Shown here: positions 1-14,900 of the stretch, one piece after another
Layout: each line of letters begins with the position of its first letter
Position numbering within the stretch: position 1 is the first letter of the stretch
Origin: a virus
Direction: 5' to 3' (one strand)
UHGV virus genome: UHGV-0189183
DNA length: 14,900 bases
The notes under the pieces: generated by a model
What the model was told of the DNA's origin: nothing
Database searches by the model: none
Seen by the model: the letters and a program-made list of their open reading frames with translations, nothing else
Program-made: the position numbers and the translations under genes

Positions 1-270
1 TATGCGGTTAATTTGCCGACATCTTCTGGAATTGGCTTTGATCGTTCTGATTTAGCTGTTATTGCCGCGATGAATCATATTGGGGTGGCGATGGGAAGAA
101 AACGCCTGGTACAAAAAAGGCTTGCCAGTGGTGAGCTCGTCGCGCCGTTTGGCGATATGACGGTGAAATGCCATCAGCATTATTACATCACCACATTACC
201 GGGCAGGCAGTGGCCAAAAATTGAAGCGTTTATTACCTGGCTAAGAGAACAGGTAAAAACCACTTCATAA
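1..270 (+). CDS. dsdC: LysR-family transcriptional regulator, C-terminal fragment (5' end lies beyond the window start)
   Basis: Reading frame is open from base 1 and stops at 270. The tail resembles a LysR effector-domain C-terminus. The symbol is from synteny only: in E. coli K-12 dsdC lies on the far side of the prophage occupying argW, with yfdC and mlaA on the other side. Confidence 0.5.
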   Translation, partial: YAVNLPTSSGIGFDRSDLAVIAAMNHIGVAMGRKRLVQKRLASGELVAPFGDMTVKCHQHYYITTLPGRQWPKIEAFITWLREQVKTTS

Positions 271-365
271 TGAATAAAACCACGAGTTCCTGGTGTGCCT
301 TATTCGGCCTGCTAGTTCGAATTTAATTTACGGTTTTTATGTGGTTTTAGGGATAAACACAAGGA

Positions 366-387
366 TGGTGTCCCTGCAGGAATCGAA
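366..387. repeat. Distal attachment-site core: displaced copy of the tRNA-Arg 3' end (TGGTGTCCCTGCAGGAATCGAA)
   Basis: Near-identical to 11892-11914 (one C fewer in the C-run). Its reverse complement ends GGGACACCA, i.e. an acceptor-stem 3' side plus CCA. Confidence 0.8.
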
Positions 388-438
388 AATGTATTTATAT
401 CTATGTTTTATAAAGGTAATTTAAGTGGTTGTTTTGTT

Positions 439-460
439 GATACCATCATGGATACCATCA
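439..460 (+). repeat. Two tandem GATACCATCA copies (putative integrase arm-type sites, left end)
   Basis: GATACCATCA at 439-448 and 451-460. The same motif recurs next to the integrase gene at 11729-11779. Confidence 0.5.
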
Positions 461-912
461 AACGATAAAAACATCTCATTAAGGCCATAGAGATCGGCCT
501 ATTCCGTCAGTTTCAATAATGAATAGTTGGATGAAAAAACGACGGGGCAGGGGGCTGGCAAATCTGCGAAAAGGTTGAAAAATGCGCAAAAAAGTTATCA
601 CACCCCACGCATTATACAATGCTGCTCGCAAACCAGCGCCAACTCTGGGAAGTCAGGGGGATACACCCTAAAGTATTTTTTTCATTTTATGTATACCAGA
701 ATGGCTTTAAATCACTCACCATCCAGCGCTATAACCGGGTTTAACCGTGTATACCATCCCCCATGTGATATGACGTATTCTCATTCATAAAACCCTTTAT
801 TGTATCGAATTTGACACAATACCCGCCCGCAGTAATCAGACCGTCAAGCAAATATCGTTGTACTGTTCACGACACACCTGATCACTCAAGAATTGTTCAC
901 AGCGAGAAAAAT

Positions 913-1938
913 ATGGATAACCCGGACAAAACTCCCGTACCTGAGGTCACTGTAGCAACAGAACCGCAGCCCTCTGCAGAATGCTTCACCTTTGGCGATC
1001 CCATTCCGGTACTGGACCGGCGCGAGCTGCTTGATTATGTGGAGTGCGTACAGATTGATCGCTGGTATGAACCGCCGGTCAGTTTTGCCGGGCTGGCACG
1101 TACCTACCGCGCTGCCGTGCATCACAGTTCACCAATTGCTGTTAAGCGTGACATTCTCAGCAGCACCTTCATCCCACACCGCTTGCTCAGCCAGCAGTCT
1201 TTCGCCCGTTTCGTTCAGGATTATCTGGTGTTTGGTAATGCTTATCTGGAAAAGCGCACCAACTGGCTGGGTGGTGTCCTCTCACTGGAGCCAGCGCTGG
1301 CAAAGTATACCCGGCGCGGCGTTGACCTAGAATCCTACTGGTTTGTGAACTACGGCCTGACGATGCAGCCTTATGAGTTCACCAGAGGCAACATTTTTCA
1401 TCTGATGGAGCCGGATATTAACCAAGAGATTTACGGGCTGCCCGGTTATCTCTCCGCCATTCCGTCAACCCTGCTCAACGAGTCCGCAACGCTGTTCCGT
1501 CGGAAATATTACATCAACGGCAGCCATGTAGGCTTCATCATGTACATGACCGACGCTGCGCAGAATCAGGAGGATGTGAACAACATCCGCAAGGCAATGA
1601 AAAGTGCCAAAGGACCGGGCAATTTTCGCAATCTCTTTATGTACTCACCCAATGGCAAAAAAGATGGCATCCAGATCATCCCCCTATCCGAAGTTGCGGC
1701 GAAAGATGAGTTTCTGAACATCAAGAACGTGAGCCGTGATGACATGATGGCAGCGCACCGCGTGCCACCGCAGATGATGGGAATCATGCCGAGTAACGTT
1801 GGGGGGTTTGGAGATGTAGAAAAAGCCAGCCGTGTTTTTGTTCGCAACGAACTGATGCCGCTACAGAAGCGACTGCAGGAACTGAACGACTGGTGTGGCG
1901 AGAAAATAATTAGTTTTGAACCTTATACACTTGAGTAA
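913..1938 (+). CDS. Cargo protein resembling a P2-family (gpQ / PBSX-type) portal protein; an in-frame TTG at 811 is an alternative start
   Basis: Long ORF of normal GC content. Conserved-looking blocks (FGDPIPVLDRRELLDY, WYEPPVSF, LVFGNAYLEK, NESATLFRRKYY) match what I recall of P2-type portal proteins. Size about 341 aa from the ATG at 913. Family assignment is from memory and not verified. Confidence 0.45.
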   Translation: MDNPDKTPVPEVTVATEPQPSAECFTFGDPIPVLDRRELLDYVECVQIDRWYEPPVSFAGLARTYRAAVHHSSPIAVKRDILSSTFIPHRLLSQQSFARFVQDYLVFGNAYLEKRTNWLGGVLSLEPALAKYTRRGVDLESYWFVNYGLTMQPYEFTRGNIFHLMEPDINQEIYGLPGYLSAIPSTLLNESATLFRRKYYINGSHVGFIMYMTDAAQNQEDVNNIRKAMKSAKGPGNFRNLFMYSPNGKKDGIQIIPLSEVAAKDEFLNIKNVSRDDMMAAHRVPPQMMGIMPSNVGGFGDVEKASRVFVRNELMPLQKRLQELNDWCGEKIISFEPYTLE

Positions 1939-1966
1939 TAAAAAAGCCACTGAAGTGGCTTTTTTA
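1939..1966. terminator. Bidirectional rho-independent terminator shared by the convergent portal-like and DUF4062 genes
   Basis: A-run, stem GCCAC (1946-1950), loop TGAA, stem GTGGC (1955-1959), T-run 1960-1965. Confidence 0.6.
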
Positions 1967-1967
1967 T

Positions 1968-2933
1968 TTAATCGGGAAGGTTACGTAAATCGATATATGA
2001 GAAAAATGCGGCACCTTTCTCAGTTAACTCGTATCGAAGATATCGATTTTCCATTATTGGCGTTGTTTTGAGTAGGCCATGGACCATCATTAACGTGCAA
2101 ACATTTCTAACCAAAAAACCAGCTAAGTCAGTCGAATTTGATCTTAACCCAGAAAGAATAGTTCCTCTATACAGCAAAATGAGTCGCATTGCTGTTGTTT
2201 TAACTGGCTCTGGAGTTTCGGATAATTTTGTCGGGATCGTTAACTGTGTATTTTCAAATAGCTTATATATTTTACTGAACTCTTCCTCAGATGGTTTTTT
2301 TACTATAGCTTTACTTTCAGGGGAACGTGCAGCTCTGAGAAGTTCAACCTCAGATTTTAAAGCTTCATTTTCCTTCGTTAGTTTAGATATTTGTTCTATT
2401 AACACACTTGACTCTGATATTTCCTTTCCAGAAACCCACCCAAGGAGATTTCTCTCGACACCAATTTGAGGAAGTGTCTTATAAATTGATATTTGTATAT
2501 CTTTAATATCCCGAAAAAATTCCACCGGATACCCCTTGACCTTTTGTTTGAAAGCTTCATATTTTGTCGGGTTATCTAATTCAAGAACTTCCTTACCAAC
2601 TGTTTTAACTTTTTCATCTAGATATTCGTCATCAATGACTATCGAAAATAGAGGTTTGTTTGTACTTAAAGCATAATCATATTCGAGCTCTGTATAGCAA
2701 TAATCACTGCCGGGAGCAATCGTTCCATAACGCCCTCCCAGAATAAGGATGTAGATATCTGACTCATCTATCCAGCGCTTAATAATTTCTAACTGGCTTC
2801 TGTCTCCAGGCTTAAATAGCTCCATTCCCGCAGGTATATGCCCGGCAGTTAATATGGCACTTACCGCAGCTTGCCTTTCTTCAATGAGGTCTGTAAAAGT
2901 TGATGAAATGAAAACTTGAAATTTCCTATTCAT
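1968..2933 (-). CDS. DUF4062-type N-terminal domain protein with coiled-coil and uncharacterised C-terminal domain (hotspot cargo)
   Basis: 321-aa ORF. N-terminus MNRKFQVFISSTFTDLIEERQAAV carries the FISSTFxDLxxER signature I associate with Pfam DUF4062. Gene is markedly AT-rich relative to the element backbone. Confidence 0.65.
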   Translation of the reverse strand: MNRKFQVFISSTFTDLIEERQAAVSAILTAGHIPAGMELFKPGDRSQLEIIKRWIDESDIYILILGGRYGTIAPGSDYCYTELEYDYALSTNKPLFSIVIDDEYLDEKVKTVGKEVLELDNPTKYEAFKQKVKGYPVEFFRDIKDIQISIYKTLPQIGVERNLLGWVSGKEISESSVLIEQISKLTKENEALKSEVELLRAARSPESKAIVKKPSEEEFSKIYKLFENTQLTIPTKLSETPEPVKTTAMRLILLYRGTILSGLRSNSTDLAGFLVRNVCTLMMVHGLLKTTPIMENRYLRYELTEKGAAFFSYIDLRNLPD

Positions 2934-3331
2934 TTTTTATCCATATAGAGTTATTGTCATCTAACATACCTACAAAATGCTATAGGTAAATTTAAGTTGG
3001 TATTATTAGTCTTTTACTAGTATCTAATGCTGAAAAAGTTGATGAAAGAAAGACATTAGACGCAGATACCAACATCAGAGCATAATCATATGATATAGGT
3101 TAAAGCGTGTTCAAGACCGATTAACGTAAGTTCCCTAGATCTCCCCTCAGCGCGAGCAGCCCCGCCCGCCTGCCCGCTTCGCTTAACAGAATGGTTTTCA
3201 TGCACCCCGTAAATCGCCTCAGGAGCCGCCACACAAGGGCTTTCACGTCAAAAATGATGCATGAGACTCATGCGTTTTCATGCGCCATAGACATGCACTC
3301 ATGCGCTCTCAGGCCAGCCAGGAAAAAGGCG

Positions 3332-3360
3332 TAAAAAATCCCGGTGCCGGGCCGGGATTA
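3332..3360 (-). terminator. Rho-independent terminator ending the Sid/Psu-Ogr operon
   Basis: On the minus strand: stem AATCCCGG, loop, stem CCGGGATT, followed directly by a T-run; about 20 nt past the Ogr-like stop. Confidence 0.55.
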
Positions 3361-3379
3361 GGTAGGCGTTTTTTGCTAA

Positions 3380-3652
3380 TCAGACAGGGATTTGCTGGCG
3401 GCTTGATAACTTTGATGCAGAGCCATAGCGATTGAGCGTTTGCTGTTGTTTTTCCGGCATTTGTGCTTTGTCTGATTCCTGTTCATTGCGCCGGGGCTTC
3501 ATAATTATCTTATCCACACTTTCCAGAGCGGTAAATGTGCAGGAACATTCAAGATTCTGGCACTGATACCATGAGCGTTTAACCGACGGTGCTTCATAGG
3601 CGGTGGTTCTGGCGTGTGCAACGGTGCCGCATTCAGGACATTTCAGCGCCAT
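3380..3652 (-). CDS. Ogr/Delta-family zinc-finger late-gene transcriptional activator
   Basis: 90 aa. C-x2-C-x22-C-x4-C arrangement (CPECGTVAHART...YQCQNLEC) closely matches the P2 Ogr / P4 Delta pattern. Confidence 0.85.
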   Translation of the reverse strand: MALKCPECGTVAHARTTAYEAPSVKRSWYQCQNLECSCTFTALESVDKIIMKPRRNEQESDKAQMPEKQQQTLNRYGSASKLSSRQQIPV

Positions 3653-4413
3653 CAGATACCCTCCATATCACGGTTACGTTTCTGCAGCTCTTCACGTTCC
3701 TGACGGATCTTCATTTTGTGAAGGGCCGCCGGTGACGGGATTTTGCTTAAATCGACACGAGCCGCATAATCCGGCGCAACGCCCGCCAGTTTAAACACAG
3801 GGTCCAGTTCCGGCATCGCAGTGTTAGCAAGAGCCGGTTTGGTGATATGTTTGTGAATAAAGTCTTTCAGCAGTGTGTCCGGGTCATTAACTGAATTCAC
3901 CACCCCCACAACGGCACTGGCTTCCCGCCCCATTGTGGTTTTGAGCAGGCTCAGTGTCTGGATTAACGCCTTACCATGCGCCTGCATGAAGTCTTCCCAG
4001 ATTTGCTTTGCGCGAATTTCCACAAGGGTGTTATGTGCGCTGATATACTGCCCGGCTAATTTCCCGGCTTCCTGCGGTAATAAGGCATTTTCGCTTTCCT
4101 GAGCTGCCAGCAGTTCATCAAAATCCTCAAGCGTTTCTCGTCCCAGCGCAATTTCCGTGCGCAGTTTTTTCATTTCCTTTGAGACTACGCCCTGACTTTC
4201 ACGAAACAGCGTGCGCCACTCCTCATTCAGCGCGTTCGTCGTGGCTTCCATTTCAGCCCGGCGCTGGCGGATTGTCGCAATATTATCCGCTGCCGCTTTC
4301 TGCCGACGACGTGCTTCAAGCCATGCGCTTCTGGCCGTGTTCAGGGTTTCCATTGCCTGCTGCGTTACAGCCGGAAAAGTGGAAAGGTTGTTATTCTCTG
4401 CGGTGTTGTTCAT
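3652..4413 (-). CDS. Sid/Psu-family protein (P4 capsid-size determination / polarity suppression family)
   Basis: 253 aa, strong AGGAG ribosome-binding site before the ATG at 4413. Immediately upstream of the Ogr/Delta-like gene, as sid is in P4. Helical, charge-rich sequence resembling my recollection of P4 Psu/Sid. Which paralogue it is cannot be resolved. Confidence 0.6.
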   Translation of the reverse strand: MNNTAENNNLSTFPAVTQQAMETLNTARSAWLEARRRQKAAADNIATIRQRRAEMEATTNALNEEWRTLFRESQGVVSKEMKKLRTEIALGRETLEDFDELLAAQESENALLPQEAGKLAGQYISAHNTLVEIRAKQIWEDFMQAHGKALIQTLSLLKTTMGREASAVVGVVNSVNDPDTLLKDFIHKHITKPALANTAMPELDPVFKLAGVAPDYAARVDLSKIPSPAALHKMKIRQEREELQKRNRDMEGI

Positions 4414-4447
4414 GACTTCTCCTGCCGGGTTGGTTCGTTACGTCAAT

Positions 4448-4465
4448 TGTGTCGTGACTGACACA
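4448..4465. promoter_or_regulatory. Dyad TGTGTC-N6-GACACA (TGT-N12-ACA type) upstream of the Sid/Psu-like gene
   Basis: Perfect 6-bp inverted arms. The TGT-N12-ACA layout is that of Ogr/Delta activator sites in P2/P4 late promoters. Confidence 0.4.
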
Positions 4466-4588
4466 AGCGCACTATCGGCGCTCAGTGTGTGGTGGCTGGC
4501 ACAACGGGCGTTTGCGGTTATTCAGACGCGGCCATGACAGCCAGCCAGATAAAAATGCCTCTGTTTCAGCCTGCTTTATGTCCCGGAT

Positions 4589-4787
4589 GCGGTGAAACAG
4601 GTGGAACAGGTGTTACAGCATTGTTTTGTAAAACATTTATATGCACATCACAGGTGAAACATCGCAGGTAACAAGGTGGAACAGCGGATCGGCTGGCGTT
4701 CCACCTGTTCCACCTCACTATTTCAGAAGGTGAAACAGGTTTAGCCCTTGTAAAATACGGGTGTTCCACCTGTTTCACCTGTTACCC
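4589..4787. repeat. Iteron cluster (putative origin / alpha-protein binding sites, P4 ori/crr-like)
   Basis: At least seven copies of GGTG(A/G)AACAG in both orientations, e.g. 4591-4612, 4651-4660, 4675-4684, 4699-4716, 4729-4740, 4763-4782. Reverse complement TGTT(C/T)CACC resembles the P4 octamer TGTTCACC. Confidence 0.65.
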
Positions 4788-4813
4788 TTAATAAATAAGA
4801 CTCACGCAAAGCC

Positions 4814-7486
4814 TTAACCCGGCACCTCGCTGTTGAAGACATAGAGTCTGCGGGGATTCATCTCTGGCGGGCGAATGGTTGTCTGCAGCTTGCCATCGGT
4901 GGAGGGCAGCAGGTATCCACGATCCGCGCACAGACGCGCCACCTTGCGCGGGTCAAATCCCCGGCAGATTTCTTTCCAGCCGGACGGCATGACGTAGAAC
5001 GTGGTGACGGCCTCCGTGCCCTGCGCGGTACTGCCTTTCTCCACCCTGCGCCAGCCCACCATATTGCCGGGGCGGTTACGCTCGTCGTGCCAGTCAGCAA
5101 AGCGGCTGTACTGATTCGCGGTAAAGAAGCTGCGTACCTGCTCCAGTGCGGCAATATCTTCCTGATTGGCGGTGTGCCCGCGATCTTTCAGCCATGCGTT
5201 CAGGCAGACGCGGGTTGCCCGCAGCGCTTCACCCTCAGGCCAGCCGGTAATACCCAGCCGGGTTGCCAGCTCGCCCGCCATCGCCACCAGTGCAAAGCGG
5301 TTCACAGCCCGGCCTACCTGATTACCCGCATCTTTCGGGGTCAGGGCGGCTGTATATTCCTTCATCAGTGACTTTGCCTGTGCCGTCAGCCCGTTAAGGT
5401 CAGCGGTCAGGGCTTTCAGCCACTCCCTGAACGGCGAACCGTAGTAGCTGGACGTGGCCCACTCCAGATGTTCCGCCAGAGCCTTGCCGCTGTCGAAGCC
5501 GTGCAGCTCCTCAAATACGCCAAATTTCCCGGAATCGCTGGGGATCTGGATCATCCTGACTTCCATCCCGGCAAAGGTACGCTCACCGGCTTTTGCCGCA
5601 TGTTCGGTCAGTGACAGCTCGCCGGTTGAAAAGAACAGCAGCCGCCACTGCTTACGGGTGCGCAGCTCACCGTCCGTACCGGCACGGCCCTTGCCCTGAC
5701 CGTTTGCCAGCATGTAGGCGATATTACCCGCCTCGCGTCCGTCCACCTCCCGGATCTCATCAAGCATCATGGCGGCATCGTTGCGGCGGCTGGCGCATCC
5801 CTCCAGCGCGTTGCCGGTTGCCCGCCACGTCTGCCAGTAATCAGGCCCGCCACAAACGGAGGTTGCCGCTTTCATGGTGGTGGTCTTACCGTCAGTCGAT
5901 TCCCCCTTGAGGTGGTAGCCGCCGCCGTCCATCCCAACCAGCCGTAACAGGGGTGCAGCAAAGGCCAGACTGACGGCAAACGCCACGCGGGAGTTACCGG
6001 TGCAGTAACGGGAAACGTGCTCCCGCCATTCCTCCGTTGTACCTGACACACGGAAATCGCGCCCCTGCACGGAAGTGGTCTGGAGAATGACACCCTCTGC
6101 ACCTTCACCGCTGACCTCATCCTGCAGGACGTAAACCTGACCATGCCAGCCAGTGCGGCTGACGCAGGTCACGCGGCGTTCCGGTTTACACAGCGAGATA
6201 TATTCCATCAGGCGGGCGCGGGCCTCACCGGTGGTGCTGATATAGGACAGCCCGTTAACCAGCAGTACCCGGCGTAGTTCCTCACCGCTACCACTGAGCA
6301 TTTCCATCGGCATCGCCCAGCGGCGGCGCTCTCCCCATGTATCTTCCCACTCCAGCAGTCGCCCGAAATTACCGCCATCAGCATCGCAGGTGATTGCCGT
6401 CACGCGCAACGGGTTGCATATTTTGACGTTCTGGATCTCCGTCTCACCGTTGCGCTGTACCTGTTTTTCATACCAGAGATATTCCTGGGTAAGACGGAAC
6501 CCGTGCGGCAACTGCGTGCGGCCTTCTCCGCACAGTACAAGACCGTTACGAAAGGCTTCACGGGCACGTGTAATACCGTGCTCACGGTGGAAGTCATTCC
6601 AGTCAGCTTTAATTTCTCCCGGTGGCAGCGTCACCCAGCCACCGACTGATTTTGCCGCCCGTTCAGCAAAGGATCTGCCGGGATTCTCGCCCCCGTCCTG
6701 AAAATCGTTATCACCGGCGATGATAATTTTTACCTCAGGCCAGCGTGCCCGCAGCGCCTGTGCGACGTTGGGCAGGTTGCCCGCCGATATGGCCGCCACT
6801 ACGCATCCGGCGGTGAGCTGGCTTACCGTCAACGCCGTGGCGTAACCTTCGGTAATCACCACCTGTACCGGCGGTTCAGACGGTAACGGGCTGAGCGCCA
6901 CAAACGCGCCTTTCATCGTGCTGCCGGGCAGTATGCTTTTTTCACCCGTCGGGGCGATAAGCTGTGCACCGGTCACGGCTCCGGCGTTTGTCGTGAGCGG
7001 TAACAGCAGGGAACCGGCAGGGAAATCCTTACCACTGATATGCTGCACGCTCCCGGTCAGGGAGGCCGGGTATCCGGCGAACCCTTTTCCGGTCAGATAG
7101 GGGCTTTCTCCCGTGTGACTCTCTTTCATCAGGGCCGCCACGGTAAGGCTCATATCGCGTTTAGGGGCTTTTTGCCTGGCGGGCTTAACGGGCAGTTCCT
7201 GCACATCCGGCACATTAAGCACCTGCGCCACCTCCTGCGCTGCCTTTCTGATGCCGTAACCGGTTATGAGCTTAACCAGATCCAGACCATCACCATTGCC
7301 GCACTGGCTGCAAATCCACGTCCCGCGCCCGTCGAGGTCATCGAGGCGGAAGCGATCCTTGCCCCCACATTTCGGGCAGGGACCGTGCCTGCCGTTTTCA
7401 GGTACATCAATACGCAGCATCTGCAGAATGACGGGCCATTTTCCCCGCGCTGCGGCTGAAATCTGCGTAACCGTCTGTGTTGTCAT
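4814..7486 (-). CDS. P4 alpha-type primase/helicase replication protein
   Basis: 890-aa ORF. N-terminal zinc-binding motif CPKCGG...CSQCG. Large size and position in the replication operon next to the iterons match P4-family alpha proteins. Confidence 0.85.
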   Translation of the reverse strand: MTTQTVTQISAAARGKWPVILQMLRIDVPENGRHGPCPKCGGKDRFRLDDLDGRGTWICSQCGNGDGLDLVKLITGYGIRKAAQEVAQVLNVPDVQELPVKPARQKAPKRDMSLTVAALMKESHTGESPYLTGKGFAGYPASLTGSVQHISGKDFPAGSLLLPLTTNAGAVTGAQLIAPTGEKSILPGSTMKGAFVALSPLPSEPPVQVVITEGYATALTVSQLTAGCVVAAISAGNLPNVAQALRARWPEVKIIIAGDNDFQDGGENPGRSFAERAAKSVGGWVTLPPGEIKADWNDFHREHGITRAREAFRNGLVLCGEGRTQLPHGFRLTQEYLWYEKQVQRNGETEIQNVKICNPLRVTAITCDADGGNFGRLLEWEDTWGERRRWAMPMEMLSGSGEELRRVLLVNGLSYISTTGEARARLMEYISLCKPERRVTCVSRTGWHGQVYVLQDEVSGEGAEGVILQTTSVQGRDFRVSGTTEEWREHVSRYCTGNSRVAFAVSLAFAAPLLRLVGMDGGGYHLKGESTDGKTTTMKAATSVCGGPDYWQTWRATGNALEGCASRRNDAAMMLDEIREVDGREAGNIAYMLANGQGKGRAGTDGELRTRKQWRLLFFSTGELSLTEHAAKAGERTFAGMEVRMIQIPSDSGKFGVFEELHGFDSGKALAEHLEWATSSYYGSPFREWLKALTADLNGLTAQAKSLMKEYTAALTPKDAGNQVGRAVNRFALVAMAGELATRLGITGWPEGEALRATRVCLNAWLKDRGHTANQEDIAALEQVRSFFTANQYSRFADWHDERNRPGNMVGWRRVEKGSTAQGTEAVTTFYVMPSGWKEICRGFDPRKVARLCADRGYLLPSTDGKLQTTIRPPEMNPRRLYVFNSEVPG

Positions 7487-7866
7487 ATTTCCCCCTGATA
7501 CAGCGATACACCCGAGCTGCAGAAGTCATCAAATGCCGCCGGAAGTGTGCGGTACAGCTCCGCCATCACTTCACAGCCGCGCACAGTCAGTACCGGTGGC
7601 GCGGTCAGCAATGATGGCTCCAGCATGTCAGTCAGCAGCGCCAGTGCAGCCGCTGCTCCCTGTGCTTCGCCATATTCGTTAATCAGTGCGCACTCGATAT
7701 GCAGGGCAATGGCCATTTCAATACGTTCAACCGTCAGGCTGTGCGGACCATAGTGATCGCAGCCGGTTTCGGTCAGCGCTTTCTGGCGCCAGGCCGATGC
7801 AATAGCCCGCCGGTAAAGCGCAGTGGTCATTTCTGCCGGAAAAATAGAAACCTGCGGCTGGTTCAT
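7483..7866 (-). CDS. Hypothetical protein, replication-operon member
   Basis: 127-aa ORF. Stop overlaps the alpha start and its start overlaps the upstream gene stop (translational coupling). Confidence 0.5.
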   Translation of the reverse strand: MNQPQVSIFPAEMTTALYRRAIASAWRQKALTETGCDHYGPHSLTVERIEMAIALHIECALINEYGEAQGAAAALALLTDMLEPSLLTAPPVLTVRGCEVMAELYRTLPAAFDDFCSSGVSLYQGEI

Positions 7867-8147
7867 TGGGTGCCTCCTTCAATCAGTTCGCAACTGTGCG
7901 CAATATCCGTCAAATCTGCCCGCAGGTACTCCATCAGCGCGGCGATGCCTGGCGCACATCCTGCATCCAGCGTTCCGCCCTGCGAGGGGTATTCAGAAAA
8001 GAGAAGCTGCAACATGTCGCAGGCCTTTCTGGCGCGGTCCAGCTTTCCGAAACCGTCCTCTGACAACCCATACGCAAAAGCACCGCTATTGTGTTTTTCA
8101 GGCAAAGCGTGGCCCTGAGCACCGTTGTGCCCGTTTGAAATATTCAT
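7863..8147 (-). CDS. Hypothetical protein, replication-operon member
   Basis: 94-aa ORF, co-oriented and overlapping the next gene by 4 nt. Confidence 0.45.
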   Translation of the reverse strand: MNISNGHNGAQGHALPEKHNSGAFAYGLSEDGFGKLDRARKACDMLQLLFSEYPSQGGTLDAGCAPGIAALMEYLRADLTDIAHSCELIEGGTQ

Positions 8148-8178
8148 CGTGGATTACTCCGTTTTCAGCGGTGTTTTG

Positions 8179-8538
8179 TCAGAGAAACTTTGAATAGTGA
8201 CTGTCGTCAGGTTCAGCAGAACGCCGTATGCTGCGCTCCCGCCAGCGGGTAAATACCACCGACGGATGCAGCGTCAGCGAGCCAGAGCCGCTACCCCCCG
8301 CGGGAGCTAGCGAAGGTTTAAAGAGCGGGGCATTAAACAGGCGCGTATACCGCTGCTCAAACCATGCCAGAGGGCAGGAAGAAAGCTTATTGTCGCTGTC
8401 ATGACGAATCAGCACTTCACAGCTGAATTCAGGGTTAACCAGCGCCACGGAGGGCGAGGCTTCAGTTAATCTGATAATCGTGACAGTCCAGCCACGCTCA
8501 TGCTGCCAGCGTTCGCCGGGTTGCGGATAATTACGCAT
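8179..8538 (-). CDS. Hypothetical protein (start moved to the ATG at 8538)
   Basis: GGAGGTGA ribosome-binding site 5 nt before the ATG at 8538. Overlaps the upstream gene stop by 8 nt. Confidence 0.5.
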   Translation of the reverse strand: MRNYPQPGERWQHERGWTVTIIRLTEASPSVALVNPEFSCEVLIRHDSDNKLSSCPLAWFEQRYTRLFNAPLFKPSLAPAGGSGSGSLTLHPSVVFTRWRERSIRRSAEPDDSHYSKFL

Positions 8539-8707
8539 GTTCACCTCCACAGGGAATGCGACCGGCAAAGCTCAGCACATAGTCCGGGGCAAGTCTGCGC
8601 CGCGCTGAGCGCTCGTTATCTGCGGTGATCCTTAACATCACAGGACGGGCATTGCGTTGACTGCGGTTGATCGCCGCAAATAACCAGGTACACTTCTGTT
8701 TAGCCAT
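8531..8707 (-). CDS. Small P4-family protein, first gene of the leftward operon (possibly Icd-like; uncertain)
   Basis: GAGGT ribosome-binding site before the ATG at 8707 (MAKQKCTWLFAAINRSQ...). About 58 aa. The longer ORF-track start at 8761 has no ribosome-binding site. Confidence 0.4.
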   Translation of the reverse strand: MAKQKCTWLFAAINRSQRNARPVMLRITADNERSARRRLAPDYVLSFAGRIPCGGEHA

Positions 8708-8790
8708 TTTCGTTACCTCATCTAACGCTTTGGTCAGACGCCTCGGCAGTGCCGCAAACACTCCGGGGCGTTGCTATTTTGATTCCTTGT

Positions 8791-8836
8791 GTGTAATGTG
8801 TCATTACACATAAGCACATTACAATAGGTGTAATTG
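8791..8836. promoter_or_regulatory. Operator-like array of TGTAATG/CATTACA half-sites in the divergent promoter region
   Basis: GTGTAATG (8791-8798) and CATTACAC (8802-8809) form an inverted repeat; CATTACA (8817-8823) and TGTAAT (8829-8834) form a second. The array overlaps the AGGTG ribosome-binding site of the RHH gene. Confidence 0.5.
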
Positions 8837-8838
8837 AC

Positions 8839-9018
8839 GTGTCAACACACAAGAACGAAAGACGTGGTAATCCACCATTCCAGTTCAGACTTGACCCTGA
8901 ATTGCGTGAGTTAATGGAAGAAGCACAGCAGCAGGATGGTGATGAATCACTGGCTGCTTGGATCAAACGCATTATCCGCAAAGAGCTACAAAGTCGTGGT
9001 TCCGAACCAAAGAACTGA
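8839..9018 (+). CDS. Ribbon-helix-helix (Arc/MetJ-type) small DNA-binding protein, GTG start; not in the supplied ORF track
   Basis: 59-codon ORF, GTG at 8839 preceded by AGGTG at 8826-8830, stop TGA at 9016-9018. The N-terminal segment PPFQFRLDPELRELMEEAQQQ is typical of an RHH beta-strand and first helix. Confidence 0.5.
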   Translation: MSTHKNERRGNPPFQFRLDPELRELMEEAQQQDGDESLAAWIKRIIRKELQSRGSEPKN

Positions 9019-9026
9019 TAAATACA

Positions 9027-9056
9027 TGGGGAAGATTTTCTTCTTTCCCATTTTTC
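9027..9056 (+). terminator. Weak terminator-like hairpin plus T-run after the RHH gene
   Basis: GGGAAGA / TCTTTCCC imperfect stem with one bulge, followed by TTTTT at 9051-9055. Confidence 0.3.
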
Positions 9057-9069
9057 TAAGGTCGTCATA

Positions 9070-9279
9070 TTATTTATCAGCATCTGAGGATTGAGCTTTT
9101 ACCCACTGTCTAATTTCTTGTGCATCGTAAACAGTTACCCGTTTTGAAATACGTGTGGATTTTGGAAATTCAGGATTGTTTTTTTCCCAGCGCCAGAGAG
9201 TAACTGTGCTTACTTGCAAAAAGTCAGCAGTAGCCCGTGGGCGGGCATGCCCGGTGATAGGGTAAGTTTTTAATGTCAT
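9070..9279 (-). CDS. alpA: AlpA-family transcriptional regulator / excisionase-like protein
   Basis: 69 aa. The segment FLQVSTVTLWRWEKNNPEFPKSTRISKRVTVYDAQEIRQWV matches the AlpA (MerR-like helix-turn-helix) family pattern. Confidence 0.75.
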   Translation of the reverse strand: MTLKTYPITGHARPRATADFLQVSTVTLWRWEKNNPEFPKSTRISKRVTVYDAQEIRQWVKAQSSDADK

Positions 9280-9287
9280 GAAATTAC

Positions 9288-9315
9288 CTGCCGTGTTATG
9301 TAATGAACACGGCAG
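9288..9315. promoter_or_regulatory. Perfect 10-bp inverted repeat CTGCCGTGTT-N8-AACACGGCAG directly upstream of alpA
   Basis: The loop contains TGTAATG. On the minus strand the 3' arm includes the probable alpA ribosome-binding site (AGGT). No flanking T-run, so more likely an operator or translational-control hairpin than a terminator. Confidence 0.45.
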
Positions 9316-9386
9316 ATGATGGCAAGGTTAGGGCTAAATTATCAGTGCCACTATTTTGTTTTTATGATGGTATAAAATATTACCAC

Positions 9387-10439
9387 TTAAAATCTTCCTG
9401 CTTTAGATGAGCTAAGACATTCTTTTATCTTATCTTTTCCAAGTTCAACCTTTGTTTTTGGATTGTTTCTTTCTGCCACGATTTTATCTGCCCACGCGTC
9501 AATAGTCAGTTTTCCTCGTTTTCCATTGCAAGATGCTGGGTCATTTAGTAACCAATAAATAGCTGCTTTGTACACTGCCTCTCTTTTTGTTGCTGATGCT
9601 TCAACATTACCATGCACTCTTCGGATGCTTTCGATGCTGGATACACCACCATTCACATAGCTGGGTAGCTCTTTGCCAACACCGTTATCTAATTTTTCTA
9701 TTTGGTATCTTGTTAAATAGATATCATCCAGTGTTATATTTCCAATAATATTTTTATTAGATGGAGATACTAATCCCTCTATTGATGATAAGCCTTCGAA
9801 AGGGGACATTGCTAATATTACCCACTCATCACTGCCAAATGCAGCATTAGTGAATGGCATATTAGCTTCTTTAAAAGAAATATCATGTGCTAATAGCCTT
9901 GCTTTACCATATACCTTTAGTTCTTTGTATAATGAAGATGTTGGGCTGATGACACATATAGACCACAATCCAGAAAGTAAGATTAATGGGCTTTTTATAT
10001 TTGGTTTGTTTTCTAAATGGTATATTTGTTTTGGAGGTGAAAATGGCTTATCTTCTGTATAATCAATATCGAATTTTGCTTTTGGTATGAAATGGCTTAA
10101 TGCAGATTTATTACTATAGTTTAATACTCTGGGTGGGTACATGTTTTCCCAATCTTTAAAATCTCCACCTTTACGCATCATCATTAGCGCAGCTTCGAAA
10201 CCATTTAATTCTAAGCAAAATTCGATAATTCCAATTTGAGCAAAATGGATAAGGTCATCAATTTGGCAATTAAGTAGTTCAGCAGCTCGTTTTAGGGAGC
10301 AAAATTCCATTACAGGAATACTATTCCTTTCCCAAACATTTAATCGTGTATTATCGCTCATCACGTCACCTGTATGCACATATGGTAAAATGGGGCGAAT
10401 AGCAGACTTTACTACTATTAGCCATTTTCTTATTTTCAA
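9387..10439 (-). CDS. Hypothetical AT-rich cargo protein between integrase and alpA (alternative start at 10361 with AGGTGA ribosome-binding site)
   Basis: 350-aa ORF whose first codon overlaps the integrase stop. Conspicuously AT-rich. No family recognised by eye. Confidence 0.6.
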   Translation of the reverse strand: MKIRKWLIVVKSAIRPILPYVHTGDVMSDNTRLNVWERNSIPVMEFCSLKRAAELLNCQIDDLIHFAQIGIIEFCLELNGFEAALMMMRKGGDFKDWENMYPPRVLNYSNKSALSHFIPKAKFDIDYTEDKPFSPPKQIYHLENKPNIKSPLILLSGLWSICVISPTSSLYKELKVYGKARLLAHDISFKEANMPFTNAAFGSDEWVILAMSPFEGLSSIEGLVSPSNKNIIGNITLDDIYLTRYQIEKLDNGVGKELPSYVNGGVSSIESIRRVHGNVEASATKREAVYKAAIYWLLNDPASCNGKRGKLTIDAWADKIVAERNNPKTKVELGKDKIKECLSSSKAGRF

Positions 10440-11707
10440 ACAACGCGTAGTTTTTTCATTTTATAGGGGGCAATATATCTATCAGTGTTAGCTTCAATAT
10501 AATTAGACCACCATTGCATCATCCGACGACGTTCATGCATATGCTGAGCTAAGTGTACATAAGCGGCTCGCACTTCATTTCGTTCTTGATGGCTCATTTG
10601 CCGTTCTACTGCATCCCTCGACCATAAGCCTGATTCTGTCAGGGCTGAGCACGCCATTGCCCTAAATCCATGAAGGCAAATGTCCACCTGCGTGTCGTAC
10701 CCCATAATTCTTAATGACTTATTAACTGTGTTCTCACTCATTGGTTTGTAAGGGTTACTATCTCCGGGGAAAATAAGTTCATACTCACCACTTATTTTTT
10801 TAATAGCTTCGAGAACATCAATAGCTTCATTAGATAATGGAACATAATGAATACTGCCCATTTTTGCCCCACGCTCTGAATATTTTACCCCATCAATTCT
10901 TTTTCTTTGAGCAGGAATAGTCCACATTGCATTTTCAAAATTAATTTCCTCCCATCTTGCGTGTCTCAGTTCACTGGAGCGAACAAAAGTATGAAGAGAA
11001 AATAATACTGCCAGCTTAGTTAACGGCCTCCCTGTATAGCTATCAATTTTTGATATTAATTCGGGTAATCGTTCTAACGGAAGTGCAGGGCGATGCTTTA
11101 TTTTGGGGCTGGAAATTGCTCCTCTTAGATCATGGGTAGGATTGTATTCAACAATTCCACGCTGAATAGCGTACCGGAAAACGCTTGCAAGAGTAGTTTT
11201 CACTCTTCCTGTTGTTGCTCCAATTCCCTGATCACTCATCCTCACCAATAATGGCAACAGGTCACTTGTTTTTAATGAGTCGATGGGTTTATTTCCGATA
11301 TATGGGAAAATATGATTTTCCATTTCTCTTAAAATTTTAGTGCGGGTAATCTCTTTCCATGAGGGATGGCCTATAGAGCCTTTATGCCACTCTAAAGCGA
11401 TTGTCTGGAATGTAGCAGAGGCGGGTTCTGTTGGCGCTGCTTTTTTAGATACTCTGGGATCAACACCGTCGGCTAAAAGTTGCCTTGCTTCATCTCTACG
11501 CTTACGGGCAAGTGCCAGCGAAACGTCTGGGAAAACGCCCAAAGCCAGCGTAGCTTGTTTGCCGTTAAATCTGTAGTTCATTCGCCATGCCTTGGTCCCG
11601 TTCTTTTTAACTAAAAGATACAGGCTTCCCCCATCCGTCAGTTTGTAGTCTGTTTCTTTGGGTTTAGCGTTTTCAACTTTCTTGGGTGATAGCTCATTTA
11701 GTGCCAT
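10436..11707 (-). CDS. int: P4-type tyrosine integrase (site-specific recombinase)
   Basis: 423 aa. N-terminal arm-binding-type region (YKLTDGGSLYLLVKKNGTKAWRMNYRFNGK) and C-terminal catalytic region (HGFRAMACS...VERQMSH...RAAYVH with the tyrosine). Immediately adjacent to the tRNA gene. Confidence 0.95.
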   Translation of the reverse strand: MALNELSPKKVENAKPKETDYKLTDGGSLYLLVKKNGTKAWRMNYRFNGKQATLALGVFPDVSLALARKRRDEARQLLADGVDPRVSKKAAPTEPASATFQTIALEWHKGSIGHPSWKEITRTKILREMENHIFPYIGNKPIDSLKTSDLLPLLVRMSDQGIGATTGRVKTTLASVFRYAIQRGIVEYNPTHDLRGAISSPKIKHRPALPLERLPELISKIDSYTGRPLTKLAVLFSLHTFVRSSELRHARWEEINFENAMWTIPAQRKRIDGVKYSERGAKMGSIHYVPLSNEAIDVLEAIKKISGEYELIFPGDSNPYKPMSENTVNKSLRIMGYDTQVDICLHGFRAMACSALTESGLWSRDAVERQMSHQERNEVRAAYVHLAQHMHERRRMMQWWSNYIEANTDRYIAPYKMKKLRVV

Positions 11708-11728
11708 GGAGAGTAATCTTTGTTGTCA

Positions 11729-11779
11729 GTTGATGGTATCGGTTTATCGAACCGTGAGTACCATCAACGATACCATCAG
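11729..11779. repeat. Putative integrase arm-type sites between int and the tRNA
   Basis: TGATGGTATC (11731-11740, inverted), TACCATCAAC (11759-11768) and GATACCATCAG (11769-11779); same motif as 439-460. Confidence 0.5.
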
Positions 11780-11891
11780 AATCATGTAATGTCATGAAAT
11801 CAACTGAAACCATGTTCAAGGCGACAGGCCCTGATTTTGCTGGTTTTAAGGGGGGAGGTGAAGTGTGTTGAAACGTGATGAAATGAAAAGG

Positions 11892-11966
11892 TATTGTCCC
11901 CTGCAGGAATCGAACCTGCAATTAGCCCTTAGGAGGGGCTCGTTATATCCATTTAACTAAGAGGAC
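11892..11966 (-). tRNA. argW: tRNA-Arg, anticodon CCU (argW-type); the three nucleotides after the discriminator read ATA, not CCA
   Basis: The reverse complement, read from 11966 (5' end) to 11892 (3' end), gives GTCCTCTTAGTTAAATGGATATAACGAGCCCCTCCTAAGGGCTAATTGCAGGTTCGATTCCTGCAGGGGAC-A-ATA. It folds as a cloverleaf with a CCU anticodon and a TTCGATT T-loop. Confidence 0.85.
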
Positions 11967-11977
11967 AATGCGGCATG

Positions 11978-11983
11978 AGTATA
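11978..11983 (-). promoter_or_regulatory. Probable -10 hexamer (TATACT) of the tRNA promoter with GC-rich discriminator
   Basis: On the minus strand GGGTATACTCATGCCGCATT immediately precedes the tRNA 5' end. Confidence 0.4.
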
Positions 11984-12041
11984 CCCGCTAATGGAGTGCG
12001 GGGTAAGTACGCTGCCGCTCGATTGCTTAAACCCTCGCCAT

Positions 12042-12974
12042 TTATGCCGGGTTTTTATAATTTTTCTTAATGTTTTCCGCACGTTCTGCTTTTTGGCGTG
12101 CTTCTGCTTTACGCTTATTGCTCATGTCGTTACGAATCTGTGCATGACTCATTAACGCGAAGATAAAGGTGCCGCCGCAGATGTTCCCCGCTAAAGTAGG
12201 TAGTGCGAAGGGCCAGATGAAATCGCTCCAGTGCAGCGTACCGTTAAACACCAGATAGAGGATTTCAACAGAACCGACCACGATATGGGTGGTGTCACCC
12301 AGGGCAATAAGCCAGGTCATCAATATAATCACCACAATCTTTGCCGCACCCGCTGCAGGAAACATCCAAACCATAGTGGCGATCAGCCAGCCGGAAATGA
12401 TCGCGTTGGCAAACATCTCGCTGGGGGTGTTCTTCATCACATCCATGCCGATTTTGACAAATGCATCGCGAGTTTCTTCATTGAAGATAGGCATATATTC
12501 AAATGCCCACGCCGCAATACCTGTCCCGAGAATATTACCCAGCAGCACGACGCCCCATAACCGTATAAGTAAGCCGACGTTGCTCATTGTCGGTTTTTGC
12601 ATGACGGGTAGTACCGCAGTCACGGTATTTTCGGTAAATAATTGCTGGCGGGCCATAATGACGATAATAAAACCAAAGGTATAACCGAGATTCTCCAGCA
12701 AGAAGCTGCCCGGCACACCTTCCAGTTCGACTTGAAATATCCCTTTTGCCAGTAACGAAGCGCCCATCGACAGACCCGCCGCAATGGCTGACCACAGTAG
12801 CGCCATTGCGTCGCGTTCCAGCTCTTTTTCACCATCCTGGCGGATATGCTCATGAATTGCCATCGCCCGGGAGGGGAGTCGGTCTTCATCTATTTCTATT
12901 TTTTTGCCGCGCTCTTTTTCTTCGCTCTCAACTTCAATTTCGTCGCTGTGTTGATCAATTTTGTCGTTGTCCAT
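12042..12974 (-). CDS. yfdC: Formate/nitrite transporter (FNT) family inner-membrane protein, YfdC-like
   Basis: 310 aa. Acidic N-terminal tail followed by multiple hydrophobic transmembrane segments. Sits between tRNA-Arg and mlaA as in E. coli. Confidence 0.75.
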   Translation of the reverse strand: MDNDKIDQHSDEIEVESEEKERGKKIEIDEDRLPSRAMAIHEHIRQDGEKELERDAMALLWSAIAAGLSMGASLLAKGIFQVELEGVPGSFLLENLGYTFGFIIVIMARQQLFTENTVTAVLPVMQKPTMSNVGLLIRLWGVVLLGNILGTGIAAWAFEYMPIFNEETRDAFVKIGMDVMKNTPSEMFANAIISGWLIATMVWMFPAAGAAKIVVIILMTWLIALGDTTHIVVGSVEILYLVFNGTLHWSDFIWPFALPTLAGNICGGTFIFALMSHAQIRNDMSNKRKAEARQKAERAENIKKNYKNPA

Positions 12975-13267
12975 GGTCTCTTCTCTTGAATTAGCACGTA
13001 TAGCTAAAGCGTAGCGGCTTTTTTGCTCGCAACTGACGGGAGTTACTCTGAAAATGTAGAAAAGGCTGCGTTTGCCTTTTTCTGTTTCTATAGAATCAAG
13101 TAGCCTACAGGGCGGCGATTACCAGGCTATGATCAAATCAGCAAATCAGGGCGTCTGGACATCAGTTGACGTGCTGTTACAATCGCCCACACCTAAACAG
13201 GCGGATACGGTATCGTTCCGTCATGGATGGCAAACTGCATAAGCCATAAAAAAACAGGGAGACATTT

Positions 13268-14023
13268 ATGAAGCTTCGCCTGTCGGCGCTTGCTCTGGGA
13301 ACTACGCTTCTGGTGGGGTGTGCGAGTTCCGGTACAGATCAGCAAGGGCGTTCTGACCCGTTAGAAGGGTTCAACCGCACCATGTACAACTTCAACTTCA
13401 ACGTATTAGACCCGTATATTGTTCGACCGGTCGCTGTCGCCTGGCGTGATTATGTTCCGCAACCGGCGCGTAATGGTTTGAGCAACTTTACTGGCAACCT
13501 TGAAGAACCTGCGGTGATGGTTAACTACTTCTTGCAGGGCGACCCTTATCAGGGGATGGTCCACTTTACCCGCTTTTTCCTGAACACCATTTTGGGGATG
13601 GGCGGCTTTATTGATGTTGCAGGGATGGCGAACCCGAAACTGCAACGGACTGAACCTCACCGCTTCGGTAGTACGCTTGGTCATTATGGCGTGGGTTATG
13701 GGCCTTACGTTCAGTTACCGTTCTACGGTAGCTTCACGCTGCGTGATGACGGTGGTGATATGGCGGATGGTCTTTACCCGGTTCTTTCCTGGCTGACCTG
13801 GCCGATGTCTGTGGGTAAATGGACGCTTGAAGGGATCGAAACCCGCGCTCAGCTGCTGGATTCCGATGGTCTGCTGCGTCAGTCGTCCGATCCTTATATT
13901 ATGGTGCGCGAAGCGTACTTCCAGCGTCATGATTTCATCGCTAATGGCGGCGAACTCAAACCGCAGGAAAATCCGAACGCACAAGCGATTCAGGATGATT
14001 TAAAAGATATTGATTCTGAATAA
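13268..14023 (+). CDS. mlaA: Outer-membrane lipoprotein MlaA (VacJ), phospholipid asymmetry maintenance
   Basis: 251 aa. Lipoprotein signal peptide with lipobox LLVGC ending at Cys18. Sequence and length match MlaA/VacJ as I recall it. Confidence 0.85.
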   Translation: MKLRLSALALGTTLLVGCASSGTDQQGRSDPLEGFNRTMYNFNFNVLDPYIVRPVAVAWRDYVPQPARNGLSNFTGNLEEPAVMVNYFLQGDPYQGMVHFTRFFLNTILGMGGFIDVAGMANPKLQRTEPHRFGSTLGHYGVGYGPYVQLPFYGSFTLRDDGGDMADGLYPVLSWLTWPMSVGKWTLEGIETRAQLLDSDGLLRQSSDPYIMVREAYFQRHDFIANGGELKPQENPNAQAIQDDLKDIDSE

Positions 14024-14031
14024 GAAACAAA

Positions 14032-14064
14032 TAAAAAAGGTGAGTCGCAAAACTCACCTTTTTT
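14032..14064. terminator. Bidirectional rho-independent terminator after mlaA
   Basis: A-run, stem GGTGAGT (14039-14045), loop CGCAAA, stem ACTCACC (14052-14058), T-run 14059-14064. Confidence 0.65.
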
Positions 14065-14204
14065 GTTGTTATCCCTCAATTACCACAAGTAAAAGGAGAT
14101 AAACCGACAATGACCTAGACGTAATTATGTAAAAATACTGATGTTCGTCACTGACTATTTCCGATATTCAGCTGTTGAAAAATCAAAAAACTGGAAAAAT
14201 AATT

Positions 14205-14900
14205 TTAAATATCATCAAAATTAACACCTGGCGCAGATGGTTGATTAATTTCATTTTGATATTCAGCCTGGCGATTTTGAAGCCTTTCTTCAATTTTACC
14301 TTCGAGATCCTTAAAATGCTTATATATTTTTTGAGAATGGCCAACGTTAATTTTGTTACCGACTAAAGTAGAAACTATTTCTTTTAGATGGTCGCATTTA
14401 TATTTTGCATCGTCCACTTGAAAATCATATCTTATTGCTCGACCATAACGTTTAAAAACGTCGTTTGGTTCTCTCAGTCTTTCCCCGTTGAGCTCGTTTA
14501 CAACCTGATGATCGGAACCAGTTGCAAATGATTCTGCCATGATAGCTTTACTGCTTTCAAACCACGCTGAAGCACTCCTGGCGTTTTCACTACAATATTG
14601 GGTGAGACTATCACCATTAATACGAATTCCTCTTTGAATGTGGTAGTCGTCCTGATCGTAGTAACCGAGAGATAAGTAATCATTTCCGTTTTTATTTTTA
14701 ATTACAATAGCGAGAGAGTCGCCTTTTTTATCTTTACCGTACCAGGTAAATAAGTCCGTTGGTTCGCTTTTCCCGCTCTCATCAAATTCCGTTACCGTAT
14801 GTCTGAGTTTGTGTGATATCTTATCGAAGATAAAACCAGGATCTCCATCATATATTTCTTTTAATGCGCTGAAGATCATTTCCTTGTTATTGATATCATG
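14205..14900 (-). CDS. 3' portion of an AT-rich hypothetical gene continuing beyond the window end (position consistent with yfdF of E. coli)
   Basis: Frame stays open upstream of the ATG at 14879 to the last base of the window. AT-rich coding sequence convergent with mlaA. Confidence 0.5.
   Translation of the reverse strand, partial: HDINNKEMIFSALKEIYDGDPGFIFDKISHKLRHTVTEFDESGKSEPTDLFTWYGKDKKGDSLAIVIKNKNGNDYLSLGYYDQDDYHIQRGIRINGDSLTQYCSENARSASAWFESSKAIMAESFATGSDHQVVNELNGERLREPNDVFKRYGRAIRYDFQVDDAKYKCDHLKEIVSTLVGNKINVGHSQKIYKHFKDLEGKIEERLQNRQAEYQNEINQPSAPGVNFDDI

What the first reader, a model, noticed from the sequence alone, without database searches (positions are those of the whole stretch)
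366..11914. A P4-like satellite occupies the argW site that holds the CPS-53/KplE1 prophage in E. coli K-12
The flanks (LysR regulator on one side; tRNA-Arg(CCU), yfdC-like and mlaA on the other) match the K-12 argW neighbourhood. The insert here is an entirely different, satellite-type element, with mosaic composition: a GC-rich replication backbone and AT-rich cargo at both ends. This illustrates argW as a reusable integration hotspot and gives a clean natural example of a satellite with two cargo slots.
Basis: partly seen in the sequence, partly recalled or inferred. Interest (0 to 1): 0.4.

Follow-up and report, generated by a model that had tools for sequence, protein, structure and literature searches.

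The report
Satellite at argW carrying helper portal

Summary
Window 369-11914 is one precisely bounded 11,527-bp element between dsdC and argW/yfdC/mlaA. Deleting it in silico gives a sequence 100% identical to natural empty sites.

The element is a P4-like satellite in the broad sense. It has a P4-type integrase, AlpA, an alpha-type primase with iterons, Sid, Delta and a P2-type cos. It lacks Psu and a detectable epsilon, and its gene order is permuted relative to P4.

argW is a reused site: 912 of 5,426 complete E. coli genomes are empty, 1,899 carry the KplE1/CPS-53 integrase junction and 46 carry this satellite's integrase junction. One strain carries both elements in tandem.

"Two cargo slots" is half right. 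The cos-proximal slot is a true hotspot. The int-alpA slot holds a diverged positional homologue.

It is 88-91% identical in protein to helper portals and shows dN/dS of 0.04-0.10. It has its own conserved pair of Ogr/Delta boxes. Next to it lies a TIR-like DUF4062 gene. The order cos-cargo-portal matches that of P2-like prophages, which carry homologous cargo. This looks like helper-to-satellite capture and was not described in the literature I could search. Portal function is inferred, not shown.

The parts
1..270 (+). Chromosomal flank: 3' end of dsdC (LysR-type regulator)
   Evidence: Pfam LysR_substrate. Annotated DsdC in UTME-8. Same neighbour as in K-12.
369..387 (-). Distal att copy. 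This is the displaced argW 3' fragment (TTCGATTCCTGCAGGGACA, followed by the native CCA at 366-368). It corresponds to K-12 pawZ.
   Evidence: The flank after it is identical to the K-12 sequence after pawZ. It has 3 G where the tRNA copy has 4.
388..758 (.). att-proximal arm of the element, conserved among argW satellites. It contains two direct Int arm-type repeats, ATACCATCA at 440-448 and 452-460.
   Evidence: RTACCATCA occurs 6 times against 0.23 expected, and five of the six copies lie next to the two att ends. The arm is 96% identical in the portal-less relative AH21.
801..876 (+). Putative Delta/Ogr-dependent late promoter of the portal gene. It has two TGT-N12-ACA boxes (801-818 and 859-876), and the second lies 36 nt before the ATG.
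   Evidence: four of the six boxes in the window lie upstream of sid or the portal gene; both boxes are conserved in 4 diverged satellites, and conservation begins exactly at box 1; the geometry is compared with P4 Psid. Function is inferred.
913..1938 (+). Full-length P2-family portal protein gene (gpQ type, 341 aa)
   Evidence: phrog_68 E 6e-169 over the full length. TIGR01540 scores 337 bits against a cut-off of 166. PF04860. 88-91% amino-acid identity to portals of P2-like prophages. The satellite portals form a monophyletic clade. dN/dS is 0.04-0.10.
1937..1968 (.). Bidirectional intrinsic terminator between the convergent portal and DUF4062 genes
   Evidence: Hairpin of -16 kcal/mol, z -6.2. 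A homologous hairpin lies at the same place in the P2-like prophage L020.
1968..2933 (-). DUF4062 protein (321 aa): an N-terminal TIR-like domain, a coiled coil and a C-terminal winged-helix-like domain. It is a candidate single-gene anti-phage effector.
   Evidence: PF13271 E 3e-28. AF2 model pLDDT 82.6. All top Foldseek PDB hits are TIR domains. Homologues abut gpQ in the gpA-gpQ hotspot of P2-like prophages. There is no PADLOC hit, so a defence role is inferred.
3145..3379 (-). cos region. The core is aagcgggca|GGCGGGCGGGGCTGCTCGC at 3152-3170, with GCATG-rich conserved sequence on the delta side. It marks the boundary between backbone and hotspot.
   Evidence: Alignment with P4 cos and with the cos of P2-like prophages. 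Backbone homology in relatives starts at 3140-3157. Cleavage has not been tested.
3380..3652 (-). Delta (Ogr/Delta zinc-finger late activator, single-domain, 90 aa)
   Evidence: PF04606 E 1e-16. 43% identical to P4 Delta.
3652..4413 (-). Sid-like external scaffold (capsid size determination), 253 aa. No psu gene follows it.
   Evidence: phrog_6165 E 8e-94 over the full length. 25% identical to P4 Sid, E 8e-13. The Psu of relatives gives no tblastn hit in the window.
4448..4503 (-). Psid-type late promoter. Two TGT-N12-ACA boxes lie 38 bp apart, and the proximal box is 34 nt from the sid ATG.
   Evidence: The spacing (38 bp and 34 nt) is identical to that of P4 Psid, read from the P4 sequence.
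4590..4785 (.). Iteron cluster (GTTCCACC / GTTTCACC, both orientations) immediately downstream of alpha. It is the equivalent of P4 crr/ori.
   Evidence: 5 exact GTTCCACC copies against 0.35 expected, plus GTTTCACC variants. P4 crr with TGTTCACC repeats sits at the same place.
4814..7486 (-). alpha-type replication protein (890 aa): zinc ribbon, Toprim primase and DUF927 helicase-like domain
   Evidence: Pfam. phrog_1139 E 8e-185. The N-terminal 316 aa are 37% identical to P4 alpha, E 4e-47.
7483..7866 (-). DUF5375 protein, homologue of P4 orf106
   Evidence: PF17345. 43% identical to P4 orf106.
7863..8538 (-). Two small conserved genes of unknown function (7863-8147 and 8179-8538), at the position of P4 epsilon/orf151
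   Evidence: phrog_14861 and phrog_30862, both of unknown function. No similarity to P4 epsilon.
8531..8707 (-). Icd-like cell-division inhibitor ORF (immunity region equivalent)
   Evidence: NF033153, 84 bits. 54% identical to the C-terminal part of the P4 'cI ORF'.
8839..9018 (+). Small divergent YlcI/YnfO / Arc-like ORF
   Evidence: Weak matches only: phrog_228 E 5e-6 and NF041551 E 5e-4.
9070..9279 (-). AlpA-family regulator/excisionase
   Evidence: PF05930, 29.3 bits against a cut-off of 21.
9387..10361 (-). AT-rich orphan gene between int and alpA (324 aa) with an N-terminal HTH.
   Evidence: No Pfam, PADLOC or NCBIfam family. Only 15 homologues in 5.8 billion proteins. 25% identical to the gene at the same position in the argW relative L007. 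AF2 pLDDT 66.5 and no fold match.
10436..11707 (-). P4-type tyrosine integrase (423 aa)
   Evidence: Arm-DNA-bind_3, Phage_int_M and Phage_integrase domains. 50% identical to P4 Int and 32% to K-12 IntS.
11731..11778 (.). Int arm-type repeats (RTACCATCA): one inverted copy and two direct copies
11895..11914 (-). tRNA-proximal att copy, forming the rebuilt 3' end of argW (…TTCGATTCCTGCAGGGGACA, then element sequence ATACC)
11894..11967 (-). argW, tRNA-Arg(CCU)
   Evidence: ARAGORN. Rfam tRNA, 63 bits.
12042..14879 (.). Chromosomal flank: yfdC (12042-12974, -), mlaA (13268-14023, +) and part of yfdF (14205-14879, -)

Best explanation
Window 369-11914 is an apparently intact, recently mobile P4-like phage satellite of 11,527 bp. 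It belongs to a divergent, Psu-less sub-lineage with a permuted gene order.

Integration. Its P4-type integrase inserted it into the 3' end of argW, using a core of TTCGATTCCTGCAGGG(G)ACA and RTACCATCA arm sites. This is the same tRNA end used by KplE1/CPS-53.

Inferred life cycle, by analogy with P4.
- AlpA and Int excise the element.
- The alpha primase/helicase replicates it from the iterons just downstream of alpha.
- Delta switches on helper late genes and the element's own two-box late promoters.
- Sid builds small capsids from helper gpN.
- The helper terminase cuts the P2-type cos at about 3152-3170.

The cos-proximal hotspot (about 759-3145) was not assembled from anonymous cargo. It is a block, cos - TIR-like DUF4062 gene - terminator - portal gene, that is colinear and homologous with the cos-cargo-gpQ end of P2-like helper phages. 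It was therefore captured from a helper, most simply by recombination or end-joining at the shared cos followed by deletion of the rest of the phage.

The portal gene has since been kept under purifying selection in a satellite-specific clade. It acquired a Delta/Ogr-type late promoter. My best guess is that it is expressed late and assembles into hijacked procapsids. One possible benefit is extra portal supply, since T=4 shells need about 1.8 times more portal per capsid protein than T=7 shells. Its 3' end together with cos also provides the two homology arms across which cargo cassettes are swapped.

DUF4062 is most likely an abortive-infection-type defence gene that benefits the lysogen.

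Shown: boundaries, homologies, colinearity, selection and the conserved boxes. Inferred: all activities.
For: Precise insertion: in-silico deletion reproduces natural empty sites at 100% identity over 404 nt. att repeats and arm sites are present.

Mobility: the same element at 99.1-99.9% identity is found in 7 genomes from pig, human, chicken and mink hosts and from isolates of unrecorded host. They occupy two junction contexts, including one in tandem with a KplE1-like prophage.

Satellite hallmarks.
- Sid: phrog_6165 E 8e-94.
- Delta: PF04606.
- AlpA.
- alpha: the N-terminal part is 37% identical to P4 alpha.
- orf106 and icd homologues.
- Int: 50% identical to P4 Int.
- Iterons: 5 against 0.35 expected.
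- A Psid with the same 38-bp and 34-nt geometry as P4.
- A cos core aligned with those of P4 and P2-like phages, with family conservation ending about 25 nt past it.

Helper origin of the left arm.
- Window 973-2944 aligns as one 2,001-nt segment, 77% identical, to the P2-like prophage L020, across gpQ, the terminator and DUF4062. L020's cos lies 93 nt beyond.
- A second P2-like prophage has the same arrangement.
- The 558-aa cargo of a sister satellite has a 55% homologue abutting gpQ in a P2-like genome.

Portal maintained.
- It is full length.
- It is 88-91% identical to phage portals.
- Seven satellite portals from E. coli (argW and leuX), Pantoea, Pseudocitrobacter and IMG/VR form one clade.
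- dN/dS is 0.04-0.10 at dS 0.23-0.49.
- Only 12 residues are clade-specific.

Promoter: both boxes are conserved, and homology among argW and leuX satellites starts exactly at box 1.

Cargo swapping: the breakpoint lies inside the portal 3' end.

DUF4062: TIR-like fold.
Against: - No experiment. Excision, packaging, portal expression and defence are all inferred.
- Psu and epsilon are missing, so helper derepression and capsid stabilisation may differ from P4 or be impaired.
- The cos core differs from the P2/P4 19-mer by more than 3 mismatches. Its cognate helper is not identified.
- The portal is dispensable for the lineage: the close relative AH21 has the same backbone without it. Only about 13 of 5,426 E. 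coli genomes carry it.
- Purifying selection could partly have acted in phages, if the alleles were re-imported by recombination.
- Helper and satellite copies of the block are only 77% identical, so the transfer is not recent and its direction is inferred from context.
- TGT-N12-ACA is a loose motif: 6 observed against 3.3 expected in the window.
- DUF4062 has no hit in PADLOC.
Confidence: 0.6

Rival explanations
1. The element is an ordinary P4-like satellite. The portal gene is a functionless passenger, a fossil of an accidental cos-mediated recombination with a helper that has not yet decayed.
For: The portal is absent from the near-identical backbone in AH21 and is rare, found in about 13 of 5,426 genomes. 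One copy is truncated by IS3. The mature protein is almost indistinguishable from phage portals, so it need not have any satellite-specific role.
Against: Satellite alleles have diverged to dS 0.23-0.49 while keeping dN/dS at 0.04-0.10 and intact reading frames, in elements at two tRNA sites and in three genera. A conserved upstream block with two Ogr/Delta boxes begins exactly where inter-element homology begins. No other phage remnant, such as gpP, survives.
Confidence: 0.2
2. The portal gene is retained mainly as a recombination arm. Together with cos it reproduces both flanks of the helper's Q-cos hotspot, which lets this lineage trade defence cassettes with helper phages by homologous recombination. 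Any contribution to capsids would be secondary.
For: Cargo-linked breakpoints lie within the last ~100 nt of the portal gene. Two of the three cargo families found next to satellite portals have homologues abutting gpQ in P2-like phages. A fragment of the third lies in a rearranged P2-like prophage. The literature reports that P2 and P4 otherwise almost never share defence genes and cites lack of homology as one reason (PMC13586616).
Against: Shared cargo is 55-79% identical, not near-identical, so no recent exchange has been caught. A 1-kb arm would not need an intact ORF, a promoter or dN/dS near 0.07. Second-order selection for evolvability is weak.
Confidence: 0.25
3. The satellite portal is an interference or decoy factor. 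It would co-assemble with, or titrate partners of, the portal of the helper or of competing P2-like phages, to bias packaging toward the satellite or to block rival phages.
For: Satellites commonly interfere with helper assembly. Assembly-interference defences are known, for example Tai in PMC11364771 (listed). The gene sits in a defence hotspot.
Against: Only 12 residues are clade-specific, 5 of them in the N-terminal 25 aa, and the rest are conservative. Nothing suggests a poisoned or truncated portal. Selection resembles that on bona fide portals.
Confidence: 0.1
4. The element is a cryptic, no longer mobilisable island: a satellite that lost Psu and epsilon and now only serves the host as a carrier of defence genes.
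For: No psu or epsilon was detected. The cos core deviates from the P2/P4 19-mer. No helper is identified within the window.
Against: All backbone ORFs are intact. Copies at 99.1-99.9% identity lie in unrelated strains and in two junction contexts. Psu-less P4-like sub-families are common and are considered functional (PMC10085698). UTME-8 has a second portal-matching locus, possibly a helper.
Confidence: 0.12
5. It is not a P4-like satellite at all. It would instead be a PICI/cf-PICI or the remnant of a P2-like prophage integrated at argW.
For: It carries int, alpA and a primase like enterobacterial PICIs, and one phage structural gene.
Against: Sid, Delta, a P4-type Psid, a P2-type cos and P4 alpha/orf106/icd homologues are present. 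Only one of the capsid-module genes that define cf-PICI is present. There is no gpP, gpO, gpN or tail gene. Both att copies enclose the portal.
Confidence: 0.03

Closest known systems
Satellite phage P4 (NC_001609)
   Same: - Integration into a tRNA 3' end by a P4-type Int (50% identical).
- alpha primase N-terminal domain (37% identical), with an iteron region directly downstream.
- orf106/DUF5375 and icd homologues.
- Sid (25% identical) and Delta (43% identical).
- A two-box Psid with identical spacing (38 bp and 34 nt).
- A P2-type cos next to a variable hotspot.
- Size: 11.5 kb here, 11.6 kb for P4.
   Different: - No psu, epsilon or gop/beta/cII.
- Delta has a single domain (90 aa against 166 aa).
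- The C-terminal half of alpha is DUF927.
- The sid-delta-cos-hotspot block lies downstream of alpha and next to the distal att, instead of between int and alpA.
- It carries a portal gene.
Psu-less P4-like variants catalogued by SatelliteFinder (Type B#var06 / Type C; Moura de Sousa et al. 2023, PMC10085698)
   Same: Satellites with int, alpA, alpha, sid and delta but lacking Psu. They form sub-families and are regarded as probably functional.
   Different: That work reports a conserved psu-delta-sid/alpA/epsilon/alpha order and mentions no virion structural gene in P4-like elements. Here the order is permuted and a portal is present. I did not run SatelliteFinder itself.
cos-proximal defence hotspot of P2-like phages between gpA and gpQ (Rousset et al. 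2022, PMC9122126)
   Same: The local anatomy is the same: cos, then a cargo gene convergent with and abutting the portal gene, with a shared terminator. DUF4062 and the 558-aa cargo family occur at this position in P2-like prophages.
   Different: Here the block lies inside a satellite that has no terminase, capsid, scaffold or tail genes. The portal has its own two-box late promoter instead of being co-transcribed after gpP.
Capsid-forming PICIs (cf-PICI)
   Same: They are phage satellites that encode their own portal.
   Different: cf-PICIs encode a whole capsid and packaging module (capsid, protease, portal, head-tail connectors, terminase) and belong to the PICI lineage. This element has only the portal and relies on Sid-type redirection.
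KplE1 / CPS-53 prophage of E. coli K-12
   Same: It uses the 3' end of argW. The cores overlap (CTGCAGGGGACA is shared), and both leave a displaced tRNA fragment next to dsdC.
   Different: There is no nucleotide similarity, and Int is 32% identical to IntS. KplE1 keeps the encoded CCA of argW and this satellite does not. The two can sit in tandem.

Membership tests
P4-like satellites (SatelliteFinder core set, PMC10085698) | Tyrosine integrase | tested here: met
   Arm-DNA-bind_3, Phage_int_M and Phage_integrase domains. 50% identical to P4 Int over the full length.
P4-like satellites (SatelliteFinder core set, PMC10085698) | Sid (capsid size determination) | tested here: met
   phrog_6165 E 8e-94 over positions 3-241 of 242. 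BLASTP to P4 Sid gives 25% identity over 246 aa, E 8e-13.
P4-like satellites (SatelliteFinder core set, PMC10085698) | Delta (Ogr/Delta activator) | tested here: met
   PF04606, 60.9 bits against a cut-off of 26.3. 43% identical to P4 Delta.
P4-like satellites (SatelliteFinder core set, PMC10085698) | Psu | tested here: not met
   The sid stop overlaps the delta start at 3652. The Psu of the relative L007 gives no tblastn hit in the window. Relatives L006, L007 and L025 do have sid-psu-delta.
P4-like satellites (SatelliteFinder core set, PMC10085698) | AlpA-type regulator | tested here: met
   PF05930, 29.3 bits against a cut-off of 21.
P4-like satellites (SatelliteFinder core set, PMC10085698) | Epsilon (Ash) helper derepressor | tested here: not met
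   No BLASTP hit to P4 epsilon. The two small ORFs at the equivalent position have no Pfam or NCBIfam family. A non-homologous analogue cannot be excluded.
P4-like satellites (SatelliteFinder core set, PMC10085698) | alpha primase/helicase | tested here: met
   Zn_Ribbon_Prim, Toprim_3 and DUF927. The N-terminal 316 aa are 37% identical to P4 alpha, E 4e-47. The C-terminal half is not alignable to P4 alpha.
P4-like satellites (SatelliteFinder core set, PMC10085698) | Canonical order int-hotspot-psu-delta-sid-alpA-epsilon-alpha | tested here: not met
   The order here is int-X-alpA-...-alpha-sid-delta-cos-hotspot (compared with P4).
P4-like satellites (SatelliteFinder core set, PMC10085698) | P2-type cos packaged by a P2-like helper | tested here: inconclusive
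   A cos-like core and flanks align with P4 and with P2-like prophages. The P2/P4 19-mer is not matched within 3 mismatches. Cleavage and packaging cannot be tested with these tools.
Capsid-forming PICI | Own capsid module (major capsid, protease, portal, head-tail connectors, terminase) | tested here: not met
   Only the portal is present. There is no gpP remnant.
P2-like (Peduoviridae) prophage or remnant | gpP, gpO, gpN, gpM and tail genes next to gpQ, with its own int/C/cox/A | tested here: not met
   tblastn with gpP gives no hit. The ORF inventory contains no such genes. The portal lies inside the satellite's att-bounded 11.5 kb.
KplE1/CPS-53-type prophage | IntS/TorI recombination module and KplE1 gene content | tested here: not met
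   Int is 32% identical to IntS, and blastn finds no similarity to CPS-53.
TIR-domain anti-phage effectors | TIR fold with NADase activity, giving phage resistance | tested here: inconclusive
   The DUF4062 N-terminal domain gives TIR domains as all top PDB fold hits (best E 1e-4, TM 0.6 to target). There is no PADLOC family. Activity is not testable here.

The most novel reading that the evidence does not exclude
A sub-lineage of P4-like satellites has domesticated one helper virion gene. The portal would be transcribed from a satellite-type Delta/Ogr late promoter and built into hijacked small capsids, either to relieve a portal shortage or to bias assembly. It would be the first P4-like satellite known to supply part of its own virion, an intermediate between pure capsid pirates and capsid-forming satellites. 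The same block (cos plus portal 3' end) would act as a two-armed landing pad, giving this lineage access to the helper's defence-gene pool. That would be an exception to the reported lack of P2-P4 exchange.
Probability: 0.35. Interest if true: 0.7.

Novelty: new variant of a known kind. Interest (0 to 1): 0.45.

Why it matters
Thousands of such elements are catalogued, and argW is a known phage site.

What matters is the helper-derived block. P4-like satellites are the textbook case of elements that carry no virion genes. A recent large survey found it puzzling that P2 helpers and P4 satellites almost never share hotspot genes, even though they replicate together (PMC13586616).

This element and its roughly dozen relatives show a concrete route for such sharing. 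The shared cos site lets a satellite acquire the helper's cos-proximal segment, including a structural gene. They also show that the captured portal has been kept, promoter and all.

This gives a testable system for three questions:
- whether satellites tune capsid stoichiometry;
- how defence cassettes move between a parasite and its helper;
- whether standalone DUF4062 (TIR-like) proteins are a new single-gene defence.

Tried and rejected
- The exact P2/P4 cohesive-end 19-mer was not found within 3 mismatches. cos was located only by alignment with relatives and with 186-/E189-type prophages.
- Idea: the portal promoter derives from the helper pP/pO region after deletion of gpP. Local alignments to four helper pP regions were mostly no better than shuffles (737-887 of 2,000 shuffles reached the score for three of them; the L020 region was marginal at 65 of 2,000). 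I rejected the idea. There is also no gpP remnant.
- PADLOC gave no hit for the portal, DUF4062 or the int-alpA orphan. One hit of Sid to JetC is a coiled-coil artefact.
- DUF4062 against the INPHARED phage set gave only weak Acinetobacter hits. The P2-like context was found instead through the large protein collection.
- The int-alpA orphan has no family, only 15 unannotated homologues, a low-confidence model and no fold match. Its function remains unknown beyond a probable N-terminal HTH.
- Rfam found only the tRNA, with no P4 CI/C4-type immunity RNA at gathering threshold.
- I suspected that phage portals with 98-99% query coverage (Tatumella, Rosenbergiella) were satellite-type. They lie in ordinary P2-like prophages and have basic N-termini.
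- The Brevibacillus MAG hit to the promoter 21-mer (L014) shows no other similarity and is a chance or edge match.
- The association between the portal and absence of psu (4 of 13 against 0 of 16 IMG/VR loci) is confounded by shared ancestry, and AH21 breaks it. I do not claim it.

Full report
**1. The observation**

The window is E. coli chromosome and matches strain UTME-8 at 99.9% over all 14,900 bases.

The flanks are as follows.
- 1-270 is the 3' end of dsdC.
- 11894-11967(-) is tRNA-Arg(CCU), which is argW.
- yfdC, mlaA and part of yfdF follow.
- K-12 has the same order, fadL-yfdF-mlaA-yfdC-argW-[CPS-53]-pawZ-dsdC.

The insert is bounded by two copies of the argW 3' end. On the tRNA strand they read TTCGATTCCTGCAGGGGACA at 11895-11914 and TTCGATTCCTGCAGGG-ACA at 369-387. 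The second copy is followed by the native CCA and by the same flank that follows pawZ in K-12.

Joining window 171-371 to 11898-12100 gives a 404-nt sequence that is 100% identical to real genomes such as ATCC 8739.

**2. Occupancy of argW**

Counts are out of 5,426 complete E. coli genomes.

| State of the dsdC-argW site | Genomes |
|---|---|
| Empty junction | 912 |
| K-12-type argW-intS junction | 1,899 |
| This satellite's int-argW junction | 46 |
| Something else, or diverged | remainder |

In EC1515 the same element (99.9% identical) is not next to argW. It sits at the distal att of a KplE1-like prophage, next to torI, where only CTGCAGGGGACA is shared. The two integrases therefore use overlapping cores and can build tandem arrays. 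The element has no nucleotide similarity to CPS-53, and its Int is 32% identical to IntS.

**3. What the element is**

Reading from the tRNA:

| Feature | Coordinates | Note |
|---|---|---|
| int | 10436-11707 | |
| AT-rich orphan | 9387-10361 | |
| alpA | 9070-9279 | |
| Small divergent ORF | 8839-9018 | on the + strand |
| icd-like ORF | 8531-8707 | |
| Two unknown genes | 7863-8147, 8179-8538 | |
| DUF5375 | 7483-7866 | |
| alpha | 4814-7486 | 890 aa, Zn ribbon-Toprim-DUF927 |
| Iteron cluster | 4590-4785 | |
| Two-box promoter | 4448-4503 | |
| sid | 3652-4413 | |
| delta | 3380-3652 | |
| cos region | about 3145-3379 | |
| DUF4062 | 1968-2933 | |
| Terminator | 1937-1968 | |
| Portal | 913-1938 | opposite strand |
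| Two-box promoter | 801-876 | |
| att-proximal arm | 388-758 | |

Identity to P4 proteins:

| Protein | Identity to P4 |
|---|---|
| Int | 50% |
| alpha, N-terminal domain | 37% |
| orf106 | 43% |
| icd region | 54% |
| Sid | 25% (E 8e-13; phrog_6165 E 8e-94) |
| Delta | 43% |

- **Psid geometry.** It copies P4's exactly. Two TGT-N12-ACA boxes lie 38 bp apart, and the proximal box lies 34 nt from the ATG.
- **Iterons.** GTTCCACC/GTTTCACC iterons lie directly downstream of alpha, where P4 has crr with TGTTCACC repeats.
- **Int arm sites.** RTACCATCA repeats cluster at both ends (6 against 0.23 expected).
- **Missing genes.** Psu and epsilon were not found. Close relatives at argW have sid-psu-delta.
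- **Gene order.** It differs from P4, where the hotspot, cos and psu-delta-sid lie between int and alpA.

The element is thus a P4-like satellite in the broad sense: 5 of the 7 SatelliteFinder components and a permuted order. Psu-less sub-families are known (PMC10085698).

**4. cos and the hotspot boundary**

The P2/P4 19-mer is not present within 3 mismatches. However, window 3152-3170(-) reads aagcgggca|GGCGGGCGGGGCTGCTCGC. P4 reads aagcgggcg|GGCGAGGCGGGGAAAGCAC, and E189-/L020-type P2-like prophages read aagcgg(g/a)ca|GGCGTGGCGGGGATACGAGCG.

An alignment of eight family members shows about 215 conserved nucleotides from the delta stop to about 25 nt past the core. After that point the sequences are completely divergent. 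This matches the megablast breakpoints at 3140-3157. The variable slot therefore runs from about 3145 leftward to about 759. The att-proximal arm at 388-758 is again conserved: it is 96% identical in AH21.

**5. The two 'cargo slots'**

*Slot A (cos-proximal).* This is a genuine hotspot. Relatives with the same backbone carry the following there:
- DUF4062 plus portal;
- a 120-aa gene plus portal;
- a 558-aa gene plus portal;
- a 663-aa ATP-binding protein;
- a YecA/SEC-C protein;
- two hypothetical genes;
- a 398-aa hypothetical gene.

*Slot B (int-alpA).* This is different. The 324-aa orphan is 25% identical (E 3e-18) to the protein at that position in the Psu-plus argW relatives. It is essentially the same protein, 99-100% identical, in AH21, PEC1003 and EC1515. 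leuX-type elements have an unrelated 212-aa protein that goes with their own int. It behaves as a fast-evolving part of the int module. I could not assign it a function.

**6. The portal gene**

The gene at 913-1938 encodes a complete P2-family portal.
- phrog_68 gives E 6e-169 over positions 11-339 of 344.
- TIGR01540 gives 337 bits against a cut-off of 166.
- It is 88-91% identical to portals of P2-like prophages such as E189, but only 60% identical to P2 and 186 themselves.
- No terminase remnant lies upstream.

Close copies (about 90% nucleotide identity or more) occur in only about 13 of 5,426 E. coli genomes. I inspected six of these loci, and each lies in a satellite of this type at argW or leuX. 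About 450 genomes have P2-like prophage portals that are at most 86% identical.

The same module occurs in Pantoea stewartii, Pseudocitrobacter vendiensis and IMG/VR contigs. The seven satellite portals form one clade and share a distinct N-terminus, MDNPDK..VPEVTAATEPQSSAEC. Only 12 residues are clade-specific, and 5 of them are in the first 25 aa. From memory, and not tested here, P2 gpQ loses its N-terminal ~26 aa during maturation.

Between satellite alleles, dS is 0.23-0.49 and dN/dS is 0.04-0.10. This is the same as between bona fide phage portals, at 0.085.

Upstream, argW-type and leuX-type satellites are unrelated until exactly the first of two TGT-N12-ACA boxes. From there the sequence is conserved through both boxes to the ATG. 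The proximal box lies 36 nt from the ATG, compared with 34 nt in Psid. The distal box is 20 bp further out than in Psid.

Four of the six TGT-N12-ACA sites in the window lie in these two promoter regions, which together make up about 6% of the sequence.

A strong bidirectional terminator separates the portal gene from DUF4062.

**7. Origin of the block**

DUF4062 homologues at 79% and 61% amino-acid identity lie in genuine P2/186-like prophages (L020, and L021 from Pantoea agglomerans). They sit between gpA and gpQ, convergent with the portal gene and abutting it.

Window 973-2944 aligns to L020 as one 2,001-nt segment at 77% identity. The segment spans the portal, the terminator and DUF4062. 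L020's cos lies 93 nt beyond DUF4062.

In the E189 prophage, cargo likewise sits between gpQ and cos. The 558-aa cargo of sister satellites has a 55% homologue abutting gpQ in a P2-like genome. A fragment of the 120-aa cargo lies in a rearranged P2-like prophage.

Within the satellite lineage, the last ~100 nt of the portal gene co-vary with the cargo. Cassette replacement therefore used a breakpoint inside the portal 3' end, and presumably cos on the other side.

The simplest history has three steps: recombination or cohesive-end joining between a satellite and a P2-like helper at cos; deletion of everything beyond gpQ; and later cassette swaps. Direction is inferred from the fact that a portal is native to phages. 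At 77% identity, the event is not recent.

**8. DUF4062**

The 321-aa protein belongs to a large, well-conserved family of standalone ~320-aa proteins (6,740 hits). The AF2 model has pLDDT 82.6. It shows an N-terminal ~165-aa domain whose top PDB matches are all TIR domains (best E 1e-4), then a coiled coil, then a winged-helix-like C-terminal domain.

It is not in PADLOC, and Rousset et al. do not mention it. Its location in the hotspots of both helper and satellite makes a defence role likely but unproven.

**9. How this compares with what is known**

Rousset et al. (PMC9122126) described cos-adjacent hotspots in P4 (psu-int) and in P2 (gpA-gpQ). They anchored their P4 search on psu, which would miss this lineage.

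Moura de Sousa et al. (PMC10085698) report a conserved order and Psu-less variants but no structural genes.

[quoted passage not shown] It calls the lack of exchange puzzling and lists missing homology as one possible reason.

Full-text searches found no paper describing a portal gene in a P4-like satellite. The library is limited, so this is absence of evidence only.

**10. Verdict**

The added finding is a rare Psu-less P4-like lineage that carries a conserved helper portal gene and helper-type cargo behind cos. This is a new variant of a known kind. It has a plausible but untested functional reading, given in the best explanation and its rivals above. Interest is 0.45.

Noticed in passing
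window 11890-11900 (also L006, L007, L010, L025, L026): After insertion the argW gene no longer encodes its 3' CCA. The tRNA ends ...GGGGACA and is followed by ATACC here (CTTTAA in the Psu-plus relatives), whereas the empty site and the KplE1 lysogen keep ...GGGGACACCA. All argW satellites inspected do this, so tRNA-Arg(CCU) in these lysogens would depend on CCA addition after 3' trimming.
   Followed up: partly
window 372-379 vs 11899-11906: The distal att copy has a run of 3 G/C where the tRNA copy and the empty site have 4. The same 1-nt difference travels with the element in most relatives and in the EC1515 tandem context, but L006 has 4. This suggests that attP carries the 3-G form and that strand exchange occurs 3' of the run.
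   Followed up: partly
L002 (EC1515) 4639-16620: A three-part array at argW: a remnant with a DUF4942 gene beside the csc sucrose genes, then this satellite, then a KplE1-like prophage (torI side), each separated by argW-derived att fragments.
   Followed up: partly
window 9365-9373 (-): A sixth copy of the Int arm-type repeat ATACCATCA lies between alpA and the orphan gene, far from either att end. It could be a regulatory Int site or chance.
   Followed up: no
window 9939-9956: A TGT-N12-ACA box lies inside the AT-rich orphan gene. There is no obvious downstream gene, so it is probably chance (6 sites against 3.3 expected in the window).
   Followed up: no
L012 (E. coli E189 P2-like prophage) 6989-12350: Cargo lies on both sides of cos in this helper-type prophage. 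An AIPR gene sits between gpQ and cos, and SIR2 plus an ATPase sit between cos and DinI/gpA. The P2 'gpA-gpQ hotspot' is therefore really two slots split by cos.
   Followed up: partly
L015 (Pantoea stewartii NZ_CP046558.1) 3776-8000: An integrase only 39% identical to this element's Int lies head-to-head with a 90%-identical copy of the att core, att-proximal arm and portal. This is either a tandem array or an int swap. It shows that the portal module crosses genera.
   Followed up: partly
L026 (E. coli AH21) 998-2989: A near-identical Psu-less backbone at argW carries a 663-aa ATP-binding protein in place of the promoter-portal-DUF4062 block. The portal therefore lies inside the swappable region.
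   Followed up: partly
row H74 (UTME-8): The strain that matches the window has a second locus matching the portal gene, possibly a resident P2-like helper prophage. I could not locate or inspect it.
   Followed up: no
window 14205-14879: The yfdF flank is markedly AT-rich (0.33-0.37 GC) compared with yfdC and mlaA (0.49-0.52). In several strains it is frameshifted or followed by an IS element. This is unrelated to the satellite.
   Followed up: no

Follow-up and report, generated by a model that had tools for sequence, protein, structure and literature searches.

A portal gene of the P2 family lies inside a P4-like satellite in the window (the whole 14,900-nt stretch of UHGV virus genome UHGV-0189183 that was analysed). 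On the sequence evidence we lean towards reading its product as a working portal subunit, which the satellite lineage would have taken from a helper phage, kept, and expressed late, supplementing the portal of the helper. That the gene serves as a decoy, persists as a neutral remnant or acts purely as a recombination anchor is in each case less likely. The features that delimit and identify the satellite are:

372–387, no strand assigned: attR core (direct repeat), in which 16 bp from the 3' part of tRNA-Arg(CCT) are duplicated
441–460, no strand assigned: probable arm-type integrase site made of two TACCATCA units (repeat); a similar pair is found at 11759–11778 in the other att arm
3380–3652, minus strand: Ogr/Delta-type late activator, 90 aa (PF04606, E = 1.1e-16)
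3652–4413, minus strand: Sid-like capsid size-determination protein, 253 aa (match to P4 Sid, phrog_6165)
10436–11707: integrase of the tRNA-site type
11894–11967: tRNA-Arg(CCT), where the element sits at argW
11899–11914: partner att repeat inside the tRNA gene (16-bp direct repeat)

The two att repeats enclose a P4-like satellite of ~11.5 kb. Since these repeats (372–387 and 11899–11914) bound the element, the portal gene belongs to the satellite and not to a neighbouring prophage; its assignment to the remnant of an adjacent P2-like prophage was rejected, as it lies inside the att repeats and moves with the satellite to different chromosomal sites. For satellite copies located elsewhere in chromosomes, the match begins at position 366 of the window. 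The segment 398–800 is conserved solely in relatives that use this att site, one of them (L007) without the portal, and as judged from this conservation it goes with the integrase type and not with the portal.

The element contains what is expected of a P4-like satellite, namely a tRNA-site integrase, att repeats, a length of ~11 kb, a primase, Sid-like and Ogr/Delta genes, and a cos homologous to that of helpers. The likeness to P4 extends to the alpha-type primase-helicase (phrog_1139, E = 7.8e-185), a DUF5375 gene, an Icd-like gene, the placement of the Sid-like and Delta genes under a Psid-type double-box promoter, and a P2/P4-homologous cos followed by a variable hotspot. The Sid-like protein aligned with P4 Sid from end to end (25% identity over 246 aa, E = 6e-14) and with phrog_6165 at E = 7.6e-94, and its match to P4 Psu was confined to 28 residues. 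Elsewhere this protein carries other annotations, either Psu or 'septation initiation protein'. Unlike P4, the satellite has its integrase and attP on the opposite side of the hotspot, the copy in the window is without a separate psu gene, and the lineage has a helper-type portal, whereas P4 is described as being without structural genes (PMC9122126). No capsid, scaffold, protease or terminase gene was found in the element by Pfam and PHROG searches of ten of its larger ORFs or in the PGAP annotation of an identical element, in agreement with the initial annotation, in which the portal was the sole structural gene of a P4-like satellite. Likewise, the capsid, protease, head-tail connector and terminase genes that capsid-forming PICIs have of their own were not detected in the element. 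The portal gene is thus placed unusually in two respects: it is a virion structural gene inside an att-bounded element of a type defined by having none, and it stands outside the head module, with adjacent large terminase and capsid genes, in which P2/PBSX portals are expected. The gene is:

913–1938, plus strand: portal gene (gpQ homologue), 341 aa, intact (profile matches, PGAP, tblastn)

Its product scored 337.3 bits against TIGR01540 (portal_PBSX, cut-off 166), covering model positions 1–316 of 320, and 60.6 bits against PF04860 (cut-off 39.1, E = 1.9e-16), and it matched phrog_68 with E = 6.8e-169 over profile positions 11–339 of 344 (329 covered). These matches are far above chance and identify a full-length P2/PBSX-type portal, so that the type proposed initially held when checked against portal profiles. 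The start codon did not: it had been placed at 811, 102 nt before the true start. Homologues differ by a 1-nt indel within 811–912 that disrupts the upstream reading frame, and PGAP annotates the portal of the identical element as a 341-aa protein; together these rule out the TTG at 811 and set the start of the coding sequence at the ATG at 913, with positions 811–912 being promoter and leader. Searched with tblastn, portals of Peduoviridae phages were 85–92% identical to the satellite portal over residues 21–341. Core identity to the closest sampled portals, those of Fels-2-like P2-family phages, was ~94–96%, the nearest being an E. coli E189 prophage and copies from Citrobacter and Salmonella (core difference ~4–6%). 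Curated models place the protein in the same family as P2-family gpQ, with the Fels-2, SopEPhi, Klebsiella ST15-OXA48phi14.1 and Yersinia MLG42 types being closest and gpQ of P2 showing 64% identity. It resembles gpQ in its length, its variable N-terminus of ~23 residues, its variable C-terminal tail, and the convergent cargo and cos downstream. Unlike gpQ, it is not preceded by terminase P, lies outside any P–Q operon, and has its own TGT-N12-ACA promoter, start context and seven clade-specific substitutions. No solved structure related to the portal was matched by sequence, and the AlphaFold2 model (24-sequence alignment) was unusable with a pLDDT of 39.9. Downstream of the portal, the following features were found:

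1937–1968, no strand assigned: symmetric hairpin with an A-run and a T-run, A6-GCCAC-TGAA-GTGGC-T6 (fold)
1968–2933, minus strand: DUF4062-domain gene, a variable cassette between portal and cos (PF13271, E = 2.7e-28)
3131–3330, minus strand: cos region (aligned to the P2/P4 end junctions and to four phage cos regions)
3152–3170, minus strand: cos core GGCGGGCGGGGCTGCTCGC, aligned to the P2 and P4 cohesive ends (19 nt)

In P2-family phages of the Fels-2, Gegavirus and Wadgaonvirus types, the terminase gene P and the portal gene Q are followed by a variable cargo gene in the opposite orientation and then by cos, and in five phages or prophages with Q and convergent cargo, cos lies 1.5–1.9 kb past the Q stop codon. 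The counterpart in the window runs from Q (913–1938) through the cargo (1968–2933) to cos (3131–3330), and this block joins the satellite's own sid-like and delta genes. The identical order of portal, convergent cargo and cos therefore indicates that the satellite took over the left, cos-proximal end of a helper genome. This synteny establishes transfer from helper to satellite, and it sharpens the earlier proposal of an origin through recombination with a P2-like phage; plausibly, the two DNAs were joined at cos and a deletion followed. Gene P overlaps the portal start in the phages, and the satellite has a short promoter region in its place. The cos region is kept in all related satellites, and GCATG repeats at ~3195–3305 are counterparts of those beside cos in P2, P4 and Fels-2-type phages. 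A search for the 19-nt cohesive end of P2/P4 with up to 3 mismatches gave no match, and cos was recognised only when phage cos regions were aligned with the window; its core is one base off the register of the P2/P4 19-mer, and the cleavage positions are predictions. The hairpin between the portal and the DUF4062 gene (−18 kcal/mol, z = −5.67; none of 200 shuffled sequences was as stable) is a probable bidirectional intrinsic terminator common to both genes, which fits the convergent arrangement with a shared terminator described initially.

Unrelated cassettes occupy this one cos-adjacent slot in otherwise near-identical elements: the DUF4062 gene in the window, a 120-aa gene in three relatives (L002, L003 and L018) and a 558-aa gene in another (L010). 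The cos-adjacent defence hotspots of P2-like phages (gpA–gpQ) and of P4-like satellites likewise hold unrelated cassettes (PMC9122126), with the difference that here the portal gene itself bounds the satellite hotspot, as it does in the helper. PADLOC gave no match for either the DUF4062 protein or the 120-aa cargo protein. The DUF4062 cassette was found in only 9 E. coli genomes, and the copies with surroundings listed or examined were all in this satellite type; when it was sought in phages and E. coli P2-like prophages as a sign of recent exchange, no close relative was found, and the 120-aa gene of L002 had only distant homologues, in unrelated phages. Given this layout, the portal might be kept mainly as DNA homology, with the portal and cos flanks permitting cassettes to be swapped by double crossover. 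The order of the flanks is identical in satellites and helpers, one satellite cargo gene has a homologue of 55% identity at the corresponding position of a P2-like element, and cassettes join the portal gene at its very 3' end, with portal C-termini varying with the cargo. In L007 the portal has been lost save for its last ~30 codons, next to the same cargo gene, which places breakpoints within the portal gene. A lack of homology has been named as a possible reason why P2 and P4 do not exchange (PMC13586616). Against this stand selection on the protein and not on the DNA (dS up to 0.54, dN/dS ~0.03), a DNA identity between satellite and helper portals of only 81–90%, the restricted distribution of the DUF4062 cassette, and a late promoter that DNA homology leaves unexplained, and we regard this explanation as very improbable. 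Moreover, there was no sign of conversion by helper portals, as the satellite portals are monophyletic.

A pattern search for TGT-N12-ACA boxes and inspection of the region upstream of the portal gave the following features:

801–818, plus strand: box 1, TGTATCGAATTTGACACA, a putative Ogr/Delta activator site
853–858, plus strand: −10-like hexamer TATCGT, in the invariant block AAATATCGTTGT
859–876, plus strand: box 2, TGTACTGTTCACGACACA, with its centre 45.5 nt before the ATG
4448–4503 (4448–4465 and 4486–4503), minus strand: two boxes 5' of the sid-like gene

TGT-N12-ACA is the documented consensus of P2 late promoters (PMC3931495). Four of the six matches in the 14.9 kb form two pairs, one 5' of the portal and one 5' of the sid-like gene. 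The centres of the latter pair precede the sid-like ATG by 43.5 and 81.5 nt. This geometry is identical to that of the P4 Psid boxes, of which the one at 9493–9510 precedes sid by 81.5 nt and the one at 9531–9548 by 43.5 nt. The conserved portal module begins exactly at box 1, inter-satellite homology starts at about this box, and both the box and the −10 block are unchanged in 6 satellites despite diverged synonymous sites in the portal gene. With a predicted transcription start at ~865, box 1 would be positioned at about −55, a location that in P2 is backed by an annotated site and start. Box 2 keeps its TGT and ACA termini and varies in between, and a simple −55 model does not account for it; a second box is likewise found close to the ATG in P4 Psid and in the sid-like promoter of the window, 43.5 nt upstream in both. 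The plus strand upstream of the portal yielded neither a −35 element nor a sigma-70-type promoter. Box 1, the −10-like hexamer and the missing −35 agree with the Ogr/Delta-dependent late promoters of P2 and P4, and the portal module is accordingly predicted to have a promoter of this type. Derivation of this promoter from the phage P-gene promoter was considered and rejected, as the two showed no similarity apart from the box consensus.

Among 142 portals, those of the satellites formed one clade (195 of 200 bootstrap replicates against the 35 closest), with seven substitutions common to its members none of which occurs in more than 3% of 132 phage portals; the single clade and its private substitutions indicate that the divergence arose inside satellites. 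All six sequenced satellite copies were intact, without internal stop or frameshift, one of them having an extended C-terminal tail, and 3 more satellite copies from IMG/VR aligned over the full length (residues 1–341). Among the satellites, dS was 0.18–0.54 and dN/dS 0.03–0.04, the same range as among phage portals. A neutral hitch-hiker, which arrived with cos or the cargo cassette from a helper too recently to have decayed, would be in line with the synteny to the helper Q–cargo–cos block, with the rarity of the gene in the family and its deletion in L007, and with the presence in the window allele of two changes at positions that are otherwise invariant. Such an explanation is very unlikely, however, in view of a dS reaching 0.54 at a dN/dS of ~0.03 within a well-supported satellite-only clade in which 0 of 6 copies had a stop or frameshift, of a promoter block more conserved than the synonymous sites of the portal, and of the replacement of the overlap with gene P by a new start context. 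The suggestion in the initial annotation that the gene is a remnant is not borne out for the same reasons: no decay was seen, all examined copies being intact under strong constraint and behind a conserved late-type promoter of their own.

Some changes in the satellite portals affect conserved positions. D59A, shared by all satellite copies, replaces an Asp found in 98% of phage portals, the allele in the window also has R118W and A206V at positions invariant in 131–132 of 132 phage portals, and the N-terminal 23 residues are private to satellites. D59A, R118W and A206V could reflect an altered rather than a standard function. In this connection, an interfering portal has to be considered, one that co-assembles or competes and thereby spoils assembly or packaging of a helper or competitor, or favours satellite capsids; if true, the portal would be a hotspot-encoded anti-phage or pro-satellite weapon. 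The seven clade-specific substitutions, including D59A at the 98%-conserved Asp, and the private N-terminus are compatible with it, as are the location of the gene at the edge of a variable, defence-associated satellite hotspot (hotspot concept, PMC9122126) and its accessory and rare occurrence, which resembles that of defence cassettes. However, purifying selection acts on the whole length as in phage portals, although a decoy needs only some interfaces; the 19 satellite-variable sites mostly vary in phages too (entropy 1.03 vs 0.21 bits, p = 8e-8); the N-terminal segment is hypervariable among phage portals as well; and timing by a late promoter suits assembly and not the exclusion of an incoming phage. 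In addition, a poison portal would harm the satellite, since it relies on the same capsids. We consider interference unlikely, and the decoy or poison portal suggested initially is disfavoured by the phage-like constraint along the whole protein and by a core that differs by ~4–6% from the nearest sampled phage portals.

The portal module was present in ~14 of 858 related E. coli satellites (sid-delta-cos type), and 5 of 7 related satellites of other species were without a portal. When portal remnants were sought in five portal-less relatives and in P4, they were found in L007 alone. The module is rare and dispensable, which counts against the reading as a working portal. The label 'cargo' in the initial annotation is apt for a module that is accessory and rare, but the gene forms a constant edge of the hotspot and is not among the cassettes that are swapped. 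The exact portal protein was found on 319 contigs named by their sources as Salmonella enterica, and the identical element was present at 10 of 10 places listed, in an E. coli-type context (dsdC side) and in other chromosomal contexts. The protein is named from E. coli as well, and this spread over species and sites is at most an indirect sign of mobilisation by a P2-family helper. With the exact protein on 319 contigs, the element occurs widely in Salmonella and E. coli, and strains carrying it are easy to find.

As a working subunit, the portal would be made only when a helper or satellite late activator is present, alongside the helper capsid proteins and the Sid-like protein. The satellite protein would then enter the portal dodecamers that seed helper-derived procapsids, and the multicopy, replicating satellite would increase the portal supply. 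The portal could be limiting because small capsids of the Sid type contain fewer capsid subunits and still need one portal each, and the benefit of an extra portal may thus be stoichiometric. As a side effect, the portal and cos make the flanks of the satellite hotspot equal to those of the helper hotspot. A more speculative version, which we hold to be doubtful, is that the satellite controls the first step of head assembly, with its own portal (D59A, private N-terminus) preferentially seeding procapsids that are Sid-shaped and filled with satellite DNA.

The satellite shares features with other elements that depend on helper virions. SaPIs carry a small terminase, a homologue of one packaging component of the helper, and SaPI TerS alters packaging specificity. 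Similarly, one helper-derived head or packaging gene is kept here by a satellite that otherwise borrows its virion, with the difference that the portal is 94–96% identical to that of likely helpers and that no change in specificity is evident. cf-PICIs encode a full head module consisting of capsid, protease, portal, head-tail connectors and terminase subunits (PMC10085698, PMC13612085). A satellite-encoded portal is common to both, but in the present satellite it is the lone structural gene and is near-identical to that of the helper instead of forming a separate lineage. Cos has been stated to be the sole region of P4-like satellites that is homologous with P2-like helpers (PMC9122126), and recent surveys reported that P2-like helpers and P4-like satellites do not exchange genes (PMC9122126, PMC13586616). 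Published hotspot definitions rely on psu and int for satellites and on gpQ with gpA nearby for P2 (PMC9122126), and satellites with the portal-flanked layout were probably missed by psu/int search criteria. No description of a P4-like satellite with a portal was found in the literature searched, the coverage of which was incomplete.

P4 is the textbook satellite without a virion gene, and the lineage described here shows that a core structural gene has passed from helper to satellite, where selection has maintained it behind a predicted late promoter of the satellite type. If the reading as a helper-derived working portal is true, it documents a P2-to-P4 gene transfer in a pair reported as non-exchanging, and if assembly is seeded by the satellite, the lineage would represent an intermediate between P4, which is without structural genes, and cf-PICIs, which encode whole capsids. 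The finding raises the question of whether the supply or the identity of the portal limits the spread of satellites, and the helper-like flanks of the hotspot may matter for the movement of defence cassettes.

The gene flanked by the end of dsdC and a DUF4062-domain gene, called a P2/PBSX-type portal in the initial annotation, is a genuine portal gene. The open reading frame matched PF04860 (E = 1.9e-16), matched phrog_68 over nearly its full length (E = 6.8e-169) and scored 337 bits against TIGR01540 (portal_PBSX; cut-off 166), and tblastn gave 85–92% identity with portals of Peduoviridae (Yersinia MLG42, Klebsiella ST15-OXA48phi14.1, SopEPhi and Fels-2). The start first chosen, TTG 811, was wrong: PGAP gives 341 aa from ATG 913, and the frame from TTG 811 would break because homologues differ by a 1-nt indel within 811–912. 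By sequence the protein belongs to the P2/PBSX portal family; the usual terminase and capsid neighbours of a portal are absent, and, consistent with the initial annotation, no other structural or packaging gene was found in the element by Pfam and PHROG scans of ten of its larger ORFs or in the PGAP annotation. The portal and DUF4062 genes converge, as had been read from the sequence, across a symmetric hairpin at 1937–1968 (−18 kcal/mol, z = −5.7). The features of the element are as follows.

13–270: end of dsdC, E. coli chromosomal flank of the island
801–818 (box 1) and 859–876 (box 2): TGT-N12-ACA pair upstream of the portal gene
913–1938, plus strand: portal gene, 341 aa
1968–2933, minus strand: DUF4062-domain gene, 321 aa, filling the hotspot slot
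3131–3330: cos region, 200 bp (by alignment), beyond the DUF4062 gene and just before the delta stop codon
4448–4465 and 4486–4503: TGT-N12-ACA pair upstream of the sid-like gene
Island genes, minus strand: integrase, 350-aa unknown gene, AlpA-like HTH gene, Icd-like gene, DUF5375 gene, 890-aa alpha-type primase, 253-aa Sid/Psu-family gene, 90-aa Ogr/Delta gene
11894–11967, minus strand: tRNA-Arg(CCT), on the far side of the island, followed by yfdC and mlaA

The island, about 11.5 kb long, lies between direct repeats of 16 bp (372–387 and 11899–11914) that duplicate the tRNA's 3' part. P4 Sid aligned end to end with the 253-aa protein (25% identity over 246 residues, E = 6e-14), the match of P4 Psu being limited to 28 residues; together with the gene set, this identifies the island as a P4-like satellite, as had been assumed. 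All testable P4-like traits were found except the lack of structural genes: P4 as published has none, whereas this satellite has one, the portal. The element does not belong to the capsid-forming PICIs. Annotations of the full-length Sid homologue (3652–4413, minus strand) vary between Psu, "phage capsid morphogenesis protein" and "septation initiation protein"; no separate psu gene is present in the window copy, and the related loci L010 and L011 carry a second, 30%-identical paralogue after delta. The interval that separates the sid-like promoter from the alpha stop (4560–4800) contains GGTG(A/G)AACAG eight times or more, in either orientation; these repeats look like the type-1 iterons found at P4 ori and crr, and they are placed as crr is in P4, just downstream of alpha. 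The 350-aa ORF (9387–10439, minus strand), between the integrase and AlpA-like genes, had no family match; relatives carry other genes there (e.g. a 639-bp gene in two E. coli copies, L003 and L018), and the site may be a second variable slot. Paired TACCATCA repeats on both att arms (441–460 and 11759–11778) are probably arm-type integrase binding sites.

The cos region aligned with those of P2, P4 and four Fels-2-type phages, with which it shares a G-rich core preceded by the motif AAGCGGGC, together with GCATG repeats. Since the core GGCGGGCGGGGCTGCTCGC (minus strand, 3152–3170) is shifted by one base relative to the 19-nt ends of P2 and P4, the cleavage positions are putative. This core differs in sequence from both the P2/P4 and the Fels-2-type cores, and its one-base shift applies to both; the flanking GCATG repeats are conserved. 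Five P2-family phages and prophages (Klebsiella ST15-OXA48phi14.1, Escherichia 500465-1, Fels-2, SopEPhi and the E. coli E189 prophage) have the portal, then at least one convergent cargo gene, then cos 1.5–1.9 kb past the portal stop, an order identical to that of the satellite; the cargo slot is the known P2 hotspot beside cos, with gpQ and gpA as its neighbours (PMC9122126). What the satellite contains is thus the cos-proximal left end of a helper genome, copied and fused to sid-like and delta genes of its own. Plausibly, helper and satellite DNA would have been joined at cos, followed by deletion.

Late promoters of P2 contain TGT-N12-ACA and depend on Ogr (PMC3931495), and in P2 the annotated activator site of the P-Q operon precedes the start site by ~56 nt. 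Six matches to this motif were observed in the window (3.3 expected), four of them forming the pairs upstream of the portal and sid-like genes. The latter pair has the box spacing of P4 Psid, 81.5 and 43.5 nt from the ATG, which validates the motif in this element. Box 1 and an invariant TATCGT downstream of it (853–858) predict that portal transcription starts near 865, with box 1 at about −55. A search upstream of the portal gave no sigma-70-type promoter, and the portal promoter would be activated by Delta or Ogr. Derivation from the phage P-gene promoter was rejected, there being no similarity past the box consensus.

None of the six sequenced satellite portals carries a stop or frameshift, and they have a common N-terminus (MDNPDK...SAECFTFGDP); IMG/VR contigs contain three more intact copies. 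Satellite portals formed one clade in a neighbour-joining tree of 142 portals (bootstrap 195/200 against the 35 nearest sequences) and share seven substitutions found in at most 3% of 132 phage portals (A24C, D59A, A96S, D140E, T141S, Q146N and R158). Pairs of them gave dS of 0.18–0.54 and dN/dS of 0.03–0.04 (phage pairs, 0.01–0.04), and the 19 of 301 core sites variable among satellites are mostly variable in phages too (entropy 1.03 vs 0.21 bits, p = 8e-8). The divergence thus arose within satellites, under constraint like that of working portals. Recombination with a P2-like phage, proposed in the initial annotation, fits the origin of the helper-type block, but the notion of a mere decaying remnant is not supported. 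The constraint profile also argues against a protein that uses just part of the portal's surfaces; we regard a portal that interferes with assembly as unlikely. Caveats on a standard function are that D59A replaces an Asp present in 98% of phage portals, and that R118W and A206V, at positions invariant in 131–132 of 132 phage portals, occur in the window allele alone, the other satellite copies keeping R and A.

The comparison covered six portal-bearing satellites: four from E. coli, comprising the window, one more copy at argW and two at leuX, and one each from Pseudocitrobacter vendiensis and Pantoea stewartii. Upstream homology starts exactly at box 801–818 and is almost invariant to the ATG, the sequence further upstream tracking integrase and att type instead; portal and upstream region are a discrete module. 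The cargo between portal and cos varies: the window has DUF4062, L010 has a 558-aa gene, and L002, L003 and L018 have one of 120 aa. The last few portal codons change with the cargo, placing the cassette junctions at the very 3' end of the portal gene. In the Pantoea copy (L012, 11685–12809), the portal ORF runs to 374 aa, the junction having lost the normal stop and gained an unrelated tail. The DUF4062 protein, a candidate defence protein, matched nothing in PADLOC or NCBIfam, and the phage collection contains no close relative; its gene occurs in just nine complete E. coli genomes, in this satellite type wherever the surroundings were examined. L033 (CP019275, E. coli p13P477T-2), a circular P2-like element of 37 kb that was deposited as a plasmid, carries at 4001–6735 a frameshifted homologue of a satellite cargo gene (55% identity), convergent with the portal in the same slot; it follows dinI, itself after gene A, where cos would be expected. 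That shared slot gives some support to the portal as a DNA homology anchor for cassette exchange, a reading we consider very unlikely, as it leaves the protein-level selection, the monophyly and the promoter of the satellite portals unexplained, and the DUF4062 cassette was found solely in these satellites.

Of 5,426 complete E. coli genomes, 858 carry the sid-delta-cos satellite type but only about 14 the satellite-specific 5' region of the portal; related satellites in other species carry a portal in two of seven cases. In a portal-less relative from Enterobacter soli (L007, 13040–13180), about 30 C-terminal portal codons remain beside a 556-aa cargo gene 83% identical to that of L010, showing that the module was deleted there and is not essential. 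Neutral hitch-hiking of the portal seems very unlikely to us. The exact window protein occurs in 319 contigs, named from Salmonella enterica; the surrounding element is the same satellite in 10 of 10 places examined, and these represent several chromosomal contexts, indicating recent horizontal spread.

We favour a working portal subunit, which would be made late and built into helper-derived procapsids. Sid-type small capsids would yield more capsids, and so require more portals, per pool of capsid protein, and the satellite would gain from additional portal supplied by a multicopy replicon.

According to published surveys, P4 has no structural genes, its homology with P2 is limited to cos and the two do not exchange genes (PMC9122126, PMC13586616); a portal in P4-like satellites is not mentioned in the papers that our literature search found. 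As hotspots were defined by psu plus int, or gpQ plus gpA (PMC9122126), satellites of this layout would probably have been missed. The P2/PBSX portal family, P4-like satellites and the cos-adjacent hotspot were already known; what appears to be new is a portal carried by a P4-like satellite.

What the first reader, a model, noticed from the sequence alone, without database searches (positions are those of the whole stretch)
1968..2933. AT-rich DUF4062-type protein in the satellite variable hotspot: candidate single-gene anti-phage system
The gene sits at the integrase-distal end of a P4-like satellite, downstream of the Sid/Psu-Ogr module. In P4-like elements this position is the known hotspot for anti-phage cargo (established: P2/P4 hotspot surveys). 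The ORF has its own terminator-insulated transcription unit (3332-3360 upstream, 1939-1966 downstream) and is far more AT-rich than the backbone. Its N-terminus has the FISSTFTDLIEER signature of DUF4062, a TIR/nucleoside-deoxyribosyltransferase-like fold predicted in conflict systems. It is followed by a coiled-coil (KLTKENEALKSEVELLRAA) and a C-terminal domain I cannot assign. I do not recognise this architecture as a named defence system.
Basis: partly seen in the sequence, partly recalled or inferred. Interest (0 to 1): 0.8.

Follow-up and report, generated by a model that had tools for sequence, protein, structure and literature searches.

The report
DUF4062 NADase defence gene on satellite
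This is an intact single-gene anti-phage candidate of the DUF4062 (TIR-like NAD+-degrading) family, which three 2026 preprints characterised; it is carried by an E. coli P4-like phage satellite in a cassette that came from a P2-like helper phage, so it is a new member of a known kind.

Summary
ORF 1968-2933(-) encodes a 321-aa protein with a strong DUF4062 match (E 2.7e-28). Its GC is 37%, against 51-60% for the backbone. Hairpin terminators lie on both sides. It sits in the cos-proximal cargo slot of a P4-like satellite integrated at argW.

Preprints from 2026 (Swarozyc, Evangelion, NIR) show that DUF4062 is a TIR-like NADase acting in single-gene abortive-infection defence.

- **Match to KpSwz:** the protein matches the solved KpSwz structure over the core and stalk (profile E 1.6e-40).
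- **Key residues:** it keeps the catalytic Glu (E84 = KpSwz E97), F8 and W166.

The gene is convergent with an intact P2-type portal gene (gpQ). Relatives at 62-79% identity occupy the same position in the GpA-GpQ hotspot of P2-like prophages. This points to P2-to-P4 cassette transfer, which a 2026 survey reported as almost never seen.

Novelty: new member of a known kind. Interest is moderate to low.

The parts
1968..2933 (-). DUF4062 (TIR-like NADase family) gene, 321 aa, single-gene defence candidate
   Evidence: ORF. Pfam DUF4062 E=2.7e-28. KpSwz PDB 10wc E=3.7e-26, and 1.6e-40 with a family profile. The exact protein is found on 542 contigs.
2439..2933 (-). TIR-like catalytic core, residues about 1-165. 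Catalytic Glu E84 is the codon at 2682-2684. F8 and W166 are conserved.
   Evidence: AF2 model, pLDDT 81. Foldseek hits to TIR domains. E84 aligns with the E97A position of KpSwz. F8, E82, E84 and W166 are invariant in 34 homologues.
2331..2408 (-). Helical stalk / coiled coil, residues 176-201
   Evidence: Single helix H176-201 in the model. It aligns with the KpSwz stalk.
1983..2288 (-). C-terminal AUX domain, residues 216-317: winged helix-turn-helix, presumed trigger sensor
1939..1966 (.). Bidirectional intrinsic terminator between the DUF4062 gene and the convergent portal gene. It is in the same position as P2 tQ.
   Evidence: Fold -16.8/-16.3 kcal/mol, z -8.1/-6.8. P2 annotation of tQ next to Q.
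3085..3114 (-). Candidate sigma-70 promoter of the DUF4062 gene (TTGAAC-18-TATGAT)
   Evidence: Consensus scan only, and the number of sites does not exceed shuffles. Weak evidence.
1927..3139 (.). Variable cassette of this satellite lineage (the DUF4062 gene with its upstream region)
   Evidence: Homology to the sister satellite L003 stops at 1926 and resumes at 3140. GC is 0.359.
3148..3181 (-). cos-like site (diverged cosN), with TGCATGA repeats at about 3190-3300
   Evidence: Local alignment to the P2 and P4 cos junctions (GGTGCATnAAAACC...GAAGCGGGCnGGCG(A)GGCGGGG). There is no match to the P2 19-mer within 3 mismatches, so the cos function is inferred.
3332..3360 (-). Terminator ending the psu-like/ogr-delta operon
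   Evidence: Hairpin plus U6, -11.8 kcal/mol.
913..1938 (+). Intact P2-type portal gene (gpQ homologue, 341 aa), convergent with the DUF4062 gene
   Evidence: TIGR01540 portal_PBSX E=1e-100. phrog_68. 61% identical to P2 gpQ over 336 aa. About 90% identical to other P2-like phage portals.
3380..4413 (-). Satellite helper-subversion module: Psu/Sid-like gene (3652-4413) and Ogr/Delta gene (3380-3652)
   Evidence: Pfam Psu E=1.1e-7 and Ogr_Delta E=1.1e-16.
372..388 (.). att repeat marking the end of the island far from int. Its partner is the 3' end of tRNA-Arg(CCT) at 11894-11967.
   Evidence: Repeat family D4. tRNA.

Best explanation
The gene encodes a stand-alone abortive-infection defence protein of the DUF4062 / TIR-like NADase family, the family that contains Swarozyc (KpSwz) and Evangelion (Eva01).

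Proposed mechanism:
- In uninfected cells the protein is an auto-inhibited dimer or oligomer. It is held together through the TIR-like cores (residues 1-165), the conserved GW(V) strand (W166) and the helical stalk (176-201).
- During infection a phage-made macromolecule binds the C-terminal winged-helix AUX domain (216-317).
- This re-aligns the stalks and lets the TIR-like domains assemble into an active form.
[quoted passage not shown] NAD+ loss stops the infected cell before the phage completes.

The gene is cargo of the cos-proximal hotspot of a P4-like satellite. It arrived as a cassette that is shared with the GpA-GpQ hotspot of P2-like phages.

Shown here: family membership of the core and stalk, conservation of the residues that are essential in KpSwz and Eva01, the wHTH fold of AUX, the single-gene layout, and the mobile-element and hotspot context.

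Inferred, not shown: NADase activity, protection, abortive infection, and the identity of the trigger. The trigger is probably not recognised in the way KpSwz recognises the Bas14 portal.
For: - Family: Pfam DUF4062 E=2.7e-28.
- Solved relative: KpSwz chains 10wc/11cq/11cv match residues 2-200 at E=3.7e-26, and a 34-sequence family profile matches at E=1.6e-40. BLASTP gives 36% identity over residues 1-199.
- Key residues: E84 aligns with KpSwz E97, the Ala in the deposited E97A chain. W166 aligns with W176. F8, E82, E84 and W166 are invariant and Y85 nearly so in 34 homologues. The matching residues F11, E87 and W162 are needed for Eva01 defence, and E97 for KpSwz defence and NADase activity.
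- Layout: one gene between two terminators, with no other ORF of at least 50 aa inside the cassette on the same strand.
- Context: variable slot of a P4-like satellite. Relatives sit in the P2-like prophage hotspot, in another satellite, at prophage integrase ends and in a Vibrio cassette array with ParE and AbiV genes.
- Maintenance: full-length architecture is kept in thousands of proteins at 42-48% identity.
Against: - No experiment exists for this protein or, as far as I could establish, for this AUX lineage.
- PADLOC-DB v2 and NCBIfam give no hit. This is expected, because the family was described in 2026.
- The AUX sequence is not detectably related to the KpSwz AUX beyond the recognition helix and wing (29 columns, hhalign probability 42%). 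It also lacks the W238/Y239 hairpin anchor. The activation step is therefore extrapolated.
- One tested DUF4062 lineage (Eva02) gave no protection, so membership does not guarantee a phenotype.
- A wHTH could bind DNA rather than a phage protein.
Confidence: 0.75

Rival explanations
1. It is a Swarozyc orthologue in the strict sense. Its AUX domain senses assembled phage portal rings, as KpSwz senses the Bas14 portal, and the complex is the active NADase.
For: The three-part architecture is the same: TIR-like core, stalk, and a wHTH AUX of about 120 residues. The wing and recognition-helix segment shows weak profile similarity to the KpSwz AUX (hhalign E 2.6e-4).
Against: The N-terminal half of AUX, which in KpSwz carries the hairpin anchor (W238/Y239) and the alpha-loop-beta portal-recognition modules, has no counterpart by sequence. 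Eva01 shows that DUF4062 proteins with other AUX regions respond to replication proteins instead. The gene lives in P2-like prophages and their satellites, which must build portal rings to propagate. A general portal sensor would therefore be self-destructive unless it ignores gpQ.
Confidence: 0.2
2. It is not a defence protein. It is a phage or satellite accessory factor in which the wHTH binds DNA and the TIR/nucleoside-deoxyribosyltransferase-like core acts on nucleotides for the element's own benefit, in regulation or nucleotide metabolism.
Against: All three experimentally studied bacterial DUF4062 lineages with a phenotype are anti-phage. The gene sits in slots that turn over quickly and hold defence cargo. 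It is dispensable for the satellite, as sister elements lack it. The KpSwz wHTH binds protein, not DNA.
Confidence: 0.07
3. It is a decaying passenger: an inactive remnant carried along with the gpQ flank during recombination.
For: The neighbouring gpQ gene is being lost in sister elements (IS3-truncated in L002, a 50-codon remnant in L020). A relic of another DUF4062 5' end lies just upstream.
Against: The ORF is intact and all invariant family residues are kept. The identical protein occurs on 542 contigs in several genera. Variants at 93-95% identity remain full length at three different loci. The 2026 survey found that pseudogenised defences are rare in these hotspots.
Confidence: 0.03

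Closest known systems
Swarozyc (KpSwz, Klebsiella pneumoniae; PDB 10wc/11cq/11cv; Osinski et al. 2026, bioRxiv 10.64898/2026.05.01.722283)
   Same: It is a single protein of about 320 aa with an N-terminal DUF4062/TIR-like core, a helical stalk and a C-terminal wHTH AUX domain. Identity is 36% over residues 1-199. The catalytic Glu (E84 = E97) and the junction Trp (W166 = W176) are conserved. It is carried on an integrative mobile element.
   Different: The AUX sequence is unrelated over most of its length and has no W238/Y239 hairpin anchor. The two proteins belong to separate large families: the top 120 hits of each search do not overlap. The trigger is therefore not established, and NADase activity and protection are untested.
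Evangelion (Eva01 of S. aureus plasmid pMW2 and lineages Eva02-04; Ibarra-Chavez et al. 2026, bioRxiv 10.64898/2026.06.25.731849)
   Same: The logic is DUF4062 core plus a divergent AUX region. The conserved aromatic residue (F8 = F11), the E-Y pair (E84-Y85 = E87-Y88) and the Trp (W166 = W162) are present. It is single-gene cargo of a mobile element. That study lists phage satellites among the contexts of the superfamily.
   Different: Eva01 has a short AUX and is linked to replication and recombination proteins of Silviavirus. Staphylococcal plasmid homologues match only the core (about residues 4-172). The window protein has a stalk and a wHTH AUX like Swarozyc.
Canonical TIR-domain NADase defence proteins (Thoeris ThsB/ThsA logic, SARM1, plant TNL TIR domains)
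   Same: The fold is a flavodoxin-like TIR fold with a catalytic Glu (Foldseek E 1e-4 to 1e-2, TM to target 0.55-0.61). NAD+ consumption is the output.
   Different: Sequence identity is only 13-17%. DUF4062 uses a distinct AB dimer interface and makes ADP-ribose rather than signalling nucleotides. No partner effector gene is present here.
Defence cargo of the P2 (GpA-GpQ) and P4 (psu/delta-int) hotspots (Rousset et al. 2022, PMC9122126; Moura de Sousa et al. 2026, PMC13586616)
   Same: The slot is cos-proximal and variable, flanked by psu/delta on one side. The cargo is AT-rich and swaps between otherwise near-identical elements.
   Different: The far flank here is a P2 gpQ portal gene, not the P4 integrase. 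The integrase lies at the other end of the island. The cassette is shared with P2-like prophages, whereas the 2026 survey reports that P2 and P4 almost never exchange defence genes.

Membership tests
DUF4062 / TIR-like NADase superfamily (Pfam PF13271) | Significant match to the DUF4062 profile over its full length | tested here: met
   E=2.7e-28, 98.4 bits against a cut-off of 24.7, profile positions 1-82/82.
DUF4062 / TIR-like NADase superfamily (Pfam PF13271) | TIR-like alpha/beta fold | tested here: met
   AF2 model, pLDDT 81. Foldseek top hits are TIR domains (RUN1, RPS4, SNC1, SARM1, BtpA), probability 1.00.
DUF4062 / TIR-like NADase superfamily (Pfam PF13271) | Catalytic glutamate (KpSwz E97, Eva01 E87, TEP1 E1008) | tested here: met
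   E84 aligns with the mutated position of the KpSwz E97A chain. It is invariant in 34 homologues.
DUF4062 single-gene defence (Swarozyc / Evangelion kind) | Conserved N-terminal aromatic residue and core-junction Trp that are required for defence (Eva01 F11, W162; KpSwz W176) | tested here: met
   F8 and W166 are invariant. W166 aligns with KpSwz W176. The requirement was shown for Eva01.
DUF4062 single-gene defence (Swarozyc / Evangelion kind) | C-terminal auxiliary (AUX) region fused to the core in a stand-alone gene | tested here: met
   Residues 205-321 form a separate folded domain. The gene lies alone between two terminators.
DUF4062 single-gene defence (Swarozyc / Evangelion kind) | Location on mobile elements or defence hotspots | tested here: met
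   P4-like satellite hotspot. P2-like prophage hotspot. Prophage ends and an integron-like cassette array.
DUF4062 single-gene defence (Swarozyc / Evangelion kind) | Phage protection, NAD+ depletion and abortive infection that depend on the catalytic Glu and on AUX | not testable with these tools
   This needs cloning, phage challenge and NAD+ assays. It has been shown only for KpSwz, an E. coli homologue (UPI0002A39D72, identity to this protein unresolved), Eva01 and Eva03.
Swarozyc in the strict sense (KpSwz-type) | KpSwz-type AUX domain: wHTH core plus portal-recognition modules (hairpin anchor W238/Y239, alpha-loop-beta) | tested here: not met
   The wHTH fold class is shared. However, profile-profile comparison of the two AUX families aligns only 29 columns (probability 42%), phmmer and hmmsearch alignments stop at or before residue 256, and no GWY hairpin is present.
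Swarozyc in the strict sense (KpSwz-type) | Activation by binding a phage portal dodecamer | not testable with these tools
   No complex prediction or assay was available. This remains open.
P4-like satellite | Core genes: integrase, AlpA, alpha primase, Psu/Sid, Delta, and a cos site | tested here: met
   Integrase, primase (Zn-ribbon, Toprim, DUF927), Psu-family and Ogr_Delta genes. HTH/AlpA-like and Icd-like genes are annotated in the identical E. coli locus. A cos-like site is present. Only one Psu/Sid-family gene is present, and the integrase lies on the alpA side rather than next to the hotspot.

The most novel reading that the evidence does not exclude
The locus is a concrete record of defence-cassette traffic between a helper phage and its satellite. 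A DUF4062 gene, with its terminator and the adjoining gpQ portal gene, was moved from the GpA-GpQ hotspot of a P2-like phage into the cos-proximal hotspot of a P4-like satellite. A small satellite lineage (13 of 5426 E. coli genomes) now shares both flanks, cos and gpQ, with P2 hotspots, and so can swap cargo with helpers by homologous recombination. This runs against the reported near-absence of P2-P4 exchange.

In addition, this AUX lineage may define a new trigger specificity. It must tolerate the helper's own portal, which is encoded 29 bp away.
Probability: 0.45. Interest if true: 0.55.

Novelty: new member of a known kind. Interest (0 to 1): 0.35.

Why it matters
The gene adds a large, untested sensor (AUX) lineage to the newly described DUF4062 NADase defence family. 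The lineage holds thousands of full-length relatives across Gammaproteobacteria and beyond. Finding its trigger would show how one effector-stalk scaffold is re-targeted by swapping a small winged-helix sensor.

The context also bears on the evolution of mobile elements. The cassette carries a fossil flank (gpQ) that shows where it came from. That gives a testable example of helper-to-satellite transfer of immunity genes, which a 2026 survey of thousands of elements reported as almost never happening.

It also raises a practical question of self-tolerance. The relative KpSwz is switched on by a phage portal, yet this family is carried by elements that must themselves assemble portals.

Tried and rejected
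- PADLOC-DB v2 and NCBIfam gave no hit for the protein. This says little, because both predate or omit the 2026 family.
- PHROGs gave only unknown-function families.
- The exact P2 cos 19-mer with up to 3 mismatches was not found. blastn of the upstream region against the phage collection also found nothing. The cos-like site appeared only in a local alignment with the P2/P4 junctions.
- A search of 1.84 billion representatives with the AUX domain alone found 22 hits. Three of the ten I scanned with Pfam carry partial DUF4062 domains and none carries a different effector domain, so there is no evidence that this AUX is fused to other effectors.
- tblastn against deposited phage genomes found no close homologue. 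The P2-like carriers are prophages or metagenomic contigs.
- I could not tell whether the E. coli protein tested by Osinski et al. (UniParc UPI0002A39D72) is this protein. The supplement gives only the accession. E. coli LF82 carries a KpSwz-type gene, and the authors say the five tested proteins have similar AUX domains. It is therefore probably that type, but this is not proven.
- The third preprint (NIR, 10.64898/2026.09.04.749371) is listed but could not be read.
- I considered that the adjacent portal gene is a functional partner, antidote or decoy of the NADase, and set this aside. The adjacency is simply the architecture of the P2 hotspot, and sister satellites have lost the portal.
- The Salmonella variant P0122 could not be looked up.

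Full report
**1. The observation**

ORF 1968-2933(-) is present exactly as described (ATG start, 321 aa). Its GC content is 0.372. The satellite backbone is much richer: 0.515 for the ogr-psu module, 0.604 for the primase gene and 0.519 for the adjacent portal gene.

The upstream hairpin at 3332-3360 (AAUCCCGG-N7-CCGGGAUU followed by U6, -11.8 kcal/mol) ends the psu-like/ogr operon. The downstream element at 1939-1966 is a perfect 14-bp hairpin flanked by A and U runs on both strands (-16.8 and -16.3 kcal/mol, z -8.1 and -6.8). It is a bidirectional terminator shared with the convergent gene.

The protein matches Pfam DUF4062 over the whole profile (E 2.7e-28).

**2. The element**

The window is E. 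coli chromosome (99.9% identical to strain EC1515 and others). The island lies between a 16-bp repeat at 372-388 and the 3' end of tRNA-Arg(CCT) at 11894-11967. From the tRNA side it carries:
- a tyrosine integrase;
- an AT-rich ORF of 350 aa with no family assignment;
- an AlpA-type regulator and an Icd-like gene;
- a DUF5375 gene;
- a Zn-ribbon/Toprim/DUF927 primase;
- a Psu-family gene;
- an Ogr/Delta gene.

This is a P4-like satellite.

Downstream of the ogr terminator, the minus strand aligns with the cos junctions of P2 and P4 (GGTGCATnAAAACC...GAAGCGGGCnGGCG(A)GGCGGGG). That places a diverged cos-like site at about 3148-3181, preceded by TGCATGA repeats. The exact P2 19-mer is absent, so cos function is inferred.

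The DUF4062 gene follows. The last gene of the island (913-1938, +) is an intact P2-type portal gene. It matches TIGR01540 at E 1e-100, is 61% identical to P2 gpQ over 336 residues, and is about 90% identical to the portals of other P2-like phages.

**3. The slot is variable**

A sister satellite in strain NCTC11023 is 99.4% identical from 3140 onward and 90.8% identical across the portal gene. Between these it carries a different 120-aa gene. The variable cassette is therefore 1927-3139.

Canonical P4-like elements in other strains carry, for example, a SIR2 plus ATPase pair next to ogr/delta. The cos-proximal hotspot of P4-like satellites is documented (PMC9122126; PMC13586616).

The DUF4062 cassette occurs in only 9 of 5426 complete E. 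coli genomes, at two attachment sites (argW and leuX). It also occurs in a Leclercia satellite, next to another unknown gene of 537 aa.

**4. What the protein is**

Three 2026 preprints characterise DUF4062.

*Osinski et al. (Swarozyc).*
- The domain is a TIR-like NADase that makes ADP-ribose and nicotinamide.
- Single DUF4062 proteins protect E. coli from BASEL phages by abortive infection with NAD+ depletion.
- Protection by KpSwz needs Glu97 and the C-terminal AUX domain.
- KpSwz forms auto-inhibited dimers through an AB interface, a swapped strand and helical stalks.
- The Bas14 portal activates KpSwz. Thirteen winged-helix AUX domains wrap around the portal.

*Ibarra-Chavez et al. (Evangelion).*
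- The staphylococcal plasmid protein Eva01 needs F11, E87, W162 and its AUX region for defence.
- Its activation is associated with NAD+ loss.
- Escape mutations map to recombination and replication genes.
- The wider superfamily occurs on plasmids, prophages and phage satellites.

*Evidence for the window protein.*
- It matches the deposited KpSwz chain at E 3.7e-26 (residues 2-200), and at E 1.6e-40 with a family profile. Identity is 36% over residues 1-199.
- E84 falls on the mutated Ala of the E97A chain, and W166 falls on W176. The numbering offset of 14 was checked on the retrieved KpSwz sequence.
- F8, E82, E84 and W166 are invariant, and Y85 nearly so, in 34 homologues.
- The AF2 model (pLDDT 81) has an alpha/beta core at 1-165, one long helix at 176-201, a disordered linker and a compact C-terminal domain.
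- Foldseek's best hits to the model are TIR NADase domains.

**5. The C-terminal domain**

At sequence level the two AUX families align over only 29 columns, covering the recognition helix, the wing and the final helix (hhalign probability 42%). The window protein has no counterpart of the W238/Y239 hairpin anchor that KpSwz inserts into the portal.

The two proteins head separate large families. Each search returned thousands of hits, and the two top-120 lists do not overlap.

A search of 1.84 billion representatives with the AUX domain alone found 22 hits. None of the ten I scanned with Pfam carries a different effector domain, and three carry partial DUF4062 domains. This sensor therefore shows no sign of being shared with other effectors.

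My conclusion is that the protein belongs to the DUF4062 single-gene defence kind but is not a strict Swarozyc orthologue. Its trigger is unknown.

**6. Where the cassette came from**

The closest relatives outside the satellites (79%, 65% and 62% identity) all lie in P2-like prophages. They sit between the replication gene GpA and the portal gene GpQ, convergent with GpQ and 28-42 bp from its stop codon. This is the arrangement seen in the window.

Nucleotide homology to one of these prophages runs without a break from inside gpQ, through the terminator, to 11 nt upstream of the DUF4062 start (window 973-2944, 77% identity).

In sister satellites the portal gene is truncated by IS3 or reduced to a remnant of about 50 codons. 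It therefore behaves as a hitch-hiked flank of the P2 hotspot, not as a satellite function. Only 13 of 5426 E. coli genomes contain the satellite-portal junction.

[quoted passage not shown] This lineage looks like an exception, and it keeps both homology arms (cos and gpQ) needed for further swaps.

A relic of another DUF4062 5' end (NVFLSSTFSALD; 21 of 25 nt identical to codons 7-14; 0 of 300 shuffles reach this) lies in the upstream region. This fits repeated recombination at the site.

More distant family members sit at prophage integrase ends and in a Vibrio cassette array that also holds ParE and AbiV genes.

**7. The portal next door**

KpSwz is switched on by a portal, so a portal gene 29 bp from this gene is striking. 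The adjacency is explained by the architecture of the P2 hotspot, and the AUX domain is of a different type. I therefore do not read it as a functional pairing.

One constraint does follow. Whatever this sensor recognises, it must not fire on the P2-type portal that its carriers have to assemble. This is an inference.

**8. Verdict**

The class has since been named and characterised, so this is a new member of a known kind, with an untested sensor lineage and an informative evolutionary context.

Two things remain unresolved. I could not establish whether the E. coli protein tested by Osinski et al. (UPI0002A39D72) is this one. E. coli LF82 carries a KpSwz-type gene, which is the more likely candidate. 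The function of this protein itself has not been tested.

Noticed in passing
window 913-1938 (+): An intact P2-type portal gene (gpQ homologue, 341 aa) lies inside a P4-like satellite, at the end far from int. Only 13 of 5426 complete E. coli genomes have this satellite-portal junction. The gene is IS3-truncated in strain KFu022 and reduced to a remnant of about 50 codons in a Leclercia satellite.
   Followed up: yes
window about 3148-3181, and 3190-3300: A diverged cos-like site aligns with the P2/P4 cos junction, preceded by several TGCATGA repeats (possible terminase-binding sites). The exact P2 cohesive-end 19-mer is absent.
   Followed up: partly
window about 3030-3062 (-): A short relic resembles the 5' end of a DUF4062 gene (reads NVFLSSTFSALD). 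It matches codons 7-14 of the intact gene at 21 of 25 nt, and 0 of 300 shuffles reach this. It is probably a recombination scar from an earlier cassette.
   Followed up: partly
window 9387-10439 (-): An AT-rich (35% GC) 350-aa ORF lies between the integrase and the AlpA-like gene. It has no Pfam, NCBIfam or PADLOC match and only a weak PHROG hit. The same position holds a different gene in the leuX satellite of strain KFu022, so this may be a second cargo slot.
   Followed up: partly
L020 5058-6671 (Leclercia satellite): A 537-aa ORF with no Pfam family sits between ogr/delta and the DUF4062 gene (93% identical to the window protein). It is an additional unknown cargo gene in the same hotspot.
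   Followed up: no
E. coli genomes outside the window (H45-H54): E. coli carries at least two other DUF4062 gene types: a KpSwz-type gene in LF82/NRG857C, and a third type in seven genomes that matches only the first 250 nt.
   Followed up: no
window 14205-14879 (-): An AT-rich (31-40% GC) 224-aa ORF lies outside the island, beyond the mlaA-like lipoprotein gene. It has no PADLOC or NCBIfam match.
   Followed up: no

Follow-up and report, generated by a model that had tools for sequence, protein, structure and literature searches.

A conserved iteron array downstream of a primase-helicase gene is a probable replication origin of a P4-like satellite prophage

The satellite element and its genes

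The stretch of viral DNA analysed here (UHGV virus genome UHGV-0189183; 14,900 nucleotides, hereafter the window) holds a complete integrated satellite prophage of 11.5 kb, similar in length to the P4 genome, at a tRNA-Arg(CCT) gene (11894-11967). The element is bounded by a pair of att repeats, of which the distal copy (CCCTGCAGGAATCGAA, 372-387) is a 16-bp duplicate of the 3' part of the tRNA and its partner lies inside tRNA-Arg(CCT) at 11899-11914. The minus-strand gene order is integrase, an unknown ORF, an AlpA-like helix-turn-helix protein, an Icd-like protein, several small ORFs, a DUF5375 protein and an 890-aa TOPRIM and DUF927 initiator protein (Pri-Rep; 4814-7486, minus strand), after which come the repeat cluster that is the subject of this work, a Sid/Psu-like protein, an Ogr/Delta-like zinc-finger protein and finally variable cargo. 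From the P4 core set we recognised int, the AlpA-like protein, DUF5375, the primase, one sid/psu-like gene and one ogr/delta-like gene; a separate psu and an epsilon were not recognised among the element's genes. The Sid/Psu-like capsid-size gene (3652-4413, minus strand) is assigned to Pfam Psu and to phrog_6165 (E 8e-94) and lies downstream of the proposed origin. A search of Rfam at the gathering threshold returned the tRNA only, and no C4/isrK-type CI RNA.

The repeat cluster fills the space between the Pri-Rep stop codon and a P4-Psid-like late promoter. The operator of this promoter (4448-4503, minus strand), which belongs to the neighbouring module, is made up of two TGT-N12-ACA dyads of the Ogr/Delta type (4448-4465 and 4486-4503, 38 bp apart) and sits upstream of the start codon of the sid-like gene at 4413. 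The same 500 bp are present in 326 of 5,426 complete E. coli genomes, and in some E. coli genomes two similar copies of the region were seen. Two ORFs that overlap the array, 4489-4671 (plus strand) and 4566-4778 (minus strand), were rejected as genes, as no RefSeq CDS is annotated for them in an identical strain and the relatives display indels and heavy spacer divergence.

Organisation of the repeat array

An earlier reading made from the letters of this DNA (the sequence-only reading) had placed a cluster of repeats in both orientations at 4589-4787, just 3' of a primase-helicase gene. Both points are confirmed, the coordinates being correct to within 2 bp and the gene lying at 4814-7486 on the minus strand. 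A search of the 14.9-kb window for the exact 8-mer GGTGRAAC gave nine copies, clustered without exception within 189 bp (4591-4779). In dinucleotide-preserving shuffles of the window (n = 200) the mean count was 0.89 and the maximum 5, nine or more copies being reached in 0 of 200. With the longer 10-mer GGTGRAACAG, six exact and two one-mismatch copies are found inside the cluster, a further one-mismatch copy immediately beyond its edge (4561-4570), and a stray copy at 12824, outside the satellite element. A motif scan of the complete att-bounded element found no second iteron group elsewhere in it.

Read as 9-mers, the repeats resolve into 12 units (nine exact cores and three degenerate ones), seven on the plus strand and five on the minus strand, with a 9-bp period wherever tandem iterons abut. 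The whole array (4589-4789, both strands), which we propose to be the origin, consists of five orientation groups and an AT-rich gap, and its first iteron starts 26 nt past the Pri-Rep stop codon. Nearest the gene, group A (4762-4788, minus strand) contains three abutting iterons that read on the minus strand as AGGGTAACA (4780-4788, degenerate), GGTGAAACA (4771-4779) and GGTGGAACA (4762-4770). Group B is a single GGTGAAACA iteron facing the opposite way (4729-4737, plus strand), and group C (4697-4714, minus strand) comprises the abutting copies GGTGGAACA (4706-4714) and GGTGGAACG (4697-4705). Group D (4653-4683, plus strand) is formed by GGTGAAACA (4653-4661), the degenerate CAGGTAACA (4665-4673) and GGTGGAACA (4675-4683). 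Farthest from the gene, group E (4591-4617, plus strand) has three abutting units, GGTGAAACA (4591-4599), GGTGGAACA (4600-4608) and the degenerate GGTGTTACA (4609-4617), and groups A and E pair as an 18-nt perfect inverted repeat.

The AT-rich gap (4619-4650, 32 bp; 27.5% GC in 4620-4659), a candidate DNA-unwinding element, separates groups D and E. No other 30-bp duplex in the intergenic region is less stable; within the whole element it ranks in the top 3% of windows for instability, without being the least stable of them all. On the gene side of the array, a conserved GTGAGTCTTATTTATT motif (4790-4805, minus strand) is found between the Pri-Rep stop codon and group A. The motif persists in most relatives, also in those with other iteron sequences, and is distinct from a DnaA box. 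For DnaA boxes no enrichment was seen (20 matches versus 13.3 expected), and the array itself holds only a one-mismatch site.

The Pri-Rep initiator

Pri-Rep is composed of a Zn-ribbon and Toprim primase (residues 32-304), a DUF927 AAA+ helicase (residues 330-612) and a C-terminal helical and winged-helix region. The predicted winged-helix domain, our proposed iteron reader, spans residues 780-890 (4817-5149, minus strand), with a recognition helix at about 846-856 and a wing at about 860-884; the AlphaFold model of the last 250 residues has a pLDDT of 81.6 and a pTM of 0.52. Alignment with P4 alpha is limited to residues 6-316, the Zn-ribbon/Toprim primase (37% identity). Beyond this point the two proteins part company, since Pfam assigns the Pri-Rep helicase to DUF927 whereas P4 alpha carries a D5_N/DUF5906 helicase and a Pox_D5 origin-binding C-terminus, and the C-terminal domain of Pri-Rep is a different one. 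In a PDB sequence search, residues 415-643 match SaPIbov1 Rep (8tch, E 5e-15) and the SCCmec helicase Cch (5dgk), and the C-terminal domain matches the same two structures in fold comparison; no P4 alpha chain was among the PDB sequence matches at E<=1 or among the listed top fold matches.

Because of these domain-by-domain matches, we regard Pri-Rep as a chimera in which a P4-alpha-like primase is joined to a helicase and C-terminal winged helix of the SaPI-Rep type. The description of the protein as "alpha-type" in the sequence-only reading thus holds for the N-terminal primase, and has to be given up for the DUF927 helicase and the C-terminal DNA-binding region, which are of the SaPIbov1 Rep/Cch type. 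A Rep-type AAA+ helicase followed by a C-terminal winged-helix domain is also the combination that characterises SaPI/PICI initiators.

Conservation of the array among relatives

To place the array in a wider context, one genome per species was scanned with an alignment of 18 homologues, yielding 55 loci with 57-100% protein identity, and relatives of the initiator proved to be spread across many Enterobacterales genera. In all 44 scored loci the five groups recur with unchanged offsets and orientations, within 260 nt past the stop codon (about +25/+34/+43, -75, +99/+108, -125/-135 and -190/-199/-208, with an optional + copy near 159). Slot by slot, A, C, D and E are filled in 44 of 44 relatives and B in 43 of 44. 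The expectation that the repeats would be conserved in relatives is thereby borne out. The top 6-mer of each locus occurs at 37 per kb in the array stretch versus 0.37 per kb in the rest, a roughly 100-fold contrast that is somewhat inflated because the k-mer for each relative was picked from the scored region itself. The AT-rich gap recurs at the same offset in 48 relatives, with a mean of 76% AT at 170-190 nt.

Four loci are exceptions. In L039, L047 and L056 an array of GTGGGAACA (10-13 copies, at about 7780-8100) is displaced to about 1.1 kb downstream of the Pri-Rep stop codon, behind an inserted integrase-like ORF, and in the fourth, L054, the gene is truncated.

Concerted change of iterons and initiator

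The iteron word differs by lineage. Apart from GGTGRAACA, we found GGTGTAACA, GGGGTAACA, CTGGTAACA or GTGGTAACA, GCGGTTACA, TGGATACA, GTGGGAACA and, in Rahnella, the GTAGTACA type, giving at least eight lineage-specific variants. This diversity fits the earlier suggestion that the 9-mer may confer a replication specificity distinct from that of P4. Within the window's own group (8 sequences), 3 of 63 core positions are variable versus 32 of 117 spacer positions (Fisher p = 1e-4), and in 6 of 9 copies the fifth iteron base is A in some sequences and G in others. When the window is compared with the group at 91% protein identity, to which L006 and its GGTGTAACA array belong, the differing positions number 2 of 63 in the cores (3%) versus 52 of 117 in the spacers (44%; p = 5e-10), and the fifth base has changed to T in all 9 of 9 copies. 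A conserved core together with a concerted change in every copy is what would be expected of sites read by one co-evolving protein, unlike repeats that are decaying or drifting.

Five independent iteron switches separate initiators that are 93-99% identical over residues 320-890 (window group/L006, L023/L026, L025/L028, L030/L018 and L018/L020). Across these pairs, substitutions in the C-terminal 110 residues recur at positions 846, 860-871 and 878, which in the AlphaFold model correspond to the first residue of the recognition helix and to the wing after it. Such changes include T867P and A846T for L025/L028 and K866R for L023/L026. For this 14-residue set, chosen post hoc from the same, non-independent pairs, the rate of change is 0.31 between initiators with different iterons versus 0.063 in same-iteron pairs of similar divergence; the corresponding rates for the rest of Pri-Rep are 0.027 and 0.017. 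A single-column covariation test for iteron class returned one weak column, K/R866, plus a doubtful column, 282. These patterns are suggestive of a role for the wing and the start of the recognition helix in determining iteron specificity, and since the 9-mer and the wing change together, each lineage may amount to a private replicon.

Comparison with P4

The sequence-only reading had likened the cluster to the P4 ori/crr repeats and taken it for a replication origin or a cis replication region. Lying 3' of the replicase and upstream of Psid/sid, the array combines the positions that crr and ori occupy in P4. On one side, P4 crr (4291-4590) adjoins alpha (4636-6969) at its 3' end just as the window array adjoins the primase-helicase gene. 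On the other side, the P4 Psid dyads (TGTGTCAGGGCTGGCACA and TGTCCGGTGTACGTCACA, 9494-9511 and 9531-9548, 37 bp apart) lie 81 bp from the last ori iteron, the equivalent dyad-to-iteron distance in the window being 86 bp. Both window dyads recur in close relatives, at offsets of about 310 and 348 nt. P4 likewise has a DUF5375 gene upstream of its primase gene, and the N-terminal primases are homologous. The late-gene arrangement differs, the late genes of the window being downstream of the replication gene and co-oriented with it.

At the level of the repeat unit, comparison with P4 ori and crr upholds the claim of one extra base: the P4 ori repeat GGTGAACAG is nearly the same word as GGTG(A/G)AACAG of the window, and for the same reason the window unit TGTT(Y)CACC is not the P4 type 1 iteron TGTTCACC. 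The P4 octamer was counted 0 times 3' of the gene in relatives with an adjacent array, with a single count in L039, whose array is displaced. No match was obtained by blastn of the region against 50,697 phage records, nor of the whole window against P4 at E 1e-3, and a pairwise MAFFT alignment with P4 ori-Psid was not meaningful beyond the dyads. As these searches gave no nucleotide similarity to P4, the resemblance of the iterons cannot be shown to be homology.

The analogy with the two-part P4 system does not extend to its architecture. P4 possesses ori and crr 4.5 kb apart, two 120-bp direct repeats in crr, and type 2 repeats, whereas the window has one cluster, no distant crr and neither kind of repeat, the longest direct repeat in the region being 21 nt. 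These features bear directly on the alternative that the cluster is a crr-like auxiliary element in cis, which would serve as a docking site for the initiator and, through looping or handcuffing, enhance or control replication from a true origin elsewhere in the element. The place of the array directly 3' of the primase-helicase gene is that of P4 crr, which also has iterons in both orientations with the 9-bp period of the window's tandem copies. However, neither a second iteron group nor a 120-bp duplication exists in the complete att-bounded element. The array moreover has a conserved AT-rich gap of its own, and the 8-10 kb loci of the relatives concentrate essentially all of their iterons in this one place. 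We consider this alternative improbable.

The proximity of the late promoter raises a different alternative, somewhat less probable again, in which the array has no direct part in replication and its repeats are operators, for the initiator or another regulator, through which the early operon is terminated or autoregulated or the late promoter is tuned. Transcription units do flank the array on both sides, with the late-promoter dyads 86 bp away, and as no intrinsic terminator is predicted after pri-rep (a scan of 4300-4900 for sigma-70 promoters and intrinsic terminators gave no sites), some other means of stopping or controlling transcription could be needed there. Yet the array does not include the Ogr/Delta-type dyads of the late promoter, and the one regulator-like protein of the element, the small AlpA-like helix-turn-helix protein, has its own repeats elsewhere. 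Twelve sites with an embedded AT-rich gap are an origin design, not an operator design. Furthermore, distant relatives without recognisable sid and delta genes downstream still keep the array beside pri-rep with its architecture unchanged, from which we conclude that it is part of the replication module and not of the late promoter. Very unlikely is a partition centromere, a packaging site or a cluster of integrase arm sites: parC/parS and att arm sites, too, typically have short repeats in both orientations, but protein annotation found no par genes in the element, the att sites (372-387 and 11899-11914) are 4-7 kb away, the P2/P4 cos 19-mer is absent at up to 3 mismatches (so that the packaging site was not located), and the array follows the lineage of the primase-helicase instead of that of the integrase.

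Resemblance to SaPI/PICI origins

A closer parallel to the whole arrangement is offered by the SaPIs and PICIs, among them SaPI1, SaPIbov1, SaPI5 and the Gram-negative EcCICFT073. In SaPIs, 6-12 iterons surround an AT-rich region just beyond the 3' end of rep and are read by the C-terminal winged helix of Rep, a protein that self-loads without a loader (PMC9371898). In Gram-negative hosts, a pri-rep-ori segment of EcCICFT073 supports plasmid maintenance (PMC6092414), and DUF927 primases are listed among the PICI primases (PMC10111431). SaPI/PICI origins lie directly 3' of rep or pri-rep, as in the window and 44 relatives, and like the window array they contain several short iterons in both orientations with an internal AT-rich region. 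Their initiators are self-loading helicases whose C-terminal winged helix determines origin specificity and which in some cases carry a fused primase (PMC9371898; PMC6092414). Gram-negative PICIs also share with the window the one-way transcription of int, alpA, pri-rep and ori.

The correspondence is not complete. The window element has late functions of the P4 type (the sid/psu-like and ogr/delta-like genes and the Psid-like promoter), and its iterons are 9-mers in five groups whereas those of SaPIs/PICIs are 5-6-mers. By the SaPI rule, opposed iterons stand on the two sides of the AT-rich region; in the window the gap is off-centre and groups D and E, which flank it, point the same way, with an opposed copy on the proximal side of the gap in 26 of 44 relatives. 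Of the four Pri-Rep alleles that Fillol-Salom et al. describe from E. coli PICIs, the one compared was EcCICFT073 (located in CFT073), which has the one experimentally tested Gram-negative PICI origin; its Pri-Rep is of the D5_N/DUF5906/Pox_D5 kind, unrelated to the DUF927 part of the window protein, and its iterons are CTGTCTACC. Origins of iteron plasmids (RepA/pi/TrfA type) are alike in placing initiator repeats beside an AT-rich unwinding element and in the paired specificity of iteron and initiator. They differ in using a WH1-WH2 Rep and DnaA boxes, the window element having no such protein and no DnaA-box enrichment. In the literature searched we found no description of the origin of this DUF927 Pri-Rep satellite family.

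Proposed origin and its mode of action

We propose, with a probability of about 80%, that the cluster is the single replication origin of the 11.5-kb P4-like satellite prophage and is bound by the adjacent primase-helicase. This proposal builds on the repeats and their position, on their conservation and concerted change, and on the fold relationship of the protein. The origin assignment made in the sequence-only reading is likewise favoured by the genomic comparisons, in that array and primase-helicase gene stay together in about 50 relatives, with the cores of the array kept, its spacers decaying and its sequence shifting with the initiator lineage. An origin at this place is in itself an expected feature, because satellites need one beside the replicase. 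As to its type, the best reading of the sequences is that of a SaPI/PICI design and not of a P4 ori+crr pair.

By analogy with SaPI Rep and P4 alpha, a plausible course of events, from binding and melting through self-loading to autonomous replication, can be outlined. The 9-bp iterons GGTGRAACA would serve as binding sites for the C-terminal winged-helix domain of Pri-Rep and, upon induction, would be coated by Pri-Rep oligomers. The AT-rich stretch at 4619-4650 would then melt, and the DUF927 helicase (SaPI Rep/Cch-type) would load itself with no separate loader. The fused Toprim primase would lay the first primers, after which host polymerase III would presumably take over. Since the initiator is itself both helicase and primase, no loading that depends on DnaA or on DnaB/DnaC is expected. 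Autoregulation or copy-number control by the same iterons is possible, and would be compatible with a function as the origin.

Knowledge of the origin and of its reader domain bears on which satellites can replicate independently in one cell, and the compact pri-rep-ori cassette may be of use for the engineering of vectors or phage particles. The relatives show unusually clearly how the specificity of an origin and that of its initiator change together, and the pairs of near-identical initiators with different iterons are ready material on how winged-helix initiators read their sites. A more far-reaching idea, which we advance tentatively and regard as somewhat doubtful, is that these elements form a natural series of orthogonal replicons, in which a few wing and recognition-helix substitutions in initiators of 96-99% identity are matched by one and the same base change throughout the set of about 12 iterons. 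The same idea would make the element a recombinant replicon, its P4-type primase and ori-Psid-sid layout having been joined to a helicase and DNA reader of the SaPI-Rep type, with P4 ori and crr collapsed into one site. If this were true, satellites could re-key their origins quickly, possibly escaping cross-talk or incompatibility with co-resident satellites.

Additional observations

Three genomes carry two members of this replicon family each (L005/L046, L012/L052 and L042/L013), with different iteron words within each genome, a sample too small for significance. On a 12.1-kb circular PICI-like E. coli record (NZ_CP148430.1), int, PerC and an Icd-like gene accompany a distant TOPRIM+DUF927 gene of 33% identity, which is followed at 6540-6652 by three copies of GTTGGTTCA, an AT-rich stretch and three inverted copies reading TGAACCAAC, in appearance a simpler origin of the same design. 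P4-like satellites are reported never to have been found on plasmids (PMC8628076). A Pri-Rep gene 97.9% identical to that of the window lies beside a DUF5375 gene on a 655-kb E. coli megaplasmid (AP026530.1 / NZ_CP128951.1, 463704-466373).

At the distal end of the element, inside the att-bounded satellite, we found a full-length portal gene of the P2-Q type (811-1938, plus strand; phrog_68, E 7e-169), which is preceded by two TGT-N12-ACA late-promoter-like dyads (801-818 and 859-876). P4 is not known to encode a portal, and the gene may be captured helper DNA, a decoy or a helper-prophage remnant. The slot after the ogr/delta-like gene is occupied by a DUF4062 protein (1968-2933, minus strand), and a PADLOC scan of five accessory proteins, this one included, gave no matches. 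In a 94%-identical E. coli relative (L058, 1309-4595) the same slot contains a Drt3a/Drt3b defence pair, which leads us to view it as a variable defence hotspot.

Two further repeat families were noted. A 20-nt direct repeat, TAATGTCATGAAAT(T/C)A(C/A)CTG, occurs at the start of the AlpA-like gene (9271-9290) and upstream of int (11787-11806), and may be a site for a shared regulator. A 25-nt family, CTG(T/A)AAAAGTTGATGAAA..., has two copies near the border of the hotspot (2891-2915 and 3030-3054) and a weaker copy beside the end of the tRNA (11866-11890).

What the first reader, a model, noticed from the sequence alone, without database searches (positions are those of the whole stretch)
9271..9315. 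Same TGTAATG-containing motif recurs at alpA, at the integrase upstream region and in the operator array
The 14-mer TAATGTCATGAAAT occurs at 9271-9284, overlapping the alpA start codon, and again at 11787-11800 upstream of int. TGTAATG or its complement also occurs in the alpA-proximal hairpin loop (9299-9305), at 11785-11791 and four times in the 8791-8836 array. A given 7-mer is expected only about twice in 15 kb on both strands, so this clustering in regulatory regions suggests one regulator (perhaps the RHH protein) co-ordinates int, alpA and the replication operon. The perfect 10-bp inverted repeat at 9288-9315 would sequester the alpA ribosome-binding site if formed in RNA.
Basis: seen in the sequence. 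Interest (0 to 1): 0.4.

Follow-up and report, generated by a model that had tools for sequence, protein, structure and literature searches.

The report
Shared attachment-arm and alpA-leader motif
In a P4-like satellite prophage of E. coli, one short DNA motif sits both in the arm of the integration site next to the integrase gene and at the start of the alpA regulator gene, most likely as binding sites for AlpA itself. The nearby TGTAATG array is a separate operator for a different small repressor, so this is a fairly ordinary variation on known phage P4 biology.

Summary
**Context.** The window is a P4-like satellite inserted in argW (tRNA-Arg CCT).

**Observation.** The exact 14-mer is at both stated places and the 10-bp inverted repeat is real. 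TGTAATG is exact only three times in the array, not four, and is not enriched outside it.

**The array.** It co-varies perfectly with the allele of the adjacent Arc-like RHH gene:
- allele A carries GTGTAAT/CATTACAC
- allele B carries ATGGTAATTACCAT
- elements with no RHH gene have no array

**The alpA and int-proximal copies ignore RHH.**
- One relative (L160) has the same att arm and alpA leader as the window, but RHH allele B and no TGTAATG in its operator.
- Elements without RHH keep the att copy.

The "one RHH regulator for all three" idea is therefore not supported.

**The int-proximal copy.** It is the core of an invariant 24-bp block between the tRNA core and the Int arm-type repeats. 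It overlaps a predicted int −35 hexamer.

**The alpA copy.** It spans the Shine-Dalgarno sequence to codon 3. It follows a conserved, co-varying 12-bp hairpin that buries the Shine-Dalgarno sequence and carries a shortened motif in its loop.

**Best reading (about 0.5).** These are sites for AlpA, the homologue of P4 Vis, acting as excision factor, int regulator and autoregulator. This is a new member of a known kind, of modest interest.

The parts
11785..11808 (-). S2 block of the int-proximal attachment arm: TTTCAG-TTGA-TTTCAT-GACA-TTACAT read on the minus strand.
   Evidence: The most conserved block outside the Int arm sites in an alignment of 11 distinct att arms: TTCAnnTnnnTTCATGACATTnCA, columns 107-130 of A4. 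Present with every alpA allele and with or without RHH.
9271..9290 (-). alpA-proximal copy of S2: CAGGTAATTTCATGACATTA on the minus strand, covering the Shine-Dalgarno sequence, the spacer, the ATG and codons 2-3 of alpA.
   Evidence: 18 of 20 identical to 11787-11806 (D13). Leader-against-own-att similarity gives p about 0.003-0.007 in four of the five A1-allele elements tested and 0.1 in the fifth, L169. 16-mer and 12-mer exact matches in L002 and L168.
9286..9317 (-). alpA leader hairpin: a 12-bp stem (10 perfect pairs plus G.U and U-A) with the 8-nt loop CAUUACAU. The Shine-Dalgarno AGGU lies in the last four pairs. The loop plus flank, TTCATTACATAACA, is a 2-mismatch copy of the att 14-mer.
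   Evidence: Fold of -18.4 kcal/mol, z = -4.9. 95.5% of cells paired in 15 distinct sequences, two pairs with compensatory changes, covariation 0.174 against 0.134 with 1 of 500 shuffles reaching it. Different stems at the same place in alleles A2 and A4. Loop match.
9070..9279 (-). alpA: a 69-aa AlpA/Vis-family winged-helix protein, the proposed binder of the motif.
   Evidence: Pfam PF05930, 29.3 bits against a cutoff of 21. phrog_66 'excisionase and transcriptional regulator'. PDB 8c3t 'AlpA family phage regulatory protein'. The segment VTLWRW is invariant in all alleles.
10436..11707 (-). int: a P4-type tyrosine integrase with an N-terminal arm-binding domain.
   Evidence: Pfam Arm-DNA-bind_3, Phage_int_M and Phage_integrase.
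11731..11778 (-). Int arm-type sites: two direct TGATGGTAT repeats (11758-11778) and one inverted ATACCATCA (11731-11741). The predicted extended -10 TGgTATCGT (11767-11775) lies in the first repeat.
   Evidence: Repeats D12 and I5. Invariant in A4, but changed together to TGCGGGTAT / ATACCCGCA in L005. Same layout as the annotated P4 attP arm repeats.
11859..11883 (-). S1: the core-proximal cluster of TTTCA boxes (CATTTCATCACGTTTCAACAC). A 3-mismatch relative of the 14-mer sits at 11869-11882.
   Evidence: columns 32-56. In L002 and L168 this position carries TTCATTACATAAC and TCATTACACAA, identical to each element's own alpA hairpin loop.
11899..11914 (.). Attachment core CCCTGCAGGAATCGAA at the 3' end of argW (tRNA at 11894-11967, minus strand). 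The second copy at 372-387 marks the other end of the 11.5-kb element.
   Evidence: D6.
441..460 (-). Distal (P') arm: two direct Int arm-type repeats. No S2-like motif is present here.
   Evidence: (D12).
8791..8836 (.). Operator array of the RHH repressor: four heptads in the order TGTAATG, CATTACA, CATTACA, TGTAATT. They lie between the divergent RHH gene and the icd-like/primase operon and overlap promoter-like sites on both strands.
   Evidence: The array is replaced by ATGGTAATTACCAT palindromes wherever the RHH allele is B.
8839..9018 (+). Arc-like ribbon-helix-helix gene (59 aa, allele A, NPPFQFRL).
   Evidence: phrog_228 'Arc-like repressor', E = 4.9e-6. RefSeq names it a YlcI/YnfO family protein in some records.

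Best explanation
**What the element is.** The 11.5-kb element between 372 and 11914 is a P4-like satellite integrated in argW.

**What the 14-mer is.** It is the core of a 20-24-bp block (S2).
- One copy lies in the int-proximal arm of the attachment site, between the tRNA core and the Int arm-type repeats. There it overlaps the predicted -35 hexamer of the int promoter.
- A second copy covers the Shine-Dalgarno-to-codon-3 stretch of alpA.
- A shortened copy sits in the loop of a conserved leader hairpin just upstream of alpA.

**Proposed mechanism.** I propose that these are binding sites of the element's own AlpA protein, the homologue of phage P4 Vis.
- When alpA is switched on by a helper phage, AlpA binds the att arm. 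It shapes the excisive complex with Int and changes int transcription, probably by repression, since the site sits on the -35 hexamer.
- AlpA also binds its own 5' end and so limits its own synthesis.
- The hairpin additionally keeps the alpA Shine-Dalgarno sequence paired in transcripts that read in from int and the cargo gene.

**The TGTAATG array is a different device.** It is the operator of the Arc-like RHH repressor, which controls the divergent RHH and replication promoters.

**Shown here:**
- the anatomy of the sites
- their conservation
- the independence of the alpA and att copies from RHH
- the co-variation of RHH allele with operator sequence
- the co-variation of the hairpin stem

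**Inferred:**
- that AlpA is the binder
- the sign of its effect on int
- the position of the promoters
For: **Element identity.** Psu/Sid-like, Delta/Ogr-like, primase, DUF5375, Icd-like, AlpA and Int genes lie next to tRNA-Arg, with a 16-bp core repeat.

**S2 as a constrained site.**
- It is an invariant block in 11 distinct att arms whose flanks vary freely.
- The invariant stretch is 14 bp or more, longer than a -35 hexamer needs.
- It contains TTCA boxes 10 bp apart. A second pair of TTTCA boxes lies near the core.
- It lies core-side of the Int arm sites, which themselves co-vary as a set in L005.

**Clustering of motif copies.**
- Copies with up to 3 mismatches cluster in the att arm and alpA leader: 6 against 1.49 expected, 0 of 200 shuffles.
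- The same holds in every relative with the window's alpA allele.

**Link between leader and att arm.**
- L002 and L168 show two collinear shared oligos: loop equals S1 (13- and 11-mer) and start equals S2 (16- and 12-mer), p about 0.002.
- The loop and S1 carry the same T/C difference in those two elements.
- Allele A2 (L004) shows an independent loop-to-S1 similarity, p about 0.003.
- The allele A4 (L025) loop TTTCATGACGTTACAT differs from the att S2 sequence TTTCATGACATTACAT of the window at a single base, 15 of 16.

**AlpA as the candidate binder.**
- The conserved AlpA segment VTLWRW is invariant across all alleles, as is S2. That this segment is the DNA-recognition helix is my own assignment, not tested here.
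- P4 Vis binds the P4 attP region (gel shift and DNase footprint), is needed for excision, also binds RNA, and represses Pint (PMC2603039, PMC7286903).
- P4 has the same arm-repeat layout, with a -10 between the arm repeats.
- In KplE1, also at argW, attL overlaps the int promoter, and Int and the RDF repress it (PMC2951348).
- A PICI AlpA activates its own promoter (PMC6092414).

**Independence from RHH:**
Against: - No binding data exist for this protein.
- Alleles A3 and A5 show no significant leader-to-att similarity. The alpA-proximal copy is therefore a property of one or two lineages, and its copies inside allele A1 are not independent observations.
- A 20-23-nt near-identity is longer than typical shared binding sites. 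The same test on P4, where Vis is known to act at both places, finds nothing significant (longest shared word 7, p = 0.65). Common descent or gene conversion could explain the length.
- The Pint prediction passes the scan only in the window-type arm, not in L002 or L012, where the -10 reads TATAAG.
- The window pairs alpA allele A1 with an att arm whose S1 matches allele A2 better, so a strict S1-AlpA pairing is not required for maintenance.
- CP4-57 AlpA was reported to raise int expression, and EcCICFT073 AlpA had no effect on Pint (PMC6092414). The sign of regulation is therefore open.
Confidence: 0.5

Rival explanations
1. There is no common factor. S2 is conserved because it is the int promoter (-35 and flanks) and part of the intasome architecture. 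The alpA-start copy is a relic of recombination or gene conversion, or a chance similarity held in place by alpA coding and ribosome-binding constraints.
For: - ATGACA within S2 is a 5-of-6 match to the -35 consensus, 17 bp from a TG-extended -10.
- Exact 14-mer repeats occur by chance in about a third of shuffled windows.
- The alpA copy is absent from alleles A3 and A5.
- Nine of the 14 bases at alpA are the start codon and two codons.
- The near-identity is long, 21 of 23 in L002, as expected for descent.
Against: - The invariant block is 14-24 bp, much more than a hexamer.
- L002 and L168 have two separate collinear matches, including loop-to-S1 with a shared T/C difference.
- Independent similarities occur in alleles A2 and A4.
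- Five of the six near-matches in the window fall in just these two regulatory regions.
Confidence: 0.2
2. The motif works in RNA. AlpA, like P4 Vis, binds RNA. It recognises UUCAU(G/U)ACAU exposed in the leader hairpin loop and at the alpA initiation region, and in any int transcript that starts upstream of S2. It thereby controls translation or stability. The hairpin exists to present the loop.
For: - The hairpin is conserved with compensatory changes, and its loop length varies (8, 17 or 21 nt), which suits RNA better than a dimer operator.
- The loop carries an att-related sequence in alleles A1, A2 and A4.
- The Shine-Dalgarno sequence is in the stem.
- All copies except one 3-mismatch antisense overlap at the alpA start lie on the sense strand.
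- P4 Vis is reported to bind RNA transcripts (PMC2603039).
Against: - With the predicted Pint, S2 lies upstream of the transcription start, so it would not be in int mRNA.
- A -10-like hexamer abuts the stem in 6 of 12 alleles, so alpA's own transcript may lack the 5' arm.
- Wobble pairs against A.C mismatches (my count from the sequences: about 7 against 4 events) do not decide the strand.
- There is no Rfam family here.
Confidence: 0.15
3. A helper-phage protein (a Cox-like excisionase/activator or another early factor) binds both sites. It switches on alpA and assists excision, as P2 Cox activates P4 PLL.
For: - alpA expression in related islands is induced by helper phages rather than by SOS (PMC6092414, PMC10803314).
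- Phased direct boxes of the kind seen here are typical of Cox/Apl-type proteins (PMC7498355 abstract).
Against: - S2 is invariant across elements from Escherichia, Pantoea, Enterobacter and Buttiauxella, which probably use different helpers.
- No helper is available to test.
- The Cox-box consensus as I recall it (TTAAAG/CNCA) does not fit S2.
Confidence: 0.1
4. One reading: the RHH protein binds TGTAATG at the array, at the alpA hairpin loop and upstream of int, co-ordinating all three.
For: CATTACA is exact in the loop and in S2 and equals an array half-site. The RHH protein is an Arc-like repressor.
Against: - RHH allele B elements have ATGGTAATTACCAT operators with no TGTAATG, yet keep the same alpA leader (L160, L019, L168). 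Where the att arm is in the contig (L160, L168) it is kept too.
- Elements without RHH keep the att motif.
- The heptads at alpA and att are single, without the paired partner seen in the operator.
- There is no 7-mer enrichment outside the array.
Confidence: 0.03

Closest known systems
Phage P4 Vis (ORF88): excisionase that binds the attP region, represses Pint and regulates its own late promoter PLL
   Same: - AlpA-family protein in a P4-type satellite.
- int lies next to the att arm, with one inverted and two direct arm repeats.
- Candidate sites lie between the arm repeats and the core, and again at the 5' end of the regulator's own gene.
- A promoter -10 lies among the arm repeats.
   Different: - The proteins are only distantly related: a tblastn of the phage collection at E <= 1e-3 returned six distant AlpA-family hits, none of them P4 Vis.
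- The site sequences are unrelated (P4 has CCGGATA/GTCCG-type words).
- Here alpA is separated from the replication operon by a convergent RHH gene with its own operator.
- The near-identity between the two sites is much longer than anything in P4.
KplE1 (CPS-53) recombination module at argW: attL overlaps the intS promoter, which IntS and the RDF TorI repress
   Same: - Same tRNA target.
- int lies directly next to the tRNA, with its upstream region inside the attachment arm.
- RDF-type sites are expected to overlap int control elements (PMC2951348).
   Different: - A different element (a P4-like satellite rather than a prophage) and a different integrase.
- The RDF here is an AlpA-type protein encoded 2.4 kb away, with a second motif copy at its own start.
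- No experimental transcription start site is available.
AlpA of Gram-negative PICIs (EcCICFT073) and PICMIs
   Same: A small AlpA protein, induced by the helper, is necessary for excision and induction. It activates its own promoter in EcCICFT073 (PMC6092414, PMC10803314).
   Different: - No binding sites are defined in those papers.
- EcCICFT073 AlpA did not affect Pint.
- The element here carries P4-type capsid-size and late-control genes.
Arc/Mnt/omega-type ribbon-helix-helix repressors with repeated short operator units between divergent promoters
   Same: A 59-aa Arc-like protein next to four heptad units in mixed orientation that overlap promoter-like sites. Operator and protein co-vary.
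   Different: Binding is untested. This RHH appears to take the place that RNA immunity (CI RNA) has in P4, and no C4/CI-type RNA was found.

Membership tests
AlpA/Vis-type RDF-regulator with sites in the att arm and at its own gene | Element encodes an AlpA-family (PF05930) winged-helix protein | tested here: met
   29.3 bits against a cutoff of 21; phrog_66; PDB 8c3t, E = 0.004.
AlpA/Vis-type RDF-regulator with sites in the att arm and at its own gene | Conserved non-Int motif in the int-proximal arm, between the arm-type sites and the core | tested here: met
   S2 block invariant in 11 distinct arms.
AlpA/Vis-type RDF-regulator with sites in the att arm and at its own gene | Related motif at the regulator's own promoter or leader | tested here: inconclusive
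   Significant in four of five A1 elements tested and in allele A2, and visible in A4. Absent in A3 and A5.
AlpA/Vis-type RDF-regulator with sites in the att arm and at its own gene | The protein binds these sites and is required for excision | not testable with these tools
   Needs gel-shift, footprint and excision assays.
KplE1-type module (att arm overlaps the int promoter) | int promoter lies inside the attachment arm and overlaps recombination-protein sites | tested here: inconclusive
   Predicted ATGACA-17-TGgTATCGT in the window. The same position fails the scan in L002 and L012, where the -10 reads TATAAG. No transcription start data.
RHH (Arc-like) repressor-operator pair | RHH protein adjacent to repeated short inverted units that overlap its own and a divergent promoter | tested here: met
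RHH (Arc-like) repressor-operator pair | Operator specificity follows the protein | tested here: met
   Allele A goes with GTGTAAT/CATTACAC (6 distinct elements), allele B with ATGGTAATTACCAT (5), and no RHH gene with no array (9).
Intrinsic (Rho-independent) terminator | G+C-rich stem followed directly by a run of U | tested here: not met
   The tail is GUAAUUUCAUG. The site is not called by the scan, and relatives have no U run.
Shine-Dalgarno-sequestering leader hairpin | Shine-Dalgarno sequence paired in a stable stem conserved by compensatory change | tested here: met
   AGGU lies in the last four pairs. 95.5% of cells paired, two compensatory pairs, covariation with 1 of 500 shuffles reaching it. 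Alternative stems in alleles A2 and A4.
Shine-Dalgarno-sequestering leader hairpin | The full hairpin is present in the alpA mRNA | not testable with these tools
   The promoter is unknown. A -10-like hexamer abuts the stem in 6 of 12 alleles. There is no terminator between the upstream gene and alpA.
P4 CI RNA / C4-type antisense immunity (seqA-seqB-seqC) | Complementary repeats in one transcript, or a match to the RNA family | tested here: not met
   The copies are direct, not complementary. Rfam finds only the tRNA.
Ogr/Delta-activated late promoter | TGT-N12-ACA dyad centred about 55 bp upstream of the start (consensus recalled from the P2/P4 literature) | tested here: not met
   The dyad here is TGT-N10-ACA, centred 22 nt before the alpA ATG.

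The most novel reading that the evidence does not exclude
AlpA reads the same sequence in two chemical forms. It reads double-stranded DNA in the attachment arm, for excision and int control. It reads single-stranded RNA exposed in the loop of its own leader hairpin and at its own start codon, for translational autoregulation. One small winged-helix protein would then couple excision to a self-limiting pulse of its own synthesis. The hairpin stem and the loop motif would co-evolve with the att arm as modules are shuffled among satellites.
Probability: 0.12. Interest if true: 0.6.

Novelty: new member of a known kind. Interest (0 to 1): 0.3.

Why it matters
P4-like satellites are present in a large share of Enterobacterales genomes (PMC8628076), yet no binding site is defined for AlpA in the satellite papers I read (PMC6092414, PMC10803314, PMC11773190).

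This analysis offers three things:
- a concrete, testable candidate site (TTCATGACATTACA and its phased TTCA boxes) at the two places where P4 Vis is known to act
- a conserved leader hairpin that may gate alpA translation
- a clean separation between that circuit and the RHH immunity-type operator, supported by natural allele swaps

If confirmed, it would explain how excision, int supply and alpA level are tied together in this satellite lineage. It would also give markers for predicting cross-talk between co-resident satellites. It does not change the general picture set by P4 and KplE1.

Tried and rejected
- **Scan of IMG/VR for the exact 14-mer TTCATGACATTACA.** Only 4 of the 120 are from this element family and the rest are chance hits. 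It added no diversity.
- **Shared-word test on P4 itself** (vis leader against attP arm). The longest word is 7, p = 0.65. The method does not recover Vis sites there, so long identity is not a general hallmark of such sites.
- **Rfam search of the whole window at E <= 1.** Only the tRNA was found, with nothing at the alpA or icd leaders.
- **Structure prediction of AlpA from alignment A1.** I did not pursue it, since Pfam, PHROG and PDB matches already place the protein.
- **Small ORF starting at the S2 ATG (11795, minus strand).** It is open in all relatives. However, the differences are non-synonymous, most of it is made of the conserved arm sites, and it lies upstream of the predicted start. 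I rejected it as a gene.
- **IHF consensus (WATCARNNNNTTR) at S2.** I found no match by eye in the window or L002.
- **Hairpin as an intrinsic terminator or an Ogr/Delta site.** Rejected; see the membership tests.
- **Strand of the hairpin from wobble against A.C counts.** About 7 against 4 events, by my own count from the sequences, so not decisive. The + strand also folds.
- **Palindromic operator co-evolving with the AlpA allele.** I considered this for the inverted repeat. It is disfavoured by the variable arm spacing (8, 17, 21 nt) but not excluded.
- **Literature.** The primary P4 Vis papers (Polo 1996, Cali 2004, Piazzolla 2006) are not held. What I say about Vis rests on how PMC2603039, PMC7286903 and PMC6092414 describe them.

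Full report
**What the window is.** Bases 372-11914 are a P4-like satellite prophage of Escherichia coli inserted at the 3' end of argW.
- The tRNA-Arg (CCT) gene is at 11894-11967 on the minus strand.
- The 16-bp core CCCTGCAGGAATCGAA is repeated at 372-387 and 11899-11914 (D6).
- Reading away from the tRNA on the minus strand, the genes are:
  - a P4-type integrase (10436-11707)
  - a variable cargo gene (9387-10439)
  - alpA (9070-9279)
  - a convergent 59-aa Arc-like RHH gene on the plus strand (8839-9018)
  - an operon with an Icd-like protein, two small proteins, DUF5375 and a primase of 890 aa (4814-8707)
  - a Psu/Sid-like gene and a Delta/Ogr-like gene
- Ten complete E. coli genomes carry nearly the same stretch, 99.4-100% identical over at least 90% of it. 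About 63 carry a diverged version at the same site.

**Check of the observation.**
- The 14-mer is exact at both places and the match runs to 18 of 20 bases.
- The 10-bp inverted repeat is perfect. In alpA-sense RNA it grows to 12 pairs that include the Shine-Dalgarno AGGU.
- TGTAATG is exact three times in the array, not four. There is a further copy inside a gene, and overall enrichment is marginal: 6 against 2.35 expected, with 10 of 200 shuffles reaching that.
- Without the array there is no enrichment.
- A repeated exact 14-mer is not unusual by itself.
- What is unusual is the clustering. Near-matches to the att form of the motif number 6 against 1.49 expected, with 0 of 200 shuffles. 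Five of the six lie in the att arm or the alpA leader, and four of those five are on the sense strand.

**Relatives.** I collected elements at argW from E. coli, Pantoea, Enterobacter, Buttiauxella, IMG/VR and metagenomes.
- They fall into five alpA allele classes, A1-A5, with 57-100% protein identity.
- There are several att-arm types.
- The RHH gene has three states: allele A, allele B (55% identical), or absent.
- These modules assort independently, which makes the collection a set of natural swap experiments.

**The array belongs to the RHH protein.**
- Every element with RHH allele A has the GTGTAAT/CATTACAC units.
- Every element with allele B has ATGGTAATTACCAT palindromes at the same place.
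- Elements without the gene have neither.
- The units overlap promoter-like sites on both strands.
- This is what an autoregulated Arc-like repressor of the divergent replication operon should look like.

**The alpA and int copies do not belong to the RHH protein.**
- L160 has the window's att arm and alpA leader, including both motif copies, but RHH allele B and no TGTAATG in its operator. L019 and L168 behave alike.
- Elements with no RHH gene keep the att copy.

**What the int-proximal copy is.** An alignment of 11 distinct att arms shows these invariant blocks:
- the core
- two TTTCA boxes 10-11 bp apart near the core (S1 region)
- a 24-bp block, TTCAnnTnnnTTCATGACATTnCA (S2, 11785-11808)
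- two direct Int arm-type repeats, TGATGGTAT
- GGTTCGATA
- an inverted arm repeat next to the int ATG

The arm repeats change together in L005 to TGCGGGTAT / ATACCCGCA while S2 stays, so S2 is not an Int arm site. The layout of one inverted and two direct repeats on the int side, and two direct repeats on the far side, is that of P4 attP. S2 contains ATGACA, 17 bp from TGgTATCGT inside the first arm repeat, which scores as a promoter in the window. It does not score in L002 or L012, where the -10 is TATAAG. In P4, a CATAAT hexamer likewise sits between the arm repeats.

**What the alpA-proximal copies are.**
- In allele A1, which is the window's allele, the 20-mer CAGGTAATTTCATGACATTA spans the Shine-Dalgarno sequence to codon 3.
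- Just upstream is the hairpin. In 15 distinct sequences, 95.5% of cells pair.
- Two positions show compensatory changes, C-G to U-A and G-C to A-U. The covariation score is reached by 1 of 500 shuffles.
- Alleles A2 and A4 have quite different stems at the same place.
- The loop is 8, 17 or 21 nt, which argues for pairing rather than a dimer operator, although the latter is not excluded.
- The 3' arm always ends in GCAGGT(G/A)A, that is, the Shine-Dalgarno sequence.
- The loop carries an att-related sequence in alleles A1, A2 and A4:
  - window: TTCATTACATAACA, 2 mismatches to S2
  - L025: TTTCATGACGTTACAT
  - L004: a 19-nt similarity to its own S1, p about 0.003
  - L002: a 13-mer identical to its own S1
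  - L168: an 11-mer identical to its own S1, with a matching T/C difference between L002 and L168
- Alleles A3 and A5 show no such similarity.

**Mechanism.**
- The simplest account is a protein that reads S1/S2-type sequences both in the att arm and at the 5' end of alpA.
- AlpA is present in every element. Its conserved segment VTLWRW, which I take to be the recognition helix, is invariant, as is S2.
- Its P4 homologue Vis is described as binding the attP region, being needed for excision, repressing Pint and binding RNA (PMC2603039, PMC7286903).
- KplE1 at the same tRNA gene shows int repression by Int and its RDF from sites in attL (PMC2951348).
- I therefore propose AlpA as excision factor, int modulator and autoregulator. 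The hairpin would keep alpA untranslated in read-through transcripts.
- The binder, the sign of regulation and the promoter positions are inferences. The rivals are:
  - a promoter-only role for S2, with a historical copy at alpA
  - an RNA-level role
  - a helper-encoded binder
  - the RHH model, which the data contradict

**Comparison and verdict.**
- This works like the P4 Vis circuit and the KplE1 module, with an Arc-like repressor in place of P4's RNA immunity. No CI/C4-type RNA was detected.
- It is a new member of a known kind. The unusually long identity between the two sites and the motif-bearing hairpin loop are the only features that go beyond the textbook picture.
- Interest is modest.

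Noticed in passing
window 4588-4780: Dense direct and inverted repeats of GGTGAAACAGGTGGAACA just downstream of the primase gene (which ends at 4814). This is probably the cis-replication (crr/ori-type) iteron region of the satellite, as found downstream of alpha in P4.
   Followed up: no
window 2891-2915, 3030-3054 and 11866-11890 (minus strand): A TTTTCATTTCATCA(A/C) family. One copy abuts the att core (it is the S1 region). Two lie in the long intergenic stretch between the DUF4062 gene and the Delta/Ogr-like gene. If AlpA reads TTTCA boxes, these could be further sites, for example at a late promoter or a cos-proximal region.
   Followed up: partly
window 11694-11795 (minus strand): A 33-codon ORF starts at the ATG inside the S2 motif and ends a few codons past the int ATG in the +1 frame. 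In the relatives it is open for at least 25 codons (it stops about 20 nt before the int ATG in L012 and L173). Differences are non-synonymous and it lies upstream of the predicted int start, so it is probably not a gene.
   Followed up: partly
window 11745-11753 (minus strand): An invariant GGTTCGATA between the direct and inverted Int arm repeats resembles the tRNA T-loop and core sequence GGTTCGATTCC. It may be a core-type Int site or part of the int promoter or leader.
   Followed up: no
window 9316-9321 (minus strand), and the same position in L002, L169, L005, L012, L173: A -10-like hexamer (nAnnAT) ends exactly at the first base of the hairpin stem in 6 of 12 alleles, despite unrelated upstream sequence. 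A weak -35 lies 16-18 bp away. A proximal alpA promoter would start inside the 5' arm and give an mRNA with a free Shine-Dalgarno sequence, whereas read-through transcripts would have it paired.
   Followed up: partly
window 811-1938 (+) and 1968-2933 (-): The variable region next to the far att end carries a full-length P2-type portal protein homologue (phrog_68, E = 7e-169) and a DUF4062 protein. A portal gene is an odd cargo for a satellite that uses its helper's capsid. It may be a decoy or interference function.
   Followed up: no
L160, L019, L020, L004 compared with the window: The att/int, alpA and RHH/operator modules recombine freely: alleles A1 and A2 of alpA each occur with RHH allele A and with allele B. 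The window pairs alpA allele A1 with an att arm whose S1 matches the allele A2 loop better, so the window element looks like a recombinant.
   Followed up: partly
window 8707-8845: On the minus strand a perfect TTGACA (8840-8845, overlapping the RHH GTG start) lies 18 bp from TAATGT. In RHH allele B elements the same TTGACA lies 17 bp from TATATT. This is a better candidate for the replication-operon promoter than the site found by the scan. It would put one operator palindrome at about +1 to +19 of the transcript.
   Followed up: no

Follow-up and report, generated by a model that had tools for sequence, protein, structure and literature searches.

What does the AT-rich gene lodged between the integrase and alpA of a P4-like satellite do: is it accessory cargo, as was first supposed, a repressor-like, immunity or defence protein, or a component of the satellite's own mobility apparatus? 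We take up this question for the virus genome UHGV-0189183, from which the whole stretch of 14,900 nucleotides analyzed here (the window) is drawn, and use the name X for the gene at issue. How helpers are sensed and AlpA is switched on in Gram-negative satellites is an open question according to the papers describing PICI and PICMI elements (PMC6092414, PMC10803314).

Gene X and its true start

The element is integrated at argW, carries psu-like and delta genes, and has the canonical P4 cargo hotspot at its other end, beyond delta, where it is occupied by a DUF4062 gene. A 16-nt copy of the tRNA 3' end (372-387) was rejected as a candidate attR, as it lies inside an IS903-family transposase gene, judging by the offset to the annotated record. 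The integrase-proximal end is arranged as follows:

11894-11967, minus strand: tRNA-Arg(CCT), argW, the integration site, in the neighbourhood of yfdC, mlaA and fadL
10436-11707, minus strand: P4-type tyrosine integrase (int) with Arm-DNA-bind_3, Phage_int_M and Phage_integrase domains, immediately upstream of X
10362-10439, minus strand: non-conserved 5' extension of the longest X ORF, from a TTG overlapping the int stop; contains AGGTGA (10366-10371)
9387-10361, minus strand: X coding sequence, 324 aa, from ATG 10361 to stop TAA 9387-9389; RefSeq WP_024235423.1, 'hypothetical protein'
9070-9279, minus strand: alpA, AlpA-family regulator or excisionase (Pfam Phage_AlpA, E 8e-7), immediately downstream of X

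The longest ORF at the X locus (9387-10439, minus strand, 350 aa) begins with a TTG (10439-10437) that forms TTGA with the integrase stop TGA (10438-10436). From this overlap the preliminary description had entertained translational coupling, while also pointing to an in-frame ATG at 10361 behind an AGGTGA ribosome-binding site (10371-10366). It is the latter that proves the better start: AGGTGA and ATG are invariant in the Klebsiella and Pantoea orthologues and are the sole invariant elements when the 5' region is aligned with loci L021 and L023, whereas neither the TTG nor the 26-codon extension is conserved, L023 lacking the latter. The RefSeq annotation of X is likewise 975 nt long. As judged from this conservation, the true start is almost certainly ATG 10361, giving a protein of 324 aa, and not the TTG. 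The TTGA overlap, though present, would then be a by-product of choosing the longest ORF in this element. Coupling to int is unlikely here because 75 nt separate int from that ATG; an ATGA overlap does occur in relatives. A match to a promoter consensus at 10485-10458 is a candidate promoter for X.

The claim of sharp AT-richness against GC-rich neighbours holds for X itself, which has a GC content of 35.0%, but not for the neighbours, int and alpA being at 42.1% and 42.4%. The GC-rich part of the element begins beyond them, at 8179-9069 (51%), with the primase at 60%. Against its Klebsiella and Pantoea orthologues X has a dN/dS of 0.07-0.10, similar to the values for int and the primase; X is a real gene under strong purifying selection.

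A large family without annotation

Searches with X against Pfam, NCBIfam and PADLOC-DB (0 families in the latter) returned no match, and the same was true of a tblastn search against 50,697 phage records and of a PDB sequence search with two X profiles. The lone family match was a weak, N-terminal one to phrog_7144, a family of unknown function (E 4e-5). Profile searches, in contrast, recovered relatives in at least 423 clusters (defined at 50% identity) at E <= 1e-3, with 131 at E <= 1e-10; these proteins are nearly all 260-350 aa long and their identity to X runs from 99% down to about 20%. A profile search for relatives in Vibrio gave Enterobacterales only, and a search for related loci with an 11-sequence X alignment gave four genome loci. 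By the measure of these searches, the X family is large, very divergent and unannotated, having no Pfam or NCBIfam model. The earlier reading of the ORF as one of no recognizable family is thereby borne out, together with its status as a gene.

A conserved, predicted DNA-binding head and a hypervariable core

Conservation across the family, which is high at the N-terminus, variable in the middle and moderate at the C-terminus, divides X into three parts:

10182-10325, minus strand: residues 13-60, conserved N-terminal region, predicted winged helix-turn-helix (HTH), with near-invariant R25, A26, L30, C32 and D36
9750-10181, minus strand: residues 61-204, hypervariable middle domain, beta-rich, with many indels (mean conservation 0.62 bits, occupancy 0.65)
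9390-9749, minus strand: residues 205-324, conserved linker motif followed by a helical C-terminal domain (conservation 1.56 and 1.13 bits, respectively)

The middle domain has a single near-invariant residue, G131, in a GLW motif, and the linker motif (residues 205-240) reads ...DDIYLTRYQIEKL...LPSY. The C-terminal domain is common to the second E. coli allele described below, and in some relatives the alignment indicates its replacement by a different C-terminal module. A structure model built from a 141-sequence alignment (pLDDT 90.8, pTM 0.79) replaced an earlier one from 11 sequences that was too poor (pLDDT 51). The structural relatives of the 141-sequence model are MerR-family, Xis and other winged-helix DNA-binding domains only, all of them matching the N-terminus, while Foldseek searches against PDB and BFVD gave no fold match for the middle and C-terminal parts. 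The Pfam MerR and HTH_17 profiles have no significant match to the N-terminal domain, and the alignment of the X profile with that of AlpA by hhalign, although in register, is not significant (E 0.14). What comes after the HTH in the model is a long beta-strand (49-59) and then the beta-rich domain, and not a long dimerization helix. On the strength of this model the N-terminal domain is predicted to be a MerR/Xis-like winged HTH. The repressor-like, immunity or defence roles floated at the outset fare unevenly in this light: the winged HTH keeps a DNA-binding role viable, but no known defence model is matched and no enzymatic or toxic domain is recognizable in X.

One gene family in the int-alpA slot

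The preliminary description took the integrase-proximal slot for a second site at which accessory cargo accumulates. What we find instead is a single family, co-oriented between a P4-type int and alpA, in every related element examined. A scan of 13 related loci showed the order int > X > alpA of the window, all on the same strand, in 11 of them; it recurs in loci L018-L020 and in L032, where X overlaps int by ATGA. In L036 X again overlaps int by ATGA, and a putative alpA-like reading frame lies downstream. The ATGA-overlapping genes of these fis-integrated elements match the X profile (6.8e-36 in L032 and 3.9e-16 in L036). The elements with this order span P4-like satellites, AntA/Bro-N/DUF927 islands, PICI-like elements and fis-integrated PICMI-like elements, and their hosts include Escherichia, Klebsiella, Pantoea, Enterobacter, Scandinavium, Brenneria and Zobellella, the Zobellella member sitting in an element that ends at fis. 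Further named members of the family come from Aeromonas and Rheinheimera.

Because the gene order is kept in 11 of 13 loci, the int-alpA slot is not a cargo hotspot, and annotators should be wary of scoring it as a defence hotspot. X, being always in this slot, is more likely to be a DNA-binding partner of an excision or activation switch than random cargo. A single large unannotated family occupies the slot across several satellite types. X is not, however, an invariant core gene. Satellites of very different kinds keep the family and its place, yet the sequence itself is hypervariable; the slot is empty in EcCICFT073, a functional PICI, and some fis-integrated elements lack X. In locus L037 an ATGA-overlapping gene is unrelated to X. 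Conversely, X-like genes lacking both int and alpA persist intact at argW in Klebsiella grimontii and Klebsiella spallanzanii, with a dN/dS of 0.079; this persistence suggests a role for which neither int nor alpA is needed.

An experimental precedent for a gene in this position comes from the PICMI satellites of Vibrionaceae, in which an integrase-overlapping or integrase-contiguous gene (iolg/icg) has been described (Nat Commun 2024, PMC10803314). In the Vibrio element PICMI115, iolg is flanked by int and alpA, its start sharing ATGA with the end of int; deleting it, with int left intact, abolished excision, packaging and transduction, and the study's authors suggest an excision complex made up of Int, IOLG and AlpA (PMC10803314). 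The iolg/icg genes were reported to fall into 13 families (PMC10803314). Because these families are so many, and because the L037 gene is unrelated to X, position alone is no proof of common function.

Allelic replacement with sharp edges

Satellites at argW in E. coli carry two X alleles, one of 324 aa (10 genomes) and one of 293 aa (all four other genomes inspected), both AT-rich (34-35% GC). The satellite of the window occurs, for example, in E. coli strains Evo1 and EC1515. The two alleles are only 24% identical, and yet they are homologous by hhalign (probability 99.7%). A blastn comparison of the window with the sister E. coli argW satellite L002 delimits the exchanged segment:

9318-10487, no strand assigned: replacement block: the final 50 nt of int, X and a further 69 nt beyond the X stop
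9338-9393, no strand assigned: imperfect dyad adjoining the X stop, with arms at 9338-9357 and 9374-9393 that are 75% complementary and 16 nt apart

Across the block there is no nucleotide similarity to L002, while the flanks are 89-91% identical and the edges sharp; in all other E. coli genomes with this alpA block, homology ends exactly at 9317. The alleles of X swap independently of int and alpA, which are themselves about 87-89% identical, and such independence is not expected of a tight physical partner of either. Two finer associations were rejected: the Int C-terminal tail does not co-vary with the X allele, as L010 pairs a window-like tail with a different X, and the X C-terminal domain and downstream DNA do not travel together, just 95 nt of coding sequence being common with L008.

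In six loci the X stop is followed within 0-15 nt by a significant inverted or direct repeat (each p <= 0.013), the copies of which are separated by 17-21 bp. The window, L002 and L010 combine the same AlpA type with three X types and three different dyads, that of the window being a weaker counterpart of the strong allele-specific dyads found after X elsewhere. L021 and L023 largely conserve the sequence at 9338-9393, but in L021 its dyad character is not clearly retained, and a conserved X-stop hairpin in the window allele was discarded on that account. These repeats could simply be terminators.

The perfect inverted repeat at 9288-9315, once read as bracketing the ORF, is real but belongs to the alpA leader:

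9283-9320, minus strand: inverted repeat or hairpin in the alpA leader, CUGCCGUGUU, 8-nt loop, AACACGGCAG

Its perfect 10-bp arms (9288-9297 and 9306-9315) flank the 8-nt loop, 72 nt past the X stop and directly before the alpA ATG. Folded as RNA, it has a 12-bp stem (-18.4 kcal/mol, z = -3.9), and the likely Shine-Dalgarno sequence of alpA, 8 nt before ATG 9279, coincides in part with the 3' arm. The hairpin is identical in L002 and L021, contains a G.U pair in L023, and shows one compensatory G-C to A-U change in L010. The inverted repeat is part of the conserved alpA block and not of the variable block.

Alternative functions for X

The best-surviving alternative is that X protects against phages or helpers, as a defence or exclusion protein expressed in the quiescent satellite and recognizing phage components through its middle domain. 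In keeping with this are the hypervariability of X, the replacement of its alleles within conserved flanks and the AT-richness of both; its position beside int, which suggests expression in the quiescent state; the intact argW copies in the two Klebsiella species; and the unmatched middle and C-terminal folds, which leave room for an effector function. Nevertheless, X matches nothing in PADLOC and its slot always holds one family, unlike known hotspots with their unrelated systems; the P4 hotspot of the element is elsewhere, filled by the DUF4062 gene; and the most conserved part of X is a domain of DNA-binding type. Further, the PICMI115 gene in the equivalent slot affects excision and not defence, the defence gene of that element being up2. 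We regard a defence function as doubtful, though a serious contender.

An Stl-like master repressor is unlikely. Such a protein would silence the satellite from operators before alpA and be released by a helper protein acting on its variable domain, with the alleles defining induction or immunity groups. Stl is transcribed divergently, whereas X is co-directional with alpA; further, no part of X is more conserved than the DNA-binding domain, a poor fit to allele-specific operators, and the X copies without alpA are still maintained. Deletion of iolg in PICMI115, if it is the equivalent gene, abolishes excision and does not render it constitutive. Despite this, the succession of an N-terminal DNA-binding domain and a variable one is that expected of a repressor; the allele-specific dyads between X and alpA co-vary with X and not with AlpA; and X swaps as a unit with its downstream DNA, as a lambdoid immunity region does. 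The published literature also knows of no global repressor for Gram-negative PICIs (PMC6092414).

Finally, that X is purely an architectural recombination-directionality cofactor, binding att-proximal DNA in an excisive intasome with Int and AlpA and having no regulatory or sensing role, is improbable: its strict adjacency to a P4-type integrase, the coupled synthesis implied by the ATGA overlap in some relatives and the complex proposed for PICMI speak for it, but the same int (about 89% identical) and argW att site work with two X alleles of 24% identity, known directionality factors do not resemble a three-domain protein of 324 aa whose core is hypervariable, and X copies without int are conserved.

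A proposed role in helper-triggered excision

Hence, we tentatively favour the view that X is not cargo but a DNA-binding protein locked in position beside the integrase, a member of the satellite's integration and activation module that would act as cofactor or regulator when a helper triggers excision by way of AlpA. Briefly, we advance the following plausible course of events. Encoded downstream of int, X would be made in the quiescent satellite. Its conserved N-terminal winged HTH might then bind DNA in the X-alpA interval, for which the allele-specific dyads are candidate sites, while the hypervariable middle domain would set the specificity of each allele for a helper-phage signal or partner. 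The outcome would be the licensing of helper-triggered, AlpA-dependent excision, with X either helping to switch on alpA or joining an Int-AlpA excision complex. This model agrees with the behaviour of PICMI115 iolg, the sole experimentally studied gene in the same slot, provided that the two are equivalent (PMC10803314).

Beyond this excision cofactor lies a bolder and rather unlikely extension, namely that in X we have the switch, so far missing, by which Gram-negative satellites sense their helper: to a conserved DNA-binding head would be attached an exchangeable, rapidly evolving sensor of new fold, which would recognize a helper-phage protein and so control alpA and excision. If this were true, the X alleles would define which helpers induce a satellite, and X would be a functional analogue of SaPI Stl assembled from unrelated parts and common to P4-like, PICI-like and PICMI-like elements. 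The helper-sensing question becomes directly testable in E. coli now that X has been mapped into domains and confidently modelled, and that candidate DNA sites and natural pairs of alleles within near-identical satellites are available.

Comparison with known systems

Set beside the Xis/AlpA/TorI excisionases, which are small single-domain proteins of about 55-90 aa, X is 4-5 times longer, has two extra domains of unmatched fold, and lacks a significant match to Phage_AlpA, HTH_17 or the AlpA profile. From MerR-family regulators it differs in having no coiled-coil dimerization helix after the HTH and, again, no match to Pfam MerR or HTH_17. YfjH of the E. coli K-12 prophage CP4-57 recalls X in being a 318-aa protein of unknown function encoded in the int-alpA interval of a P4-integrase island; it lies, however, on the opposite strand and was rejected as a homologue, there being no sequence similarity (best BLASTP E 0.54). 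The defence-hotspot cargo of P4 satellites consists of unrelated genes between int/att and the psu-delta-sid operon, whereas X occupies the int-alpA slot and has homologues there in related elements.

The HTH of SaPI Stl is of the XRE type, and its gene is oriented divergently from those that it controls. X resembles Stl and the PICI Rpr proteins in being encoded beside int, in having an N-terminal DNA-binding domain followed by a highly divergent one, and in differing in allele among otherwise related islands; sensing of a helper protein would also fit its hypervariable middle. In contrast to Stl, X has a predicted MerR/Xis-like winged HTH, is co-directional with alpA in all loci, and shows no sequence or fold similarity.

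The closest parallel is with the iolg/icg genes of PICMI satellites, which share with X the order int > gene > alpA, the same slot and strand in an int-alpA-primase satellite, and great sequence diversity. The X element differs in being a P4-like satellite at argW and not a minimal fis-integrated int-alpA-primase island. The PICMI genes overlap int by 1, 4 or 13 nt or are contiguous with it, and X, with its conserved ATG 75 nt after int, would be of the icg ('contiguous') type. A search for PICMI115 iolg by way of the published primers found none in viral contigs and only chance single-primer matches in metagenome contigs. The likening of PICMI115 IOLG to X is one of position; sequence relatedness is seen for the iolg-type enterobacterial genes of L032 and L036, X family members of fis-integrated elements that overlap int by ATGA exactly as iolg does.

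The satellite and its integrase-linked gene

The window is a segment of the E. coli chromosome bearing a P4-like satellite integrated at tRNA-Arg(CCT), the argW site. RefSeq carries the identical region in its annotation of strain Evo1, where the product of the ORF between the integrase gene (int) and alpA, here termed X, is a "hypothetical protein" (WP_024235423.1).

Features of the window
11894-11967, minus: tRNA-Arg(CCT)
10436-11707, minus: P4-type integrase (int)
9387-10361, minus: X, between int and alpA
9070-9279, minus: alpA
After alpA in minus-strand order: Icd-like gene and two small genes
Between the small genes and the primase in minus-strand order: DUF5375 gene
4814-7486, minus: Toprim/DUF927 primase
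After the primase, minus: Psu-like gene, then Ogr/Delta-like gene, then DUF4062 gene
811-1938, plus: P2-type portal gene (P2/PBSX-type), adjoining the satellite

The sole gene opposing the satellite's main direction is a small one at 8839-9018 (+) between alpA and the Icd-like gene, labeled in RefSeq as hypothetical or YlcI/YnfO family. An IS903-family transposase (1-~540) also adjoins the satellite, and in Klebsiella michiganensis (L021 16922-18975) the same satellite borders P2-type tail genes (gpE, tape measure). No far att site was located in the window satellite; 16 nt at 372-387 that repeat the 3' end of the tRNA were discarded, since the offset to the RefSeq record places them inside the IS903-family transposase gene. 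A 20-nt stretch over the alpA start (CAGGTAATTTCATGACATTA, 9271-9290) has a second copy with two mismatches at 11787-11806, between the tRNA and int and ~80 nt before int begins; the pair may be fortuitous (expected number ~0.2) or may represent a binding site common to both places.

The preliminary description had placed a 350-aa ORF at 9387-10439, and this frame is indeed present, its TTG overlapping the int stop as TTGA. Of the two starts considered, the ATG at 10361 behind AGGTGA holds up and the TTG with its extension does not: only the former is invariant in the K. michiganensis and Pantoea orthologues, and hence we take X to be 324 aa (9387-10361). X is AT-rich (35.0% GC), as had been noted, but its neighbors are not GC-rich, with int at 42.1%, alpA at 42.4% and values of 51-60% only beyond alpA. 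The dN/dS of X is 0.10 against the Klebsiella orthologue (88% amino acid identity) and 0.07 against the Pantoea orthologue (82%), similar to the int and primase values; X is thus a real, functional gene.

A large, hyper-divergent family with a DNA-binding-type head

X had been described as lacking a recognizable family signature, and searches of Pfam, NCBIfam and PADLOC likewise returned no match; nor did any of 141 relatives meaningfully match Pfam. Its sole library match is a weak, N-terminal one to phrog_7144, a family without known function. A word-based search recovered 15 relatives, and a full HMMER profile scan of 1.84 billion representatives recovered 423 clusters at E <= 1e-3; 131 of these pass E <= 1e-10, and lengths are almost all 260-350 aa. 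Named hosts include Escherichia, Salmonella, Klebsiella, Pantoea, Enterobacter, Citrobacter, Cronobacter, Brenneria, Sodalis, Aeromonas, Zobellella and Rheinheimera, and every named member is labeled "hypothetical". Together these constitute a large, undescribed and hyper-divergent family.

Residues 13-48 are very conserved (2.4-2.9 bits), with R25, A26, L30, C32 and D36 nearly invariant; residues 61-204 are poorly conserved (0.62 bits) with many indels; residues 205-240 are conserved (1.56 bits) and the C-terminus moderately so (1.1 bits), its module differing in some members. In the AlphaFold2 model built from 141 sequences (pLDDT 90.8, pTM 0.79), an N-terminal helix-turn-helix bearing a beta wing is followed by a beta-rich middle and then by a helical C-terminal domain. 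X is predicted to combine a DNA-binding-type head with two domains of unrecognized fold.

A fixed slot with replaceable alleles

Our key result is that the order P4-type int, X, alpA, on one strand, is found in every informative locus. A systematic scan found it in 11 of 13 loci, the exceptions being two Klebsiella argW loci with an X-family gene but without int and alpA. It recurs in a further two E. coli argW satellites and, judged by annotation, in three more; in Klebsiella and Pantoea argW satellites; in islands beside yicC with AntA or Bro-N, DUF4222, DUF927, ProQ and SSB; in short metagenome contigs; in a Brenneria island; in a Zobellella island ending at fis; and in Enterobacter and Scandinavium loci. 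The slot is sometimes empty, as in some fis-integrated elements and in EcCICFT073, which has only a 366-bp gap where the window satellite has X.

The window allele occurs in only 10 of 5,426 complete E. coli genomes. A query spanning the alpA block matches 76 genomes, 63 of them within an 80-90% identity band; in all records of this band among the matches listed, homology to the window ends exactly at 9317. All four inspected E. coli genomes of that set carry a 293-aa gene in the slot, low in GC like X (33.7%), and recovered by the X family profile at 99.7% probability. The two satellites share 91% identity across 3679-9317 and 89% across 10488-14900, and no nucleotide similarity is detectable across 9318-10487. 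The preliminary description had called for a check of whether the interval varies among argW elements: it does in sequence, as two homologous alleles (24% identity, E 5e-19). This block marks the allelic replacement of a module, rather than in-place divergence or a hotspot with unrelated inserts. A promoter-like match on the minus strand (10458-10485; CTGATA, 16 nt, TAAAAT) lies inside the int end, on the boundary of the replaced block, and therefore X might bring its own promoter with its block, the match being to the consensus only and no commoner than chance.

The earlier view of the slot as a site of accessory cargo does not survive, as related elements hold X-family members there: X is not hotspot cargo, and satellites of several kinds in Gammaproteobacteria have its family locked between int and alpA.

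Repeats flanking X

In six loci a strong inverted repeat starts 0-15 nt 3' of the X stop (each p <= 0.013 versus shuffles), with further copies spaced 17-21 bp. The repeats are allele-specific (GGAGTTTTC/GAAAACTCC; CGGAATTAT/ATAATTCCG; GTTCCGATTTC/GAAATCGGAAC; TCCGGTAAG/CTTACCGGA): the window, its sister E. coli satellite and a third related locus (L010) share one AlpA type, yet have three repeats paralleling three X types. Such repeats may serve as X operators or else as int-X transcript terminators without U-tracts. In the window allele the counterpart dyad is weak (75%), and the Klebsiella orthologue does not clearly retain it as a dyad.

The inverted repeat at 9288-9315, previously thought to bracket X, is real and above chance; it instead lies directly before the alpA start, in the conserved alpA block, its 3' arm carrying the likely alpA ribosome-binding site. 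The corresponding leader hairpin (9283-9320, z ~-4) is kept across X alleles (L002, L021, L023, L010), with one compensatory change in L010 and one G.U pair in the Pantoea satellite L023. Stems over the ribosome-binding site also precede alpA, though not everywhere, in three distant islands (L006, L009, L015). Conservation of the hairpin across X alleles, together with different stems in the same place in these islands, points to translational control of alpA or to a dyad operator at its promoter.

Proposed role and comparison with known systems

The best-supported mechanism, which we advance tentatively and by analogy, is that X acts as an integrase-linked DNA-binding cofactor or regulator licensing helper-triggered, AlpA-dependent excision, with its variable domain setting specificity. 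X may alternatively have a defense role. Counter-evidence to the excision mechanism comes from argW loci lacking both int and alpA, where intact X-family genes (257 and 253 aa) whose C-terminus differs lie ~490 nt from the tRNA (K. grimontii, L011 7001-7774; K. spallanzanii, L012 6992-7753). Their dN/dS of 0.079 at dS 1.5 indicates purifying selection. They reflect either use independent of int and alpA, which would favor a defense-type or trans-acting role, or separate and recent orphaning. X may also be an Stl-like repressor, or purely architectural in excision.

The DUF4062 protein (321 aa, 1968-2933, minus, ~36% GC) is encoded directly beyond the Ogr/Delta-like gene, a position equivalent to the known P4 defense hotspot; its profile match is phrog_15411, a family without known function, and no PADLOC model recognizes it. 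This gene is more likely than X to be the defense cargo of the window satellite. After delta in the Pantoea satellite (L023 15865-18781) lie a 274-aa unknown gene, an AAA_21 ATPase and an RloB-like protein, likely a defense module in the canonical hotspot.

The excision proposal draws on the Vibrio satellite PICMI115, whose integrase-overlapping gene iolg, sited between int and alpA, overlaps int by ATGA; its deletion with int preserved abolishes helper-induced excision, packaging and transduction (PMC10803314). Such int-linked genes occur in 25 of 35 PICMI subfamilies, comprising 13 families of unknown function, and joint action of Int, IOLG and AlpA in excision was proposed (PMC10803314). 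ATGA-overlapping genes of IMG/VR fis-integrated elements match the X profile (L032, 6.8e-36; L036, 3.9e-16), and proteins identical or close to the former are recorded in Enterobacter, Citrobacter, Cronobacter and Salmonella. In a third such element (L037 4219-4550) the gene overlapping int by ATGA has an N-terminus unrelated to the X family; thus, the int-adjacent slot serves more than one family. Functional transfer from PICMI115 IOLG to X would rest on position and the family membership of analogous genes.

Neither a separate sid nor a full-length psu pair was recognized in the window satellite (3380-11707), and its Klebsiella relative has two Psu-family genes. The usual P4 order is int, hotspot, psu-delta-sid, alpA, epsilon, alpha (PMC8628076); in contrast, the window satellite has int next to alpA, and its Psu-like and Delta-like genes follow the primase in a single direction.

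Follow-up and report, generated by a model that had tools for sequence, protein, structure and literature searches.

The window, as we call the whole 14,900-nucleotide stretch of DNA analysed here, holds the E. coli tRNA gene argW, the chromosomal sequences that surround it, and an integrated element of about 11.5 kb that separates the body of the gene from its original 3' end. The features around argW and at the two ends of the element are as follows:

1..270, plus strand: 3' end of dsdC, chromosomal flank lying next to argW wherever the site is empty
366..387, minus strand: attR, the displaced argW 3' end TTCGATTCCTGCAGGGACACCA, with the identity block at 369-387 (containing GGG) and the chromosomal CCA at 366-368
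388..11891, minus strand: body of the element, about 11.5 kb and P4-like according to the RefSeq annotation of near-identical loci and to Pfam and PHROGs matches
11892..11894, minus strand: ATA in place of the templated CCA, the first satellite bases on the tRNA strand; an empty site (L002) has CCA here
11895..11914, minus strand: attL identity block TTCGATTCCTGCAGGGGACA, covering the T arm's 3' half, the 3' strand of the acceptor stem and the discriminator (direct-repeat search, junction tables)
11895..11966, minus strand: argW, the tRNA-Arg(CCU) gene, positions 1-73 through discriminator A (ARAGORN, Rfam, identity to K-12, fold)
12042..12974, minus strand: yfdC, a conserved chromosomal neighbour upstream of argW (RefSeq annotation)

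Read on the tRNA strand from 11966 to 11895, argW extends from GTCCTCTTAG to TTCGATTCCTGCAGGGGAC-A. The 72 nt of the minus strand, GTCCTCTTAGTTAAATGGATATAACGAGCCCCTCCTAAGGGCTAATTGCAGGTTCGATTCCTGCAGGGGACA, are followed by ATA and then by CCTTTTCATTTC..., the bases directly after ATA being CC. The earlier sequence-only reading, according to which the acceptor end GGGGAC and the discriminator A are succeeded by ATA, and the displaced copy at 366-387 retains CCA with one G fewer, agrees with this direct reading on both counts. The body of the gene is intact by every measure applied. The Rfam tRNA model RF00005 matches 11966..11895 over its full length (1-71) and scores 63.4 bits, the gathering score being 29; ARAGORN reports a tRNA-Arg(cct) at 11894-11967; and in the ViennaRNA fold the 72 nt form a cloverleaf whose acceptor stem has 7 bp and whose discriminator A is free, with an unstructured trailer behind it. 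K-12 is 100% identical to the window across 11895-12250, the body of argW included. Among the canonical features of an E. coli tRNA gene the cloverleaf, the 7-bp acceptor stem and the discriminator are thus present at argW, and the DNA-encoded 3' CCA is absent. The loss is also reflected in the PGAP annotation, which gives tRNA-Arg a length of 72 nt in satellite-bearing genomes versus 75 nt at empty or prophage-occupied sites.

The window as a whole is 99.9% identical to E. coli UTME-8. The element carries these genes:

811..2933, no strand assigned: variable cargo slot between attR and ogr/delta (Pfam, PHROGs)
811-1938, plus strand: P2-type portal-protein homologue in the cargo slot (phrog_68, E 7e-169)
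1968-2933, minus strand: DUF4062 protein in the cargo slot (Pfam)
3380..3652, minus strand: Ogr/Delta zinc-finger transcriptional activator (Pfam Ogr_Delta)
3652..4413, minus strand: Psu/Sid-like protein, called capsid morphogenesis protein in RefSeq (Pfam Psu; phrog_6165)
4814..7486, minus strand: alpha-like primase/helicase (Zn_Ribbon_Prim, Toprim_3, DUF927; phrog_1139, E 8e-185)
9070..9279, minus strand: AlpA-family regulator that may act in excision or transcription (Pfam Phage_AlpA)
10436..11707, minus strand: tyrosine integrase of 423 aa (Pfam Arm-DNA-bind_3, Phage_int_M, Phage_integrase; phrog_1)

Judging from its genes alone (integrase, primase, Psu/Sid and Delta/Ogr) the element belongs to the P4-like satellites. 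It shares with P4, whose int lies at leuX, and with the P4-like satellites of Enterobacterales (PMC8628076) the same modules, namely an arm-type tyrosine integrase next to a tRNA gene, AlpA, an Icd-like protein, primase, Psu/Sid, Delta/Ogr and a cargo slot, and it resembles them further in its size of about 11.5 kb and in the direct repeat of a tRNA 3' part that flanks it. Unlike P4, the element targets argW rather than leuX, its attachment-site identity stops at the discriminator, and the gene that it rebuilds has no CCA. The cargo slot holds unrelated genes in sister satellites, where a YecA/SEC-C protein, an ATP-binding protein or pairs of hypothetical proteins are found instead; a PADLOC scan of the window's own cargo genes, the portal homologue and the DUF4062 protein, gave no match. 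A portal gene is an odd possession for a satellite that hijacks capsids, and its product could serve as a decoy or interference factor. Between alpA and int lies an ORF of 350 aa (9387-10439; 975 nt in the RefSeq version) that has no match in Pfam, PHROGs or PADLOC and whose position is kept in sister satellites by an 882-nt hypothetical gene.

The integration of mobile elements into the 3' ends of tRNA genes is textbook knowledge, and the ends of this element conform to it. A direct-repeat block of 19/20 nt, corresponding to the 3' segment of the tRNA, occurs at 369-387 and 11895-11914, and the intact copy of argW lies at the integrase-side end. The attR copy occupies 22 nt of the minus strand (387..366, TTCGATTCCTGCAGGGACACCA) and continues into TCCTTGTG..., which is the native dsdC-side flank. 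In other E. coli the empty sites read GGGGACACCA and pass directly into the flank found at 1-365 of the window. The empty site examined most closely, L002, reads ...CTGCAGGGGACACCATCCTTGTG... (in a longer reading ...TTCGATTCCTGCAGGGGACACCATCCTTGTGTTTATCCC), with argW joined directly to the flank at 1-368 of the window, and the same arrangement recurs in many E. coli genomes. The empty site thereby equals the left side of attL plus the right side of attR, in L002 as in many other genomes, and conversely attL combines chromosome on the left with satellite on the right, and attR satellite on the left with chromosome on the right. The yfdC-argW side is present in all 5426 complete genomes searched, and among the matches listed K-12 and other E. 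coli cease to resemble the window precisely at base 11895. Since the empty sites run from GGGGACACCA straight into the flank at 1-365, the homology of the element to argW ends at the discriminator: the shared identity amounts to TTCGATTCCTGCAGGG(G)ACA and nothing beyond. Because of this, integration rebuilds positions 1-73 of the tRNA and swaps the CCA and the native trailer for satellite DNA, so that the complete gene with its templated CCA is not regenerated and ATA (in the window element) or CTT (in sister elements) stands in its place.

The comparison with the empty argW site, a check that the sequence-only reading had proposed, thus found CCA in place and the window flank directly joined to it, and it bears out the claim that the integrated element supplies the bases after the tRNA body and that the chromosomal CCA and trailer now lie at the far end. 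It shows that the two copies of the argW 3' end are the ends of an integrase-bearing element and no chance repeat, and that satellite integration is the cause of the CCA loss. The attP site is a reconstructed sequence, its free form being absent from the viral, phage, plasmid and metagenome searches: an exact-pattern scan of viral contigs found none, BLAST with the reconstructed 787 nt had no match in phage records (distant mode) or plasmid records (near mode), and a metagenome scan returned integrated copies only.

Among 5426 complete E. coli genomes, seven have the 60-nt junction with ATA base for base; so do two metagenome contigs, in one of which the tRNA body is not that of E. coli. The six genomes with an M10-type prophage are left out of this count of seven, as that prophage keeps CCA. 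The genomes come from sewage in Pakistan, a pig in the USA, a mink in China and other sources, and from different laboratories. That the ATA triplet might be a sequencing or assembly artefact is a general possibility with practically nothing to recommend it, given that independent assemblies from different laboratories and hosts share the junction, which rules out a sequencing error, and that the whole trailer, well beyond three bases, differs from the chromosomal one. Elements of a sister satellite family show the junction GGGGACA/CTTTAAAG (a slash marks the point of transition), again without CCA but with CTT, in up to 72 of the 5426 genomes. Together the ATA and CTT types put the CCA-less argW in about 1.5% of complete E. 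coli genomes, a figure to be read as a lower-bound style estimate. In each of the seven ATA-type genomes the argW 3' end has a single match, so these strains possess no tRNA-Arg(CCU) gene besides the CCA-less one and no back-up copy of it.

The CCA-less state extends well beyond E. coli. When a single genome from each GTDB species was scanned for GGTTCGATTCCTGCAGGGGACA with any base and then a non-C behind it, a pattern that takes CCA-less loci only, 90 loci in as many species representatives (L010-L099) had the same tRNA 3' end and no CCA; the 90 is a bare count, not a proportion. They belong to Enterobacter, Leclercia, Citrobacter, Klebsiella, Pantoea, Pseudomonas and other genera. One identical 5' tRNA body is shared by 55 loci of Enterobacteriaceae (Enterobacter, Leclercia, Citrobacter, Klebsiella, Kluyvera and others), another by 18 loci of Pseudomonas, and a few loci are from Gram-positives, in which CCA-less tRNA genes are normal. 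The triplet after the discriminator is mostly CTT (37), CAT (12) or TAT (11), and ARAGORN called tRNA-Arg(cct) in all 12 loci tested. The state of argW is less of an exception than the sequence-only reading suggested: the CCA-less gene is real, but it has company in the sister satellites of up to 72 further E. coli genomes and in 90 other species.

A tblastn search with four integrases covered the 64 loci whose downstream sequence extends to 2 kb or more; it detected a P4-type, IntS-type or M10-type match in five of them and none in the other 59, and the idea that all CCA-less genes of other species are fresh integrations was rejected on this ground. In four Enterobacter or Lelliottia genomes the distance from the tRNA to the start of the conserved neighbour lpxP is just 550-614 nt, too short to accommodate an island. 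Directly behind ACACTT, a stretch of 100-200 nt cannot be aligned between species and is hypervariable even among congeneric Enterobacter; the lpxP promoter region beyond this stretch is conserved. Whether the CCA-less states outside E. coli are native or the scars of old integrations, the persistence of such a gene in many species, its body perfectly conserved, points to a tRNA-Arg(CCU) gene that is tolerated without CCA and probably functional. The junction of the CTT satellites, ACACTTT, is closer to the flanks of foreign species than to that of E. coli, which suggests that their attachment site may have evolved on hosts whose gene already lacked CCA. A comparable boundary has been described for two Klebsiella islands, in which the direct repeat ends before CCA as it does here (bioRxiv 10.1101/2020.11.02.365908); the excerpted text of that paper uses the CCA point for integrase recognition, and the consequence for the tRNA gene is not discussed in it. 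No paper describing the loss of CCA at argW, or what follows from it, came up in our literature search.

What lies downstream of argW depends on the element that adjoins it. The IntS prophages of the KplE1, CPS-53 and HK620 type (PMC3509656) occupy the same gene as the satellite, in the same orientation and with the integrase downstream of the tRNA. Unlike the satellite, they regenerate CCA (junction GGGGACACCAT/TTATCAG), and the window integrase, 77% identical to that of the sister satellites, is just 38% identical to IntS. Two strains illustrate the interplay. In 4FM (L107) argW with ATA is followed by the satellite and then by a csc/DUF4942 flank. EC1515 has the satellite, the flanks and the yfdC allele of 4FM, but a P22/HK620-like IntS prophage sits between argW and the satellite (tandem regions L003 17480-17640 and L108 32960-33095); here argW reads GGGGACACCATTTATCAG, with CCA present and an annotated length of 75 nt, and the satellite junction has become ...AGATGT/CTGCAGGGGACA/ATACC. 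A metagenome contig (L100) has the reverse order, the satellite adjoining the tRNA and the IntS prophage lying distal, and CCA is absent, so tandem occupancy of argW is seen in both orders. The simplest history of EC1515 would be that an IntS phage integrated into a CCA-less argW and restored its CCA, and such phages accordingly appear able to use the CCA-less gene as an attachment site. The loss of CCA can thus be undone, and argW stays usable as a target. The junctions show that the 3' end of argW is set by its neighbouring element and that the CCA-less state is reversible; either excision of the satellite or an IntS-type prophage next to the tRNA would put CCA back.

The two copies of the attachment core differ in their G-run, a difference that had been taken to mark the crossover or the decay of the displaced copy. 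The difference is real, yet it makes a poor crossover marker, as attR is polymorphic. The run is GGGG at attL in 14 of 14 loci and either GGG or GGGG at attR among sister elements, and it differs between near-identical sisters (GGG in L005 versus GGGG in L102; L006 versus L103; L104 versus L007 and L105), which indicates that it is labile, or mis-called in some assemblies, in a remnant that is free of selection. Its variation could be due to slippage, attP polymorphism or assembly error, and the step from three to four Gs is weak evidence for the point of exchange. There is roughly an even chance that attP itself has GGG, in which case strand exchange must have occurred 3' of the run, within GGGACA, leaving GGGG in the tRNA and GGG in the displaced copy. 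Window-type elements indeed have GGG at attR and GGGG at attL throughout, in three flank contexts (dsdC, csc/DUF4942 and IntS prophage), and exchange in the 16-nt left register would leave the tRNA with GGG, a form seen nowhere. The sister pairs just listed speak against this, and some of the flank contexts could reflect later prophage insertion rather than independent satellite integrations. We give slightly less credence to an attP with GGGG whose displaced copy lost a G later, by slippage in the unselected remnant or as a homopolymer error. The polymorphism of attR between near-identical elements fits this course of events, as does the adjacent T-run, nine versus eight nucleotides long in L006 and L103; but GGG is found in all seven window-type assemblies sampled or matched and in a metagenome contig, and this reading calls for a large number of independent deletions within a run of only 4 nt.

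How a tRNA might be made from the CCA-less gene can be judged against established E. coli tRNA biology. E. coli matures the CCA-less tRNAs of phage T4 with the help of RNase BN and the CCA-adding enzyme. The parallel with argW is close, a gene without CCA in a host that has both trimming and CCA-adding enzymes; unlike the T4 genes, argW is a host chromosomal gene converted by a mobile element, and its maturation is deduced here by analogy. All tRNA genes of E. coli K-12 encode CCA, and loss or disruption of cca causes only a mild (repair) defect (PMC6468291); RNase Z/BN removes non-CCA and aberrant 3' ends (PMC7479834). The best explanation overall, and one that we hold to be very probable, is that satellite integration makes argW CCA-less and that the transcript is trimmed and receives its CCA from the enzyme. 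The satellite has recombined site-specifically, by means of its tyrosine recombinase, into the 3' end of argW through the shared TTCGATTCCTGCAGGG(G)ACA, a block that takes in the T-arm 3' half, the 3' strand of the acceptor stem and the discriminator. The tRNA is thereby rebuilt exactly from 1 to 73, with satellite DNA (ATACCTTTTC...) in place of the templated CCA and native trailer, and the original ...ACACCA with the dsdC flank is displaced by 11.5 kb. The argW transcript would then run into an unstructured, A/U-rich trailer towards the integrase gene, be trimmed to discriminator A73 by RNase BN/Z and/or 3' exonucleases, and acquire CCA from the host enzyme in the manner of the T4 tRNAs. Sequence comparison shows how the site is built, where each base comes from and that the state can be reversed; 3' trimming followed by CCA addition is the likely maturation route by its fit to known E. 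coli biology.

The same biology admits a less favourable outcome. tRNA-Arg(UCU) also reads AGG, so argW is in principle dispensable and the persistence of a CCA-less copy is no proof of function. It is conceivable, though we think it unlikely, that argW is effectively dead in satellite strains, its precursor being poorly cut by RNase P or tagged and degraded and AGG being read only by tRNA-Arg(UCU), the argU product. E. coli RNase P uses the 3'-CCA of the precursor for efficient 5' cleavage (Wegscheid and Hartmann 2006, as cited in PMC5143459), so a CCA-less precursor may mature poorly; argW is a minor, rare-codon tRNA, and the CCA-less state is confined to the small fraction of E. coli genomes given above. 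Yet the tRNA body is intact in every copy, and the attL run is invariably GGGG whereas that of the non-functional attR drifts between GGG and GGGG. The 55 Enterobacteriaceae species representatives moreover keep an identical CCA-less body, and E. coli, which matures the CCA-less phage tRNAs, possesses the necessary enzymes. Maturation by trimming and CCA addition accordingly remains our preferred reading.

The gap between argW and the integrase gene deserves a comment of its own. The two genes are co-oriented, int lying on the argW strand 187 nt downstream of the tRNA gene (gap 11708-11894), and the gap contains a weak sigma-70-like site on the minus strand (11795..11767). Scanning for terminators downstream of argW gave no site before int in the window, and none at the empty site either. 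With this arrangement, transcription from the tRNA promoter could read through into int.

The observation is mechanistically unsurprising and its phenotypic effect probably small, because tRNA-Arg(UCU) reads AGG and the CCA-less state is common in related genera. Still, it qualifies the rule that every E. coli tRNA gene encodes CCA, which is true for K-12 and fails at argW in about 1.5% of complete genomes, and annotation pipelines record the loss silently, as a tRNA of 72 instead of 75 nt. It also follows that elements targeting tRNA genes do not always restore the target gene fully. A bolder generalisation, to which we assign a low probability, is that tRNA-Arg(CCU) is a recurrent natural exception to the templating of CCA in gammaproteobacteria: elements ending at the discriminator would overwrite the 3' flank and leave a scar that outlasts them, in E. 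coli the adjoining element would switch CCA off and on, and the satellite might exploit the state. If this were true, the satellite might make AGG decoding depend on cca and RNase BN, or it might free the integrase transcript when an argW-int co-transcript is processed at the tRNA 3' end. In satellite strains the CCA-adding enzyme, otherwise dispensable, should be needed for the dedicated tRNA to decode AGG, and these strains offer a natural and genetically tractable test of how the cell handles a chromosomal CCA-less precursor by means of RNase P, RNase BN and cca.
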